Below, piece after piece: positions 1-64,000 of a DNA stretch of 64,000 bases. The stretch is taken from assembly GCA_965248755.1 (NCBI GenBank), contig OZ252149.1, positions 3,808,001 to 3,872,000 of the forward strand. Direction: 5' to 3'. The stretch's first letter is position 1. The number at the start of each line of letters is the position of its first letter. The notes beneath the pieces are model-generated. The model was not told the origin of the DNA. It ran no database searches and saw nothing but the letters and a program-made list of their open reading frames with translations. The position numbers were made by a program, and so were the translations under genes. The DNA comes from Candidatus Latescibacterota bacterium (GTDB lineage Bacteria > Latescibacterota > CBDEFO01).

Positions 1-2
1 TT

Positions 3-668
3 CAGAGATACCTGCAGGTCTCCACAGATGAGGTGTACGGGTCTGTGGAAGAGGGGGCATCGGTTGAAGATGACGGTCTGGCCCCCAGAAGCCCTTACGC
101 TGCTACTAAAGCGGGAGGTGAGCTTCTGGTCAGGGCTTATTATGAGACTTATGTAGTCCCTGCTGTGATCACCAGAGGGAGCAATAATATAGGTCCTTAT
201 CAGTATCCTGAGAAAGCCACACCGCTTTTTATCACGAACGCCATAGACGATAAGCCTCTGCCGATTTACGGGGATGGGAAAGCGTTGAGGGATTACGTCT
301 ATGTAAAAGATCACTGTGAGGCGATAGATCTGGTGATGCAGGTGGGCAAAGTTGGAGGGGCGTATAACATAGGGGGAGGGAATCAGGTAAATACTGTGGA
401 GCTGGCCCAGAAGATCCTGGATATTCTGGAAAAGCCGAAAGATCTGATAAAGTTTGTGGAGGATCGTCCGGGACACGACAGGAGGTATTGTCTGGATTCA
501 TCTGGAATGCTTAAACTCGGATGGAACCCTGAATACACCTTCGATGAAGCCTTGAGGATAACTGTTGAGTGGTACGTGGAGAATCAGAACTGGTGGAGGA
601 GGATCAAGGAAAAAGAGAATTACAGAATCTATTATGAGGATCACTATAAGGAGCGCTTAGAAGGGTAG
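3..668 (+). CDS. rfbB: dTDP-glucose 4,6-dehydratase (5'-truncated by window edge)
   Basis: STDEVYG, PY-x-ATK, NNIGPYQYPEK and DRPGHDRRY motifs. Confidence 0.9.
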   Translation, partial: QRYLQVSTDEVYGSVEEGASVEDDGLAPRSPYAATKAGGELLVRAYYETYVVPAVITRGSNNIGPYQYPEKATPLFITNAIDDKPLPIYGDGKALRDYVYVKDHCEAIDLVMQVGKVGGAYNIGGGNQVNTVELAQKILDILEKPKDLIKFVEDRPGHDRRYCLDSSGMLKLGWNPEYTFDEALRITVEWYVENQNWWRRIKEKENYRIYYEDHYKERLEG

Positions 669-669
669 G

Positions 670-1674
670 ATGATACGAATAGGGCAAATAGGTGTGGGCT
701 ATTGGGGTAAGAATCTGTTGAGGAACTTTTGGGGGGTCGCCGATTGCAACGTGGTGTGTTGCTGTGACTTGAACCTTTCTGTGCTAGAGAGCGTAAAGGA
801 GAACTATCCTGGCGTAAGAACCACTCAGGATCCCCAGTCGGTGATCGGTGATGAGAGCGTGGACGCTGTTGTGATAGCGACTCCGTCTCCCACGCACTAT
901 GAGCTTGCCAGGGGAGCATTGTATGCCGGCAAGGATGTATTTGTAGAGAAGCCGTTTGTTCTGGACGTAAGGGAAGGTGAGGAGCTGGTGGGGATCGCAA
1001 AGCAGAAGGGTAAGGTGTTGATGGTGGGGCATCTTATGGAGTATCACCCGTCCCTTTTGAGGTTGAAGGAATATGTCCAGAATAATGAATTAGGAGATGT
1101 GCACTATATATATTCGGCGCGTGTGAATTTGGGCAGAGTCAGAAGGGAGGAAAACGCGCTGTGGAGCTTTGCCCCTCACGATATCTCTATGGTCACCTTT
1201 CTTTTGGAGGATGAACCTATTTTGGTGAGTGCTGTGGGACAGGAGTACCTGCAAGATGGCGTGGAAGACGTAGTTTTTATGACCATGCACTTTAAAGATA
1301 GGGTTATGGCTCACATTCATGTGAGCTGGCTCGATCCTCACAGAATAAGGAAGTTGACGATTGTGGGGAGCAAGAAGATGGCTGTGTTTGACGACACGAA
1401 CGCCTCGGAGACGATCAGGATTTACGACAGGGGAGTAGATCAGAATCTTGAGTACGAAAGCTACGGAGAGGCCTTGAGCATAAGGGTAGGGGATATTGTT
1501 ATTCCGAGTGTGAAGGTCTCCGAGCCCTTAGGGGAGGAGTGCAGGCATTTCATAGATTGCGTTAAAGAGAGGAGGACCCCAAGAAGCGATGGGATAGACG
1601 GATTGCGGGTGGTAAGGATCCTCAATGCGGCACAAAGGTCTATGAGCGGAAAGGGAGTCCCTGTTCCTTTATGA
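670..1674 (+). CDS. Gfo/Idh/MocA family oxidoreductase (nucleotide-sugar dehydrogenase)
   Basis: GxGYWG Rossmann motif, EKP motif, APHD; polysaccharide locus context. Confidence 0.85.
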   Translation: MIRIGQIGVGYWGKNLLRNFWGVADCNVVCCCDLNLSVLESVKENYPGVRTTQDPQSVIGDESVDAVVIATPSPTHYELARGALYAGKDVFVEKPFVLDVREGEELVGIAKQKGKVLMVGHLMEYHPSLLRLKEYVQNNELGDVHYIYSARVNLGRVRREENALWSFAPHDISMVTFLLEDEPILVSAVGQEYLQDGVEDVVFMTMHFKDRVMAHIHVSWLDPHRIRKLTIVGSKKMAVFDDTNASETIRIYDRGVDQNLEYESYGEALSIRVGDIVIPSVKVSEPLGEECRHFIDCVKERRTPRSDGIDGLRVVRILNAAQRSMSGKGVPVPL

Positions 1675-3380
1675 TAGGCTGGACTATCTTCTGCGCTTTC
1701 TTGTTCTGGTCAGGGCCTCTGTGGGGATTTTCAAAAGATGCCTCTTCCAATGTTCCTCTGGATCACTGGTCTTACGACTTTATAGATCGGTTTGAGGCAA
1801 AGGGAGTCTTGAAGAATGTAGGAAACGGCATAAAGCCCTTTTCAAGGACGGAGATGGCAGAGGCCCTGGCCAGGATCGTAAGATGGGGCAATGAGGGTGG
1901 AGAATTGAGTCGGGTTGAAAGGGGGGAGTTGGGTGAGTTAAAGCGTGAGTTCAGGGAGGAGCTACAGGCCCTGGGAGTGGAGTCAGGCTACATTGCGGGA
2001 AAGAACTTCCTTGCCAGGTTTGTAAATGGAGAGAATCTCTTTTTCTGGGAGCAGGGGAGGAGCAATCTCTACTTTGATCTGCTGTTCAGGCAGAGGGGGA
2101 TCTTCAATTCAGGGGATTCGAATCGAAACACGGAGAGAATCTATCAGACGACTTCGGGTTTTGAGATAAGAGGGAATTTAGGGGGAACATTAGGGTTCAG
2201 GACAAGAATAAGAGATACGAGAGAGCAGGGGACAAGGAGATATTTTACCAGAGATGATGTCTTTGCAAGGCGACTTGAGTTTGTAACTTTAAGGGACGAT
2301 TTTGCGGATTTTAGGGAGGCAGATGCATATTTTGTATTTTCTCTACCCTGGTTTGATGTGGAGATCGGGAAGGACTCTGCAATTTGGGGGCCGGGGTTCA
2401 GGGAGAATTTAGCCCTGTCTGACAACGTCCCTTCGTTTGATATGGTAAGGTTAAGGGCGCAGTACGGCAGGTTCAAGCTCGTAAGCATCGCGGGATTTTT
2501 GAGGTCGAACGATCCTGATAGCACAAGGTCGTATGTGGTCGGAGGGTTTAACAGAGATATAGACAAGAGGAAGTACCTGGCTGCTCACAGAATAGAAATT
2601 GCCGTTTATCCCGGTGTAGATGTCGGCTTTCACGAGGTTGTGATATATGGCGACAGGGGGCTGGAACCGACGTACCTGAACCCCTTTATGCTCTACTGGG
2701 TGGCCGAGACCTACCTGGGGGATAAGGACAATACGACTCTGGGATTGGATGTGGACGTCAATTTAATAAGGGGTGTCAAGTTCTACGGGGCACTGTTTAT
2801 AGACGATCTTAAGAAGTTTAAGCTCGGAAAGGGCGCAATCGCCAATAAACTTGCCCTTCAGGGCGGTCTCTTCTGGAACGACCCTTTCGGGCTTCGGGAT
2901 ACAGATTTAAGGTTTGAGTACGCCAGACTGGAACCGTGGGTGTACACCCATAAGTTCCCTATAAATACGTTTATGCATTTTGGTTCGATCTTGGGGCATC
3001 AGCTGGGACCTAATGGAGATGACGTCTTTTTTAGGGCTGAACATAGATTCAGTAAGGATGTCTCTTTAGCGGTTTTGCTCCAAAGAGAAAGACAAGGGGA
3101 AAACGTAATTTCTGATGATGGAAAGGTGATAAGGAATGTGGGAGGTGATGTTGAAGTCGGGATCAAAAGGACGGACAATGTCTCTACAAAGAGGTTCCTT
3201 GACGGTGTGGTGGAAAAGAGAACGAGACTGGGATTTGAAGGGTCGTATGAGGTCATAAGGGATCTTTACCTTTTTTCGAGCTACAGAAGAACATTTTCCG
3301 ATAACGTAAAGGTGGAAAATGCCCGGACTGATCCTGTGGACAACGAGATTATTCTCTCGATCAGATATAACTATTTTTGA
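1671..3380 (+). CDS. Capsule assembly Wzi family outer-membrane protein
   Basis: Signal peptide, VPLDHWSY...IKPFSR N-terminus, WGPG...LALSDN motif, C-terminal aromatic residue. Confidence 0.75.
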   Translation: MIGWTIFCAFLFWSGPLWGFSKDASSNVPLDHWSYDFIDRFEAKGVLKNVGNGIKPFSRTEMAEALARIVRWGNEGGELSRVERGELGELKREFREELQALGVESGYIAGKNFLARFVNGENLFFWEQGRSNLYFDLLFRQRGIFNSGDSNRNTERIYQTTSGFEIRGNLGGTLGFRTRIRDTREQGTRRYFTRDDVFARRLEFVTLRDDFADFREADAYFVFSLPWFDVEIGKDSAIWGPGFRENLALSDNVPSFDMVRLRAQYGRFKLVSIAGFLRSNDPDSTRSYVVGGFNRDIDKRKYLAAHRIEIAVYPGVDVGFHEVVIYGDRGLEPTYLNPFMLYWVAETYLGDKDNTTLGLDVDVNLIRGVKFYGALFIDDLKKFKLGKGAIANKLALQGGLFWNDPFGLRDTDLRFEYARLEPWVYTHKFPINTFMHFGSILGHQLGPNGDDVFFRAEHRFSKDVSLAVLLQRERQGENVISDDGKVIRNVGGDVEVGIKRTDNVSTKRFLDGVVEKRTRLGFEGSYEVIRDLYLFSSYRRTFSDNVKVENARTDPVDNEIILSIRYNYF

Positions 3381-3456
3381 GCTTTAAAAATGCGATAGTA
3401 ATCTGTCAATCTTTAGGGAGTTATCCTGTTAATTGTTAAACTAAGGAGCTGAGGTT

Positions 3457-5172
3457 ATGTTTAGGTTTAGGTTTAGAATTGTCATTATCCTAGCTATTAT
3501 CTTATCCCACCTCCCACCTGCGTTTTCACAAACCCTGAAGGGTTTGGTCAGTGAGTCGCAAGAGAGGGAAAGAAGGATGATCCCTTCTATGCCGGAGGCG
3601 ACACTGCCGGAGGTCGAACAGGAGGAGGAGGGGCCTCTTCTGCCGTTAGGCCGTCCGACGGAGTTTCAGAAGGCGCTCGACAGGAGGATAGACCCCAATG
3701 AATATATCGTGGGGCCTGACGATAAGTTCACGATCTATCTCTGGGGAGAGTTGGATCACGAACTGAAGCTTGTAGTGACCCCTGAGGGGATGCTCTTGAT
3801 ACCGACGGTGGGCGAGGTGGACGTGTCGGACAGGAGCTTGGCAAAGGCCAGAGACTTGATCATAAATGCGGTCAAAGCCCGATACGAAAGGGACGTAGAT
3901 GTATCTGTGGCTCTGACCGATCTTCGGTCTTTCAAAGTAGCCGTCAAGGGTTACGTCAGGAGGCCCGGTCCAGTCGTAGGCTACGCTATGGACAGGGTCT
4001 CAGACGTTATAGAAGCGTCGGGAGGGCTAATTGACGCGAGACCGTTCCCTTCGCCTGTAATTGAACCCGTTGCCGAAGCGCGCTCGTCGACGAGGAATAT
4101 AAAGGTCTACAGGCTCGACGGAACTGTCGTCAATGTGGATCTGGATATGTACTACCGAACGCATAGGATGGAGACAAATCCTTACGTCCGCATGGGAGAT
4201 GTAATCCACGTGCCTGTGGGGAAGAGTTACATGGACGTATTCGGGGCGGTGAACATCCCCGGCAAGTATGAACTGACGGGAGATGACAGCATCGAAAGTA
4301 TCATAGAACTGGCCGGGGGACTCCAGACAAATGCGTATTTAGACAGCGTGGAGATCGCCCGATTTGAGGAGGACGGCATCGGGGTACAGCATATATGGAT
4401 CGATCTGAACGAGCATCTGTCAGCGATGGGTGGGACGAGGAATTTCGATCTTATGCCTGACGACCGAGTACTCCTGCGTCGTATCCCAGACTGGAGGAAG
4501 AAAAGGTGGGTGAGAGTCAGGGATGAGGTGATGATGCCAGGGATCTACGTGATAGGTAAAAAGGGCGTAATGTTGACTGATCTTATAAGGCAAACGGGTG
4601 GATTTACGGAGGAGGCCTCGCTGGTCGATGCTGTAGTCTTTAGAGGTGAACTTTCACTGATAAGGGACGCCGAATATGAGCGGCTCAAGGAGATTCCCGT
4701 GGCGGATATGGATGAGGACGAGAGGAGGTATTTCGCGACGAAATCAAGGGAACGGCCGGGAAGGATGCTCGTTGATTTTCGTAAGTTATTCATAGAGGGC
4801 GACTTGTCTGAGGATCTGCTCCTGCTCTCGGAAGATGAAGTAAGGATTCCGAATAAGAGGGAAACTGTAGGCGTGAGTGGACGCGTCAAGACCCCCGGTC
4901 TAGTGGAGTTCGTCCCGGAAGCGGATGCGTATTACTATCTGTCTCAGGCAGGAGGGCTGACGTGGAACGCGGATAAGGGTCGGATGAAGGTGATCAAGTC
5001 CGAGGACGGACTTCTGCTTAAGCCCGAAGAAGTTGACGAGATACACCCGGGGGATACGGTCTGGATCCCCTCCAAAAGGGAGGTGGATTTCTGGGGTTTC
5101 TTCAAGAGTAGTATGTCAGTTCTGGCACAGGCAGCGACACTCGTTATTGTGGTAGATAGTGTCACTAAGTGA
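3457..5172 (+). CDS. Polysaccharide export protein with multiple SLBB domains (Wza/KpsD-like)
   Basis: YIVGPDD Poly_export motif; repeated G-x-V-x-x-PG and AGG SLBB motifs. Confidence 0.85.
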   Translation: MFRFRFRIVIILAIILSHLPPAFSQTLKGLVSESQERERRMIPSMPEATLPEVEQEEEGPLLPLGRPTEFQKALDRRIDPNEYIVGPDDKFTIYLWGELDHELKLVVTPEGMLLIPTVGEVDVSDRSLAKARDLIINAVKARYERDVDVSVALTDLRSFKVAVKGYVRRPGPVVGYAMDRVSDVIEASGGLIDARPFPSPVIEPVAEARSSTRNIKVYRLDGTVVNVDLDMYYRTHRMETNPYVRMGDVIHVPVGKSYMDVFGAVNIPGKYELTGDDSIESIIELAGGLQTNAYLDSVEIARFEEDGIGVQHIWIDLNEHLSAMGGTRNFDLMPDDRVLLRRIPDWRKKRWVRVRDEVMMPGIYVIGKKGVMLTDLIRQTGGFTEEASLVDAVVFRGELSLIRDAEYERLKEIPVADMDEDERRYFATKSRERPGRMLVDFRKLFIEGDLSEDLLLLSEDEVRIPNKRETVGVSGRVKTPGLVEFVPEADAYYYLSQAGGLTWNADKGRMKVIKSEDGLLLKPEEVDEIHPGDTVWIPSKREVDFWGFFKSSMSVLAQAATLVIVVDSVTK

Positions 5173-5186
5173 GAGGAGGAGTGGAC

Positions 5187-6434
5187 ATGAGTAAAAAGGA
5201 GATGAACGTCCTGGATATATTCTACATCTTGGTAAAAAGATGGAAGGCTATATTTGGTATTGTGTCCTCGGTATTTGTTGTCTCGGCTGTAGTGAGTCTT
5301 CTGCTGCCCGAATGGTACAGGGCGACGGCGACGGTTCTGCCGCCCAAACGGCAAAGTCGAACTTACGGCTTCAGTGAGCTTATATCACAGCTTCCGGTTC
5401 CGTCCTTAAGATTGGGCGAAAGGGGAAGTCCTGCGGATATTTTCGTCGGCATCCTAAAGGGCGACGAGGTGGCAAATAAGATAATTGACAGGTTTAATCT
5501 AATGGAAGCCTACGAGCAGGAATACAGAGACAAGACACTGGAGATCTTGAGGGGCAACATCGAAGTAAGAAAAACGGATGATGGGTTGATCGCGGTAAGT
5601 GTACTGGATACATCACCTGTAACGGCCGCTAACATGGCAAACGCTTTTGTGCATTTCTTGGACAAGAAGAACCAGGAATTGTCCATACGGATGGCGTCCG
5701 AAAGAAAGGAGTTCATTGAGAGACAGATGGTCATACACACTCCCAAATTAGAGGCATCGCAGGTGGCCTTAAAGGAGTTTCAGGAGAAGCACAATGCTAT
5801 ATCTGTGCCCGATCAGGCCGAGGCCGCGATCCAGGTAGCGTCCAGGATACAGGCTGAGTTGATGGAGCTGGAACTGAAGTTGTGGACGTTCAAAAGCTCG
5901 ATGAACTTCGATCACCCTGAGGTCAGAAAAATCGAAAATAGTATAGGGTTTAGAAAGAGGCAGTTGAACCAGATGAAATTCGGAAGAAGGCCCCGGGGTT
6001 CCGATGGACAGTTTGAAGAGATAGGCTTGGGAGACTTCAGTGAGAACCTATTTCTGCCACTGGCGGATATTCCGGGTGTATCTTTGGAGTATTCCCAGTT
6101 AGGAAAGGATCTGATAATACAATCGGCTGTGGGTGAGTTTCTGCTTGAGGAGTTTGCAAGGGCAAGTATAGAGGAGACCAACACAACTCCCACGGTTCAG
6201 TTCTCGGACTATGCCGTTCCTCCGGATATAAAGGCCAAGCCCAAAAGAGCTGTAATAGTCTTGCTCTCTACGATTTTCAGTTGCGTCTTTATGATCATGG
6301 GTGTTCTCCTTATCGAGTACTTTAATGTCATAAGGGAGGCTGAGGACGAGGATTCTAAAAAGCTGGAAAAGATTTTGACCGAGTTAAAACGACTGAAACC
6401 GTGGGGAGAAGCGGAAGATAAGCAGGAGGCATAA
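5187..6434 (+). CDS. Wzz/GumC-type polysaccharide co-polymerase (chain-length determinant)
   Basis: Two terminal TM segments, coiled-coil middle, PP..KAKPKR motif; no kinase domain. Confidence 0.85.
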   Translation: MSKKEMNVLDIFYILVKRWKAIFGIVSSVFVVSAVVSLLLPEWYRATATVLPPKRQSRTYGFSELISQLPVPSLRLGERGSPADIFVGILKGDEVANKIIDRFNLMEAYEQEYRDKTLEILRGNIEVRKTDDGLIAVSVLDTSPVTAANMANAFVHFLDKKNQELSIRMASERKEFIERQMVIHTPKLEASQVALKEFQEKHNAISVPDQAEAAIQVASRIQAELMELELKLWTFKSSMNFDHPEVRKIENSIGFRKRQLNQMKFGRRPRGSDGQFEEIGLGDFSENLFLPLADIPGVSLEYSQLGKDLIIQSAVGEFLLEEFARASIEETNTTPTVQFSDYAVPPDIKAKPKRAVIVLLSTIFSCVFMIMGVLLIEYFNVIREAEDEDSKKLEKILTELKRLKPWGEAEDKQEA

Positions 6435-6436
6435 AG

Positions 6437-7741
6437 TTGGGGAAAGCCGAGGAAATGTCATTTTCAAAGAGCTTTTCTCTGAGATTGGCTCGCGATGTGG
6501 GGGTGATAGTGATGGCGTTAGGGAACCACGTAATGCTGACGCGATTTTTAGGGGCTGAGGGCAGGGGCCAGTACGCTATACTGTCCACGACCGCTATTTT
6601 GCTTACTCTGTTTTTCGGCCAGATGATCTCGAGATCAAATTCGTATCTTGTCGGGAAAGATAGAAGTAGGGCTGGTGATCTATTTGCAAATAGCATGTTG
6701 TACAGTTTGGGAGTGGGACTTTTTCTAACTTTATGTTTTTTCCTACTGGTGAGTGGCTTTAGGGATCTGAGCATTGGGGGTCTTTTCGGCCTGGCGGTAG
6801 GTGTGGCTGCGGTGACTGTGCTGCTGCACGCGATATATTCTCTTTTCTTGGGCATGGACAGAATGATTGAGTTTAATACTGTTCCGCTGGTCGCGGCCTT
6901 TCTATATCTTTGTGGAAATGTATTCGTGCTGTGGGGATTGAAATTAGGGCTTAAATGGGTTATGTTGAACTGGTTGATAGCGTCGCTTTTTGCGTTTATT
7001 TTGGGATTTTGGTTATTGTTCAGATTAATCGGTATAACGAGGAGATTCTCTGGCGGGCTTTTCAGAGAGTCGCTGAAGGTAGGATCGAAGGGGACGGTTG
7101 TGAACGTATTGGTGGCTCTATTGTTCAGAGTGGACATCTTTCTTGTGGACTATTTCTTGGGACACGCCTCTGCGGGGGTCTATTCGATTGCGATAGTGTT
7201 CGCTGAGATGTTGATGAAGGTACCGAACGTGGCTGCGAATGTGTTATTCCCCAAGGTTTCCGCCGATAGTGTTGAGGGGGGGGATAGACTAACAGCTAAG
7301 GTGAACAGGCTGGTAATTTTGCTGACGGTGTGTATGGGTCTTTTAATGGTTCTTATAGGATGGTGGATTATACCCGCTATATTTGGAGTGGACTTTGAGG
7401 GAGCTTACATTCCGCTGGTGTTTATGATGCCGGGGATTTTAGCTGCGGCTTCGGGATCTATTATAGGGACGAACCTGTGGACCAAGGGGTATCCGAATGT
7501 TACGATGATAGCCGCAGGCTCTGGTTTGGCACTGAATGTGATTCTAAATTTAATACTGATTCCGAGATTCGGGCTCGTGGGAGCGGGTCTTGCGACCTCT
7601 GCGGCCTACATTCTGTGGTCGGGATCGATTTTCAGATATTTCGTACAGAACACTTCGGTTTCGTCCGGAAGCTTGATTTTCCCCAGGATGGAGGACTTCG
7701 CCTTTATGAGATTGAGTATCAAAAGGCATAGTGTAGCGTAG
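6437..7741 (+). CDS. Oligosaccharide flippase (Wzx)
   Basis: About 12 hydrophobic segments, RFLGAEGRG, LIPRFGLVGA. Confidence 0.85.
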   Translation: MGKAEEMSFSKSFSLRLARDVGVIVMALGNHVMLTRFLGAEGRGQYAILSTTAILLTLFFGQMISRSNSYLVGKDRSRAGDLFANSMLYSLGVGLFLTLCFFLLVSGFRDLSIGGLFGLAVGVAAVTVLLHAIYSLFLGMDRMIEFNTVPLVAAFLYLCGNVFVLWGLKLGLKWVMLNWLIASLFAFILGFWLLFRLIGITRRFSGGLFRESLKVGSKGTVVNVLVALLFRVDIFLVDYFLGHASAGVYSIAIVFAEMLMKVPNVAANVLFPKVSADSVEGGDRLTAKVNRLVILLTVCMGLLMVLIGWWIIPAIFGVDFEGAYIPLVFMMPGILAAASGSIIGTNLWTKGYPNVTMIAAGSGLALNVILNLILIPRFGLVGAGLATSAAYILWSGSIFRYFVQNTSVSSGSLIFPRMEDFAFMRLSIKRHSVA

Positions 7742-7763
7742 CGCCCTCAAAAACGGAGGTCTT

Positions 7764-9242
7764 ATGTTGCAGGCAGCGTTAGACAAGGATCTATCTTCGT
7801 TTGAGAAATGGGGCTTTCCTTTATTGTTTCTTGTGGCAATGTTTGTTGTGGTCGTTGGAATAGCCCTACCTGTTGAAGATGCTCTGGTTGTAGCAGGGGC
7901 GTTATTAGGGGCGTTACTTGTAGTGATTTTACCGATCTATCCACAGATTCTGTTTCCTTTAATGATAATAAGCACAGCCCTGGACTATACCGGGACGTTG
8001 GTAGATACGACCAAGTTGTTAGACGTCTATGAGGTCCCGATAACGGCGTTTCATATCACGGGCGGCGGGGCTTTGTTATTTTCTATGGCTAACGCCTTTC
8101 TGAGAGGTAGAACCCGCCTGCCACGACTTGAAATAAATCTCCCGCTGATATTGTTCTTAGCCGTGGTGGGGATCTCAGTTTCCTATTCCGTGGATAGATT
8201 AGAGGCGGCGGTCGATTTTGTCCGGCTCTTATTCTTGGCCGCTCTGATGTTTGCTACGGTGCTTTTGATCGAGAATAAAAGGGACGTGATATTTGTCACC
8301 GCGTCTGTGATAATCTGTACTGTCGCTGCGTCAGTGTTTGGGATATATCAGGCTCTGACTGAGGAATTTTACCTTCCTGCCCAGGTAGTTCAGTCTTTGG
8401 GAGCGACTGTACCGAGGGCCGCGGCGACGTTTCACAATCCGAACTACTTTGCGGTATTCTTGATGATAGGGCTCGTGCTGTCTACGGCAATATTTGTAAA
8501 TTTCAAGATGTCCCTGTGGAAGAGGGTTGTCCTTCTTTTGGGAATGGTGGCGCTAATGAGTGGGATCGTGATCAGTTTTTCGCGCACCAGTTGGCTGGCA
8601 ACGGTAGTGGGCGTGTGTTCTGTGGTCTTTCTCAGTCGCAAGATCAAGTTTTTATTTGTATTTGTGGGCGTGATTGTAATAATAGTATTATTCATAACCT
8701 TCGTCTCGGAAAATTTTGCAAATCTCGTGATAGGGCGTTTTACGTCTCTCTTTACGATTGTGGATGAGATGGGGTCTTCGGCCAGAGTTTCCAGTAGCGG
8801 CAGGATATATTTTATGATAGGGGCCTGGAGGATGTTTTTGGACAATCCGTTCTTGGGTGTAGGATTCAGATCTTTTCCGGTGCTGTTCGAGAGGGATTAC
8901 AGGTACAGGCCGATAGAGTTTCCGAACTGGTTCCGGGCAAGAGAGTCGCATACTCTGCCTGCGAACCTATTGGCGGAACTGGGAATTGTCGGGTTTACAA
9001 TTGCCGCTTGGCTGATGTTTGCGATTCTAATGGCAGGGATAAGGGGGATCAAAGAGATACAGGACGGATTCCATAAATCCATGCTCATAGGTTATGTCTC
9101 TGTATTCGTGGCTTTCCAGGCCAGCATGTTGTTCACCGCGGATATAAACAATAATTTCCTCTGGATTATGACGGGCATGCTGTTTGCTGTCAAGACGATA
9201 GGCACAGGCAAGACCGTAGCCCCCGATAGAACCCCCAATTGA
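7764..9242 (+). CDS. O-antigen ligase/polymerase family protein (Wzy_C)
   Basis: Multi-TM; FHNPN, SFSR, R..M..GA..MF.DNP.LGVG and H..LAELG motifs. Confidence 0.85.
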   Translation: MLQAALDKDLSSFEKWGFPLLFLVAMFVVVVGIALPVEDALVVAGALLGALLVVILPIYPQILFPLMIISTALDYTGTLVDTTKLLDVYEVPITAFHITGGGALLFSMANAFLRGRTRLPRLEINLPLILFLAVVGISVSYSVDRLEAAVDFVRLLFLAALMFATVLLIENKRDVIFVTASVIICTVAASVFGIYQALTEEFYLPAQVVQSLGATVPRAAATFHNPNYFAVFLMIGLVLSTAIFVNFKMSLWKRVVLLLGMVALMSGIVISFSRTSWLATVVGVCSVVFLSRKIKFLFVFVGVIVIIVLFITFVSENFANLVIGRFTSLFTIVDEMGSSARVSSSGRIYFMIGAWRMFLDNPFLGVGFRSFPVLFERDYRYRPIEFPNWFRARESHTLPANLLAELGIVGFTIAAWLMFAILMAGIRGIKEIQDGFHKSMLIGYVSVFVAFQASMLFTADINNNFLWIMTGMLFAVKTIGTGKTVAPDRTPN

Positions 9243-9261
9243 ATCTTTTGGGGGTCGGGGG
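9220..9261. repeat. 23-bp palindromic element, nested copy
   Basis: cccccgataga-a-[cccccaattgaatcttttggggg]-tcggggg flanked by tag/tag. Confidence 0.8.
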
Positions 9262-9347
9262 TAGACAGCATAGAGGGCATCCCTCTCGCTGGCCGTCTAC
9301 TATTCTTGGATCTCTATAGTGACTTCCAGACTAATTTTATGTGAAGT

Positions 9348-10544
9348 ATGAAGGTCCTTTTGACATCTCATCTGTTTCCGAATAAGTTCAGTACTATTTC
9401 AGGGATATTTGTAAAGGAGGAGGTGAGTTTTCTAAAGGAGTGGTGTGATCTTAAAGTTTTAGCTCCTGTGCCCTGGTTTCCGCCTTTGGGAGGCTTTGGA
9501 AGATGGAGCAGGCTGCGCCAGATCCCGAAAAGGGAGGCGGTGGATGGGATCGAAGTTTCGAGGCCAAGATACTTGACATTTCCGCGCATGATACTGTTTT
9601 GGATCGTAGGCCTCTTCTACTTTATCTCGCTTTTTAAGGAGACAAGGAGGCTGAAGTTCGATCTGATACATGCGCACGTCGCCTACCCGGACGGTTTCGG
9701 CGCTGTCCTGCTCGGTATAGTATTCAAGAGGCCTGTGGTGGTGACAGTTCATGGGAGCGACTTGAAACTCTTTCCAAGAAAATGGTTACTGAAGGGATTG
9801 ATCGGGTGGACGTTGAGAAGGGCGAACTTCGTTATAGCTGTGAGTGAGGATATGAAAAGATTGGCTGAGGCAATGGGTGTGAAAAAAGACAAGGTCGGGG
9901 TGATCTACAACGGGGTGAATACGAAGCTGTTTCGGATATGCGGCAAGGGCGAACGCAAGGTAGAAAACTACAAGGTCAAAAGGATCATATATGTAGGGAG
10001 ATTCGACAGAAGGAAGGGCTTAGGAGTTCTGCTTGCGGCATCGGCTCGTATATTCAAGATGAGGGAGGATGTGGAGTTGGTATTGTTAGGAAGGAACAAG
10101 GAGAGAAAAGACGATGAGGAGTTCCGCGTAATAGCCAAGAATTTGGGGATCGACGATAAGGTAAAATTCGTGGACGCCGTTCCTATAGACCAGGTGCCCT
10201 TATGGCTTTATGGATCAGATCTTATGGTGCTGCCCAGCTTTTCAGAAAGCTTTGGACTCTGTGTGATTGAGGCCCTGGCCTGTGGGAAGCCCGTCGTGTC
10301 AACGAGGTGCGGCGGACCTGAGGAGGTGGTGACGGAGGATGTGGGCATACTGGTGGAACCAAGGGATGTGGAGGGGCTTAAAGACGCTATGTTATACGTG
10401 TTGGATCATCCCCAAGAATATAAAGCTGAGAAAATAGCGCAATATGCAAAAAACAGGTTCGACCTGGAAGTTACGGCACAGAGGGTGCTGGAAGTCTATT
10501 CTTGTGTTCTGGATGCACGGAAGTCTTTCCATCCCGCAAGATAA
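9348..10544 (+). CDS. Glycosyltransferase family 4
   Basis: HGSD, ESFGLCVIEALACG (EX7E). Confidence 0.9.
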   Translation: MKVLLTSHLFPNKFSTISGIFVKEEVSFLKEWCDLKVLAPVPWFPPLGGFGRWSRLRQIPKREAVDGIEVSRPRYLTFPRMILFWIVGLFYFISLFKETRRLKFDLIHAHVAYPDGFGAVLLGIVFKRPVVVTVHGSDLKLFPRKWLLKGLIGWTLRRANFVIAVSEDMKRLAEAMGVKKDKVGVIYNGVNTKLFRICGKGERKVENYKVKRIIYVGRFDRRKGLGVLLAASARIFKMREDVELVLLGRNKERKDDEEFRVIAKNLGIDDKVKFVDAVPIDQVPLWLYGSDLMVLPSFSESFGLCVIEALACGKPVVSTRCGGPEEVVTEDVGILVEPRDVEGLKDAMLYVLDHPQEYKAEKIAQYAKNRFDLEVTAQRVLEVYSCVLDARKSFHPAR

Positions 10545-10580
10545 GTAGGAGGAGAACATCAAAGCGGTCTCTCATCTCTT

Positions 10581-11741
10581 ATGAAAATATGTATCTTGAC
10601 TCTGGGACACAGCCCGTTCGACAGCAGGATTTTCTACAAGGAGGTTTTGTCGCTTGTAAAGGTCTATAAGGATATTACGCTTGCGGTGTGTTGGGGGGAA
10701 GATCGGGCGGTCAAGAAAGAAGATGTACAGGGTGTAAATGTTGTGCAAATGGAAGGGGGCACTGGGTTTTTGGGGAGGATGTCGCGCCTGTGGAGGTTGT
10801 ACAGCTTTGGGAAAAGAGAAAGAGCAGATATGTATCATGTACACGATTTTGAGCTGCTTGCCATAGGATTAGGGCTGAAGGTCTTTGGCAAATGCAGTTT
10901 AATTTACGACGCTCATGAGCATCAGCCTGACAGGATGAGGGACTCTGAAAAGATACCGAGGGGCTTACATTGTCTGTTGGCTTTTCTAGTAGATATTGTG
11001 GAGAGCGCGCTTAGTCGGTTTGCAGATTTTATCATCGCGGCGGACAAGGTTCTATGGAAAAGATACAGGAAATTTAATAGAAATGTCGTCCAAGTGGGGA
11101 ATCTTCCGCGGCTTGAGCTGTTTAGAGAGAATGGGAATGCCCTATCGGACTTGAAGAGCAAGTATGAAGGTTACGAGGTAGTTATATATGTAGGGGCGAT
11201 CCACAGGCCAAGGGGAGCCGTAAAGTTAGTGGAGGCTATAAGAGAGGTTAAGCGGGAAATTGAGAACATAAAGCTTCTGTTCGTGGGGCCACTAAGAGAC
11301 GCTGAGTGCAAAAGGGAAATGGAGAGATTAATCAAGGAGAACGAACTTGATGATAATGTGGAGCTTGCCGGGGTCGTGGATCACACAGAAGTGGCCGATT
11401 ACATAAGGGTGTCGAAGGTGGGAATGGCCACGCTTCTGCCGATCCCCAAGTTCTTTAAGAACGTTCCGACAAAACAGTTTGAGTACGCAGCGTGCGGGAT
11501 TCCGATTGTGGGGAGCAAGCTGCCACCTATCGAGGAGTTCGTGTCCAAGGAAGGTTGTGGAGTCGTGGTGAATCCCACAGAGCCGAAGGAGATCGCAGCT
11601 GCGATCTGTCATCTATTAGAAGATCGCAAAGAGGCTAAAAGGATGGGAGACAGAGGAAGGAAGGCTGTGGAGAAAAGGTATAATTGGGGAAGGATGGAGG
11701 GAAGACTCCTGGATGTATACTCTAAACTGGAGAGAAGATAA
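10581..11741 (+). CDS. Glycosyltransferase family 4
   Basis: D.RIF.KE, YDAHE, PTKQFEYAACG. Confidence 0.9.
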   Translation: MKICILTLGHSPFDSRIFYKEVLSLVKVYKDITLAVCWGEDRAVKKEDVQGVNVVQMEGGTGFLGRMSRLWRLYSFGKRERADMYHVHDFELLAIGLGLKVFGKCSLIYDAHEHQPDRMRDSEKIPRGLHCLLAFLVDIVESALSRFADFIIAADKVLWKRYRKFNRNVVQVGNLPRLELFRENGNALSDLKSKYEGYEVVIYVGAIHRPRGAVKLVEAIREVKREIENIKLLFVGPLRDAECKREMERLIKENELDDNVELAGVVDHTEVADYIRVSKVGMATLLPIPKFFKNVPTKQFEYAACGIPIVGSKLPPIEEFVSKEGCGVVVNPTEPKEIAAAICHLLEDRKEAKRMGDRGRKAVEKRYNWGRMEGRLLDVYSKLERR

Positions 11742-11744
11742 GAT

Positions 11745-13466
11745 ATGGTAGTATTGGGTATACATGGCTGGTCTGTTGACAATCGTGAGCTGATTCACGA
11801 TGCTGGGGCTGTGTTGATCGTAGATGGGGTGGTGAGGGCGGCTGTGAACGAGGAGCGCCTGACCAGGAACAAGAACGAGGGGCGTTTCCCCCTGAATTCA
11901 ATTGACCAAGTACTGAAGATGGAAGGGATCCAGCCATCGGATGTTGACGTGGTGGCTCTCAGTGGGTTAAATTGCAAAGATAGGGCTGTGAGGACCTTAA
12001 GATACTGCACAGATACGTTCATAAGGTCTAGGATCCCCCTTCCGAGGCGGATTGGGGGAGCGGTAAGAAATTTGATTTTAAACAGGAAGAGAAGACTACC
12101 CGGGGAGTTAGAGAACAAGAAGATCGTGTTTGTAGAGCATCATCTATCTCACGCTTCAAGCGCATATTATACCTGCCCCTGGGATGAAGCTTTGATCGTG
12201 ACGGTGGACGGGGTCGGAGATGAGCTTTGCGCAACTGTGAGTCTGGGTGCCGATGGGAACATCAGAAGGTTGATGGAGTGCAACGGTCACCATTCTCCGG
12301 GGATATTTTACAGTGCGATTACTTTAGGGCTTGGGTTTAAGAGGAATCGGCACGAAGTGAAGATCACAGGTCTTGCGGCCTACGGCGACCCTGATGTATG
12401 CAGGAATAGCTTCAACGGTGTGGTTATCTATAGAGACGGGGAGTTCCATTCTCGTGAGGTGCCGCTGCTCTTCAGGGATCTGAATAAGAATACGGAGTTT
12501 TTTACCAATCTGGCCAATTCGTATAAAAGAGAGGACGTGGCAGCTTCGGCTCAACGGGTTATTGAAGACGTTGTGTTAGGGTTGATAGGGGATGCCCTTG
12601 CCCGGACGAAAGTGTCGAACGTGTCGAATGTAGTCCTAACCGGGGGCGTGTTCGCAAATGTCAGGCTGAACCAGAAAATTATGGAGACAGAGGGTGTGGA
12701 TAATGTCTACGTGCATCCGAATATGGGAGATGGGGGACTGGCTATGGGAGCTGGCTTATGGGCTTACGTTCAGGAGAATAAAAAGGCTTACGTTCAGGAG
12801 AATAAAAAGAAGACTTTTCCCAGGTTTCTGGAGACGGTCTATCTGGGCCCTGAGTGGGGGGACAGGGAGTTGGAGCGGGCTCTTGAAAGGAGCGGGCTTA
12901 ATTATCGGCACTGTGAGGATGTGGAACAGGCGACGGCTGAATGGCTAGTCCGAGGGAAGATTGTGGGGAGATTTTCCGGCAGGATGGAATATGGTCCGAG
13001 GGCTTTGGGGAACAGATCCATTCTGGCAAGTCCTGTGGATACCACGATAAATAACTGGTTAAACAAGAGGCTGAATAGGACGGAGTTTATGCCCTTTGCT
13101 CCGAGCACGCTCGAGGAGAGGGCGGGGGAGTTTTACATCGGTTGGAATAAGGATCATGTGGCGTCAAGATTCATGACGATAACCTATGATGTTACAGCAA
13201 GGGGCAGGGAGCTTGCGCCTGCTGTGGTACACGTGGACGGGACCGCAAGGCCCCACGTGGTGAGAGAAGTTGATAATCCCAAGTATTACAGGATCATCAA
13301 ATTGTTTGAGCAAGAAACAGGGATTCCATCTATTGTAAATACGAGTTTCAATATGCACGAGGAGCCGATCGTGTGCTCTCCCCAAGATGTGATAAGGGCT
13401 TTCAAGGATGGTAGCGTGGATGTCCTGACGATGAATAATTTCGTGGTGGAAAACCTGAGTCAGTAG
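11745..13466 (+). CDS. Carbamoyltransferase (NodU/CmcH family)
   Basis: HDAGA, EERLTR.K, EHH..HA, DGVGD, EYGPRALGNRS, VHVDGTARP, NTSFN. Confidence 0.92.
   Translation: MVVLGIHGWSVDNRELIHDAGAVLIVDGVVRAAVNEERLTRNKNEGRFPLNSIDQVLKMEGIQPSDVDVVALSGLNCKDRAVRTLRYCTDTFIRSRIPLPRRIGGAVRNLILNRKRRLPGELENKKIVFVEHHLSHASSAYYTCPWDEALIVTVDGVGDELCATVSLGADGNIRRLMECNGHHSPGIFYSAITLGLGFKRNRHEVKITGLAAYGDPDVCRNSFNGVVIYRDGEFHSREVPLLFRDLNKNTEFFTNLANSYKREDVAASAQRVIEDVVLGLIGDALARTKVSNVSNVVLTGGVFANVRLNQKIMETEGVDNVYVHPNMGDGGLAMGAGLWAYVQENKKAYVQENKKKTFPRFLETVYLGPEWGDRELERALERSGLNYRHCEDVEQATAEWLVRGKIVGRFSGRMEYGPRALGNRSILASPVDTTINNWLNKRLNRTEFMPFAPSTLEERAGEFYIGWNKDHVASRFMTITYDVTARGRELAPAVVHVDGTARPHVVREVDNPKYYRIIKLFEQETGIPSIVNTSFNMHEEPIVCSPQDVIRAFKDGSVDVLTMNNFVVENLSQ
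12761..12808 (+). repeat. Perfect 24-bp tandem duplication (AYVQENKK x2) in carbamoyltransferase
   Basis: ggcttacgttcaggagaataaaaa repeated twice. Confidence 0.95.
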
Positions 13467-13657
13467 CAGTAGACGGGCACCGCCTTGCCATAAACTGTCA
13501 TTGAAGAAAAGGGCACCTTGAAAAGTATTGAATAACTTTATAGAAAAAATCCCAGCAATCTATGAGTTTGCTTCGCGTATCATCCCTTTATATGACTCAT
13601 CGCAAGTGCGGACGATTACAGAGGGCCTCGATAGTTAGTAGACTGTGTCAATTGCCA

Positions 13658-13693
13658 CCCCCGCCCCCGATTGAATATATCGGGGTCAATCGG
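13658..13693. repeat. 23-bp palindromic element, nested copy
   Basis: cccccg-[cccccgattgaatatatcgggg]-tcaatcgg. Confidence 0.8.
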
Positions 13694-13777
13694 TCGATGG
13701 AAGAAATCTCTTAAGTGGGCAGCTGACAGGAGATAGTAGACAGAGATTGCAGCTTTTTTCATCTCCCCTATTGTGCT

Positions 13778-14578
13778 GTGGTTATGATGACTTCTGATAA
13801 AAAGGAGAGATTACGGGCTGAGGAGGGCTTCTCCCTTGAGGCGGATATGAGGAGGAGGTATGAGAGGGGTTTTTACAAGGGTAAAATGCGTCAGGTGGTA
13901 TTTGACTATCTTTCTTCGATAGTTGGGAATTTAAAGGATATGAGAGTGCTGGACTACGGCTGTGGCGATGGGAAGCTCGGACTGTCACTGGCAGATGGGG
14001 GAGCAGGGATCGTGATAGGGGTTGACCTTTCAGCTCACAGGCTGGATGAGGCTGCAAGGAAAGCGGCGTGCGCGGGTTTGAACGGCAGGATGGCGTTCTT
14101 CAGGATGGATTCTGAGGTATTAGCTTTTAAGGACGGGTCTTTTGATCTGGTTGTAGGGTCTGGAATCCTGCATCATCTGGACACAGAAAGCGCGGCAGCG
14201 GAGATAAGGAGAGTCTTGAAAGACGGTGGGAAAGCGGCATTTATGGAGGCTATGGGACATAATCTACTTGTAAATCTCTACAGGCGGTTGACTCCATGGG
14301 CAAGGACTCAAGACGAGCATCCACTGGTCATGGACGACATACGTGTTATGGAAGGATATTTAGGGAAGGTCAGCCTAAAGGGGTTCCATCTTTTTACCCT
14401 CTTTCCGATGTTCTTAAGGGCATTAACAAGGAGCGATGGAATATTCGATCGGATATTTGGTCCCTTTTATCGCCTGGATCAGTGGCTCTTTGAGAGGTTT
14501 CTGTTTTTGGAGCGCAACTGCTGGATTTGTGTGATCGCTGCCCAGAAAGAGAGGCAAGACTCGGATGGGATCAAGTAA
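13778..14578 (+). CDS. Class I SAM-dependent methyltransferase
   Basis: LDYGCGDG, FD.V.G..ILHH. Confidence 0.85.
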   Translation: MVMMTSDKKERLRAEEGFSLEADMRRRYERGFYKGKMRQVVFDYLSSIVGNLKDMRVLDYGCGDGKLGLSLADGGAGIVIGVDLSAHRLDEAARKAACAGLNGRMAFFRMDSEVLAFKDGSFDLVVGSGILHHLDTESAAAEIRRVLKDGGKAAFMEAMGHNLLVNLYRRLTPWARTQDEHPLVMDDIRVMEGYLGKVSLKGFHLFTLFPMFLRALTRSDGIFDRIFGPFYRLDQWLFERFLFLERNCWICVIAAQKERQDSDGIK

Positions 14579-15587
14579 AATTTTTGTGTCTATTGTGATT
14601 CCTATGCGAAACGAGGAGTCTTATATAGGAGAGTGTCTGGATTCTCTTTTGAGTCAGGATTACCCAAAGGACTTGTATGAAGTGATCGTGGCCGATGGCA
14701 TGTCCGACGACGGGTCGAGGGAAATTGTGCTAGAGCATGCGCAGAAGAACGGAAATATCAAATTAGTGGAAAATAAGGATCAGATCACACCGATGGGGCT
14801 AAATGCAGCGGTGAAGGCAGCCGCTGGAGATGTAATAAATTATCTGGTCTCGCACAGTTATGTGCCAGAAAACTATATAAGCCAGGTTGTAGAGCATTTG
14901 GGGAAAACCGATGCTGACTGTATAGCCCCAAGCGTTATAGCTATGGGAAAGACGTTTAAGGCCAGTGCGATAGCTTTAGCTATGCGGTCAAAGTTCGGTG
15001 TGGGAAATTCTCCTTGCAGGATAGCAAGGAAATCGGGATATGTGGATACCGGGTGGTTCGGGACGTACAGGAAAGAGGTGTTCGACAGGATAGGGTACTA
15101 TGATAATGACTTGATAAGGAACCAGGACTACGAGTTCAACAGGAGATTGATAAATTCCGGTGGTAAGATCTTTCTGGTTTCACAGATAAAGGCTTACTAT
15201 TACTCCAGGGATACGCTCTGGAAGCTGTTCAAGCAGTATTTCGGTTACGGATACTGGAAGTTAGATGCCTTAAAGAAGCTTTCGGGAGCCTTCTTGTTCA
15301 GGTTTCAGATCCCTGTGCTTTTTGTATTGAGCTTGGTGATTTTGGGGATTTTAGGCTTTTTCAGTAAGACAATGTTCATTTTGTTTCATTCTTTGTTGTT
15401 AGTCTACGTATTGGCTCTTCTGGGAACCAGCTTTCTGGTGTGTTTTAGAGAGAGGGACCTCAGGTATTTCCCAGTGCTCCCGCTTGCTTTTATGGCTCTG
15501 CACTTTGGATTCGGTCTGGGATTTGGTTACTCTCTTTTAAAACATGGAATAGGAAAGCTCAAGAACATCTTGAGGAGTGGAAAATAG
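14565..15587 (+). CDS. Glycosyltransferase family 2 (ExoA-like)
   Basis: IP.RNEE, DG.SDDG, RNQDYE, C-terminal TM helices. Confidence 0.88.
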   Translation: MGSSKIFVSIVIPMRNEESYIGECLDSLLSQDYPKDLYEVIVADGMSDDGSREIVLEHAQKNGNIKLVENKDQITPMGLNAAVKAAAGDVINYLVSHSYVPENYISQVVEHLGKTDADCIAPSVIAMGKTFKASAIALAMRSKFGVGNSPCRIARKSGYVDTGWFGTYRKEVFDRIGYYDNDLIRNQDYEFNRRLINSGGKIFLVSQIKAYYYSRDTLWKLFKQYFGYGYWKLDALKKLSGAFLFRFQIPVLFVLSLVILGILGFFSKTMFILFHSLLLVYVLALLGTSFLVCFRERDLRYFPVLPLAFMALHFGFGLGFGYSLLKHGIGKLKNILRSGK

Positions 15588-15674
15588 GGGTTTTCGGAAT
15601 TCTTTAAGAATATGTCTGGAAGGATACTTGAGGATTCTGCAGTTGTAGTGTGAAAAGATCGGTTATCCCTGATC

Positions 15675-15720
15675 TCCCCGACCCCCGATAGAGTCAATCG
15701 GGGGTAGACTCTATCGGGGA
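15675..15720. repeat. 23-bp palindromic element, nested copy
   Basis: tccccga-[cccccgatagagtcaatcggggg]-tagactctatcgggga. Confidence 0.9.
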
Positions 15721-15761
15721 CTGACCTTTCAAATGCGGTTCAATGACCAGGGAGGAGGACT

Positions 15762-17168
15762 GTGACTAAGTTTTGGGAGACCTTTTTCACCCTTGTAGCT
15801 GATATATGTGCGGTAAATCTATCTTTCCTTTTTGCTCATTGGATGGCTTTTAAGAGTGGGTTTGGAGGGAATAGGGAGCCGTTTTGGCTTTCCGAGTCGT
15901 GGGACGTTGCTGTGGCCCTTTCCTGCTACTGGATCTTTTTGTTGTTCTTTTTCGGGCTCTACAGATCGTGGAAGTATCAGTCGAGGTTAGATGAGATCGT
16001 CTCTGTAAGCAAGGCGGTGTTGTTCGGGGTACTGTTAGCCTTTGCAGTGACGTTTGAGTCAGACAATCCGGATCCCCTGCCCAGAACAAGGGTAGTGTTG
16101 TTCTCATATATGGCGTTTATGGTAGGGGCTGTAAGTGTGGGAAGGCTGGCGATTGCGAGTTTCCAGAGGTGTCTTCTGAATAAGGGGATAGGCACCAGAA
16201 GGTCGGTAATAGTCGGCAGAGGGAAAAGGGGAAGAAACCTCCTTGCCGATGTTCGATCCTTTCCTGCTCTGGGATATCACGTAATGGGCTTTGTTGCCGG
16301 ACATAATGAGGAAGGAAGCGGTGATCTGATAGACGGTGTTCCTGTCCTTGGAAAGATGGAAAGACTGCCGGAGATTATAAGCGACTATAAGATAGAGGAG
16401 GTGCTGATAGTAGGGTCGGAGTCCAGAGATGAGGCCCTGGAGATCGTCTCTTCGTGCGACGGATCTCCCGTGAAGATGAGCATAGTTCCTGATCTGTACG
16501 ATATTATGAGCGGACACGCCAGAACGAATCAGCTTTACGGTTTTCCACTAATGGAACTCCTGCCGGAGCTGATGCCGGCATGGGAGAAGAAGGCAAAAAG
16601 GATTTTAGATATATTGGTGTCTGTGGTATTCTTGGTGGGTTTTGCCCCGCTGTGGGTTATCATAGCTGTCTTGATCAAGCTGGATTCTAAGGGGCCTGTG
16701 TTTTTCAGCCAAAAGAGGGTCGGCAAAGGAGGGAAAATATTTACTACTTACAAGTTCCGGTCTATGGTGGAGGGAGCAGAGAGTATGACAGGTCCGGTAT
16801 GGGCAAAGAAAGATGATCCTCGCGTGACACGGATAGGGAGAGTATTAAGGAAGATGAGGTTAGATGAGATCCCTCAGTTCCTGAACGTTTTGGACGGGGA
16901 TATGAGCTTTGTCGGACCGAGACCAGAAAGGCCGTTCTTTGTGGAACAATTGAAAAAGGAGGTCTCCTTATATAGTAAGCGCCTGAACGTGCAGCCGGGA
17001 ATAACAGGGTGGGCGCAGATCAAGCACACCTATGACAGGAACCTGAACGACGTGGTGGAGAAGCTAAAATACGATCTCTATTACATTGAGAACATGTCTT
17101 TGAGAATGGATCTGAAGATTCTGTTAAGGACGATATGGGTTATGTTAAGGAGGAAAGGGGCACATTAG
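15762..17168 (+). CDS. Undecaprenyl-phosphate sugar phosphotransferase (WcaJ/WbaP-type priming transferase)
   Basis: KFRSM, DDPRVT, LDEIPQ, VGPRPE, PGITGWAQ. Confidence 0.92.
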   Translation: MTKFWETFFTLVADICAVNLSFLFAHWMAFKSGFGGNREPFWLSESWDVAVALSCYWIFLLFFFGLYRSWKYQSRLDEIVSVSKAVLFGVLLAFAVTFESDNPDPLPRTRVVLFSYMAFMVGAVSVGRLAIASFQRCLLNKGIGTRRSVIVGRGKRGRNLLADVRSFPALGYHVMGFVAGHNEEGSGDLIDGVPVLGKMERLPEIISDYKIEEVLIVGSESRDEALEIVSSCDGSPVKMSIVPDLYDIMSGHARTNQLYGFPLMELLPELMPAWEKKAKRILDILVSVVFLVGFAPLWVIIAVLIKLDSKGPVFFSQKRVGKGGKIFTTYKFRSMVEGAESMTGPVWAKKDDPRVTRIGRVLRKMRLDEIPQFLNVLDGDMSFVGPRPERPFFVEQLKKEVSLYSKRLNVQPGITGWAQIKHTYDRNLNDVVEKLKYDLYYIENMSLRMDLKILLRTIWVMLRRKGAH

Positions 17169-17274
17169 ACATAAGTAGAGAGTAAACAGTAAATAGCGTG
17201 GAGGTCATCCCTTCCTCTTCCCGTCTGCTTCCCACTGTTTACTTTCCTGCTGTGTTAAGAAAGATTACTAAAAA

Positions 17275-18204
17275 ATGCTAAGTAAGTTCATAGACGCTTT
17301 GAAAAATGGTTTAGAAAAGACCAGAAATAACGTCTTCGGGAAAATTGCGGGCGTAGTGCAGCGGAAGTACGGAATTGATGACGAGATGTTGGATGAAATA
17401 GAGGAGATCTTGATAGGCGCGGATATGGGTGTAGAAACGAGCCTGAAGGTCATTGAGACTGTAAAAGAGAAGGTCAAAGAGAGGAAGTTGGGGAATAGTC
17501 CCGAGATGATCAGTCCGCTCTTGAGGGAGACGATTGTAGATATTCTGGATCGCTCTAATAATAAGGATAATGAGGTCAAACCGGAGGCAATGAAGCCATT
17601 CGTAGTGTTGGTGGTGGGCGTGAACGGTGTGGGCAAGACCACAACAATAGGGAAGCTATCTGAGCAGTACAGAAATCAGGGAAAGAAGGTTATGGTCGCG
17701 GCGTGTGACACGTTTCGCGCCGCAGCGATTGAGCAGCTGGAGGTCTGGGCAAAGAGAACGAAGGCGGACCTGGTGAAGCATCAGATGGGAGCAGACGCTG
17801 CGTCCGTTGCATTCGATGCATTAAATGCTGCAGTGGCAAGGGATGTGGACGTTCTGATCATCGATACCGCAGGGCGACTTCATACCAAGATAAATCTAAT
17901 GGAGGAGCTGAAGAAGATAAAGCGCACTTTAGAAAGGAAAATGGAGGGTGCTCCGCACGAGACGCTCCTTGTTCTGGATGCGACAACGGGTCAAAATGCA
18001 ATTGCGCAAGTATCTCAATTCGACAAAGATATTCAACTGACCGGGATGATATTGGCAAAGTTAGATGGGACAGCCAAGGGAGGGATAGTTGTGGCTGTGG
18101 CAGATAAGTTCAATATCCCTCTGAAAATGATAGGGATAGGTGAAAAACTGGACGATCTGAGGGACTTCGACAGAGAGGAGTTCGCAGAGGCGTTGTTTGG
18201 GTAA
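17275..18204 (+). CDS. ftsY: Signal recognition particle receptor FtsY
   Basis: GVNGVGKTTT, DTFRAAA, DTAGR, KLDGTAKGG. Confidence 0.97.
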   Translation: MLSKFIDALKNGLEKTRNNVFGKIAGVVQRKYGIDDEMLDEIEEILIGADMGVETSLKVIETVKEKVKERKLGNSPEMISPLLRETIVDILDRSNNKDNEVKPEAMKPFVVLVVGVNGVGKTTTIGKLSEQYRNQGKKVMVAACDTFRAAAIEQLEVWAKRTKADLVKHQMGADAASVAFDALNAAVARDVDVLIIDTAGRLHTKINLMEELKKIKRTLERKMEGAPHETLLVLDATTGQNAIAQVSQFDKDIQLTGMILAKLDGTAKGGIVVAVADKFNIPLKMIGIGEKLDDLRDFDREEFAEALFG

Positions 18205-18243
18205 AATTGCAGGAGGAGGGTAGTGACCTGTTTACTGTCTTTT

Positions 18244-18344
18244 GAGATCGCTTCCCCCCGATAGATTCAATCGGGGGTCGCTGGCAATGACTATCTGTTT
18301 GAGACCCTTGGTCATTGCCAGGGATGAAATCCTGAAACAATCTC
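18244..18344. repeat. Inverted pair of GAGATTGC...GCAATGAC REP-like units; first unit carries the 23-bp element (18255-18277)
   Basis: gagatcgcttc[cccccgatagattcaatcggggg]tcgctggcaatgac ... gtcattgcc...caatctc. Confidence 0.85.
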
Positions 18345-18382
18345 AAAGGGGGAAGTGGTGCCCTAGACTACTGTCTAGTTAC

Positions 18383-21300
18383 TTAAAAGTCTCTTCCCAC
18401 CGAGAAGTAGTATCTGGGCGAGGACGTGGTGTTCAGGTCGGTTTTCCATCCGACGTCGAATTTGAGAACGAAGAATCCAAGATCGGTTCTGGAACCTACC
18501 CCGTAGCCAGCTATGAGGTCTTCAAGTACTGGGAGACCGTTTTCCGAACGGAATGGACTAAAGGAGCGATCTTTGTCCAAGACTCCTCCTATGTCGAAGA
18601 AAAGAACTCCTTCTATGTTGCGGAAGGAGAAGGGAAGGGGCCATCCGAGCGAGAGTTGCTGTACAAGTGGGAATCGAAATTCTATGTTGGCAAGCCCAAA
18701 GCCATCACCGACGAATTCGAGGAAGTCTGTGCCTCTTAGTGGACCTTCGAAACTGGAAAAGAAGATATCTTTAATTTCAAGGTCTGCAATTTCGCTGCCT
18801 TCGGCAAAGACGGGATTGATCTCGTTGGTGACTCCCCCTAGGAAGAACTGTTGCGGCGTCTTACCGAAGCTCTTTCCACCGGAAAATTTAAGAACGAAGT
18901 TGTAATTCTTGAGAACACGGTAATATTTTCTCCAGTCGAAGGATACGCTGGTAAACCCCAGTCCGTCTTTTTGTATCGGAGGGCTGTATTCGAGTTTGAG
19001 TATAGATCTTGAGCCGTCTATGGGACCGAGCCGTCCGTGCAGCACTGTATCGTTGACGAGGTTAGCTTCGACGACGAAGGCTTTTTTGCTTTCTATCTTT
19101 TCGTTGGTTGTTCCTCTGACGGCCCCTGCAAAGAATCCGCCTCTTACGCTTCGAAAGATCCTTGTGGAGAGCTTCTCCCTGTCTATGGCGATAAACGTGC
19201 CTCCAGCTTCAACTCTCGTGAATTTGCTTGAGGGGCGGGAGGCAATGAAGCTTAAGCCGTAGACCCTGTCTGCAATGAGGCTGCCATCGTTTGAAAAGAA
19301 GAAGCTCCTGGTGTGGAAGAGACTTGCTCCGTAGTCTGTCCTTTTGGGAAGGTAAATGTACGAGGCGAATAGATCGCTGTTTTTGATGGAGAAGTTCAGA
19401 TCGCTTGCAAAGATGAGGCGGTGGTTCCCAAGGACGTCTGTAAAGGATATTTGGGTAAGTCCGCTAAACCCGAAGAAAGAGGAGAATCTGGCGTTTGCAA
19501 CGAATATTTCAGGAGCGAAGTTGAGTTTGTAGTCCTTTTCTTCAGGGTGCTCGGACAATGGCCTATATGTCCCTCTTGTTCCCACGATCGTGTCCTGGTG
19601 AGTTTGGTGGTGAAGGACTTCTGCGGCCAGTTCTTGAGATGTTGCCTCAGGATCGGATTGTAGAGTATCTTGAAGTGCTACCCTTTGCTGGTTAGTCTTT
19701 TGTTCTTTGTTCTGATTCTCCGAAACGTCCTTGTATGTATCCCTTATGAAGAGCGTGGGTTCTATCTCTTCCATATCTTTTTTTTGGGACAGGGGGGATT
19801 TAAGCGTGTAAATGTCATATCCGCCCTTGTGGAAGGATGAAAAGGCTATCCTGTCTCCGTCAGGGGACCAATCGAGGTCCTTTACACTGGTTACGAGGTC
19901 GGTTATGGGATAGATGACTGACGTGTCGAGGTGGGCTATGAAGATGTTTCCTATTCCGGTTCTGTATGAGACGAAGGCGATCTTATCCGATTCGGGGCCC
20001 CAGGTTGGAGAAAGGTCGTCAGATGGATCGCTGGTTATACGTCTCATCTTTGAACCGTCGGGGGTGATGGTGAAAATATCATAGTGTCCATATTTGAATC
20101 CATCTTCCCATACCTGATCGCTGGGTATTGTAGTTTCGTCGGGTCTGTCGGATGAGAAGACAATGTATTTGCCGTCGGGGGACCACTCAAGGTGTTGCTC
20201 GTCGTAGGGATCGTGAGTTATTCTCTTGATGCCATCGTCCTTAAGACTCACAACGTAGATGTCGGATTCACCGTCTTTAAGTCCTGCTACAGCGATCCTG
20301 TGTCCATCAGGGGACCACGTAGGACTGAACATTCCGTCAAGTTCTAATTTGAGCTTTTTGACGACGTCTTTTTTCCTGACCTCCAGTATATAAAGGGCGT
20401 TTCTGTCGCCGCTCTTTGCCGCAAAGGAGATTTTTGTTCCATCCGGAGACCAGGTTATACCGGGGCGCAAAAGGAGCAGGGACTCAAAGTCGTCTTTTTT
20501 TTCGCCTTCGACTAATAGGTCAAGGATCTGACCGTCTATGCCGGACATAAGGTAAATGTCTGAGTAGTCTCTTCTGGTGGACACGAAGGCTATCTTGCCG
20601 CCCTTCGGCGAGAATGAAGGGCCGATGTTGAGGAAGGCTCCTTCTTTTTTGTGATCGGTGAGCTTCTTGGATATCTCTTCGGGATCTTTTCTTTTAGCAA
20701 GTTCCGGCCAGTGTTCTTTTTTAAGTTCCTTGCTCCAAGCTTCGGAAAGTTCGTCCACTGTGATCCCTATGGAGGATTTAAGGGCGGCTTCGACGCTTTT
20801 GGAGGTCTTGAGGTTGGAGAGGAACTCTGTAATCTTCCGATCGCCGTATTCTTGGGCTATGAATCTGAATATGGACTGTCCGCCTTTGTAGGCAAATAGG
20901 CCGCCGTAGATGGACTCTATGTCAGGAAGGTATCCGGATATTGCAGCATCGCGCATGAAGTTGTCTGCCTCCATGTCCCATCCCATGGATAGGTATTCGG
21001 CCAATCCCTCTGCGACCCATAAGGGGGGTTGGGTGGCTTGTCCACTTATAAGGGCGGGAAGGCCCTTCCCGTCGGTAAGCATATCGAACATCACAGCGTG
21101 AGTAAGTTCGTGGTGTATTACGTGCCTGAATTTGCCGTACGAGCCTTCGTAGGGTATGACAACTCTGTTTTGGGCAAATTCTGTGAATCCACCCACCCCT
21201 TCGGTCAGAAGTTCATATATGACGTTGGTTTCAAGGAATCTGTTATGGGAGTTATAGACTATAAGGGGTATTCTGTCGGTGAGAGTATGATCTAACGCTT

Positions 21301-21532
21301 TCTGGATGGAGATTAGGGCCTCTTCGGCCGCCGTGGCTGTGAACAGGGCGATTTTCTTGGAACCCTCAGCGTAGTAGATCTCGAAGTGCTCTGACTCGAT
21401 GTAGGAGAATCTATAGTCTTTATAGTTGACTTTGTTTTTGCCGAAGGTCTGAGAAAACACTAAACTTGAAACAAAAAGGGACGCTACAAGTATTACCACC
21501 GCTATGTTGAGTGCTTTGTGAAGGGTCTTCAT
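18383..21532 (-). CDS. Secreted fusion: gluzincin (MA) peptidase + PD40/TolB-like propeller + Omp85 (BamA/TamA) barrel
   Basis: Signal peptide, FGKNKV, HELTH...EGLAEY, repeated WSPDG, LRG and C-terminal ...GRDF. Confidence 0.8.
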   Translation of the reverse strand: MKTLHKALNIAVVILVASLFVSSLVFSQTFGKNKVNYKDYRFSYIESEHFEIYYAEGSKKIALFTATAAEEALISIQKALDHTLTDRIPLIVYNSHNRFLETNVIYELLTEGVGGFTEFAQNRVVIPYEGSYGKFRHVIHHELTHAVMFDMLTDGKGLPALISGQATQPPLWVAEGLAEYLSMGWDMEADNFMRDAAISGYLPDIESIYGGLFAYKGGQSIFRFIAQEYGDRKITEFLSNLKTSKSVEAALKSSIGITVDELSEAWSKELKKEHWPELAKRKDPEEISKKLTDHKKEGAFLNIGPSFSPKGGKIAFVSTRRDYSDIYLMSGIDGQILDLLVEGEKKDDFESLLLLRPGITWSPDGTKISFAAKSGDRNALYILEVRKKDVVKKLKLELDGMFSPTWSPDGHRIAVAGLKDGESDIYVVSLKDDGIKRITHDPYDEQHLEWSPDGKYIVFSSDRPDETTIPSDQVWEDGFKYGHYDIFTITPDGSKMRRITSDPSDDLSPTWGPESDKIAFVSYRTGIGNIFIAHLDTSVIYPITDLVTSVKDLDWSPDGDRIAFSSFHKGGYDIYTLKSPLSQKKDMEEIEPTLFIRDTYKDVSENQNKEQKTNQQRVALQDTLQSDPEATSQELAAEVLHHQTHQDTIVGTRGTYRPLSEHPEEKDYKLNFAPEIFVANARFSSFFGFSGLTQISFTDVLGNHRLIFASDLNFSIKNSDLFASYIYLPKRTDYGASLFHTRSFFFSNDGSLIADRVYGLSFIASRPSSKFTRVEAGGTFIAIDREKLSTRIFRSVRGGFFAGAVRGTTNEKIESKKAFVVEANLVNDTVLHGRLGPIDGSRSILKLEYSPPIQKDGLGFTSVSFDWRKYYRVLKNYNFVLKFSGGKSFGKTPQQFFLGGVTNEINPVFAEGSEIADLEIKDIFFSSFEGPLRGTDFLEFVGDGFGLANIEFRFPLVQQLSLGWPLPFSFRNIEGVLFFDIGGVLDKDRSFSPFRSENGLPVLEDLIAGYGVGSRTDLGFFVLKFDVGWKTDLNTTSSPRYYFSVGRDF

Positions 21533-21910
21533 AGTGTAGTTTCATCAGGTTGACGATGGACAGCGTATCAGAAGAATAGTTCACGCAATATTTTTGAACA
21601 TAGAGTGATCTGCGTGGACGGGAAGGAAATTGACTTTAGCATGCAGGTATCGTGTCATAATTGTCCGTACAAGCTTATAGAGATCCAAAATAGTAGAAAG
21701 CTTACAGCGGGGTGAGGAGTCTGTCTACTTGCCCATCTACATAGGTTTCATACTTAATATAACAAAGTATATTCTGTTTTCCAAGCCTCTTCTTTTGAGA
21801 CGTTTGGGTTTTTATAACGTTGCATTTAGCCCGAATAATTCACAAAAAAAGCCCTATATTAATTAAGGGATTGTATTATATTATAGTTATGGCGTTTAAC
21901 CACCTTCGGT

Positions 21911-22032
21911 GTCCTTGCGAGCAGAAGGCGAAGCAATCTCGATTCTGTGGTAGATGTAACACTCTACAACTCTCATAGGAGACCACTATAAAACCTTAGA
22001 GATTGCTTCGTCGCTTTGCTCCTCGCAATGAC
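21911..22032. repeat. Inverted pair of GTCATTGCGAG...AAGCAATCTC REP-like units
   Basis: gtccttgcgag...gaagcaatctc / gagattgcttcg...ctcgcaatgac. Confidence 0.8.
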
Positions 22033-22179
22033 TCCACTAAGTTTATGAATTAATCGGGTTAGTAAGTCAAAGTCCGACATGCTTTATCACAGATTTGTAT
22101 GCTCTTTTATATGCTTTCGGGGAGGCCGATAGATAGTGACAAATAACCGCGTAGTTACACAGAAAGAAAGGAGCAGGAT

Positions 22180-23025
22180 ATGAAGTCCCCAATAGGTATC
22201 CTTATATCTTCCACATGCCTCATCATTTTCTGCGCAATTCAGATGGATGCGGCGCCTTCAAGATGGGGAGAGGACCCTATCTGGGACGACGGTCAGGCGG
22301 AGGTGGCAAAATACGATGCAGAGCGCGTTATATACGGCAAGGTTCGCAAGTACCAAGCTGTGCTTATCACTGTCAAGGAGGACTTCAATGGCAAATTCTA
22401 TGCTAAGGCTGACCCTCCTTATGAGCAAAAGGAACTGCTGCCTATCTTGAAGCTGAACATCGTATCAGAGATAGAGACCGAAAATTACCCTTATCGGTTC
22501 TTAACGAGCGTCTTTGTGGATAGGAGGGATGTCTTCCATCTTGTGAAGATGACGGTCGGGAGCCAGGAGTGGTGCGGAAATACGTTTAAAGAGTTTAAAG
22601 GCTGGACAGAAAGGCCGAGGCTTGTCTTTCATTCTTACTGGGACGGTCAGGGGGATGGAAGCTACGACCTGGATATGAAAGCGGGAGATCTGGTGGAGGA
22701 TCAGCTTCCGATCTCTTTGAGAGGGTTGCCTTTTTACCCCGGGTATAGCCTGAATACACGGATTCTGGAATCTCAGATCCATAACAAGGCATCCGAGCCC
22801 AAGATTCGGGATGCTGCCATACGGGTAACAGAGGGCCAAAAGATAGCGTCAAAGGCAGGGAAAATCGATTGCTGGAAGGTGGAAGTAGAGATGGGAGATA
22901 TGACCCATTACTACTGGTTTGAGAGGGAGTATCCCAACATCCTTGTCAAGTTCGATGCTCCGGACGGTCGCAAACTCCTGCTCAAAGACAGGGTCCGGCG
23001 CAAATACTGGGTAAATCCTCAGTGA
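22180..23025 (+). CDS. Secreted hypothetical protein
   Basis: RBS aaggag, N-terminal hydrophobic stretch, W.DG.AE and QEWCG motifs; 281 aa. Confidence 0.65.
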   Translation: MKSPIGILISSTCLIIFCAIQMDAAPSRWGEDPIWDDGQAEVAKYDAERVIYGKVRKYQAVLITVKEDFNGKFYAKADPPYEQKELLPILKLNIVSEIETENYPYRFLTSVFVDRRDVFHLVKMTVGSQEWCGNTFKEFKGWTERPRLVFHSYWDGQGDGSYDLDMKAGDLVEDQLPISLRGLPFYPGYSLNTRILESQIHNKASEPKIRDAAIRVTEGQKIASKAGKIDCWKVEVEMGDMTHYYWFEREYPNILVKFDAPDGRKLLLKDRVRRKYWVNPQ

Positions 23026-23717
23026 GGGTGACGCTAACAGACATCTTCAATAGGCTTTCGGATCATTTTGGCCCGATGCACTGGTGGCCTGCCGATTCCC
23101 GCTTTGAGGTGATGGTCGGGGCGATATTGACTCAGAATACCTCATGGAAGAACGTTGAGAAGGCTATCGCCAATCTCAAAAGACAGGACTTGATGTCTCC
23201 CTCTGCGATATATCGGCTCGATACGGACAAATTGTCTGAAGTCATAAAACCTGCGGGGTACTTCAGGGTCAAGGCAAAGAGGCTGGCGAACTTCCTGAAC
23301 TACTTTATCGAACGATACGGGGGCGATGTCGAAGAGATGGGGAAGATGGAGATGGGCCGCTTGAGGTGCCAACTTCTAAAAATAAACGGAATAGGCCCTG
23401 AGACGGCGGACAGCATCCTCCTTTACGCCTTGGATAAACCTGTCTTCGTCGTGGATGCCTACACTCAAAGAATACTTGGAAGGGTCGGTATTACAAACGG
23501 AAAAGCCGACTATGATCAGATACAGCAGCTATTTCACAGCGCTCTTTCAAGGGATGCACAGCTTTTCAACGAATATCACGCTCTCCTTGTAAAGTTGGGC
23601 AACACCACCTGCAAAAGTGTCCCCATATGTTCAAAATGTCCCATTCAAGAGAGATGCCGCTTTGGTTCCTCTTCCAACCAGACAGTGGACAGTAGAACAG
23701 ATATTCTGTCTGGTTAG
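23022..23717 (+). CDS. Endonuclease III-like HhH-GPD DNA glycosylase with 4Fe-4S motif
   Basis: GAILTQNT, GIGPETAD, VVDAY, C-x6-C-x2-C-x5-C. Confidence 0.9.
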   Translation: MRVTLTDIFNRLSDHFGPMHWWPADSRFEVMVGAILTQNTSWKNVEKAIANLKRQDLMSPSAIYRLDTDKLSEVIKPAGYFRVKAKRLANFLNYFIERYGGDVEEMGKMEMGRLRCQLLKINGIGPETADSILLYALDKPVFVVDAYTQRILGRVGITNGKADYDQIQQLFHSALSRDAQLFNEYHALLVKLGNTTCKSVPICSKCPIQERCRFGSSSNQTVDSRTDILSG

Positions 23718-23905
23718 ACAGTAGACAGGGATCACCTTCCATCCTCCAAGATTGCTTCGGACTGAATCCCCTCGCAATGACCAAAGGAGACGTAAACTGT
23801 CATTGGAAGTCCCCTAAACTGTTATTGCGAACTGAAGCCCAGAGCCTTTCGCCTAGAGCGAAGCGAAGGGTCTGCGAAGCAATCTCTGTTTGCTGTCTGC
23901 TATCT
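23715..23905. repeat. Composite repeat cluster (GTAGACAG family + GCAATGAC family)
   Basis: gtagacaggg...ccatcc; agattgcttcg...cgcaatgac; gttattgcga...gaagcaatctc. Confidence 0.7.
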
Positions 23906-23958
23906 ATTAACATGTTCCAGATCAGTAGGCTGTAGCCGAATGTGAAGGCGCTCAGGAT

Positions 23959-24630
23959 ATGCTAAACTATCTCTTAAGATCTCTATCGAAAAGAGAATCG
24001 TCCCATATTGTGTTTAACCAGTATCAAGATCAGGACATTCGGGATAATCTGAGATTATACTTCGACTATCTACTTCGAAACAGGCACGAGGTGTTTATAG
24101 TAGGCGAAGCTCCCGGATATAATGGCTGTAGACTGACGGGGATACCTTTTACAAGTGGGGTTTCTATAGGGGAGTCCGCGGGCAAGATATTCAAAGAGAT
24201 TGAAGGTAAAATTAAACTGCACGAGGTTGCCTCCGAAAGGACAGCGACAATCTTCTGGGAATTACTGGGGGACGACGGGCCGGTTCCCATTTTGTGGAAT
24301 GCCTTTCCGTTTCATCCCTATATTAGCGGCATAGCCAGGAGCAACACAAAGCCTGACACTTTGGAGATAGAAGAAGGAAAGGAGTATTTGAGAATTGTCT
24401 ACGAGTTGTTTAAGCCGAAGAGGTTTTGCTCTCTCGGTCGGGTGGGTGAGGCGACACTAATGGAACTATTTCCTGACGAGAAAATAATCTACATTCGGCA
24501 TCCCTCTCACGGCGGTAAGAAAGATTTTATCAGAGGGATGCAAATGGTTCTGCAGTCACCTCGTATAATAGTGAGCATGACGGCTCAGCTTGAACGCCGC
24601 GCATGCACTGCAATCACATCACCGATGTAG
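23959..24630 (+). CDS. Uracil-DNA glycosylase-like protein
   Basis: GEAPGYNG...TGIPFT, WNAFPFHP, RHPSHGG. Confidence 0.8.
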   Translation: MLNYLLRSLSKRESSHIVFNQYQDQDIRDNLRLYFDYLLRNRHEVFIVGEAPGYNGCRLTGIPFTSGVSIGESAGKIFKEIEGKIKLHEVASERTATIFWELLGDDGPVPILWNAFPFHPYISGIARSNTKPDTLEIEEGKEYLRIVYELFKPKRFCSLGRVGEATLMELFPDEKIIYIRHPSHGGKKDFIRGMQMVLQSPRIIVSMTAQLERRACTAITSPM

Positions 24631-25159
24631 AGATGGACATACCGGTCTTCCTGTCCGACTATGAGATCTATTGGACCCGTCTTGAACCGATCGGCGTGCG
24701 CGAGATTTGCAGCGTGTCCACTGTCTATCGTTAGCTCCCTGCCGTTGACCCTTAGCTAGACCTTCTTGAAGAAGGCCGGAAACTCGTCGTTCCCGGCGTC
24801 TTCAAAGTGCAAGATCCTGCTGCCATCGTATGATCGTTGTTGGTCGTCGAAAGATACAAAACGCCATCGTTGTTCCAAACCACAGCCACATATCTTGTCC
24901 TTCCACCCCTTTGAAGTTCACTTGACATTGACAAGGACTCCAAGAATTGCTATCTTTAGTGAATTCCAGTGCTGCACCTGCAGTAAAAATAATTGAAGAA
25001 TCCTTTTGAGGTCAGGTGAGCATCAGTTCTTCCAAGCTGCAAAGTCGCATAACTAAAGATAAGAAGCTATTTATTGTACAGGAACTGGTGAACACCTCCG
25101 TCCGGAGGGCATACACTATCACGTCGAGGAGCGTCGTCTGCAAAAAAGGAGATTAGAGA

Positions 25160-26653
25160 ATGTCCGAGTTAGATTTTGATCTGTTCGTGATCGGCTCCGG
25201 CCCGGCTGGACAGCGAGCAGCGATCCAGGCTGCCAAGCTGGGCAAACGCGTGGCGATCGCGGAGTTTAAAGCGATGATCGGAGGCGTCTGTATTAATATC
25301 GGCACAATCCCCAGCAAGACCCTGCGCGAAGCAGTGTTGTACCTGTCCGGATACCGATTACGGGGGTTGTACGGCGCATCTTACACAGTTAAGCAAGAAA
25401 TCACAATGGAGGATCTGTTGTTTCGGGTGGACCACGTAACACGCAATGAGCGTGACGTAACAAGTCATCAATTGATGCGTAACCAAGTCGAGGTGATTAC
25501 AGCAAAAGCCTCATTCGTGGATCAACACACCATACTCCTGGATTATGTGACTGATCGTGGTCAGCGCTCGGACAGGAGAGTATCCAATCTTCCCAGCACT
25601 GAGGGCGTGCAGGATAGACGTTCAGGTGAGAATAGGAGATCCGGAACAGGTATCAGGGAAGTGACTGCCGCCAGCACTGTTCTTGCCACAGGGACAGAAG
25701 TAACCCGGGGTCCCAATATCCCCTTTGATGAGAAGCTCATTTTTACCAGCGACGACATCCTTAAGCTTGACCGCGTTCCTCGCACACTGGCGGTTGTCGG
25801 TGGAGGGGTGATCGGCTGCGAATACGCCAGTATTTTCGCTGCGCTCGGCGTCCGGGTAACGTTGATAGACAAAAGGCCTCGCCTGTTGGACTTCATAGAT
25901 TCCGAGATCGTGGATGCGTTGATCTACCACCTGCGTCAGAATCGCCTCACGCTACGCTTGGGCGAGGAGGTCAGCGGCATCGAGCCTATCACCGAAGGAC
26001 GTGGCGAACAGGTGAAGATCCACCTGGACAGCGGCAAGCAAATCATCACCGAGAAAGCACTGTATAGCATCGGTCGCACCGGTGCAACACAAAAATTGAA
26101 CTTAGAAGCTGTGGGAATAAAGCCCGATAAGCGCGGTCGCCTCAAGGTAGATGAAAATTACCAGACGGAGCTTCCGCATATTTACGCTGTTGGCGATGTG
26201 ATCGGTTTCCCCAGCTTGGCCTCCACATCGATGGAGCAGGGCCGTTTAGCCGCCTGCCACGCTTTCGGTGTCGAGGCAGAGAGTATGCCAGAGCTTTTCC
26301 CGTACGGCATCTACACCATTCCTGAAATTTCGACCGTGGGCTCTAACGAAGAAGAGCTAACCGAACAGGATATCCCCTACGAAGTGGGAAAGGCACAGTA
26401 CCGAGAGATCGCACGCGGGCAGATCATCGGTGACACCACCGGATTATTGAAACTAATCTTTCACCTTGAAACGCGTCAACTTTTGGGCGTCCACATTATT
26501 GGCGAGGGAGCCAGCGAACTTATCCACATCGGGCAGGCTGTCATGGCGTTCGGTGGCAAAGTGGACTACTTCGAGAACACGGTATTTAACTACCCCACGC
26601 TGGCCGAGTGTTACAAGACCGCGGCGTTCGATGGAATCAATCGGCTGGCGTGA
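25160..26653 (+). CDS. sthA: Soluble pyridine nucleotide transhydrogenase
   Basis: GSGPAG, GG.C...GTIPSK, GDVIGFPSLAS, FNYPTLAE. Confidence 0.92.
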   Translation: MSELDFDLFVIGSGPAGQRAAIQAAKLGKRVAIAEFKAMIGGVCINIGTIPSKTLREAVLYLSGYRLRGLYGASYTVKQEITMEDLLFRVDHVTRNERDVTSHQLMRNQVEVITAKASFVDQHTILLDYVTDRGQRSDRRVSNLPSTEGVQDRRSGENRRSGTGIREVTAASTVLATGTEVTRGPNIPFDEKLIFTSDDILKLDRVPRTLAVVGGGVIGCEYASIFAALGVRVTLIDKRPRLLDFIDSEIVDALIYHLRQNRLTLRLGEEVSGIEPITEGRGEQVKIHLDSGKQIITEKALYSIGRTGATQKLNLEAVGIKPDKRGRLKVDENYQTELPHIYAVGDVIGFPSLASTSMEQGRLAACHAFGVEAESMPELFPYGIYTIPEISTVGSNEEELTEQDIPYEVGKAQYREIARGQIIGDTTGLLKLIFHLETRQLLGVHIIGEGASELIHIGQAVMAFGGKVDYFENTVFNYPTLAECYKTAAFDGINRLA

Positions 26654-26757
26654 CCCGCAACCAGTGGGAACTTGCAGGATGGATAATCGAGACTACTTCT
26701 GGGAAAGTCCCTCAGCGGCAGGCGCCGGAAATCGGTCGTGACAAAGGAATCCCTGAA

Positions 26758-28161
26758 ATGAGATGGAAAGCCTCCCACATAGCTCTGATCCTTTTAGTTG
26801 CTTTGAATGCGCCTGTCCATGCACAGGACCTTTTTGCACACAAGACTGACTTTACGGTTGAGGATCTCTCACCTTCAGCTTTCAGTACTGACTGGCATGC
26901 AGATAATGACCATGCTATGGTCAGCAAGGACAGCCAGCATGTGTCAGTGTCGTGGAATCTGTCCCACCTTGCTGAGTTCTCCGGCCTGGTAGGAGATTTC
27001 GACGGCGACAACGAAGTAGGTCTGTCCGACTTTGTCCTTTTTCTGGATCTTTTTGGCGCAACGGCCAGCTCGGCCGACTGGGATCCCAGATTCGATCTGG
27101 ATAGTAATGGCGAGGTAGGTCTATCTGACTTTGTGCTTTTTCTGGATAACTTCGGCAGGACAGCGACCGCAAACAGTCCTCCCGTGGCGGATGCAGGTCC
27201 TGATCAGGCTGTACCCGTAGGTTCGACAGTCCAGGTGGACGGGAGTGGGAGCACAGATGCCGAGGGGGATCAGTTGAGTTATAGCTGGATAGCCCCTGAG
27301 GGGGTTACGTTGAGTGATTCTACCCGTGCGCGGCCCACTTTTACGGCTTCGGTTGGGGGAAGGTATCGCATCAGTCTGGTGGTCAATGATGGTATAGCTA
27401 ATAGTGAACCAGATGAAGTAGTTGTGACAGTCGGATTTATTATACAGAACGTCAGCTTCTCCACAGAAGACAATCTTATCCTATCTGGAGGGTGGACCCT
27501 TCCCAATATAGATAGCGAAACATTCCCTGTGGTAATCCTCCTCCACTCGCTGGGCTCCAACCGCGACAATTGGCTACTCAGTCCCCTCACAGTCGAGCTC
27601 CTTGAGGAAGGATACGCTGTGCTTTGGATAGACTTCCGAGGCCACGGACATAGCGAAGATCCCGGCGGGCGTTCGTGCGATTTGTCATCTTGTACCCTGA
27701 CTATCCAGGATCTGGAAAACATGCCTTTGGATGTTAAAGGGGCTTTAGCGTGGCTTTCTGCCCAATCGGAGGTAGATACAAGCAGAATCGCCCTGATCGG
27801 CGAGGATTTAGGAGCCAATATCGCCTATATAAGTTCAGGGTCTTTCAGCCAGATCAAGACTACTGTTTCAATTTCACCTATAGCTTTGCAGAACACAAGT
27901 ACTGGAGAGACTCTACTACTGACTCCCCGGTTTGTGGGAGCTGATGTTGAGAGCTTCAGTCCTAATTCGATTTTCTTTGTGGCGTCTCGAAATGATACTG
28001 CCTCCGTATTTATGGCCAGCATTATGTTCCAGCGTACATCTCGACCGAGGACTTCAGGAACGGTTCGCAATACCGATGCCCACGGCATCCAGATAACGTT
28101 GATTAGCACAGAGAGCAGGAATGGGATTAGAGACTGGATAAGGTTAAGATTAGGGGAGTAA
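26758..28161 (+). CDS. Secreted modular protein: dockerin/EF-hand-like pair + PKD-like domain + alpha/beta hydrolase fold
   Basis: Signal peptide from MRWK, GDFDGDNEVGLSDF-type repeat x2, PVADAGPDQ, DFRGHG. Confidence 0.7.
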   Translation: MRWKASHIALILLVALNAPVHAQDLFAHKTDFTVEDLSPSAFSTDWHADNDHAMVSKDSQHVSVSWNLSHLAEFSGLVGDFDGDNEVGLSDFVLFLDLFGATASSADWDPRFDLDSNGEVGLSDFVLFLDNFGRTATANSPPVADAGPDQAVPVGSTVQVDGSGSTDAEGDQLSYSWIAPEGVTLSDSTRARPTFTASVGGRYRISLVVNDGIANSEPDEVVVTVGFIIQNVSFSTEDNLILSGGWTLPNIDSETFPVVILLHSLGSNRDNWLLSPLTVELLEEGYAVLWIDFRGHGHSEDPGGRSCDLSSCTLTIQDLENMPLDVKGALAWLSAQSEVDTSRIALIGEDLGANIAYISSGSFSQIKTTVSISPIALQNTSTGETLLLTPRFVGADVESFSPNSIFFVASRNDTASVFMASIMFQRTSRPRTSGTVRNTDAHGIQITLISTESRNGIRDWIRLRLGE

Positions 28162-28255
28162 CAGAGATCTCTTGGGTACTTCAAATTTAAAGGTAGATCG
28201 TATAACATACTGAATATACAAAGAAATACGATTAAACTACGCAGGGGAATTCTAA

Positions 28256-29110
28256 ATGAAGAACCAAGATTTCGGGCTGACAGAACAGCAAATCAATTTC
28301 TTCGGTACTTTTGGCTATATTAGTTTTCCCAGCCTGGTAGAAGATCGCAGCGCGGAGATTGATAGGGAGTTTGAAGCAGTTTGGGATACACACGGAGGAG
28401 GGCATGACGGGAAGCCGCATGATGGGAAAGCCCGCTCCTGTATCGTTCCATTCATAGATCAAAGTGCGATCCTCTCTTCTCTGTTGGACGACCCCCGTAT
28501 CTTGGGAATTGCGACCAGCCTGTTGGGAGATGATTTCAACTATATGGGCAGCGATGGAAAATACTACGTGGGGGACACGCATTGGCATTCCGATGGAGCG
28601 CATAGGGCAGAAGACCCCATGCACCTCAAAATAGCCTTTTACCTTGACCCCCCACCCGTGACACGGGAGCCCTTAGCGTGATTCTGGGCAGTCATCTCTT
28701 TGGAGATCGTTATGCTGACGGACTTCAAGAGCAGATTGGGCAGTCAGTGTCTTGAACGATGGGGTACGCACGACAAGGACGTACCGGCAATAGCATTAGA
28801 GACACAGTTAGGGGATGTGGTTTGACTTAACCACAATACAAAGCACGCCTCATTAGGCGGTGGGCGTCGCGGGCGGATGTTTACCATTAAACTATGCCAA
28901 CGCTATCCTTACGACCGTTTGGAAGATGTGCGTACCTATATCGAAAGATCGGCCCGCTTCTGGATTGATCGAAATTATGGCGAGCAAATGGTTCGGACGG
29001 CTGGCCCGGAACGGATGCGGCATCTGGAGCAGGTGATGGCGAACGATGGGCATCTTGCTGTAATGTCCCGCAAATTAAAAGAGAAAATGACTGAGCCATC
29101 GCGAGAGTAA
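28256..29110 (+). pseudogene. Phytanoyl-CoA dioxygenase (PhyH) family pseudogene
   Basis: FFGTFGY, WHSD, KIAFYLD, then frameshift near 28655 and in-frame stops; homologous C-terminal piece 28877-29110. Confidence 0.75.
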
Positions 29111-29163
29111 ACAAATCGATGTTGCACAGCCCTGAAGTTGAGCGGATGTTAAGGGAGCAGACG

Positions 29164-29266
29164 GTAGTCGGTAGCCCTGATCCTCGATAAAATCAATCGG
29201 GGACAATCGGGGATTCAATCGCGCATAGACAGGGCACCGTCTCCCATCCCCGCGTGCTGTCTACTA
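29164..29266. repeat. GTAGACAG-family repeat with multiply nested 23-bp elements (29175-29225)
   Basis: gtag[ccctga tcctcgataaaatcaatcgggga caatcgggga ttcaatcgcgca]tagacagggcaccg...ctgtctacta. Confidence 0.85.
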
Positions 29267-29407
29267 ATTGTATCGCTATAGTCTGTCCGGACTATTTTGA
29301 CGTGGCACTTACTGTAAAGATTGGCTCAGGTTCTACATAGGTGTCATTATTAGGAACGAAGTGATTGTAGAGGTAATAAGGAAGCCAGATAAGATGAGGG
29401 AAGCAGA

Positions 29408-30427
29408 ATGCCGGTAGAGGTCCTAGTCATAGGTGTCGGCTCTATTGGCGAGCGCCACGTGCGATGCTTCGGGGCCACCGGCCGTGCTGACGTGTCCTTA
29501 TGCGAGATAGACGACGAACTTCGCCAGAGAATCGCCGACCGCTACGGGGTAATGCGGACCTACTCAAATCTCGACTCTGCGCTGGGTGGCGTCTTCGATT
29601 CCCCGATAGGTGCAATGGGGGGCAAGGCGGCTGTTGTGGCCACCCCGGCTCACCTGCACGTGCCTATAGCTGCTCGTCTGGCTGGAGCGGGGTATCATCT
29701 CCTGATCGAAAAGCCGCTGGCCACGAGCCTTGAAGGGGTCGAACAGTTGCGCCAGTTAGTCTTAGAGAAGGGGATCGTTGCGGCCGTAGGATATAACCAC
29801 CGCGCGCACCCGTCGCTTGCGGAGATGAAGCGGGCGGTCGGCAGCGGGCGCTTTGGTGCCCCCGTTCAGATCGTGGTCGTATCAGGTCAAAACTTTCCCA
29901 CGTACCGCCCCGCCTATCGCGAGATCTACTATGCGGATCGGGCCACCGGAGGTGGCGCCATCCAGGATGGGTTGACCCACTTGGTCAATGCCGGTGAATG
30001 GCTGGTCGGTCCGGTGGATCGTGTCGTCGCTGATGCGGCGCACCAGGTGCTGGACGGCGTCGAAGTGGAAGACACCGTCGGTGTCCTAACGCGGCAGGGG
30101 TCGGTGCTGGGCAGTTACAACTACAATCAACATCAGGCCCCCAATGAAACGACCATAACTGTGGTCTGTAGTCAGGGAATCGCCCGCTTCGAGTCGCACC
30201 GACATCGGTGGCGTTGGATGACAGAGCCGGACGCAGGCTGGACTGATGAACCTTGCGACCCGCTGGAACGCGATACACTTTTTATACGTCAGGCCAATGT
30301 TTTTCTTGACGCAGTTGAGATGGGTACCAAGCCTTTGTGCTCGCTCGACGAAGGAATACAGACCCTGAGGGTAAACCTGGCGATCTTGGAGTCAGCGACT
30401 AATGCGTCGAGCCTCAGGGAGCTTTAA
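29408..30427 (+). CDS. Gfo/Idh/MocA family oxidoreductase
   Basis: GVGSIG, EKP, GGGA..D. Confidence 0.85.
   Translation: MPVEVLVIGVGSIGERHVRCFGATGRADVSLCEIDDELRQRIADRYGVMRTYSNLDSALGGVFDSPIGAMGGKAAVVATPAHLHVPIAARLAGAGYHLLIEKPLATSLEGVEQLRQLVLEKGIVAAVGYNHRAHPSLAEMKRAVGSGRFGAPVQIVVVSGQNFPTYRPAYREIYYADRATGGGAIQDGLTHLVNAGEWLVGPVDRVVADAAHQVLDGVEVEDTVGVLTRQGSVLGSYNYNQHQAPNETTITVVCSQGIARFESHRHRWRWMTEPDAGWTDEPCDPLERDTLFIRQANVFLDAVEMGTKPLCSLDEGIQTLRVNLAILESATNASSLREL
29600..29622. repeat. Degenerate 23-bp element inside CDS
   Basis: tccccgataggtgcaatgggggg, translated SPIGAMG. Confidence 0.6.
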
Positions 30428-30440
30428 AGAAGAGGACCCG

Positions 30441-32120
30441 ATGACGTCATTTGCGGTTCGATCTGACCGGGAAAGTGACACTTTTCAGCTGCGCTGGAGC
30501 AACGGAACACAACCTATGACCATTTTCTATCGCCCCTCTGACGGTGTGGCTGCCGATTTCATCCCCTTTTACTGGAGAGGTGACTACCATCTCTTTTACC
30601 TGAAGGATTATCGGGACGAGACCGGGCACGGGCAGGCAACGCCGTGGTTTCACCTGGTGACGCGTGATTTTGTGCACTTCCAGGACTGGGGTAAGGCGTT
30701 GCCGCGCGGAGCCACCGGCTCGCAGGATGTATGGGTTTACACCGGCTCTGTCATTGAGCAGAACAGAACTTTCCACATCTTCTACACCGGGCATAACTCC
30801 AACTTCAGAGACGTCGGAAAACCGGTGCAGGCAGTTATGCACGCTGTCAGTCCGGATATGTGCACCTGGGCGAAAGACACCGGGTTTCTGTTCTTCGCGC
30901 CGGAGGGCTAAGAGAAGAACGATTGGCGGGATCCATTCGTCTTTTGGAACGAGGAGAGTCTGCCGAATACTGGATGTTGTTGGCTGCGCGGAAAACGGTT
31001 GGTCCCAGCCGCAACCGCGGTTGCATTGCCATGGCAGCGAGCCCGGACTTGCGAACGTGGGAAGTGCGTGAGCCTTTCTGGGAACCGGATGAGTACTACA
31101 CTCATGAGTGCCCTGACCTCTTCCAGATCGGCAGCTGGTGGTACCTGGTCTACTCTACCTTCAGCAAACGTTGGGTTACCCACTACCGTATGAGCCGCAG
31201 CCTTCGGGGCCCATGGTTAGCTCCGGCCAACGACACTTTTGATGGACGCGCTTATTATGCGGCAAAGACTGCCGGCGATGGTAATCGACACTTTGTTTTC
31301 GGCTGGTTGCCCACTAGAGTCGATGAGAAAGATGACGGTGGCTGGAAGTGGGGCGGTAATCTGGTGATCCACCAGATCGAACAGCACTCTGAAGGCATAC
31401 TTACGGTACGCATGCCAGACAATATGGCGGCGCACTTCTCTCAGTCAGCAAAGTTAGCCCCAGAACCCGTTCTTGGACCGTTGACGGTGGAAAATGACAC
31501 TATCACAGCTTCTGCTGCAGGTCGTTTCTCGGCACTCACGTTAGGCATGATACCCGACAGGTACCTGATTGAAACAACCATCACCTGTGCCGAAGGGACT
31601 GCTAACTGTGGGTTACTGCTGCGTACGGATGATGACTTGAATTCCTACTACCAGGTACGCCTGGAGCTCCCAAACCAGAGGCTGGTCATTGACCGCTGGC
31701 CGCGTGCGGGGCGACCAGCCCTTCATGCTTGAACGTCCGCTGGCCATAGCACCTGACCACCCAGTCACCCTGCGTGCCATCGCCGACGGCACGTGTTTGG
31801 TAGTATACGCCAACGAACAGGTGGCACTTTCCTGCCGGATGTATGACCATCGTATGGGAAAGTTAGGACTGTTCGTCACCGAAGGTAAGGCAAGCTTTCG
31901 AAACTCATGCATCAAGACTATGGCTGATGTTACTGTAATGCCTCAGGAGATAACAGCGTATGCGATGGCTACTGAGTGGAGCAGTTCACCGTTCGAAAGA
32001 GGAAATGGAAAAGATATTTGCTTCACAGACTGTTGGATAAAAGTATCTGTCGTCAAGAGCAAAGTTTCAGTGCGGCTGAGCTTCCAGTCGTCAGGAAAGA
32101 TAAAAAGACTATGTGTGTGA
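30441..32120 (+). pseudogene. Glycoside hydrolase family 32 pseudogene
   Basis: ADFIPFY, YTGSV, WRDP and HECPD motifs spread over three frames; TAA at 30909 and frameshifts near 30957 and 31710. Confidence 0.8.
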
Positions 32121-32742
32121 TTATCCCAAAGTGAGGAATTCTACCGTGATCTTTGACCCTGTGCGCTTCGACCAAGCAATCGCGTGTCTTGACGCCGCTA
32201 ACAGCGAAGACCCCAACACGGAGGTCTTTGAGACGGTGGAGTACCCGAAAGAGCTGCTCTACTCTAGAAGAATGACCGCGTGGCTGGAAGTGCTTGGTCC
32301 CGATGCCTCCGAAGCGTTGAAACTCGCCTCCCGGTGTCAGCACATCCGACGATGGACCATCCCGCGCAGTGACTACCCGATGGATCGGAGTGGTTACAAA
32401 GAGTGGCGGACTAACCTTGCCAAGTTTCACGCGGAAACCGCCGGCCAGATTCTAATAGACGTTGGCTACGACGCAGAAATCGTCCGCCGTGTGCAGGTGC
32501 TCCTGCGAAAGGAGAAATTGAAACTGGATCCGGAGGTTCAACTCTTGGAAGATGTCATCTGCCTCGTTTTTCTGGAAAACTATTTTGCCGATTTTGCAAA
32601 GCAGCATGACGAAGGAAAGCTGATCGGTATTATCCGAAAGACCTGGAAGAAGATGTCTCCCCGAGGACATGAAGCTGCACTTGCGCTGAACCTTCCTCCG
32701 GATTTGCGGGCGATCGTAGAGAAGGCGCTGGCTAAGAAATGA
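32113..32742 (+). CDS. DUF4202 family protein
   Basis: DAANSEDP, PKELLY, QH..RW..PR..YP, LEDVICLVFL. Confidence 0.75.
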   Translation: MCDYPKVRNSTVIFDPVRFDQAIACLDAANSEDPNTEVFETVEYPKELLYSRRMTAWLEVLGPDASEALKLASRCQHIRRWTIPRSDYPMDRSGYKEWRTNLAKFHAETAGQILIDVGYDAEIVRRVQVLLRKEKLKLDPEVQLLEDVICLVFLENYFADFAKQHDEGKLIGIIRKTWKKMSPRGHEAALALNLPPDLRAIVEKALAKK

Positions 32743-32964
32743 TATCGGTCACCGTAGTTGAAGAGGTTTCAAAACCGCGATCTACCGTTGTCAGGATAAT
32801 ATCTTACTGGTATTTGTATTGGCTAACGGAACATATGTGACCATGTCGATACGATTCTATATGGGCCCGAGGGAAGAAGTCCTTCTTTTTCTGGGCAAAG
32901 CTCGATAGTCCAGTCTCACCAGCTGGAAAGATTACCCACTTTAAGCAAGGTGGGTATTTTCTTG

Positions 32965-32994
32965 TTGACATACCCCACACAGAAAAAGTACCTT
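32965..32994 (+). promoter_or_regulatory. Sigma70-type promoter
   Basis: TTGACA-18-TACCTT upstream of 33132. Confidence 0.4.
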
Positions 32995-33131
32995 ATACCT
33001 GACCAGGAGAGATTGTATGCGTCAGAAATCTCTTCTGCGCAGATACTTTTAACCGCCAAAGCGAAGACAGACCGAATGCAGCCACGCTGTAGTTTAAGAT
33101 TGTCAGGTTAAGATAACCTAAAGGAGGAATC

Positions 33132-34757
33132 ATGGCGAAGCGAAAGGGCTCAGATAACTTAAGGGTGTTGCCACCATTAGGGCAGGCGCCCGAATTCAGT
33201 CAACGCCAGTGGAAGGAGGGGCACGCTATCTGGTGGGGGGACTATACTACGCCGTTCTTTGAAAAGCAACCTCCGTCACCATCAGACCTAAGAAGAGCGC
33301 CAGTCTGCCAGACGGCAGCGGGGGAATATGAGCCGCTCGTACTGGGAATCTGGGGCTTGCGGGATGCCGGTATGGTTACTCTGGAGGTTGAGGAGTGCGA
33401 ATTTCCGATTGACATAATGGCAGCCGAATTCCAGGAGAGAGCAGTGCCGAAGGCTCCCATCCAGGGCAGGAGACGAATGGGCATTCCGTATTGGCTCCCG
33501 CGTCAAGCTACCACCCGCATCGAGGCCGGAAAGAACACAGTTTATTGGTTGACTGTCCGTGTGCCCCAAGGAACGCCGGCGGGTGTCTACGAGGGAAAGC
33601 TGTCGCTGCTGCTGCACGAGCGCGGCAGAGTGGATTCTCATTATGATCGGCATGAGCTGCCGCGTGTCCTGCTTCCCTTTTCCATCACAGTGTTGCCCAT
33701 TTCACTGCCGCCTGCACAGATTGCGTACGGCATGTATTTTCGTCCCCGTACATTGGACGAAAGATATCAAGAGAAAGGCCTCATGCGACACTATTATCAG
33801 GACATGGCTGCTCACGACCACACCAGTGCGACGGTATATGCGCCCGACTCAATCTGCGATGATTCCGGAGAATTGCGGCTGGAGGGGAAACGGACGACGG
33901 AAATTATCGAAGAGATGCTCGCAGGTGGACTCATTCATCCCGAGATTCCGGTGATGTTGTTAGGGGGGGTAGGAAGGCTTGACGAGGTAGCTGCCAAGAA
34001 GTTTGCAGCGTTTTTGCAGACAGAGTGCCGAAGGCGGGGTTGGCCAGAACTCCTAATATATGCCCCAGATGAGCCGTCCTATACTGGCGAGCGCGGTCCA
34101 GGTTGCATCGACGAGTTCAATCGGCTTCAGCGATTTCGGCCCGGCTGCCGCCTGGTAACGGCTATTAGCTTCGAATCTGCAAGGTATTTCTCCAAACAAC
34201 TGGACGTCTGGGTCGTCCACAACGGGGGGATCGACCAGGAACTCAAAGCGCTGGTGGGGGAGGTTGGAGCAGAGATGTGGACATACGACTGCGGGCACCG
34301 CGGCACGAATCCGACTTTCAACCGCTTCTACCCGGGGCTTTACACCTGGGCGCTGGGTCTGAAAGGAAACTTCCTATGGTGCTACACTGACTATGAACCG
34401 ATCGGCTGGGAAAAAGAGCGATGCACGCCCTTCAACTACGTCCTCCCCAGTGACACCGGTCCGGTGTCATCGGTCGGTTGGGAAACCCGCCGCGAAGGCA
34501 TCAAAGACTATCGCTATCTGTGCGCACTGGAAAAGCTCCTCTCCGAGCAATCAGGATCTCGGGCAGCCGAAGAGGCCGGGATCTGGCTGGAAAAACTGGC
34601 GAGTCGGGTCAGGTGGAACACGGACGCCGACCGACCGGAGCCTTCGGAGCGCTGGGACGAGCGCGACCTCTACAGCCAATGTCCGGAAATCGCCCCGGCC
34701 GAATTTAGTCAGATACGGGCAAAACTCATAGAGTTGATACTTTCTCTCTCCCAATAG
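33132..34757 (+). CDS. Glycoside-hydrolase-like hypothetical protein (GH123/DUF4091-like)
   Basis: WLTVRVP..TPAG.Y.G, PDEP, WE..REG..DYRY; strong RBS. Confidence 0.55.
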   Translation: MAKRKGSDNLRVLPPLGQAPEFSQRQWKEGHAIWWGDYTTPFFEKQPPSPSDLRRAPVCQTAAGEYEPLVLGIWGLRDAGMVTLEVEECEFPIDIMAAEFQERAVPKAPIQGRRRMGIPYWLPRQATTRIEAGKNTVYWLTVRVPQGTPAGVYEGKLSLLLHERGRVDSHYDRHELPRVLLPFSITVLPISLPPAQIAYGMYFRPRTLDERYQEKGLMRHYYQDMAAHDHTSATVYAPDSICDDSGELRLEGKRTTEIIEEMLAGGLIHPEIPVMLLGGVGRLDEVAAKKFAAFLQTECRRRGWPELLIYAPDEPSYTGERGPGCIDEFNRLQRFRPGCRLVTAISFESARYFSKQLDVWVVHNGGIDQELKALVGEVGAEMWTYDCGHRGTNPTFNRFYPGLYTWALGLKGNFLWCYTDYEPIGWEKERCTPFNYVLPSDTGPVSSVGWETRREGIKDYRYLCALEKLLSEQSGSRAAEEAGIWLEKLASRVRWNTDADRPEPSERWDERDLYSQCPEIAPAEFSQIRAKLIELILSLSQ

Positions 34758-34785
34758 GGGCTGAGAGTTGGAAAGGGTATGAATA

Positions 34786-35700
34786 ATGCAATATCGTGAA
34801 CTTGGCAAAGATGGTCCTGAAGTGCCGGTTATCGGCTTTGGCGCCTGGGCGGTCGCCGGTGGAATGGGACACGTGGACGGGGAAACGGCAATCGCCACTG
34901 TGCGCGCTGCTATTGACAACGGCGTCACGCTGATAGATACCGCGCAGGCGTATTACAACAGCGAAGAAATCATCGGTAAGGCCTTGAAGGGCGGCTACCG
35001 CGACCGCTGCTTTCTGGCCACAAAAGTCAGTACCAACTACTCTCGCGAGGATATTTTATCAGCGATGGAGAACAGCTTGCGCAAGTTGGACGTTGACTAC
35101 GTTGACCTGTATCAGATACACGGCTGGGATCCGACCTATCCTATCGCCGAAAGCATGGAGACTATGGCCAAGCTGGTCGAACAGGGTAAGACGCGCTACA
35201 TCGGCGTCTCCAACTTCAGCGCCGAGCAAATGCAGCAGGCGCTCCAGATTGCTCGGTTTCACTCAAACCAGCCGGGCTACAACATGTTCAACCGCCAGAT
35301 TGAAGCTGAGGTCATCTCCTATTGCCAGCGCACGGGCATAGGTATCCTCGCCCACAGCTCGCTGGCGAAAGGCTTGCTTACAGGTCGCTACAAGCCTGAT
35401 CATAAATTTCCCAAGGACGACGAACGCTCCGATCCTAACAGACGCAACTTCCAGGGTGAAACTTTCGCGCAGTATCTTGCGGTTTCCAAACGGCTCCAAG
35501 AGGTCGCTTACGATAAGGGCTTAAGCCTCGTCCAGCTTGCCATCAGTTGGCTTCTGCGTCTGCCCCCCGTCACCTGTGCTCTTGTAGGAGCGAGGAACCC
35601 AGATCAGATCGTAGAACACGTCGGGGCAGTCGGCGTGACGTTCAGCGATGATGAATTAGCGCGGATAGATACTATTCTGGAGGATGCGCCGAAGGAGTAA
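34786..35700 (+). CDS. Aldo/keto reductase
   Basis: DTA.AY, ATK, DLYQIH, IGVSNF. Confidence 0.92.
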   Translation: MQYRELGKDGPEVPVIGFGAWAVAGGMGHVDGETAIATVRAAIDNGVTLIDTAQAYYNSEEIIGKALKGGYRDRCFLATKVSTNYSREDILSAMENSLRKLDVDYVDLYQIHGWDPTYPIAESMETMAKLVEQGKTRYIGVSNFSAEQMQQALQIARFHSNQPGYNMFNRQIEAEVISYCQRTGIGILAHSSLAKGLLTGRYKPDHKFPKDDERSDPNRRNFQGETFAQYLAVSKRLQEVAYDKGLSLVQLAISWLLRLPPVTCALVGARNPDQIVEHVGAVGVTFSDDELARIDTILEDAPKE

Positions 35701-35914
35701 CAAGGGTACGGTCGAAGTATGTACTGCTGGAGTCCCGTCGCTGTTCCGCTCATTCAAGGTCTTACTGGGACAAAGATGATAACTGGCAGGTCGCAACGCA
35801 TCGCGCAGGGGGTGACATTTTGTCGTATCAATGAGATATGGAAATTGATCGGGTACTTCAACTGGTCTGGAAAGGTGCTTCTTCTTTGTTGGTGACGATT
35901 CGGGGAGATGAATC

Positions 35915-37021
35915 TTGAGCGCAAACGAAGCTGATGTTATAATCGTTGGTGGGGGTGTGATTGGCTGCGCCATCGCCTACAATCTGTCAAAGGCGCAGGT
36001 AAAGACGCTGGTTATCGATAAGGCGGAGGTCGTTGGCAGGGAGGCGTCATGGGCAGGAGCTGGGATCCTGTCGTCTCGCGCCTACACGCGAGAACCGTAC
36101 GCCGAGCTTTGTCGGGAGAGCCTCGCGATTTTTCCGTCATTGACAGAAGCATTAAGGGAGCAAACGCGAATTGATATTGAGTTCACCCAGTCGGGGGGGA
36201 TCGCCGTATTTTTTAGCGAAGAGGATCGGCGCGAATTGTTTGGGTTGGCAAAGCGGCGTATAGATCGCGGCTTTAAGGCGGAGATGTTGACATCAGAACA
36301 AGTGCGGGAATTGGAACCTGCTGTCTCGGCAGCGGTTATTGGCGGCGTTCGTTTTCCTGATGATGCACAGGTCCGCAATCCGAAGCTGGTCAAGGCGCTT
36401 GCAGCAGGAGCGGCGCTGTTGGGAGCTAAATTTCTGTTTGGAAATCCTGTCACCGGATTTCTGAGAGAAAACGATCGTATCGTCGGCGTTGAGGTGGATG
36501 GCAAAACCATCCGGGGAGATACGATCGTCATCGCTGCTGGTTGTTGGTCGGGCAAGATTGCTGCGCTTTTGGGCTATCAGTTGCCGATCAAGCCTTCCCG
36601 TGGACAGATTGTGCTGGTCGAAGCGATGTCGCCCATCCTGGGCCATACGATTGACGGGCTTGGCTTTTACGTCGTTTCTCGATCCGATGGAAAGATCCTG
36701 ATTGGCGCGACAGTCGAATTTGCGGGATACGACAAGCGCACAACGGTGAAAGGTGTGCGGCAGATGGTAGAAGCCGGAATCGCACTGGTCCCGGAGCTTG
36801 CGAAGAAAACATTCGTTCAGACATGGGCGGGATTGCGCCCCTATGCAAAGGGCAAGCCCTATCTTGGGAAAGTCCCCGGCTTTGAGAATGTTATTGTTGC
36901 ATCAGGGCATTTCAAAAATGGCATACTCCTCGCGCCGATCACTGGCAAGCTGATCAGCGAACTGATTACGACTGGAAATCCATCGATGTCTCTGGATCCG
37001 TTTCGTCTTTCGAGAGGTTGA
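35915..37021 (+). CDS. thiO: Glycine oxidase ThiO-like FAD-dependent oxidoreductase
   Basis: GGGVIG, AS.AGAG, WAGLRP, GHFKNGILLAP. Confidence 0.8.
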   Translation: MSANEADVIIVGGGVIGCAIAYNLSKAQVKTLVIDKAEVVGREASWAGAGILSSRAYTREPYAELCRESLAIFPSLTEALREQTRIDIEFTQSGGIAVFFSEEDRRELFGLAKRRIDRGFKAEMLTSEQVRELEPAVSAAVIGGVRFPDDAQVRNPKLVKALAAGAALLGAKFLFGNPVTGFLRENDRIVGVEVDGKTIRGDTIVIAAGCWSGKIAALLGYQLPIKPSRGQIVLVEAMSPILGHTIDGLGFYVVSRSDGKILIGATVEFAGYDKRTTVKGVRQMVEAGIALVPELAKKTFVQTWAGLRPYAKGKPYLGKVPGFENVIVASGHFKNGILLAPITGKLISELITTGNPSMSLDPFRLSRG

Positions 37022-37176
37022 TACGAGATATATCTGATCTGATGCTGAGAACAGACGCACTTGTAAATCCACAACACCTGGACGCAGGCGCCTCGTTGGC
37101 TGGACTGACAGATTCAGAAGGTTACTGGTTGCTTTTGAGCAAAAAGACTGACACTGAGAGGTCGTCTTGACAGTAG

Positions 37177-38277
37177 TTACTGCTGCTGCGGGGAAGATTT
37201 GCCCTTAGACTCTGCTCGAGAGGTGGCGACATCCTCCTCGCCAAAGAGAAACGAGAGGAGCGCGAAGCGCCTACCCACCTTCACCTCTGTCACTTCGTGC
37301 AGGAGCGAGCAGGAGAACACGAGTGCTCCGCCGGCTGCCGGTCGGTAGAGGTGGGGCCCGTACTCCGGAAACCGCAGGTCCCCGCCCTCATAGCCCTCGT
37401 TCAGGTTCAAGGTCAGGGCGAAACGTCGGTGAGCGGTGGAAGGGCTCAGATTGTCTCGGTGGGCGTGGAAAAAGCCGCCCGCTGCGGCGTCATAGCAGGC
37501 GATCTTGAAGCCTTCAAAGCGTGTGGCCTTGAACGCAAAGGCTCTCTGGACTTCAGGCATCAGCCGGCTTCCGACCGTAGATGAGAGGAGTCTCAAGAGT
37601 TTCTTATCGTTTACGATGTGATCACGCCTGCGCTTGCTGTCAGGGCTGATAGTTTCCTGCCGCCGATCCTCGTATGACTGCTCGACGCCTGTCTCGATGT
37701 TGCCCTGAGTCTCCCAAACTTCACTCAGGTACTGGCAGATCTCCTGGTCGAGCACATTGGGTAGCAGGAGAACAGGAGCCTGGATCTTGATCTCCACGGC
37801 TTCGACCCGGGGCAGGGAGGCGTCGAGGATAGAGATGACCTTTTGCGCTGTGGATTCTGCATCCTGCAGGAAGAGCGACGCCAGCACCCGCAGGTTGGGA
37901 TCCAACACAAAGATGGTTGCTTTTTCGTCAAGGGCCAGACGATACGCTTTCCTCACGATTCCCTCTGTGTCCCAGAAAACTGGACAGGGGATCTCGCCCT
38001 CGCCGGAGGCCTGCCGGCTGACCTGTGGGTTGTCACACCCCTCTTCCCCCAATTGTCCGCCCCGAACCGCGAAGATAGAGACTGCGCCGGAGGCAGAGTC
38101 GTTCAGAGCCTCACAAAAGCGCAGTAGCTTGCCGAGTTCATCGTCGTCATAGAAGAGGAGTACGGCGGGCCTTCCTCCTGCCCTGGCGTAGAAACGCGTA
38201 GGCGTGCCATCTTGATAGGGGAGAACGAAATCCGAAGCTCTCTCACCTCGACCGAGTCCTGGTACAGCTCTATTCAT
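37177..38277 (-). CDS. Redoxin-fold + 2OG-Fe(II) oxygenase fusion
   Basis: DF.LP...G N-terminal AhpC-like part; HRD...H...R iron/2OG motif; YEGG.LRFPE. Confidence 0.8.
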   Translation of the reverse strand: MNRAVPGLGRGERASDFVLPYQDGTPTRFYARAGGRPAVLLFYDDDELGKLLRFCEALNDSASGAVSIFAVRGGQLGEEGCDNPQVSRQASGEGEIPCPVFWDTEGIVRKAYRLALDEKATIFVLDPNLRVLASLFLQDAESTAQKVISILDASLPRVEAVEIKIQAPVLLLPNVLDQEICQYLSEVWETQGNIETGVEQSYEDRRQETISPDSKRRRDHIVNDKKLLRLLSSTVGSRLMPEVQRAFAFKATRFEGFKIACYDAAAGGFFHAHRDNLSPSTAHRRFALTLNLNEGYEGGDLRFPEYGPHLYRPAAGGALVFSCSLLHEVTEVKVGRRFALLSFLFGEEDVATSRAESKGKSSPQQQ

Positions 38278-38515
38278 GTTTCTGTATCCATCGTTTAAAT
38301 GCACAGGTTGTACAGCTTGTGGGTATGGCAACGGTTCAGAGGAGCGGCTGCTTCCGTCCCTTATATTAGTGCACCGCATTCGTCACATGTCAACAGGACA
38401 GAAGCCTGTTAGACTTTATAGAGACTTTATGGAGACCCAAGGGTTGTACCATCCGAAACAGGTGTGCGGATCAGCGCGCTATATATTACGTAAAGTTACT
38501 GTTTCTTTATCCTTA

Positions 38516-39817
38516 TTACAGCCGACCTTCCTTCTGCAGGATATCCCCGGCAATGGCATAGGTGGCGCCGTGCATTGCTATTACCAGCAGGCCAAGCCCC
38601 GTCGCAAGGTACCCGCCCATATAAAGATTGGGGATGTCCACCGACTCATAGTTGTGTTGATGGGTGTGTACCTGGTGCACCTGGAAGCGGTAGTTATCGT
38701 ACTTCTCGTAGAGCTGCAGCGGCGGGAATCCCTGGAAGACGGAATAGTCGGCAATGCCGCCAATCTCCTTGATTACGTGGTCCACCTCCAGCGTGCTCTC
38801 AGCCCCGTTTGTTGCTACGGTCACCAGGCCGCCTGCGTTGCCTTGTTCGATCCTCCTAATATGGGTCTGGTAGAGGGCGTCTATCCTGGATGACCGACTC
38901 TCCAGAATCTCAGCGATCCGGGCGTAGTAGGGCAGGCCATGGCGGCTTTGGTTTATCAGCGTCCAGTGATGCTCCGGGGATTGCCGCATCACATAATAGA
39001 CGTGCTTGCCGGCATCATGCAGCTCGGTCGCCGCCCAGTCGGCCGAGCGCCCGCCGCCCACCACCAGTACGCGCTCGCCCGGGAAATCTTCTGGCATGTC
39101 GTAATATGAGGTCACAAAGTCCAGGTCTTCTCCCGGCACGTCCAGATTGCGCAAGATGCATTGCTGACCCACAGCATAGACCAGGTACTTACATGTGTAG
39201 CGGTGTGTGGTCTGGGTACCTACGTCGAGGCTCGTCAGCAGGAACCCTTTTTCGTGCGGCTGGATGCACGTAACCTTCTCGTAGGTGTGGATGTGCTCTT
39301 TCTGTTGAAAGCGCGCGGGAACCCTGTGATAATAATCGATCAGACGGCCCTTGACGATCAGTTCGTTTACATCCAGGCAGATACCTTCCTCCTGGATGTG
39401 CTGGGCCAGAGGATAGAATGCGAATTCCATCCACTGCCCCGGTGACAGTGTCAGCAGGTTTTGGGGTACGTTGTTCCAGAGTCCGCCGACCTCTTCCTGT
39501 GTGATCAACAGGTAGTCCAGCGGCTCCTGCTGCCGAAACTCCATTCCGATCTGTCCCGGCTCCTCAAAGAGCTGCCGCGGATGGTGCAGGAGGCGAAAGA
39601 GATCTGCGGGGGCTAAATTGGCTCGTACCAGCTCCTTGAAATCCAGTCCTAACAGTGTGCCCTGCACCTGGCTCAGATAGTCCGTCAGTGGTCTGTAGCT
39701 CTCGGTGAAGATGTGGCTGTTGCGATAGTAGGGGTGCAAACCACCCAAGACCACAGCTAAGGGCAGCCCGCCAGGACCCCCGCCAACGATGATCACCTGG
39801 TGATGCTCTGGACTCAT
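38516..39817 (-). CDS. FAD/NAD(P)-dependent oxidoreductase (OSGIN-like)
   Basis: GGGPGG, GG.W...LTLSPGQWM, VGGGRSA. Confidence 0.7.
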   Translation of the reverse strand: MSPEHHQVIIVGGGPGGLPLAVVLGGLHPYYRNSHIFTESYRPLTDYLSQVQGTLLGLDFKELVRANLAPADLFRLLHHPRQLFEEPGQIGMEFRQQEPLDYLLITQEEVGGLWNNVPQNLLTLSPGQWMEFAFYPLAQHIQEEGICLDVNELIVKGRLIDYYHRVPARFQQKEHIHTYEKVTCIQPHEKGFLLTSLDVGTQTTHRYTCKYLVYAVGQQCILRNLDVPGEDLDFVTSYYDMPEDFPGERVLVVGGGRSADWAATELHDAGKHVYYVMRQSPEHHWTLINQSRHGLPYYARIAEILESRSSRIDALYQTHIRRIEQGNAGGLVTVATNGAESTLEVDHVIKEIGGIADYSVFQGFPPLQLYEKYDNYRFQVHQVHTHQHNYESVDIPNLYMGGYLATGLGLLVIAMHGATYAIAGDILQKEGRL

Positions 39818-40098
39818 TCTCTGTTCAACACCCGCTGTTCATGTGTCGGCCCCTCTCCGCGCTCTGTAGTGTCCGCTGAAATACTCCGCTTAATTATAAA
39901 ACAATTGTCTTGTAAAATCAAGGGTTTATGAGTGCAATGCTAGAAAGGTCTGATGGACACCCATTTCTTCGTTTCTCCCACTTAGTGTGCACTTTGAGTA
40001 AAGTGAGTATAGTGGATAGACTTACAACGGAATTAAGTGAGTAGCCAGTGGACTTACCACTCCATATGCTATCTAGTATCGGGCACTTTTGTTTTCTA

Positions 40099-40127
40099 TT
40101 GACTATATCTGCAATCAGGGCTATATT
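40099..40127 (+). promoter_or_regulatory. Sigma70-type promoter of radC-rarA
   Basis: TTGACT-17-TATATT. Confidence 0.55.
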
Positions 40128-40172
40128 ATCATAAGAAAGAGGAACTTACCTTTGATTCTGCGGAAGAAGTCT

Positions 40173-40883
40173 ATGGCAACTCCCTACAGACAATCTATCA
40201 AGGACTGGCCCGAGGATGAACGCCCCAGAGAGAGGCTCATAAAGTACGGAGCGTCTTCGCTTTCTGATGGCCAGATATTAGCTATTATACTCGGGAGCGG
40301 AGATTCGACATCGAATATGAGCGCGGTTGACCTCGCAAGATTCATGCTGAACACGCTCGGGAGCTTCAAGGCTATGGACACGGCGAGCGTATCTGAGCTG
40401 TGTCAAATCAAAGGCGTCGGAACAGCCAAGGCCTCCCAGATAAAGGCGGCTATAGAACTTGGGAAACGTCTCTTTGCCCATCCCGAAGAGTCGCAGATCG
40501 CCTTTATGTCGAGTGAAGACGTAATGCGCATATATCTGCCTGTGCTCAGGAACCTCAAGAAAGAGGTCTTCAAATGCGTGCTTTTAGACGCTAAGAACAA
40601 GTTTTTGAGAGATATCACGATATCCGAAGGGGGATTGACGGGCACTGCAGCGGATCCCCGTGAGATCTTTGGACCTGTTCTGAAGGAGTCGGCTGCGTCT
40701 GTCATATTTGTCCACAATCACCCCTCCGGTGACCCGACTCCCTCACCGCAGGACATCGAAGTGACGGAACGTCTGGTCAAGACTGGAGACATAATGGGCA
40801 TCAGGGTGCTGGATCATATCGTAATCGGGGATGGAAAAGCGGTGAGCTTTGTTGACAGGGGCCTTATGCCGGCCGGAGATTAA
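40173..40883 (+). CDS. radC: RadC family JAB-domain protein
   Basis: ERPRERL, HNHPSGDP.PS..D, LDH. Confidence 0.95.
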   Translation: MATPYRQSIKDWPEDERPRERLIKYGASSLSDGQILAIILGSGDSTSNMSAVDLARFMLNTLGSFKAMDTASVSELCQIKGVGTAKASQIKAAIELGKRLFAHPEESQIAFMSSEDVMRIYLPVLRNLKKEVFKCVLLDAKNKFLRDITISEGGLTGTAADPREIFGPVLKESAASVIFVHNHPSGDPTPSPQDIEVTERLVKTGDIMGIRVLDHIVIGDGKAVSFVDRGLMPAGD

Positions 40884-41773
40884 GATAAGGTCAACGGAGA
40901 TGGATATCTTTGATCAAATAGAGCCAGCAAGCAGATCGGTTCCACTTGCCGACAGGATGCGCCCCAGAAGTCTGGATGAGTTTGTGGGTCAGGGGCATAT
41001 TCTGGGACCGGGCAAGCCTCTAAGAACAATAATAGAGAAGGACCATCCCTATTCCATAGTCTTCTGGGGACCTCCCGGCACGGGGAAGACCACGCTTGCA
41101 AGAATAATTGCATCCACTACGGGCGCCAGGTTTGTAGGCTTCAGCGCGGTAGTCTCAGGTATACAGGAGGCCAAAAAAGTCATAGCCCAAGCGCGTCAGG
41201 AGAGGGAGGCTTACGGTGACAGGAGAACTATCCTCTTTGTGGACGAGATTCACCGTCTAAACAAGGCACAGCAGGACGCTTTTCTGCCTCACGTCGAAGA
41301 CGGCACGATAATGCTCATCGGCGCCACCACGGAAAATCCTTCCTTCGAGATCATCTCGGCGCTTCTATCCAGAACGAGGGTCTTCGTGCTGAACCCCCTC
41401 TCTGAGGAGGAACTCAAAACTGTAGTCCGAAACGCCCTTGGGGACGGGGGAAGGGGGCTCGGGACGATGAACGTCCACATGGGTCCGAAAGCCCTCGATT
41501 GTCTGATAAGCATTGCAAACGGAGACGCAAGGAAAGCCCTCAATACGCTTGAAATTTCCACTTCATCGGTTGAACCTGGCGGAGACGGCGTGCGGCGAGT
41601 CACGTTGGAAGTGGTCGAGGAGGTGGAGCAGAGGAGGATTCCGATCTACGACAAAGGTGGGGAGGAGCACTACAACGTAATCTCCGCCTTTCACAAGAGC
41701 CTGAGAGGCAGCGATCCAGACGCGGCCTTATACTGGCTTGTCCGCATGCTCTCTGCCGGGGAAGACCCTTTAT

Positions 41774-43399
41774 CCCCCATTCGCCATATTAGACCCGAAA
41801 AATGGTTGTCAAAGTCGCCAGAACATGTTATATTACAATAAATAAGACTCATAAATGGCGGATAAATATTGATCATCCAGAGGGTGAAAGAATGAAAGTA
41901 GGTTTTGATGGAGGAATAAAGCTTGAATTTCATGGTGCAAAGGTGACATCAAACGGTGGACTTCTTGCGTATCGTGACCTTGATTACGCACTGGGATTAT
42001 TTGATTCGGTATCAGCGGTTTTTACCGATAAACGCACAGGCCGTAATATCCAACATGATATATCTACTCTCCTGCGTCAATCGATATACAGCCGTCTTGC
42101 AGGATATGAAGATGTAAATGACGCCGAGCGATTATCCGTTGATCCCGTCATGCGAGCGATTACCGGAAAGAAGGACAAAGGCAGGCAAGCTGCCAGCTCC
42201 AACACGATAGGACGTTTTGAAACTGATATACTGACTCAGCATGACAATCTCAGAAACTTGTCAGATATCAATGGCAAGTGGGTTCAAAAAGCGATGAGTA
42301 AAACACAGCATCAACGAATCATTCTGGACATGGACAGTTCGGAGAGTCCGGTACATGGCCAGCAGGAAGGATCAGCTTACAACGGTCATTTCGGATGTAC
42401 CTGTTTTCATCCAGTGTTCTGCTTCAATCAGTTCGGGGATTGTGAAGGAGTCCTACTTCGCTCTGGTAATGTTCACAGTGCTGATCGTTGGAAGGAAGTT
42501 CTGGAACCGATCGTCAAGAGATACGAGAGCAAGAAGAATAGGAAATACTTTCGAGGCGATGCTGCATTCGCAAAGCCTGAGATTTATGATTATCTGGAGG
42601 GAAACGGCTATTTGTATGCCATTCGGTTTCCCGCAAATGAGATACTCTATGAAAAGATACGATACCTGCTGACTCGGCCAGTTGGACGACCGCCGAGGAA
42701 ACCGATTGTATCGTTATATGAATTTCAATATAAAGCGGCCAGTTGGGATCAATCGAGGCGAGTGGTCGCCAAGGTTGAATGGCACCAAGGGGAGTTATTC
42801 CCAAGAGTGGGATTTATCGTGACCAACATGAGCGCCAAGCCAGAAGGCGTGGTACACTTCTACAATGGCCGTGGCAGAGCTGAGCAGTGGATTAAGGAGG
42901 GCAAGTATGCTCTGAACTGGACCCGACTCTCATGCAAGCGTTTCGTCTCCAATCAGGTGAGGCTCTGGCTGTTTGTTCTGGCTTACAACTTGGGCAACTT
43001 CCTGCGACGTTTTGTTCTTCCGAAGAAAATCAAACACTGGTCACTACGCAGCCTCCTCGTGAAATTTATCAAAATCGGAGCGAAGATTGTCAGACACAGC
43101 GGATATATTACGTTTCAAATGGCTGAGGTTGGGATAGACAAGAGGTTATTTGCCGAAATATTATCCCGGATTGAACGATTGCGATGTTATTCTGTTTAAA
43201 CTGCCACATTTTTTTGTGAGTCGATGGAGAGGTGTCTCTAATTGGAGGATTTAAACACAAAGAAAGTGATAATTCAGAGGAAAATACTATTTTAATTGAA
43301 AAAAGTACTTGTTGAAAAATGTAAAAGTGGTAATATTAATTCAGAAACAAGAATGTATCGAAATATAATCCCTCATGAATGTGATATGGGGAATGTCGG
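41774..43399 (+). mobile_element. IS1380-family insertion sequence (1626 bp)
   Basis: IRL cccccattcgccatat; IRR atatggggaatgtcgg; single DDE transposase. Confidence 0.9.
41892..43199 (+). CDS. IS1380-family transposase
   Basis: TS.GGLL, GYED.ND, LDMDSS, RGDAAF, Y..RG.AE.WIKE.K; true start uncertain (41802-41892). Confidence 0.92.
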   Translation: MKVGFDGGIKLEFHGAKVTSNGGLLAYRDLDYALGLFDSVSAVFTDKRTGRNIQHDISTLLRQSIYSRLAGYEDVNDAERLSVDPVMRAITGKKDKGRQAASSNTIGRFETDILTQHDNLRNLSDINGKWVQKAMSKTQHQRIILDMDSSESPVHGQQEGSAYNGHFGCTCFHPVFCFNQFGDCEGVLLRSGNVHSADRWKEVLEPIVKRYESKKNRKYFRGDAAFAKPEIYDYLEGNGYLYAIRFPANEILYEKIRYLLTRPVGRPPRKPIVSLYEFQYKAASWDQSRRVVAKVEWHQGELFPRVGFIVTNMSAKPEGVVHFYNGRGRAEQWIKEGKYALNWTRLSCKRFVSNQVRLWLFVLAYNLGNFLRRFVLPKKIKHWSLRSLLVKFIKIGAKIVRHSGYITFQMAEVGIDKRLFAEILSRIERLRCYSV

Positions 43400-44011
43400 T
43401 TGTACTCTATCTTGAATTTATAAAAACTCAAAAAAGTTTTGGATGTTTTGTCTCTCTCACGTATCTATAATACGACAGTGATATAAATTTCTCATAAAGT
43501 ATTTGTAAAATAGTTGACAAATACTAAATATATGTAAAATAAATAAGATATGTCATCAAAGAAAGCTTGACAAAGCTTGGGAATTGTACTATACGTATAA
43601 CAGTTACTAACATTATCCTGATTAAGCAAAGAACTTGATGACTTCTATGCGGTGTCTTTCACGAATTCTACGTAACAGCTATAGGTAGTCCTAATTTGTT
43701 TGCTGAAAAGATACTGCTATTAACTTAAAGAACTTTCATGCCGGAAGGGGAAATAGTTTCAGGCAAAGGAAAGGAGGGAGCGAAACATCAGAAAAGAGCT
43801 CCTGTATAGCAGTTGATGGCATTGTTCTTGTAAGGAGGTGATGAAACAAAATGAGAGGACGAGCAGTGAAACCTTCCACGGTTCTGGCTACGATAACTTT
43901 CGTTATCTTGGGTATCGCTGCACAAATACACGCCCAGGTGTCCGCCCCAATTATCACTAATTACGTCAGAGCGGTTGCAGTCGAACCCGGAGGGAACGCG
44001 GTCTATGTGGG
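43400..44011 (+). mobile_element. 612-bp passenger DNA co-mobilised with IS1380
   Basis: Lies between the IRR and the second TTTAT target copy (44012-44016); AT-rich promoter-like DNA plus the 5' end of a secreted-protein gene. Confidence 0.8.
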
Positions 44012-44460
44012 TTTATACATTGCAAGGCGTATGGTCCGATTCGCATCAGAGGACGTGGGAAACGCCGACCCGCGCTCTTTGACCATAGCGATAGCCGCCA
44101 AGGACGCCTTTGACTTTCTCGGCTCCCCCGAGGGTGAACTTGCGCTCGCTCAAGCGGCAGTCTACCTTGCCACAGCCCCTAAGAGCAATTCTGTATACTC
44201 CGCATATCAGATGGCCCAGGAAGACGTCCAAAAAAGTCCCTCTTTGCCCGTCCCTCTCCACATTCGCAACGCCCCTACGCAACTTATGAAAGAACTCGGA
44301 TACGGAAAGGGCTACAAATACGCCCACGATTCTGAGGAAAGCTACATAGCTCAGGAATATCTGCCCGACAATCTGGCAGGTGCCAAGTACTACTACCCCA
44401 CAGAACACGGATACGAAAAGAAGATAACGGAAATGATGAAATGGTGGGAGAGCCTTAAGC

Positions 44461-44535
44461 AGTCAGTAGACAGGAGTCAGTAGCCCCCGATTGAATCTAT
44501 CGGGGCTAGACAGGGCACCGCCTACCATCCCCCTT
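44461..44535. repeat. GTAGACAG-family repeat with the 23-bp element (44484-44506)
   Basis: agtcagtagacagg agtcagtag[cccccgattgaatctatcggggc]tagacagggcaccgcc. Confidence 0.9.
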
Positions 44536-44581
44536 TCCTAAGAAGACATCAGTTTTTCCTCTTCAACTTTCGCAGGAAATT

Positions 44582-44630
44582 GTAGGGGCGAGGTCCCCTC
44601 GCGCCAAGGACTGGGTCTCCCAGCCCCTAC
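44582..44630. repeat. GTAGGGGC...GCCCCTAC REP-type doublet
   Basis: gtaggggcgagg...cagcccctac. Confidence 0.75.
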
Positions 44631-44663
44631 GAAACGTTGCTTGGAACAGGAGCACGAGGTAAA

Positions 44664-45719
44664 TTGCTCGTATCCGAATTCGACTACTATCTGCCGCAAG
44701 GACTCATCGCTCAATATCCCTTAGTGGAGCGGGGCGAATCCAGACTGATCGTCGTGGACAGGCAGCGCAAAAGCATAGATCACAGGCACTTCAAGGATAT
44801 AGTGGACTACATAAATCCAGGTGATTGTCTCGTCATCAACGATATAAAGGTCCTCCTGGCTCGGCTGATAGGAAAGAGAGTTGTCACAGGGGGCAAGATC
44901 GAAATTCTACTTCTGAAGAGATTGTCGGAATCTCCGCCCACCTGGTCGGTACTGGCAAAGCCAGGAAGGTTAGCCAGATTGAACGCTCAATTTGCCTTCG
45001 GGGAGAAAGATAACGCTCTAACTGGGGAAATTGTGGAGATCCAGCCGGACGGAATCAGGACTATGCGATTTGAATGTACAGGATCGTTTGAGCAGAAATT
45101 AGCTCAAATTGGACAGGTCCCGCTCCCTCCTTACATAAAAAGATCCTCTCCTTATGATCAGGACTTTCAAAGATACCAGACCGTCTACGCAAAAGTGGAG
45201 GGAGCAATCGCTGCTCCTACTGCCGGACTGCACTTCACAGATCATATCCTCGATAGAATAAGAAACAAGGGCGCATCTGTAGTCCCCCTAACCCTGCACG
45301 TTGGACTCGGTACGTTTGCACCCGTGAAGACAGAAAGAGTGGAAGACCACACGATGCACGAAGAGAAGTACCAGGTCTTGGAAGACGCCGCAACTATTAT
45401 CAATCGTAGAAAGGGAAAGGTCTTCGCCGTGGGTACGACTGTGCTCAGGACGCTGGAGTCAACATCCCACTGTGACGGATCTGTCCACCCCGGATCAGGA
45501 GAGACGGACTTATTTATCTATCCGGGCTATAAGTTTAAGGTCGCAGACGCTCTCTTGACGAACTTTCACCTCCCCAAGACCACTCTCCTTATGCTAGTCT
45601 GCGCCTTTGGTGGTGCGACCACTCCGTGTGGAAAAGATCTTATTTTCAAGGCCTACGAGGAGGCTATAGAGGAAAGATATAGATTTTACTCCTACGGAGA
45701 CGCCATGCTGATCGTGTGA
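44664..45719 (+). CDS. queA: S-adenosylmethionine:tRNA ribosyltransferase-isomerase
   Basis: FDY.LP, PLPPYI, YQTVYA, AAPTAGLHF, TNFHLP, FYSYGDAM. Confidence 0.97.
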   Translation: MLVSEFDYYLPQGLIAQYPLVERGESRLIVVDRQRKSIDHRHFKDIVDYINPGDCLVINDIKVLLARLIGKRVVTGGKIEILLLKRLSESPPTWSVLAKPGRLARLNAQFAFGEKDNALTGEIVEIQPDGIRTMRFECTGSFEQKLAQIGQVPLPPYIKRSSPYDQDFQRYQTVYAKVEGAIAAPTAGLHFTDHILDRIRNKGASVVPLTLHVGLGTFAPVKTERVEDHTMHEEKYQVLEDAATIINRRKGKVFAVGTTVLRTLESTSHCDGSVHPGSGETDLFIYPGYKFKVADALLTNFHLPKTTLLMLVCAFGGATTPCGKDLIFKAYEEAIEERYRFYSYGDAMLIV

Positions 45720-45722
45720 TCG

Positions 45723-46457
45723 CTACCCTGTCTTTCCGAAGTTGTCCAGAAAGATCACAAAGTCGGACAGTCCGATCTCTCCATTACCATCTAAATCAAA
45801 TTTAGGATCCCAATTAGCCGAATCAGTCGTTGTCCCGAAAGCATCCAAGAAGAGGACAAAATCTGAAAGACCTACTTCCTTGTTCCCGTCAAAATCTCCT
45901 ATAAGCGAAGTGGAAGAAGGCTGGTTGGCCTGCCCTAATGTCGGCTCAGCGACTACCCAGTCTGACGATTGATGGGGGAAGTTCCCATCTCCTACATACT
46001 GAATAGACTGTCCGGTCGGAACACTTGTGGGATCGATCGTATCTGAGGAACTCGCCCATTTGCCGCCGGACACCGCCTCGGACGTCCTCTTAAACAAGGG
46101 AGATCCCCACTTCACGTAATCGAGCACAGAAGAGGGGTTGGAAAAAGAGCCGTCCCGATAGTAAGCCACATCCTGGTTTGACAGGTCCAGCGTTGATGGA
46201 GCGTCGATTACCGCAAATCCCAGAGGAGGTACTACAGTACCGCTGGATATCGACCGATAGCTCTGATTCATACAGAGCCACTGTCCTCCGATGTCAGCGG
46301 AATTATCGGGATCGTCGTTGAAAAACTCTATCTTCTGCGTCCCATCCGAAGATTTAAAGAGCACCTCGTTGATTCTGACGCCCGCATTAAGTTCAGCCAA
46401 AAACGCGAACACAGCCAACACGGTGACAAATACTGACAGCAATCTTTTCATTCTCAT
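45723..46457 (-). CDS. Secreted lamin-tail-like domain protein with C-terminal dockerin/EF-hand-like pair
   Basis: Signal peptide, RINEV, PTLG..N, GDFDGN.EVGLSDF repeats. Confidence 0.7.
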   Translation of the reverse strand: MRMKRLLSVFVTVLAVFAFLAELNAGVRINEVLFKSSDGTQKIEFFNDDPDNSADIGGQWLCMNQSYRSISSGTVVPPLGFAVIDAPSTLDLSNQDVAYYRDGSFSNPSSVLDYVKWGSPLFKRTSEAVSGGKWASSSDTIDPTSVPTGQSIQYVGDGNFPHQSSDWVVAEPTLGQANQPSSTSLIGDFDGNKEVGLSDFVLFLDAFGTTTDSANWDPKFDLDGNGEIGLSDFVIFLDNFGKTG

Positions 46458-46813
46458 CCCCCTTCATTGATTGAGAACTGCTATTTTGTTCTATTGATCC
46501 GATAAAATTTATCGTAAGATTCCGATAACAGACCTCCTTGCCTATTACCTGCAGTCGAGTTTGAACAAAACGCACCAAGTATGGCAGACTTGAACTTGGA
46601 AATCAACTAAGATTGGTAACTTCCGGTGTTAGTAACCGCAAGACCATAGGAACTATGTTTCTTGAGACGCATTATGCCGAAAAACGTTGCGTACATAGAG
46701 CGGACTGATAAGTCTCAGGAATGGCTTGAGCTACGATTTCCAGTTGATCACAGCAGAGGATTGGGGAGAGGTGCAAGGGTCTCTGTAACGTTTGTCGAGG
46801 TTGTTCGCACGGA

Positions 46814-47824
46814 CTACCTTCTGGAAGGAGACGCCAGTTCTGAGGATTGCGATTCGAGCTGCTTTCTCATCTTGACATAGCTTTCGTACCGCCGTCTGTC
46901 GATCTTTTCTGACTCTGTTGCTTCTTTTATGGAGCAGCCGGGCTCGTGGACGTGCGAGCAGTTTCTCTGGAACCTGCAAAGTCCTATGTATTCTCTCATC
47001 TCAGGGAAGAGATATGCCGCATCGTTTTCATCCACGTTCCACAGATTCAGATCTCTTAGTCCCGGCGTATCTATGATCATCCCTCCGAAGTCCAGGTTTA
47101 GGAGTTCCACGTGCGTGGTGGTGTGTTTTCCGGTACCTGTGCCCTTGCTTATCTCCTGTACTCTCAAGCCGAGCCCGGGTTGAATAGTGTTCAGGAGGGT
47201 GGATTTGCCCACACCTGACGGTCCCAGGAGGGCTGAAAGCCCTCCCTCGAGGGCGCTTATAAAATCATCCAAGCCCCTCTTTTCCAGTGCGCTGGCATAG
47301 ACGATTCTGTAACCTATTTTATTGTATACTTGCATTTTCCTTTTAAATTCCGCTTCGTCCACCAGATCCATCTTGTTCAAGCATATAACTACATCCATTT
47401 CTTCCAGCTCGGACGCAGCCAGTAATTTGTCGAGCATCCAGAAGTTCAAAGGAGGGGCATCCGCTGAGAAGACCGGCACCACCTGATCCACGTTGGCCAC
47501 GATAATCTGTTCAACTTGCCTCCGTCCGGAAGCCTGGCGCGAAAGTTTGGATTTCCTGGGCAGGACTTCCACTATCATCCCTCTGTCGTCATTCTTGTAG
47601 CTGAACCTTACCTTGTCCCCCACGCAGACAGGATCCACAGCTCTTATTCCCCTTACGGAATCCACAGCAGGACGACGCGATCCGGGGGCCGCTTCAGGAT
47701 ACTTGAGCACTTTCCTGAGCTTGCTGGAAATGGAACAGACCACAACTTCATCACAGCTCTGAACAAAATAGCGAGCGGCCTTTTCCTTGACTACAGTTCC
47801 TATCCTTATGTCTGTGGTCAACAT
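46814..47824 (-). CDS. rsgA: Ribosome small subunit-dependent GTPase A
   Basis: NK.DL, G.SGVGKS, GKHTTT, DTPG, C.F..C.H..EPGC. Confidence 0.95.
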   Translation of the reverse strand: MLTTDIRIGTVVKEKAARYFVQSCDEVVVCSISSKLRKVLKYPEAAPGSRRPAVDSVRGIRAVDPVCVGDKVRFSYKNDDRGMIVEVLPRKSKLSRQASGRRQVEQIIVANVDQVVPVFSADAPPLNFWMLDKLLAASELEEMDVVICLNKMDLVDEAEFKRKMQVYNKIGYRIVYASALEKRGLDDFISALEGGLSALLGPSGVGKSTLLNTIQPGLGLRVQEISKGTGTGKHTTTHVELLNLDFGGMIIDTPGLRDLNLWNVDENDAAYLFPEMREYIGLCRFQRNCSHVHEPGCSIKEATESEKIDRRRYESYVKMRKQLESQSSELASPSRR

Positions 47825-47840
47825 GCCTCAAGATACAACA

Positions 47841-47868
47841 AAGAACCGCCGATTTTATCAGCGGCTCT
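47841..47868 (-). terminator. Probable intrinsic terminator
   Basis: agagccgctgat-aaa-atcggcggttct-ttgtt on minus strand with G-U pairs. Confidence 0.55.
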
Positions 47869-47874
47869 ATTTGA

Positions 47875-47988
47875 AAAGGTTGGGTCTTGAGCTACTATCT
47901 GTCGGGATCGCTTTACTTAAATGACGTTGCCTGACCCTTCACTTGGTAGCGCACCAGGAATGTCTATCCTGCCGACTGGTAGCTCAGT
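47875..47988 (-). ncRNA. Putative structured ncRNA (6S-like rod; possibly 6S-Flavo-type)
   Basis: Closing stem tgagctac/gtagctca, inner gtcgg/ccgac and gacgtt-cctg/cagg-aatgtc stems with an asymmetric bubble; family assignment is from recollection only. Confidence 0.45.
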
Positions 47989-48025
47989 CGTTGCTGTCTG
48001 ATAAGCAGTATAAGTTGCCTACTTA

Positions 48026-48583
48026 TTAAACCTCCATGATCTCATCTTCTTTAGCGTTGAGAACCTGGTCTATCTTCTTGATGTACTCATTCGTAAGCTC
48101 TTGCATAGTTTCTTGGGCTCTATGGCTGTCGTCCTCGGAGATCTCTCCTTCCTTATGAGCCTCTTTAAGCATCTCGTTGCCGTCTCTCCTGGCATTCCTG
48201 ATGGAGACTCTGCCTTCTTCAGCTATCTTCTTGGCGAGACGCACCAAGTCCTTTCGGCGTTCTTGAGTCAACGGCGGAATAGAAAGTCGAACGATCTTCC
48301 CGTCGTTAGAGGGATTGAGACCCAGATCTGATGCCAGGATCGCCTTTTCTATGACAGTTATCACATTAGGGTCCCAGGGTTGGATAGCCAGCAATCTGGG
48401 TTCAGGGACACCGATGCTCGCCATCTGATTCAACGGCGTGGATGTGCCATAGTAATCCACCTTGATACCGTCCAGGAGGGACGTCGTGGCTCTGCCTGTG
48501 CGTATAGATGCCATCTCGCGCCGGGTTGCTTCTACGGCCTTTTCCATGTCCTCTTCGGCCTGTGCGCGAATCTCATCTATCAT
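48026..48583 (-). CDS. frr: Ribosome recycling factor
   Basis: IRTGRA, VDYYG, LGLNP.NDG, P.LT.ERR. Confidence 0.97.
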
Positions 48584-49302
48584 GTGTCATCCTCCTCCGT
48601 GACAAGTGTTCCTATGCGCTCTCCTTTTACCGCTTTGATTAGATTTCCAGACCCCTTGAGATTGAAAACGACTATGGGAAGGTCATTATCCATACACAGT
48701 GAAATGGCTGTGGCGTCCATAACTTTGAGCCTCTTTTCAAGGGCTTCTATGTATGTAAGTCGGTCGTATTTTTGCGCCGAAGGTTCTATTTTAGGGTCTT
48801 TATCATAGACGCCATCCACGTCTGTGGCTTTCAGGATGATCTGGGCCTCGATTTCGAGGGCGCGAAGGACGGCGGCAGTATCTGTGCTAAAGTAGGGATG
48901 ACCAGTTCCGGCGGCCATAATTACTATGCGCCCTTTTTCAAGGTGTCGGATGGCTCTTCTCCTTATGTAGGGTTCTGCAATGGCTTCCATCCTGATAGCG
49001 GTCATCACTCTGGTAAAGATGCCTATGCTTTCGAGCATGCCCTGCAAAGCGATGGCGTTAATTACGGTGCCGAGCATGCCCATCGTGTCCCCCGATGCGC
49101 GATCTATACCGTCCCCGGCCTCAGTCCCCCTGAATATGTTGCCTCCACCGATGACAATTCCTACTTCAACGTCTGATTCCACCACAGCCACCATCTCCTG
49201 TGAGATGGCTCGCAGAACCTTGGGATCTATTCCGCATGATCTATCTCCCGCTAGGGCTTCCCCGCTGAGTTTGATCAGGATCCTTTTGCATTTGTCGTCC
49301 AA
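48580..49302 (-). CDS. pyrH: Uridylate kinase
   Basis: [24 protein letters not shown]. Confidence 0.97.
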
Positions 49303-49318
49303 GGTTTTCGAGTGTCCC

Positions 49319-49918
49319 CTATCCTTCTTCGCCCAGTTCAAAGCGGGTGAATCTTGTAATACTTATATTTTCTCCAGTCTTGGATATAAGCTCGATCAAA
49401 ATGTCGTTGATCGTCCTGTCCTCGTCCTTGACGAAAGGCTGTTCTAATAGCACAGATTCCCGATAGAACTTTTCGAGTTTGCCTTCCAAAATCCTGTCTA
49501 TCGCCTTTTCCGGTTTACCTTCGCTTCTTACCTGGGTCTCGTATATTTGTCTTTCTCTTTCCACTATGTCCTGGGCAAGATCCTCCCTTGACACGGAAAG
49601 AGGCTTCATAGCGGCTACTTGTATTGCCACATCTTTTGTGAAGGTCTTAAAATCGTCTGTCCTGGCTACAAAATCGGTCTCACAGGAGACCTCCAGCAGG
49701 ACTCCGAGTCTATCTCCGTGATGTATGTACGCGGTCACAATCCCTTCTCTTGTCTTTCTTCCTGCCTTCGCGGCGGCCTTTGCAATTCCCTTTTCCCTCA
49801 GATAGTCTATAGCTTTTTCCATATCTCCATTAGTCTCTTGGAGGGAACTCTTGCAGTCCATCATTCCGGCTCCGGTCCTCTCCCGGAGTTCCTTCACCAT
49901 CGCAACAGTTATCTCCAT
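49319..49918 (-). CDS. tsf: Elongation factor Ts (short form)
   Basis: [23 protein letters not shown]. Confidence 0.97.
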
Positions 49919-50211
49919 CGCTGTCGGTTCTCCTAACAATACCTTATATCAATCAGGATGTATTCTACGTTTATACATAAATACGGCGGCTCCATGTGAG
50001 CCCGCTATCCTTCCGTGTTGCAGCGTCCACCTCCCGTCGGCTGAGCATCCTTGATGATGAAATAACTCATCAGGTCGAACATATCCATTTTTTCATCGGT
50101 CATGACACACGTACACTTGTCTGGTTCAAGAAATGTGTGCTGTCCTTTTGCCCTGATGTTGAAAGCTGAGCACCAGCCAGGCCGAAAGCCCGCTGTTACT
50201 GTTCAGAGTCT

Positions 50212-50937
50212 TTACTCTTCTTGTCCGTTCTCTCCTTCTTCTTGTTCGGCTACGATAGAGCTCTGAGCCTCCATCACAGCCTCTGAGATTGTGCCCGTAA
50301 TAAGGCTGATGGAGCGTATAGCATCGTCATTTCCTGGGATAGGACAATCTATCAGGTCAGGATCGCAGTTGGTGTCCACGATGGCGACGACTGGGATCTC
50401 AAGCTTCTTTGCTTCCAGGACAGCGATCCTTTCTTTTTTTGTATCCACAACGAAGACTAGACCCGGAAGTCGCCCCATGTCTCTGATGCCTCCCAGTGCC
50501 CGCTGAAGTTTAGCTCTTTCCTTTTCAAGTCCTAGGACTTCCTTCTTGGTCAGTTTCTCGTACGTCCCATCCTCGCTTGTTCTGTCGACTTCACGCAGTC
50601 TTTTTATACTCTTTTGGATAGTCGCAAAGTTAGTAAGCGTCCCTCCCAACCAGCGTTGAGAGACGTAGAACATTCCGCACCGTTCTGACTGTTCCTTAAT
50701 TATATCAGCAGACTGCTTCTTGGTTCCAACAAAGAGAATGGGTTCAGATCTTTGGACCGTGTCTCTTACAATTTGGCAGGCTTGTTCGATCTTTTGAAGA
50801 GTTTTTTGAAGGTCAATTATGTAAATTCCGTTCCTTTCACTGAAGATGTACTTTTTCATTTTGGGATTCCACCTTCGGGTTTGGTGCCCGAAATGGACTC
50901 CCGATTCGAGAAGATCCTTGATGCTTACTGTGGACAT
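50212..50937 (-). CDS. rpsB: 30S ribosomal protein S2
   Basis: [24 protein letters not shown]. Confidence 0.98.
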
Positions 50938-50954
50938 AGGCAATTTCCTTCCTC

Positions 50955-51110
50955 TGCGTCGGTTGTACCTTCGCCTTTTTCATCCCTTTGTGAGACTCGC
51001 AAGTCCTTGGACAGACAGAAATGTGTCTCAAACCAACCGATGGGTGAGACATTCCTGTCTGACGTTATCAACTTTGAGCACCGTCACAACAGTCAAAAGA
51101 CGTGTGTAGT
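50955..51110 (-). promoter_or_regulatory. Putative rpsB 5' leader (S2 autoregulatory element)
   Basis: ACACACG...GGTGC...GAAGGTACAACC arrangement resembling rpsB leaders; internal hairpin gtctca...tgagac. Confidence 0.4.
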
Positions 51111-51120
51111 ATTAGATAAT

Positions 51121-51513
51121 CTATCTCTTGGAAAACTGGAATCTCTTTCGTGCTCCAGCCATCCCGTATTTTTTCCTTTCGACCATACGGGGATCCCTGG
51201 TTAGAAATCCGGCGGATTTTAGGGTGGGCCTTAGTTTCTCATCGTACTGAATAAGGGCCCGGGCTATCCCCAGGCGGGCGGCTCCAGCCTGACCCGATAG
51301 TCCCCCACCTCTGGTTCTTATGTTGATGTCAAATCTATCGGACGTTTCGGTGTGCTTAAGGGGCTGCTGCAGAACCATAACGAGGGTTTCCCGGCCAAAA
51401 TACTCGTTCATATCGCGGCCGTTGACAGTTATCTTGCCCTTCCCGTCCTGCATCCGAACAGAAGCTACGGCTTCTTTTCTCCTACCTGTAGCCAAAAATG
51501 CGTCTTTAGCCAA
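51121..51513 (-). CDS. rpsI: 30S ribosomal protein S9
   Basis: TGRRK, GGG.SGQAGA, ERKK.G..AR...QFSKR. Confidence 0.98.
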
Positions 51514-51540
51514 TTAGTCCGCTACCTCCTCTCCGTTTCG

Positions 51541-51960
51541 TTATATATCCATAGGTTGAGGATTTTGAGCTCTATGAGGATGATCAGGTCCAGCATAAAC
51601 TCTCAGTTTTCTGAACATATTTCTGCCCAGGACATTGTGTGGGAGCATCCCTTTGATCGCTTTCTCCAGGACCCGCTCGGGCTTCTCCTTGATGAGTCTC
51701 TCGTAAGAAATAGATTTCAGCCCGCCGGGGTAGCCTGTATGCCAATAGTACTTTTTCTTCTGTGCTTTATTTCCGGTGACTCTTACCTTCTCTGCGTTTA
51801 TGATTATGATGTGATCGCCCACATCTGTATGCGGAGAATAGATAGGTTTGTGCTTTCCCTTTAGAGTAGCTGCCACTCTGCTGGCAAATCTTCCGAGCAC
51901 TTTGCCGCTGGCATCAGCCACGTACCATCTCTTTTCGACTGTTTCTGACTTGACATGCAT
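51541..51960 (-). CDS. rplM: 50S ribosomal protein L13
   Basis: W.V.DA, LGR, GKHKP, HTGYPGG, GMLP. Confidence 0.98.
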
Positions 51961-52053
51961 TAGATTTAAACCCCGTTTTTGCTTCTTAATATGCCGATTG
52001 GTCTGTCCTCCAGCAATCTACAATTTTGTATGTAACTGTAAGGCTAAGTATTA

Positions 52054-52082
52054 AAAATAATCGTGTATGAGAAAATTGTCAA
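52054..52082 (-). promoter_or_regulatory. Sigma70-type promoter of rplM-rpsI
   Basis: TTGACA-17-TATTTT on minus strand. Confidence 0.55.
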
Positions 52083-52205
52083 GGACAATTCAAGGTTTTC
52101 TTTTTTTATTCTTTTGCCATGCATTTTGGTAAAGAATCTATTATATTGATAGAGGATAATGTTTATGAGTTTTGACACTGAACAGATCTAAGAAAAGAGG
52201 CACTA

Positions 52206-52556
52206 ATGAGCGACGTAACGATCTACCACAATCCTAAATGTAGTAAGAGCAGAGAAGTGCTATCTCTCCTTAAAGAACGGGGGATAGATCCTCATATCAT
52301 ACACTACTTGGAGACACCACCCGATGCTAAAAGCTTAGATGTGATCTTGAAGATGCTCGATATGGAGCCAAAAGACCTTATGCGCAAAAAGGAAGATGTC
52401 TACAGAAAGCTAAAGATAGATGACAGAGATCTCAGCAGGCAGGAGTCGATCCAGATAATAGTGGATAATCCTATTCTGATAGAGCGTCCTATCGTGGTAA
52501 AGGGGAACCGCGCAGCAATTGGCAGACCTGCTGAAAAGGTTCTGGCAATACTATGA
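52206..52556 (+). CDS. arsC: ArsC family (glutaredoxin-type) reductase
   Basis: YHNP.CSKSR, LIERP, IGRP. Confidence 0.85.
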   Translation: MSDVTIYHNPKCSKSREVLSLLKERGIDPHIIHYLETPPDAKSLDVILKMLDMEPKDLMRKKEDVYRKLKIDDRDLSRQESIQIIVDNPILIERPIVVKGNRAAIGRPAEKVLAIL

Positions 52557-52585
52557 AGTATTTTGTCCTTTTGGAGCAAAAATTG

Positions 52586-52614
52586 TTGCCTTCTAATCCC
52601 CCTTTCTCTATAAT
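52586..52614 (+). promoter_or_regulatory. Promoter of tRNA-Leu
   Basis: TTGCCT-17-TATAAT. Confidence 0.55.
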
Positions 52615-52653
52615 TAGAAGTACTGACTGCTGTGTATAGAAATTATGCTATCT

Positions 52654-52740
52654 GCCGAAGTGGTGAAATTGGTAGACACACTGGTTTCAGGGACCAGCGG
52701 GGGCAACTCCATCCGGGTTCGAGTCCCGGCTTCGGCACCA
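52654..52740 (+). tRNA. tRNA-Leu(CAG)
   Basis: Acceptor gccgaag/cttcggc, anticodon arm ctggt-ttCAGgg-accag, long variable arm, GGTTCGAGTCC, encoded CCA. Confidence 0.95.
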
Positions 52741-52937
52741 ATAAGAACAAAAATTTACACATTGTCTACCGATCAGAAAAGTTAGCGTCCGGCTGTCCTT
52801 CTTTATTCTCAAAGACCGTATAGTCCGCACAGATCGAAGTCACCCCAGATCAAGCAGTAAGGCACAGTGGCAAAACTCGCATTCATCCTCCATGTCATGA
52901 CAGCAGAGATTGGACATTTTCTCCTGGAAACATAGAA

Positions 52938-54374
52938 ATGACGAACCTCAACGAATATGTAAATCCCTTGGTCGAAAGGTATGCAAGCGGAGAGATGATA
53001 TACAACTTCTCCCACAATAGGACCCTTTCGACTCAACGGGATCTCTGGATAGCCCTCGCTGAGTCCCAGAAGGAATTGGGTCTTCCTATAACGGATGAGC
53101 AGATTACGGAACTCAAGCTCCACAAAGACGATATCAACTACGAGGAGATAATAAGAAAGGAAAAAGAAGTCCGTCATGACATTGTGGCGCGCATCTACGC
53201 GTACGGACTCCAGTGTCCCAAGGCAAAGCCTATCATACACCTGGGAGCTACCAGTGCCTTCATAACTGATAATCTGGATCTCATCGTAATGAGAGACGGA
53301 CTCCTCATAATAAGAAAGAAACTCCTCAACGTCATCTCTGCCCTCAGAGACTTTGCGCTTGAGCACAAAGATCTCCCCACACTCTCGTTCACGCACTTCC
53401 AGCCTGCGCAATTGACCACAGTCGGAAAGAGAGCTTCGCTCTGGCTTCACGACCTCCTGATAGACTTTCACGATATCGAACACAGAACAGAGGTTCTCAA
53501 ATTCCGAGGAGTCAAAGGGACTACAGGCACGCAGGCGAGCTTCCTTGTGATATTCGATGGAGATGAGGAGAAGGTCAAGAAGCTGGATTCTACGGTAGCT
53601 CAAAAGATGGGCTTTGAAGGCTCCCTGCCGATCACGGGACAGACCTATACAAGGAAAATAGACAGCCAGATAGCGGGTCTGCTGTCGGGAATATCCCAAA
53701 GTGCCCATAAGTTCGGAAACGACATAAGGATCCTTCAGGGCTTAAAAGAGATCGAGGAGCCTTTTGAGAAGGATCAGGTGGGCTCGTCGGTCATGGCATA
53801 CAAGCGCAATCCTATGAGATGCGAGAGGATATGCGCGCTTTCCCGTTACGTCATAACTACCTCACAGAGTCCCGATTTCACAGCGGCCTCGCAATGGCTG
53901 GAAAGAACACTGGATGACTCGGCAAACAAAAGGATCACGATCCCAGAGATGTTCTTGGCCGTAGATGCGATTCTAATTCTGCTTCTGAACGTCACAACGG
54001 GATTAGTCGTTTATCCCAGGATGATAGAGAGACATATCCGCGAAGAGCTCCCCTTCATGGCTACTGAGAATATCATAGTGGAGATGGTCAAGAGGGGAGG
54101 GGATAGACAGGAGGCTCACGAAAGGATAAGAAAACACTCTATGGAAGCAGGTCGCAGGGTTAAAGAGGATGGCCTTGACAACGATTTCTTGGACCGCATC
54201 TCGAAAGACCCCTATTTCGACGTCACAGAGGCAGAACTTCTATCCATAACAGATCCTAAATCCTTCATAGGAAGAGCTCCGTCCCAGGTTAAAGAGTTTG
54301 TTCAGAACGAAGTAGATCCCATACTCGAAGAGAACAGTGAACTTCTGGGCATAAAGGCCGAGCTGAGAGTATAA
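52938..54374 (+). CDS. purB: Adenylosuccinate lyase
   Basis: HLGATS, THFQPAQ, GSS.MAYKRNP, LERTLDDSA. Confidence 0.95.
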   Translation: MTNLNEYVNPLVERYASGEMIYNFSHNRTLSTQRDLWIALAESQKELGLPITDEQITELKLHKDDINYEEIIRKEKEVRHDIVARIYAYGLQCPKAKPIIHLGATSAFITDNLDLIVMRDGLLIIRKKLLNVISALRDFALEHKDLPTLSFTHFQPAQLTTVGKRASLWLHDLLIDFHDIEHRTEVLKFRGVKGTTGTQASFLVIFDGDEEKVKKLDSTVAQKMGFEGSLPITGQTYTRKIDSQIAGLLSGISQSAHKFGNDIRILQGLKEIEEPFEKDQVGSSVMAYKRNPMRCERICALSRYVITTSQSPDFTAASQWLERTLDDSANKRITIPEMFLAVDAILILLLNVTTGLVVYPRMIERHIREELPFMATENIIVEMVKRGGDRQEAHERIRKHSMEAGRRVKEDGLDNDFLDRISKDPYFDVTEAELLSITDPKSFIGRAPSQVKEFVQNEVDPILEENSELLGIKAELRV

Positions 54375-54386
54375 GGGTAAGAAAGA

Positions 54387-54483
54387 GTAGACAGTAGTCC
54401 CCGATCGCATCAATCGGGGACTATCGGGGATTCAATCCGGGGTAAACAGGGCATGGCTACCCATCCCTGTATGCTTTCTACTT
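54387..54483. repeat. GTAGACAG-family repeat with multiply nested 23-bp elements (54398-54442)
   Basis: gtag[tccccgatcgcatcaatcgggga ctatcgggga ttcaatccgggg]taaacagggc. Confidence 0.85.
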
Positions 54484-54500
54484 ATTTAGAGAGGACTTGT

Positions 54501-55859
54501 GTGTCCAGCTATTCATCTGAGAGGATGAGGCGCGACGGATATGAGATATTCAAGGCCGCTGTGCGGGCTGCAGATCCTGTCCAATGCGTAAGGAGAATAG
54601 TTCAATTTGACGGCGAGAGGATAAAGCTGGATGACACACAGCGGTCCCTTTGCATCGAATATTCCATTTGTGATCTGTCCAGAATCGTAGTGGTGGGAAC
54701 GGGGAAAGCCTCGACTCAGATGGCGCGAGCCTTAGAAGATATACTGGGAGACTGCATAACAGGAGGAGTGATAAACACCAAGTACCACCATGCTGTGGAT
54801 CTTCACAGGATAGAGGTGGTCGAATGTGGACATCCAATACCTGATCGAGAGGGCGTTGCTGGAACGCGAAAGCTCTTAAAGCTCCTCTGCCAGTTGGACG
54901 ACAAAGCCCTGGTCTTTTGCATGATCTCCGGCGGCGGTTCAGCCCTTATGCCCGCACCCGCCGATGGCCTGACACTATCTGAAAAACAAAAGACCACACA
55001 GCTCCTCTTGGAATGTGGAGCTACTATCTTTGAACTAAACGCAATAAGAAAACACCTGTCATCTGTCAAAGGCGGAGAGTTGGCAAGAGCCGCCTATCCC
55101 GCGAAGATCGCTTCTCTTATCCTCTCCGACGTAATCGGAGATCCCACGGACGTAATAGCATCAGGGCCCACAGCTCCGGATGAGAGCACATTTTTAGATT
55201 GTGTAGAGATACTTGAAAAATATAAGATGACAGATCAGCTTCCCCCAAAAGTGCTCCAGAGGCTCAGGCGCGGAGCTGACGGGGACATAGAAGAAACTCC
55301 CCAAAAGGACGACAGAATCTTTGCAAACTGCACAAATCTAATTGTAGGGAATAATCGTCTGTCCGTGGATGCTGCCAAAGACGTGGCCTCTCAACTTGGA
55401 TACAACACGCTCGTCCTTTCCACAAGGGTAGAGGGGGAAACTAAAGAAATAGCCAAAATGCACACGGCTATAGCCGTAGAAATTGCGTCTTCAAGGGTTC
55501 CTATCTCTCCGCCCGCTTGCGTCATAACGGGGGGCGAGACCACAGTTACAGTAAGGGGAAAGGGAAAAGGAGGAAGGAACCAGGAGTTTGTATTAGCGTC
55601 TGCCCTGGAGGTTCAGGACTGGCATAATATTGTAGTACTGAGCGCTGGAACCGACGGAACTGACGGCCCCACCGACGCCGCGGGAGCGATAGCGGATGGA
55701 AGCACAGTAAGAAGGGCTGAACAAATAGGATTATCCCCTGCAGAATACCTCAGAGACAACGACTCCTACGACTTCTTTAAGCCTTTAGACGACCTCATAA
55801 TAACCGGTCCCACCGGCACAAATGTGATGGACATAAGGTTGATGATGATCGGGGATTAG
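54501..55859 (+). CDS. Glycerate 2-kinase (TtuD/GckA, MOFRL family)
   Basis: GKA, ISGGGSAL, SDV.GD, GGETTV, GGRNQE, GTDG.DG, TGTNV.D. Confidence 0.92.
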   Translation: MSSYSSERMRRDGYEIFKAAVRAADPVQCVRRIVQFDGERIKLDDTQRSLCIEYSICDLSRIVVVGTGKASTQMARALEDILGDCITGGVINTKYHHAVDLHRIEVVECGHPIPDREGVAGTRKLLKLLCQLDDKALVFCMISGGGSALMPAPADGLTLSEKQKTTQLLLECGATIFELNAIRKHLSSVKGGELARAAYPAKIASLILSDVIGDPTDVIASGPTAPDESTFLDCVEILEKYKMTDQLPPKVLQRLRRGADGDIEETPQKDDRIFANCTNLIVGNNRLSVDAAKDVASQLGYNTLVLSTRVEGETKEIAKMHTAIAVEIASSRVPISPPACVITGGETTVTVRGKGKGGRNQEFVLASALEVQDWHNIVVLSAGTDGTDGPTDAAGAIADGSTVRRAEQIGLSPAEYLRDNDSYDFFKPLDDLIITGPTGTNVMDIRLMMIGD

Positions 55860-55998
55860 GTCCTTATCTTTCCTTATATGTGATTTCCCTTATCTGGGAT
55901 AGTTGATCTTCCGAATCTTTGAATAGTTGTCAGCAAGCAAACTGCCGACTTTACCAAAACTGAGTAGTTTGCAATTATTTTAGACTGAGAAATTTTCA

Positions 55999-56027
55999 TT
56001 GACATCCAACATTTTCTTCCTTATCTT
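55999..56027 (+). promoter_or_regulatory. Sigma70-type promoter
   Basis: TTGACA-17-TATCTT upstream of the aldolase gene. Confidence 0.5.
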
Positions 56028-56210
56028 ACGTTAAAGTCTATACGTGCATATTCAGGAATTCGCAAACACACAAATCGTTATGCCTCCTGCTGGAATTCAT
56101 TGATAAAAGTAAGATGAATGTCAAACTCCCCTGACTACATTGGAGAAGAAGGGGAACATTGCCAGGGGCAGTTGTTCATAGTGATGATGACTACATTTAG
56201 GAGCTAAATT

Positions 56211-56999
56211 ATGAGACCAAACAAACTTCGAGAGCTTTTGACTGCTGGGGAACCAACTATCGGCACTCATGTCCTCAACACCTGGCCGTCCATCGTCGAG
56301 TTCGTCGGACACACCGGTATGTTTGACTACGTTGAATTTGTGGCCGAGTACGCCCCGTTTGACCTGTATGCCCTTGACAATCTTTGTAGATCGGCTGAAC
56401 TGTTCGGCATGTCCAGCATGATCAAGGTTGACCAGGAACCCCGCGGTTTCCTCGCTCAACGCGCAATCGGATCTGGTTTCCAGAGCGTTTTGTTCGCCGA
56501 TTGTCGGTCGGTCGAAGAAGTGCGAGAGTGTGTTCGTATCGCTCGTCCCGATACACCCGAGGATAACGGCACGTATGGTGTTGCGACGCGCCGCTTCTCC
56601 TACATGGGGTACGGCGGAGCACCTGAGTACATTCAGGCACTTCGGGATGTCGTCGTGGTACTTATGATTGAGAAGAAGGGGGCTGTAGATCAGATAGAGG
56701 AAGTTCTGTCGGTGGAGGGTGTAGATATGATCCAGTGGGGTCCGTCGGACTATTCTATGAACGTCGGTCGGCCAGGCCAGGGTGGCTCACCGGAAATCAA
56801 AGCGATCGAGCGCAAGGTATGTGAAACCGCGGTTAAGATGGGTGTGCCGCCGCGCGCTGAGATCGGAAGCATTGATCAGGCTAAATACTATCTCGATTTG
56901 GGAGTACGCCATTTCTGTATCGGTACCGACATATCTATTCTATACGAATGGTGGAAGGTCAACGGTGAGGGCTTGCGGAAAGTGATATCCGATGCGTAG
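56211..56999 (+). CDS. HpcH/HpaI aldolase family protein
   Basis: N.L...L..GE...G, MIE, GP.D.S. Confidence 0.85.
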   Translation: MRPNKLRELLTAGEPTIGTHVLNTWPSIVEFVGHTGMFDYVEFVAEYAPFDLYALDNLCRSAELFGMSSMIKVDQEPRGFLAQRAIGSGFQSVLFADCRSVEEVRECVRIARPDTPEDNGTYGVATRRFSYMGYGGAPEYIQALRDVVVVLMIEKKGAVDQIEEVLSVEGVDMIQWGPSDYSMNVGRPGQGGSPEIKAIERKVCETAVKMGVPPRAEIGSIDQAKYYLDLGVRHFCIGTDISILYEWWKVNGEGLRKVISDA

Positions 57000-57175
57000 G
57001 CCATATGGCGTCCATAATAATTCGCAAAAGCTGAGACGCTGCAGGCGGATGCCTTTGTTGGCGGTCCTAGTTGCCAAGTCATCCGTTGCGTTGTTAGGTG
57101 ACGTAGCAATCCCCCTTGCGACTTAGCTCGGGCCCGTACGACAAATTTCCACAAGAGCTCAGAAAGTATTGAATA

Positions 57176-57211
57176 CAAAGCCCGTCAGACATCAATGACG
57201 GGCTTTGCTTT
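57176..57211. terminator. Intrinsic terminator between convergent genes
   Basis: caaagcccgtca-8-tgacgggctttg perfect stem. Confidence 0.7.
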
Positions 57212-57349
57212 GGTCATTTAAATACTGCTCACTTTAGAAAAGTGGACAATCCCTAAAAAGGCCTGTGGACTGCTCTGTCTACTGGGCAAGGTTAGTTCGC
57301 CCCTACTGTCTTTCCCTTTTCCCTGTCTACTGTTTGCTGCCTACTTATT

Positions 57350-58294
57350 TCAGTCTATGTCGTATGCGTAGTTCCGGGCGAAGAACTTCAGAGGGTCTTC
57401 GTATTTTCCATTGTGCTTGACTGCATAGTGGAGATGCGGGGCTGTACTGCGCCCGCTCCTTCCCATCTCTCCGATCTGCTGCCACCTTTGGATATCTTGA
57501 CCCTTCTTCACAAGTATCTTATCGAGATGACCGTAGATAGTGGTATATCCGTACTTGTGTTCTAATATTATGTACCAGCCCAACCATGTGTTACTTCCAG
57601 TTGCGCTTACCATACCGTCCGCCGTGGAATATATAGGCGTCCCTTTTCTGCCTGCGATGTCGATCCCATTGTGTTTGAGTTTTTTGCCTTTGAAAGGATC
57701 TGTCCTGAATCCGAATCCTGAGGAGATATAAGAGCCTGGACCTGTGGGATCAATCGACGGAGTATAGTCCAACCTGTCTTTATCGTTATTCAGCTTATCA
57801 GCAATCTCCTGAAAGCTTTGATGTTCCAGGTCAGCTTCTCTTAAGAGTTGATCCAAATCTATCTTGACTTCCTTTACAAGATAGCCGGCCATAGGCGGTA
57901 GACTGTAGTTGTCAGCATCCTCCAATATGGCATCCTCTCCACCTCCGATGCCCATCATTCTCGTGTCGCCATCTATGGAAGGAAGGTCTGCTAAAATCCT
58001 CAGCTTTTCGTCCTCTCTGACCAGCCCCGCCATCTTCTGCTTCAAAAGATTGAGTTCTACTCCGATATCCTCAAGCTCATTCATCAAAGAGCCGTTTTCG
58101 GCTGTGGCTCTTCCGATTTGCTTCTCTTGACTTACCTTGTCGAAATATCCGAAAGCAAAGAATAACAGCGATAGAACCATCGCTCCCAAAATTGTGGTTG
58201 CCCCCCACAAGAGCCGATGAGAGATTCTTAAACTTTTGGGTTCATCAACGCCCCCTTGTGGGATAACCATCAACGTCAGGTGTTTTCTTGCCAT
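57350..58294 (-). CDS. M23 family metallopeptidase
   Basis: TM + coiled coil, H.GID, HLHY. Confidence 0.92.
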   Translation of the reverse strand: MARKHLTLMVIPQGGVDEPKSLRISHRLLWGATTILGAMVLSLLFFAFGYFDKVSQEKQIGRATAENGSLMNELEDIGVELNLLKQKMAGLVREDEKLRILADLPSIDGDTRMMGIGGGEDAILEDADNYSLPPMAGYLVKEVKIDLDQLLREADLEHQSFQEIADKLNNDKDRLDYTPSIDPTGPGSYISSGFGFRTDPFKGKKLKHNGIDIAGRKGTPIYSTADGMVSATGSNTWLGWYIILEHKYGYTTIYGHLDKILVKKGQDIQRWQQIGEMGRSGRSTAPHLHYAVKHNGKYEDPLKFFARNYAYDID

Positions 58295-58360
58295 ATGAAA
58301 TATCCCTCCCTTTTATCGATTATATTGCTTTGAAATTGGCTATTTCAAAAAAGGCGATTG

Positions 58361-58389
58361 AATATAAGGATTTTGGCGCCTGTTGTCAA
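58361..58389 (-). promoter_or_regulatory. Sigma70-type promoter of the M23 gene
   Basis: TTGACA-17-TATATT on minus strand. Confidence 0.55.
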
Positions 58390-58440
58390 GGGGCAAATTT
58401 CACTTTTTGACAATTCTGCTCTAACTGCCGACAGAACTAG

Positions 58441-58488
58441 TCCTCGATAGAACCCTCCCCGATTGCTTCTATCGAGGAGCAATCGAGA
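58441..58488. repeat. 23-bp palindromic element, nested copy
   Basis: tcctcgatagaacc[ctccccgattgcttctatcgaggag]caatcgaga. Confidence 0.8.
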
Positions 58489-58489
58489 T

Positions 58490-59467
58490 TCACCGACAGG
58501 ATTCTCGTAGGAGGGCCTCTGAAGCTTCGTAAGGATCGATTTTCCGTTCCGCCGTCTGATCTACGAGATTCTGGAGTCTTTCTTGATTCTGAGTGTCGTG
58601 TAATATCTGCGCTTTTATCCTGTCTTCGACCATCCTTACGATTTCAAACTCCATCTGCTTTCGCCGCTTTAAGGTCAAAAGTCCGTTGTTCTCTAAATAC
58701 AATCTGTGAGCGGATATACTCTTATAGAGTTTTTCTATTCCGCTCCCATTTACTGCCTCTGTGAGACACAAGGGGGGCATCCATTCTCCCATATTGGGAT
58801 TCGATTCCAACGCCGACTTTAACTCCGACGCAAGCTTCCCTGATCCGTCTCTATCGGCTTTGTTCACCACAAATATGTCAGCTATTTCCATAAGGCCTGC
58901 TTTCATGATCTGAACAGAATCCCCCGACTCCGGAACCAACACCAGGACAGCGGTATCTGCGCTTTCAGCGATGTCCAACTCCTGCTGTCCCACGCCTACA
59001 GTCTCCACTATAACGTAGTCCATACCCATAGCGTCCAGGATCCTTATTCCATCTCTTGTGGCCCTTGAAAGTCCTCCGGAGCTCTGACGGCTGCCCATGC
59101 TCCGTATGAAAACTCCCGGATCCAGATAGTGCCGCTGCATCCTAATCCTGTCTCCAAGCAGAGCACCTCCGCTGAATGGACTCGTAGCATCTACGGCGAT
59201 TATTCCTACCGTCTCTTCCTCATCCCCGATTGAATCTATCGGGGACCTAATTTCCTGGGTAAGAGCATCTACCAGCGTACTCTTGCCCGCTCCCGGAGGT
59301 CCCGTAATCCCGATCGTGTAAGCCTTTCCCGTATGGGGATAGATACTCTTCATATATTCTATAAAGTCGGGATGCCCATTTTCCGCTAAACTGATAAGGC
59401 GCGCTGCCGCACTCTTATCTCCTGAAAGGAGTCTTTTTACAAGCTTCATGAGACGATCTGCATCCAT
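58490..59467 (-). CDS. meaB: Methylmalonyl-CoA mutase-associated GTPase MeaB
   Basis: GPPGAGKST, SPFSGGALLGDRIRM, ETVGVGQ, NKAD. Confidence 0.93.
   Translation of the reverse strand: MDADRLMKLVKRLLSGDKSAAARLISLAENGHPDFIEYMKSIYPHTGKAYTIGITGPPGAGKSTLVDALTQEIRSPIDSIGDEEETVGIIAVDATSPFSGGALLGDRIRMQRHYLDPGVFIRSMGSRQSSGGLSRATRDGIRILDAMGMDYVIVETVGVGQQELDIAESADTAVLVLVPESGDSVQIMKAGLMEIADIFVVNKADRDGSGKLASELKSALESNPNMGEWMPPLCLTEAVNGSGIEKLYKSISAHRLYLENNGLLTLKRRKQMEFEIVRMVEDRIKAQILHDTQNQERLQNLVDQTAERKIDPYEASEALLRESCR
59223..59245. repeat. Consensus 23-bp element inside meaB CDS
   Basis: tccccgattgaatctatcgggga; translated SPIDSIG on the coding strand. Confidence 0.92.
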
Positions 59468-59871
59468 TACGAGAGGACATTTCTGATATACTCTATGATC
59501 TGGCCCGTATGCGTTCCGGGACTCCATATCTCCGCAACGCCCTCCTCTTTTAGGGCCTCCCTGTCCTCGGGCAGTATCGTCCCGCCCCCTATTACCAGGA
59601 TGTCGTCAGCTTGCCTTTCTTTCAAAAGAGACAATACCCTTGGGAAGATAGTCATATGAGCACCCGAAAGGACGCTTATTCCGATAATGTCCACGTCCTC
59701 CTGTATAGCGCTCTCTACGACTTCCTCCGCCGTCCGATGCAGCCCCGTATAGATGACCTCCATACCCGCATCTCTCAGAGCCCTTGCGACGACTTTCACT
59801 CCTCTGTCGTGCCCGTCCAGGCCAACCTTGGCCAGGAGTATCCTTATTCTTCTGTCTCTAGCGTCCTCCAT
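59467..59871 (-). CDS. Cobalamin-binding subunit of acyl-CoA mutase
   Basis: [18 protein letters not shown]. Confidence 0.92.
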
Positions 59872-59981
59872 CCTCACCGGCTTCATCTCTTTCTTGGTAG
59901 TTCTCCCTTGGGTAGTTCTCTCTTGCAGAAGTGCACTATCTTCAAGCTTGTTTCGCTGACCCTTGGCTTCACGCTGAGCTT

Positions 59982-60092
59982 CCCTGATCCCCGATAGATT
60001 CAATCGCGCACTCGCAACGACGGTTTATATGTGTCTTTTAGTACTTCACCGGCCTTCAGTCATTGCGGCGGGTAAAACCCCGAGGCAATCTC
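59982..60092. repeat. GCAATGAC-family repeat pair with the 23-bp element (59988-60010)
   Basis: ccctga tccccgatagattcaatcgcgca ctcgcaacgac ... gtcattgcgg...gcaatctc. Confidence 0.8.
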
Positions 60093-60120
60093 ATCTGTCT
60101 GATGACTACTGGCTACTTAT

Positions 60121-60588
60121 TTAGTTCTTCGATGATAAATCAGATACCTTTGGCTCGACTGACCTTTCAAAATCCTTGTACGACAACCGGATCAATTCGG
60201 TGTGGGAACCTGCGTTAAAGGCAACCTCCTCGTCTTCGGCCAGACTCTCCGCCACAAAGACTTCCATTCCGTAAAGATTTCCAAATGGTGGCATAGCACC
60301 GACTTGGCACTCTGGAAACATGTGTTCGAAGTCTTGTTCCGTGGCAACATCAACTGTTTTCGCTCCGGCAGGTTGCTTTAACCGGTCCACATCGACCCTA
60401 AGGGACGCTGCTAAGACCGCCTGTGCCATTTTGCCATCATCTTAACCATAAACTACCTTGGCCAACTCCTTTCCCGGAATGTGAGCGGATGCTGCAATCT
60501 CCATAGCGGTGTAGGCTTCAGAGTGACTGGTGGTCACGTATTTTATTGCATTGCTGTCCAGAAACTCTCGTAATTTGCGTACGGGCAT
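60121..60588 (-). pseudogene. YbaK/aminoacyl-tRNA deacylase family, 1-bp frameshift near 60440
   Basis: [11 protein letters not shown]...[11 protein letters not shown] in one frame; DGKMAQAV...GAMPPFG...FNAGSH in another. Confidence 0.75.
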
Positions 60589-60706
60589 GATTATGTGCTC
60601 CTTCTAGCTCAACTCTCCACCAGACACTTTCACTCATAAGAGGGGAGTCTGCTATAGTACTCGACGACGTTGCTCATGATAATCTTAAGTTTCTACAGCT
60701 AAATTA

Positions 60707-60890
60707 GGTAGACAGGGGCACATCCTCTCTTCACGCTGTGTTCTCGTAGGGGCAGACCCGCGTGTCTGCCCTCTAGATACGGATAAATCGGGCGAACACA
60801 TGGGTTCACCCCTACATATGCCTGCTGAAAGGGCGAGTGGACCCCCGATTCAACCTTTCGGGGGCAGGCCTCGCCCCTACATTCTATCTA
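60707..60890. repeat. GTAG-type REP cluster; one unit carries the 23-bp element (60842-60864)
   Basis: gtaggggcagac...gtctgccct; gggcgaac...cccctac; gggcgag..[cccccgattcaacctttcggggg]..ctcgcccctac. Confidence 0.8.
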
Positions 60891-60899
60891 CTCGTTTGG

Positions 60900-61763
60900 T
60901 TACCAGAGTTCAAGGCTCATCAATTCCTCACCGAAGATGATTTCGCCCCCGTAGATACGTGCGATATCTCCTATGCCCCTTTCTCTTGAGCCCGGGGCTG
61001 CAAGATGTGGTCCAGTGTGCGCGAGGATCAGTTTCTTGGCACCTGACTCCTCCGCCAATTTAGCCGCATCGAGGGTCCCTGTCTGACCTGGTGCTTCCCC
61101 GTTTTCCTCCATTGTCTCCTGGTGATCCCAACAGTTGGCTATAAGGACATCAGCGCCGCGGGCCAGCTTACTTACCGACTCGCAGGGGCCTGTATCGCTG
61201 GCAAAGACGATACAGCCTTCATCTGTATCGACTCGGTAGGCGAGTGATTCGAGCCAGGGCTCAAAATGGTGGGCGTGCGCGGCACTTACCCTCCAACTAT
61301 CATGCTCCATCACTCTTCCAGGACCCACATCGCTAACGTCCAAAGCAGGCTCAGGGCGCGGCAACGAGCCGCCGCGATTTACATGTACTCTCTGGCTGCC
61401 TGGTGCTCCCACACGCGCCTTCCAATCGTGGGAGAACGCTCCATCTGTCCCGATGATGCGCTCGGTGATCCACTCGGTAGGAGGAGGTCCCAAGACCTGT
61501 AACCTATTTTCTTTACCTGTGCTTTGGTCCCAACGGCACAGCAGGAAGCATGGATAATCGGAATTATGGTCAAAGTGGTGATGGGTAAAAAAGAGATAAT
61601 CTATCTGTGTCGGGAACAGACCCGCTTTAACGAGCTTATATGTGGCGGCTGGACCACAATCGAACATCAGATAGTCATCCTCTAACTGCAGGACAAATGA
61701 GGTCCCAAACCGCGACTTTGTGGGAGTTGGAGTGCCTGTACCAAGTAAATACAGTTTTCTCAT
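60900..61763 (-). CDS. MBL-fold metallohydrolase (RNase Z-like)
   Basis: LGTG.P, DCG, THHHFDH, SDT. Confidence 0.85.
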   Translation of the reverse strand: MRKLYLLGTGTPTPTKSRFGTSFVLQLEDDYLMFDCGPAATYKLVKAGLFPTQIDYLFFTHHHFDHNSDYPCFLLCRWDQSTGKENRLQVLGPPPTEWITERIIGTDGAFSHDWKARVGAPGSQRVHVNRGGSLPRPEPALDVSDVGPGRVMEHDSWRVSAAHAHHFEPWLESLAYRVDTDEGCIVFASDTGPCESVSKLARGADVLIANCWDHQETMEENGEAPGQTGTLDAAKLAEESGAKKLILAHTGPHLAAPGSRERGIGDIARIYGGEIIFGEELMSLELW

Positions 61764-62800
61764 CTTACCTTTCCTCTCGCTTCGACCTTCCATATGACTT
61801 CGACCTTGCCGTTCCTGACGGCTACCACCTCATCGTGCAGATTTGTAGTCATCCCCTGATGAGTCGGTATCACAGAGAGCCTTTCGCCCACTTTAAACCT
61901 GTTAGAGCACTTGCTTGTGTTCAGGTGCCCGTGCTCCACAGACATAGCGTATATTTCAAGCTCAGGATACTCCATCACATAGCCGTAAGGCGTGGGAGGA
62001 TAACTTGTGAAGGTCTTCTCTCCGCCGTCAATTATGATCCTGTCGGGAGCCGGAGTGCTCACCACCGTTACGATCATACGCATAGCACACGTTTCCGGGT
62101 TCAGTGTGCCGTGTCCCACCCTTGTCATCCCTTCAAAGGCGTAGGAACCCATGCGGGTCTCTGTGCAGCCTATCTCCTTGGACACTGCCTCTGTTCCCGT
62201 TCCGCCTCCGCTGATGATGTTGACAGGGATATTCTCAGCCTCTAAAAGCTCCACAGTCCTTCTTATAAACGTTTCAGCTTCGATTGTGCTCGGATAGGTC
62301 ATAATGCCCTGGAAATCGAGGCCGGGCATCTTGACGATCCTCTTTGCGAGTTTTAAAGCCGCCTCAGGAGACTGAACGCCGCACCTCTTTCCTCCCGTGT
62401 CTAATTCGATGATGACTCGGACTTTGCAGTTGTCCATTTGTGCCTGTCTTGAAATACCCAGGGACGCATCCTCCGAGTCCACAGCCACAGTTACAATAGC
62501 CCTTCGTAACAATCTTGTCAATCGCTCCAATTTCCCTTTTCCCACGATATTGTAGGGGATTAAAATGTCCCTGATCCCAGTGGCGCACATAACCTCAGCC
62601 TCACCCAACTTTTGGCAGACTATGCCTATCGCCCCAGCCTCCAACTGCATGTGTGCGATCTCGGGGATCTTATGAGTCTTTATGTGGGCTCTCAAATTGA
62701 TGTCGTGTTTGCGGCAGGAGTCCGCTGCATTTCTTATGTTCTTTTCTAGAATAGCCAGATCCACAGTCAAGGCAGGGGTGTCCAGATCATCTACGGTCAT
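61760..62800 (-). CDS. PLP-dependent D-threonine aldolase / DSD1-like enzyme
   Basis: LDTP, R.H.KTHK, RCGV, SGGGT, EHG. Confidence 0.85.
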   Translation of the reverse strand: MTVDDLDTPALTVDLAILEKNIRNAADSCRKHDINLRAHIKTHKIPEIAHMQLEAGAIGIVCQKLGEAEVMCATGIRDILIPYNIVGKGKLERLTRLLRRAIVTVAVDSEDASLGISRQAQMDNCKVRVIIELDTGGKRCGVQSPEAALKLAKRIVKMPGLDFQGIMTYPSTIEAETFIRRTVELLEAENIPVNIISGGGTGTEAVSKEIGCTETRMGSYAFEGMTRVGHGTLNPETCAMRMIVTVVSTPAPDRIIIDGGEKTFTSYPPTPYGYVMEYPELEIYAMSVEHGHLNTSKCSNRFKVGERLSVIPTHQGMTTNLHDEVVAVRNGKVEVIWKVEARGKVR

Positions 62801-62818
62801 TGAGTTCTCCTGTTCTAT

Positions 62819-63559
62819 CTACATGTAGACTACTGTCTCGATTCCAATGGAAATCGAACGGAAAACGGCTTTCAGGTCATTTTCGTCGAGTGTTACATAT
62901 ATCCGATGGGGAAGGCGGTCCCTCGCAGGAGGATAAAAAGACAAGGATTCCCAGAACGAATTCTTTATTAACCGGCTTATATCCACCATCCTATCGATCA
63001 ATTGGAGCGTGGGCTTTGTCGCCTCTAACGGTGTAGTGCCGTCAGATCTTACGTAGACCTTCAGTTCGCGATCGAAGCAGAGGATATATGAACTCGGTGT
63101 TTGCACTATGGAGGACTCGACTTTCAAGTCCTGAAGAGCCGAACTTAATGTATCCGCGTCCAGTTCTTCCAAGATCTGTTCTGGAGCAGCACCGACCTCT
63201 TTGCCTTGTAATATGAAAAGCCGCTCGGTTGGTAGTTCTGCGCCCTCTTGTAACCTGCTTTCAACCTGCACGGATAGGGCGACCCATTCGATGAGGACGG
63301 CACCTCGCAGCTTTAATTTCAATTTCTCAGATAGAGTGTCAATTACTAGATAGGGCGACCCTGACGAAGCCAATTCTAACTCTGACTCTAAGAGCCTGCT
63401 CCTTTTTTCCAGTGACAGCTTCTGTCTTTCAAGAGATCTGTAGACTTTCCTTAGACTGTATATGTCCTCCCTGTATCGCTTCAAATTCACATCCGATATA
63501 AATAACAAAACGGAAGCGATCAAAACTGAGCCTACAACCCATTTAAGAGGCGCTGACAT
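62819..63559 (-). CDS. Membrane-anchored hypothetical protein (degenerate L,D-transpeptidase-like fold possible)
   Basis: TM + coiled coil, YLVID..., C-terminal IG..VY pattern; no catalytic H/C motif. Confidence 0.5.
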   Translation of the reverse strand: MSAPLKWVVGSVLIASVLLFISDVNLKRYREDIYSLRKVYRSLERQKLSLEKRSRLLESELELASSGSPYLVIDTLSEKLKLKLRGAVLIEWVALSVQVESRLQEGAELPTERLFILQGKEVGAAPEQILEELDADTLSSALQDLKVESSIVQTPSSYILCFDRELKVYVRSDGTTPLEATKPTLQLIDRMVDISRLIKNSFWESLSFYPPARDRLPHRIYVTLDENDLKAVFRSISIGIETVVYM

Positions 63560-63566
63560 TTTATCA

Positions 63567-63707
63567 GTAGACAGTAGTTAGTATACAGGAGCACGGCCTC
63601 CCCTCTTCCGAGATTACTTTGGGGCTAAAGCCCCTCGCAATGACACCGAGGATTAGAAAACGGTCACTGCGGTCCTCGATTGACCTATCGGGGAAGCGAG
63701 GGAATCT
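63567..63707. repeat. Composite repeat cluster with a 22-bp element variant (63673-63694)
   Basis: gtagacagtag..; gagattac...ctcgcaatgac; gtcactgcgg[tcctcgattgacctatcgggga]agcgagggaatct. Confidence 0.75.
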
Positions 63708-63779
63708 TAAACTGGGACTGCCTCTGCCTGTATGCCGTCCACTGTTTTAGATCTCTACAATCCTATTTTGACCCGATAC

Positions 63780-63998
63780 TTATTTATCCTTTATCCTGTT
63801 AAACTTTACCTCACCCCACGTTTGACTTTCGACCGAAGTCTTATAACCTGGATATCCTGGGCCAGGATGCTCTCCCCATTCCACACCATTAACCCGCGCC
63901 CATAATAATGTGGTCTCCCACTCGCGTGTAGAAATACCACTAAATGCATGGTCCCTTACAATTCCGAGTCCCTTTTCGAATACAATGTAACCACTTCT
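63780..63998 (-). CDS. C-terminus of a probable secreted protein (partial) ending in a TWGxxK motif
   Basis: Open frame ...WARVNGVEWG...TSVESQTWGEVKFNRIKDK*; not in the ORF track. Confidence 0.6.
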   Translation of the reverse strand, partial: RSGYIVFEKGLGIVRDHAFSGISTREWETTLLWARVNGVEWGEHPGPGYPGYKTSVESQTWGEVKFNRIKDK

Positions 63999-64000
63999 TT

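Follow-up and report, generated by a model that had tools for sequence, protein, structure and literature searches.

A 23-base hairpin, YCCCCGATAGANTCAATCGGGGR, which carries no gene, is almost certainly a mobile insertion element in the genome of a Candidatus Latescibacterota bacterium (G000), where a genome-wide scan for the motif found 554 copies. The hairpin had been noticed in a preliminary description of the window analysed here, a 64-kb stretch of that genome, which placed it at 13 positions. All 13 sites exist, and 11 of them fit CCCCGAT-N7-ATCGGGG with two or fewer mismatches, against 0.23 expected by chance. The description had also claimed that the hairpin interrupts three host repeats, its own copies and two coding sequences, all of which was borne out.

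Evidence for mobility came from sequences that exist both with and without the hairpin. At a TCGT site in IS3 orfB, 56 copies were empty and 15 filled, the hairpin adding a stop codon and a frameshift to the transposase gene. At a TCGA site in a multicopy element of the sister genome (G001, from a species about 94% identical), 78 copies were empty and one was filled. These counts give the direction of change as insertion, that is, gain. A dispersed MITE-like repeat of about 240 bp, present in the window as an empty copy (21825-22065), carries the 23-mer elsewhere at two sites, TCGT and TCGA; the TCGA site was empty in 22 copies, and the filled copies have C..G ends. The 15 filled IS3 copies and many MITE copies trace to single events. 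Between the two sister species, 65 of 220 indels of 15-30 bp (~30%) involve this element. A search for empty orthologous sites, proposed in the preliminary description, found them and polarised the change as gain; together with the paralogous empty sites, also of known polarity, they support its view of a non-autonomous unit near the minimal size that is moved in trans.

Copies, fold and distribution of the hairpin

At a loop length of 7, the genome-wide pattern scan returned 237 exact copies and 200 with one mismatch, while each of the other loop lengths from 0 to 15 gave at most 16 exact matches and 1.5 Mb of Markov control sequence gave no match to the hairpin pattern. The termini are of two fixed types, T..A and C..G, neither derived from the target, and the terminal pair covaries (T-A in 195 and C-G in 126 of 407). 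The stem has 28 compensatory changes from G-C to A-T or T-A, which point to a structure under selection or templating. Singlets make up 480 of the 554 copies, and only 10 inverted pairs lie 200 bp or less apart. A 27-mer form also exists, in which a 4-nt tag, CCTG or CTTG, is joined to the hairpin. Copies showed no bias between leading and lagging replication strands (294 vs 260, p=0.16), and Rfam matched a tRNA alone in the window.

The sister species holds hundreds of copies and each of 149 other genomes of the phylum at most four, so that within this sample the expansion is limited to one genus. The identical 21 letters occur in Deltaproteobacteria, the asymmetric loop being kept letter for letter across phyla. 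Viral contigs gave no exact match, and a literature search conducted without most subscription papers turned up no earlier account of the element.

The sites in the window (strand given where one was assigned) include several nests. In a (GTAGACA)n host repeat at 9220-9261, an outer copy (9220-9231 and 9255-9261) encloses an inner one (9232-9254), a compensated copy with CCCCAAT/TTTGGGG arms and three mismatches to the pattern, which took the place of TCAA; the sister genome has the outer copy alone, the inner insertion being a net +19. The same type of host carries nested, partly duplicated copies at 29175-29223 (intact copy 29181-29203), a minus-strand copy at 44484-44506, downstream of a split rarA/mgsA gene, and a multi-layer nest at 54398-54443 (intact copy 54398-54420). 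At 44484 the sister allele is without the copy and reads ..TGACAG TAGACAGGGC; at 54398 an allele 13 nt longer occurs in the sister genome and in run X6. A nested copy at 13658-13696 (inner copy 13664-13685) is common to the sister genome, a multi-layer nest at 15666-15720 (intact copy 15682-15704) has collapsed by 12 bp relative to the sister allele, and a worn nest lies at 58441-58490 (intact copy 58456-58478). A worn minus-strand copy with a 6-nt loop (63673-63694) marks the place of a nested insertion in the sister genome. Other copies lie in hosts of the CGTC type: a perfect C..G copy at 18255-18277 (plus strand) sits in the loop of a GAGATTGCTTC..GCAATGAC repeat, where it replaces about 3-4 bases and where the sister genome is without the entire host repeat, and a copy at 59988-60010, which with its outer remnant spans 59982-60010 (plus strand), lies upstream of a B12-binding-domain gene. 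At 60842-60868 (minus strand) a tagged 27-mer, CCTG plus a hairpin with a mismatch beside the tag, is inserted at GG^T of a GTAGGGGCGAGGT host with no loss of target; genome-wide, these hosts comprise 17 with an empty GGT, 7 with tagless copies replacing GGT and 2 with clean tagged insertions.

Two copies are read in frame. A worn copy (29600-29622, plus strand) encodes SPIGAMG within a Gfo/Idh/MocA oxidoreductase gene (29408-30427) and corresponds to a gap of about 8 residues against three PDB homologues, and a perfect T..A copy (59223-59245, minus strand) encodes SPIDSIG within a MeaB GTPase gene (58490-59527) and corresponds to a 7-residue gap against two. Both are common to the sister genome. 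Since the usual gain of 19 shifts the reading frame, coding copies are rare survivors.

Junctions and target choice

Across 2.03 Mb aligned between G000 and the sister genome, the 23-mer is carried by 23 of 30 net-19-bp indels, 11 of 19 net-27-bp indels and none of five net-23-bp indels. Among 47 non-redundant events, 23 replace four bases, 14 replace three or five, and nine gain three or four; target loss of 3-5 bases was thus seen in 37 of 47, and only some of the nine gains are exact duplications. Nested copies gave the same picture, with 44 fits replacing exactly four bases vs two replacing none, and in one case a shorter 19-bp relative keeps the four-base rule with a net +15. In the minority outcome, +27, four bases are duplicated or a CCTG or CTTG tag is added. 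Clean 4-bp duplications are TTGA at C1:2601095, TTCA at L029 and TGGA at C1:1305629, and 4-bp direct flanks were observed 15 times vs 2.3 expected. The constant target-site duplication that is a feature of MITEs was not found; the dominant outcome is target loss.

These junctions overturn two details of the preliminary description. TAG direct repeats beside several copies had been taken as target duplications, but TAG is the period of the (GTAGACA)n host repeat. Paralogue alignments on their own cannot tell TAG duplication from four-base replacement; the empty alleles, however, read TAG-NNAG-TAG in three of three resolved orthologous events in this type of host and at 44484, which means that four bases were replaced and TAG was not duplicated. 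The copy at 15682 had been described as an insertion without duplication. Here the sister genome has an extra 12-bp layer, so that the nest has likely collapsed and its left and right remnants likely stem from different nested layers.

Of 11 non-self targets, six have NCGN (p=2e-6), the preferred target in unique DNA. TCGA is not over-represented genome-wide (O/E 0.93), on which ground we rejected it as a HIP1-like target. Hairpin context is only slightly more frequent at non-self targets than in the background (41% vs 28%, n=27). Self-insertions use one fixed stem-loop junction, CCCCGA^TAGA/TTGA, with four bases replaced. The earlier suggestion of a hairpin-targeting activity is plausible in view of this single junction.

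How the hairpin may move

The reading we favour, with somewhat less than even confidence, is that the 23-mer, a mobile hairpin without a gene, is likely pasted in single-stranded form by a nuclease that recognises hairpins and acts in trans, most probably one of the Ssn GIY-YIG kind, and that host repair then seals the junctions. That the mover is a dedicated trans-acting hairpin nuclease is slightly the better bet; that it is specifically of the Ssn type is doubtful. Two nicks about 4 nt apart would define the target, and their order would give either loss (+19) or a duplication or carried 4-nt tag (+27). Descent would run from the stem of CGTC/Ssn repeats through the CCTG/CTTG-tagged 27-mer to the 23-mer, and the mover would have been a transient cassette since lost from this genome. 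In its widest form, the proposal that hairpin micro-elements of 19-27 bases, loosed from Ssn repeats, spread across phyla via GIY-YIG single-strand nucleases in a nick-and-paste swap of four bases is tentative and rather doubtful.

NTS and Ssn-related motifs are known together with Ssn GIY-YIG nucleases (Chenal 2025, PMC11893778). SsnA binds hairpins and cuts single-stranded DNA a few nucleotides beside them, the cutting requiring a GTC tag; what is shown for SsnA is cutting and not joining (PMC11893778). Like the CGTC REP/Ssn motifs, the 23-mer has an 8-bp stem that starts with A/T pairs, and near-identical stems flank Ssn-like genes: hairpins two and four mismatches away flank a GIY-YIG Ssn-like gene at locus L424, and hairpins four to six mismatches away flank another at L397. 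At a foreign locus, L366, a GTCA-tagged repeat has the exact 23-mer for its stem. Unlike those motifs, the 23-mer has no GTC tag or CCA tail, has a 7-nt loop (published, up to 5), occurs as singlets and not as head-to-head dimers, and makes fresh insertions with four-base replacement. In G000, GTCA, present at L366, precedes just 2 of the 1108 sides of stems. None of the 554 copies fits the SRM pattern as published, with its loop spacer of 0-5, a strict test in that the parsing used also missed repeats flanking the Ssn gene of L235; L366 fits only once the spacer is relaxed to 7. Near-identical tagged stems were found at just 2 of 36 Ssn loci, and the free 23-mer does not flank any Ssn gene in the loci searched. 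In the sister genome an Ssn-like cassette is intact and flanked by hairpins other than the 23-mer; the orthologous G000 locus retains only N-terminal remnants of the cassette. We found no intact Ssn gene in five incomplete Deltaproteobacteria MAGs carrying the element, and one partial match among 147 element-bearing foreign loci. The proposed check of whether a nuclease accompanies the hairpin, run for Ssn on 121 relatives of G041 (incomplete MAGs), showed no preference (4 of 15 genomes with the element vs 29 of 106 without, p=1).

The families searched for a mover were Y1_Tnp, GIY-YIG, IS110, reverse transcriptases and four-helix-bundle proteins. Intact Ssn, RAYT and IS110 are all absent from the complete G000 genome. 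Stand-alone GIY-YIG genes number none in G000 and one in G001. IS110 was rejected, being absent from G000 and found once each in G001 and G042 among seven genomes, as were reverse transcriptases (two in G000, of retron-like and DRT-like defence types, none in G001) and four-helix-bundle genes (in five of seven genomes, absent from G001 and interrupted by a stop in G000).

That no candidate enzyme in these families is common to carriers, and that Ssn shows no co-occurrence, would suit a route through host functions only, in which template switching or single-strand annealing at forks uses 2-base microhomology (YC..GR) and copies spread by conversion and by riding on IS3 and MITEs. The NCGN targets fit the element ends, slippage products are frequent (9 of 42 net-12-bp indels), and the IS3 and MITE copies from single events agree with such spread. 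We nevertheless consider this route unlikely: C..G-ended copies replace TCGA, TCTA, ACAG and GCTT without homology while the four-base rule still holds, the asymmetric loop is conserved across phyla, and expansion is limited to one genus.

The preliminary description had suggested an HUH/RAYT mover. A unit akin to REPs and REPINs, mobilised by a now lost HUH enzyme (RAYT or IS200-IS605 TnpA), would account for the imperfect hairpin with its conserved A.A / T.T mismatch, the 4-nt tagged form and the GTAG-type host repeats. HUH insertion normally entails no loss of target bases, however, there is no match to the Y1 transposase family (PF01797) in G000 or G001, and the copies are mostly singlets without a GTAG tag of their own, which makes this suggestion quite improbable. 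Mobilisation of a minimal MITE by a resident DDE transposase (IS3, IS1380 or IS5-like) would find many IS copies in the genome to draw on and would explain the clean duplications and the excess of 4-bp direct flanks. It is very improbable, because target bases are deleted in most events, the element breaks the IS3 gene instead of matching its ends, and 8-bp arms with a 7-nt loop are too short to accommodate two ends bound by transposase. A fixed terminator or protein-binding site, or an assembly or adapter artefact, is scarcely credible despite the 394 of 554 copies outside ORFs and a predicted hairpin stability of -7 to -8 kcal/mol, and is refuted as a general account by the orthologous indels and the empty/filled counts: genome-wide, a U-tract follows the stem in just 20 of 554 copies, orientation to transcription is unbiased (111 vs 102), copies lie in frame within genes and differ in presence between sister species, 215 placements at orthologous sites are shared with the independently assembled sister genome, and public-run unitigs carry the window copies unchanged.

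Relation to known repeats and significance

The preliminary description had called the element much shorter than known ones, which holds against RPE-1, far longer than the 23-mer, but overlooks the small dispersed repeats (SDRs) of cyanobacteria, which are 21-27 nt long. SDRs of Nostoc and relatives are said to have been described by Elhai in 2008, in Genome Res 18:1484. Among known systems the element resembles SDRs most closely: both are gene-less, mobile hairpin singlets of about 20 bases with a preference for CG-containing targets and no known mover, and the 23-mer has the features by which SDRs are generally defined (a length below 30 nt, a hairpin whose stem shows compensatory changes, dispersal through the genome and sites that are empty in relatives). 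Insertion of SDR5 is exact, at a point between two HIP1 bases (PMC4390886), whereas the 23-mer mostly replaces 3-5 bases, precise insertion being confined to the tagged 27-mer; it also differs in its several target types, its self-nesting and its hosts, Ca. Latescibacterota and Deltaproteobacteria. With REPs and REPINs it shares a short, extragenic, imperfect palindrome, non-autonomy and lineage-restricted expansion; REPINs are mobile as doublets and have a RAYT linked to them (Bertels and Rainey 2011, PMC3116915), whereas here it is singlets that move, and G000 and G001 gave no Y1 transposase. In-frame copies within genes have been described among CGTC-tagged REPs (Di Nocera 2013, PMC3733652), and Rickettsia palindromic elements add peptides to unrelated proteins by in-frame insertion (PMC3733652); the 23-mer adds 7-9 residues (SPIDSIG, SPIESIG, PDRFNRG, PRLNLSG).

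The 23-mer offers dozens of clean before/after pairs for the insertion of so short a sequence, which inactivates transposases and adds 7-9-residue loops to enzymes. Its sharp and uncommon junction rule (replace four or gain four), its defined self-target and its twin in another phylum mean that the product expected of a candidate enzyme can be predicted exactly and used as a test. If nick-and-paste by a nuclease is true, it would be a DNA insertion chemistry distinct from the DDE, HUH and recombinase routes, and would explain the multiplication of CGTC-type REPs in the absence of a transposase.

Sequence and distribution of the hairpin

The window had been described as holding 13 palindromes, and all were recovered: 11 fit CCCCGAT-N7-ATCGGGG with two mismatches or fewer (0.23 expected by chance), the copy at 9232-9254 has three mismatches and that at 63673-63694 has a 6-nt loop. 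The complete 4.54-Mb genome that includes the window (G000) contains 237 exact and 200 one-mismatch copies with a 7-nt loop, as against at most 16 exact copies for any other loop length tested. Since the loop letters are AGANTCA, the element consensus is YCCCCGATAGANTCAATCGGGGR. Allowing three mismatches across the 20 fixed bases, G000 has 554 copies, 480 of them singlets; a 1.5-Mb Markov control sequence had none. On both strands the predicted fold is an 8-bp stem, with energies between -7 and -8 kcal/mol. The outer stem pair covaries (T-A in 195 and C-G in 126 of 407 distinct contexts), and 28 copies show compensatory substitution at position 5 of the stem. A 19-bp relative with a 3-nt loop, CCCCCGATTAAATCGGGGG, is present in 20 near-exact copies in G000, and one of its self-insertions also replaced four bases.

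The sister species (G001), the only other genome of the genus, has 210 exact copies, and none was found in 39 further genomes of the phylum. A looser pattern gave 291 and 328 copies in the genus pair versus at most four in each of 149 other phylum genomes. Among the matches listed, the identical inner 21-mer was found in MAGs titled Deltaproteobacteria or Thermodesulfobacteriota, and 15 of 121 genomes around one such MAG carry it; viral contigs gave no exact match to the element. An exact 23-mer also lies on a 3.5-kb contig (L217) of a MAG titled Nanoarchaeia, which may be misbinned.

Within G000, 394 of the 554 copies lie outside called ORFs and 77 in ORF interiors, although such interiors span 73% of the sequence. 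Of these 77, only 2 and 0 are read in the two frames in which the element contains a stop. In the window, the element contributes about seven residues to MeaB and about eight to a Gfo/Idh/MocA oxidoreductase. Copies in G000 showed no bias for replication strand (294 versus 260) or transcription direction (111 versus 102). Just 20 of them are followed by a U-tract.

Empty sites and insertion junctions

Comparison with G001 covered 2.8 of about 4.6 Mb and mapped the flanks of 249 copies in G000 and 264 in G001 (166 were unplaceable), with 215 placements common to both. Empty orthologous sites, which the proposal of mobility had called for, were found, most often with a 4-base replacement, and we are highly confident that the 23-mer is mobile. 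Clean empty alleles had four bases replaced in 23 cases, three in 8 and five in 8, with four gained in 8; a non-redundant set numbered 47 events. An unbiased indel census of 2.03 Mb of alignment at 94.3% identity found the element in 23/30 net 19-bp, 11/19 net 27-bp and 4/14 net 20-bp indels, and in 0/5 of net 23 bp. For self-insertions, 44 fits had exactly four bases replaced where stem meets loop, and every other class had at most two. Central CG occurs in 6/11 non-self targets (p=2e-6), and true 4-bp duplications exist (TTGA, TTCA, TGGA). Independent insertions number fewer than 554, because many copies were carried along after one original insertion; 437 copies gave 407 distinct contexts.

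The polarity of insertion is fixed by multicopy hosts. An IS3-type orfB site is empty (TCGT) in 56 copies and filled in 15, the inserted element introducing a stop, and a TCGA site in a G001 multicopy element is empty in 78 copies and filled in one. A dispersed repeat of about 240 bp, empty at 21825-22065, has two independent 23-mer insertion sites; at one, TCGA gave way to a C..G-ended copy, and the ends therefore come with the donor. This repeat has TTAGCCCGA/TCGGGTTAG-like ends and internal CGTC-type hairpins, and it is present dozens of times in G000 as well as in G001.

Two junction readings in the preliminary description had to be revised. The TAG direct repeats taken for a flanking duplication come from the periodicity of the (GTAGACA)n host repeat, with empty alleles TAG-ACAG/GCAG/CTAG-TAG in the three of three resolved; the sister allele of 44484 is consistent with the TAG-4 bases-TAG empty form. 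At 15682, read as a duplication-free insertion, the sister allele has a 12-bp extra layer, and collapses of nests (one copy inside another) are common, at 9/42 net 12-bp indels in the census, so the footprint-free appearance is likely a collapsed nest. The compensated variant CCCCAAT/ATTGGGG (e.g. at 9232) is 14-fold enriched as the inner nest copy in G000 (15/28 versus 39/526), perhaps through resistance to 12-bp slippage collapse.

The (GTAGACA)n cluster at 44476-44645, which holds a 23-mer in G000, holds a transposase-like element of about 1.3 kb in G001 (L005:6900-8260). The rarA/mgsA gene (40849-44483), uninterrupted in the sister genome, is split by an IS1380 transposase (41802-43199) into AAA (40849-41841) and MgsA_C (43851-44483) parts. 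A coding repeat of about 180 bp at 45723-45905, with more than 20 paralogues in the sister genome, had no Pfam match at 1e-8; we take it to be a C-terminal EF-hand/dockerin-looking domain.

Proposed mechanism and rival explanations

In the reading we favour, a small nuclease that is directed to hairpins and acts in trans would process the element in single-stranded form. Nicks about four bases apart would open the target, and host repair would finish the paste, losing or gaining four bases. We put forward this joint account tentatively, at a little under an even chance. Enzyme-free template switching, the main rival, seems rather unlikely. HUH and DDE movers are weak alternatives; Y1 transposase, IS110, RT and four-helix-bundle genes included none common to the carriers tested. 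A fixed-function site or an artefact is likewise weak, and an adapter artefact is excluded because public-run contigs carry the window copies unchanged and orthologous sites are shared with G001; a public run from another study has the sister-type allele at 54397.

In operation the element is like the cyanobacterial small dispersed repeats (Elhai 2008, as cited in PMC4390886), but it does not share their precise insertion. It resembles CGTC/SRM repeats, REPINs and MITEs but is a member of none. A literature search, confined to main texts, found no paper on it.

Possible relation to Ssn nucleases and a tagged form

The GIY-YIG single-strand DNA nucleases (Ssn) are one candidate for the mover. 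According to PMC11893778 (section 8), SsnA binds hairpins of this kind in ssDNA and cleaves at a distance of a few bases, for which the three bases upstream of the palindrome are required. At L366, a locus from another record, the stem of a GTCA-tagged repeat is the exact 23-mer, and the repeat fits the published Ssn-related motif only with the loop widened to 7 bases; the free element in G000 lacks the GTC tag. Stems within 2-4 mismatches of the 21-mer flank 2 of 36 Ssn-like loci (L424, L397) examined from 41 matches listed. Speaking against an Ssn mover, besides the missing tag, element carriers were not enriched for Ssn (4/15 carriers versus 29/106 non-carriers among incomplete MAGs), and 147 foreign element loci gave one partial Ssn match.

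G001 has an intact Ssn-like gene flanked by hairpins different from the element; in G000 the gene is missing from the orthologous locus, and the genome has N-terminal remnants only. A multi-copy remnant in G000 (C1 1272044, 2714210, 2979138, 3547835, 3031453) joins one CGTC hairpin to the first ~20 Ssn codons inside a repeated element. Two reverse transcriptases of G000 are absent from G001 (L238:1387-3273, L239:775-2298): one is retron St85-like, apparently truncated and accompanied by an effector, and the other is DRT-like. With an exact stem at L366 and similar ones at L424 and L397, a putative origin of the element from Ssn/CGTC stems is reasonably supported by sequence comparison.

A tagged 27-mer offers a second route to the net 27-bp class. 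Where the right arm's first A is T or C, CAGG/CAAG directly follows the stem in 29/54 copies versus 22/500 others, about 9 of those 29 being copies of one host repeat. The tagged copy at 60842-60868 inserted without base loss in a type of host site where seven tagless copies replaced GGT. Other CCTG/CTTG-tagged micro-hairpins of unrelated sequence lie within Ssn-repeat loops adjoining an Ssn-like gene (L424:45-260 and L260), which suggests that they are part of a wider family.
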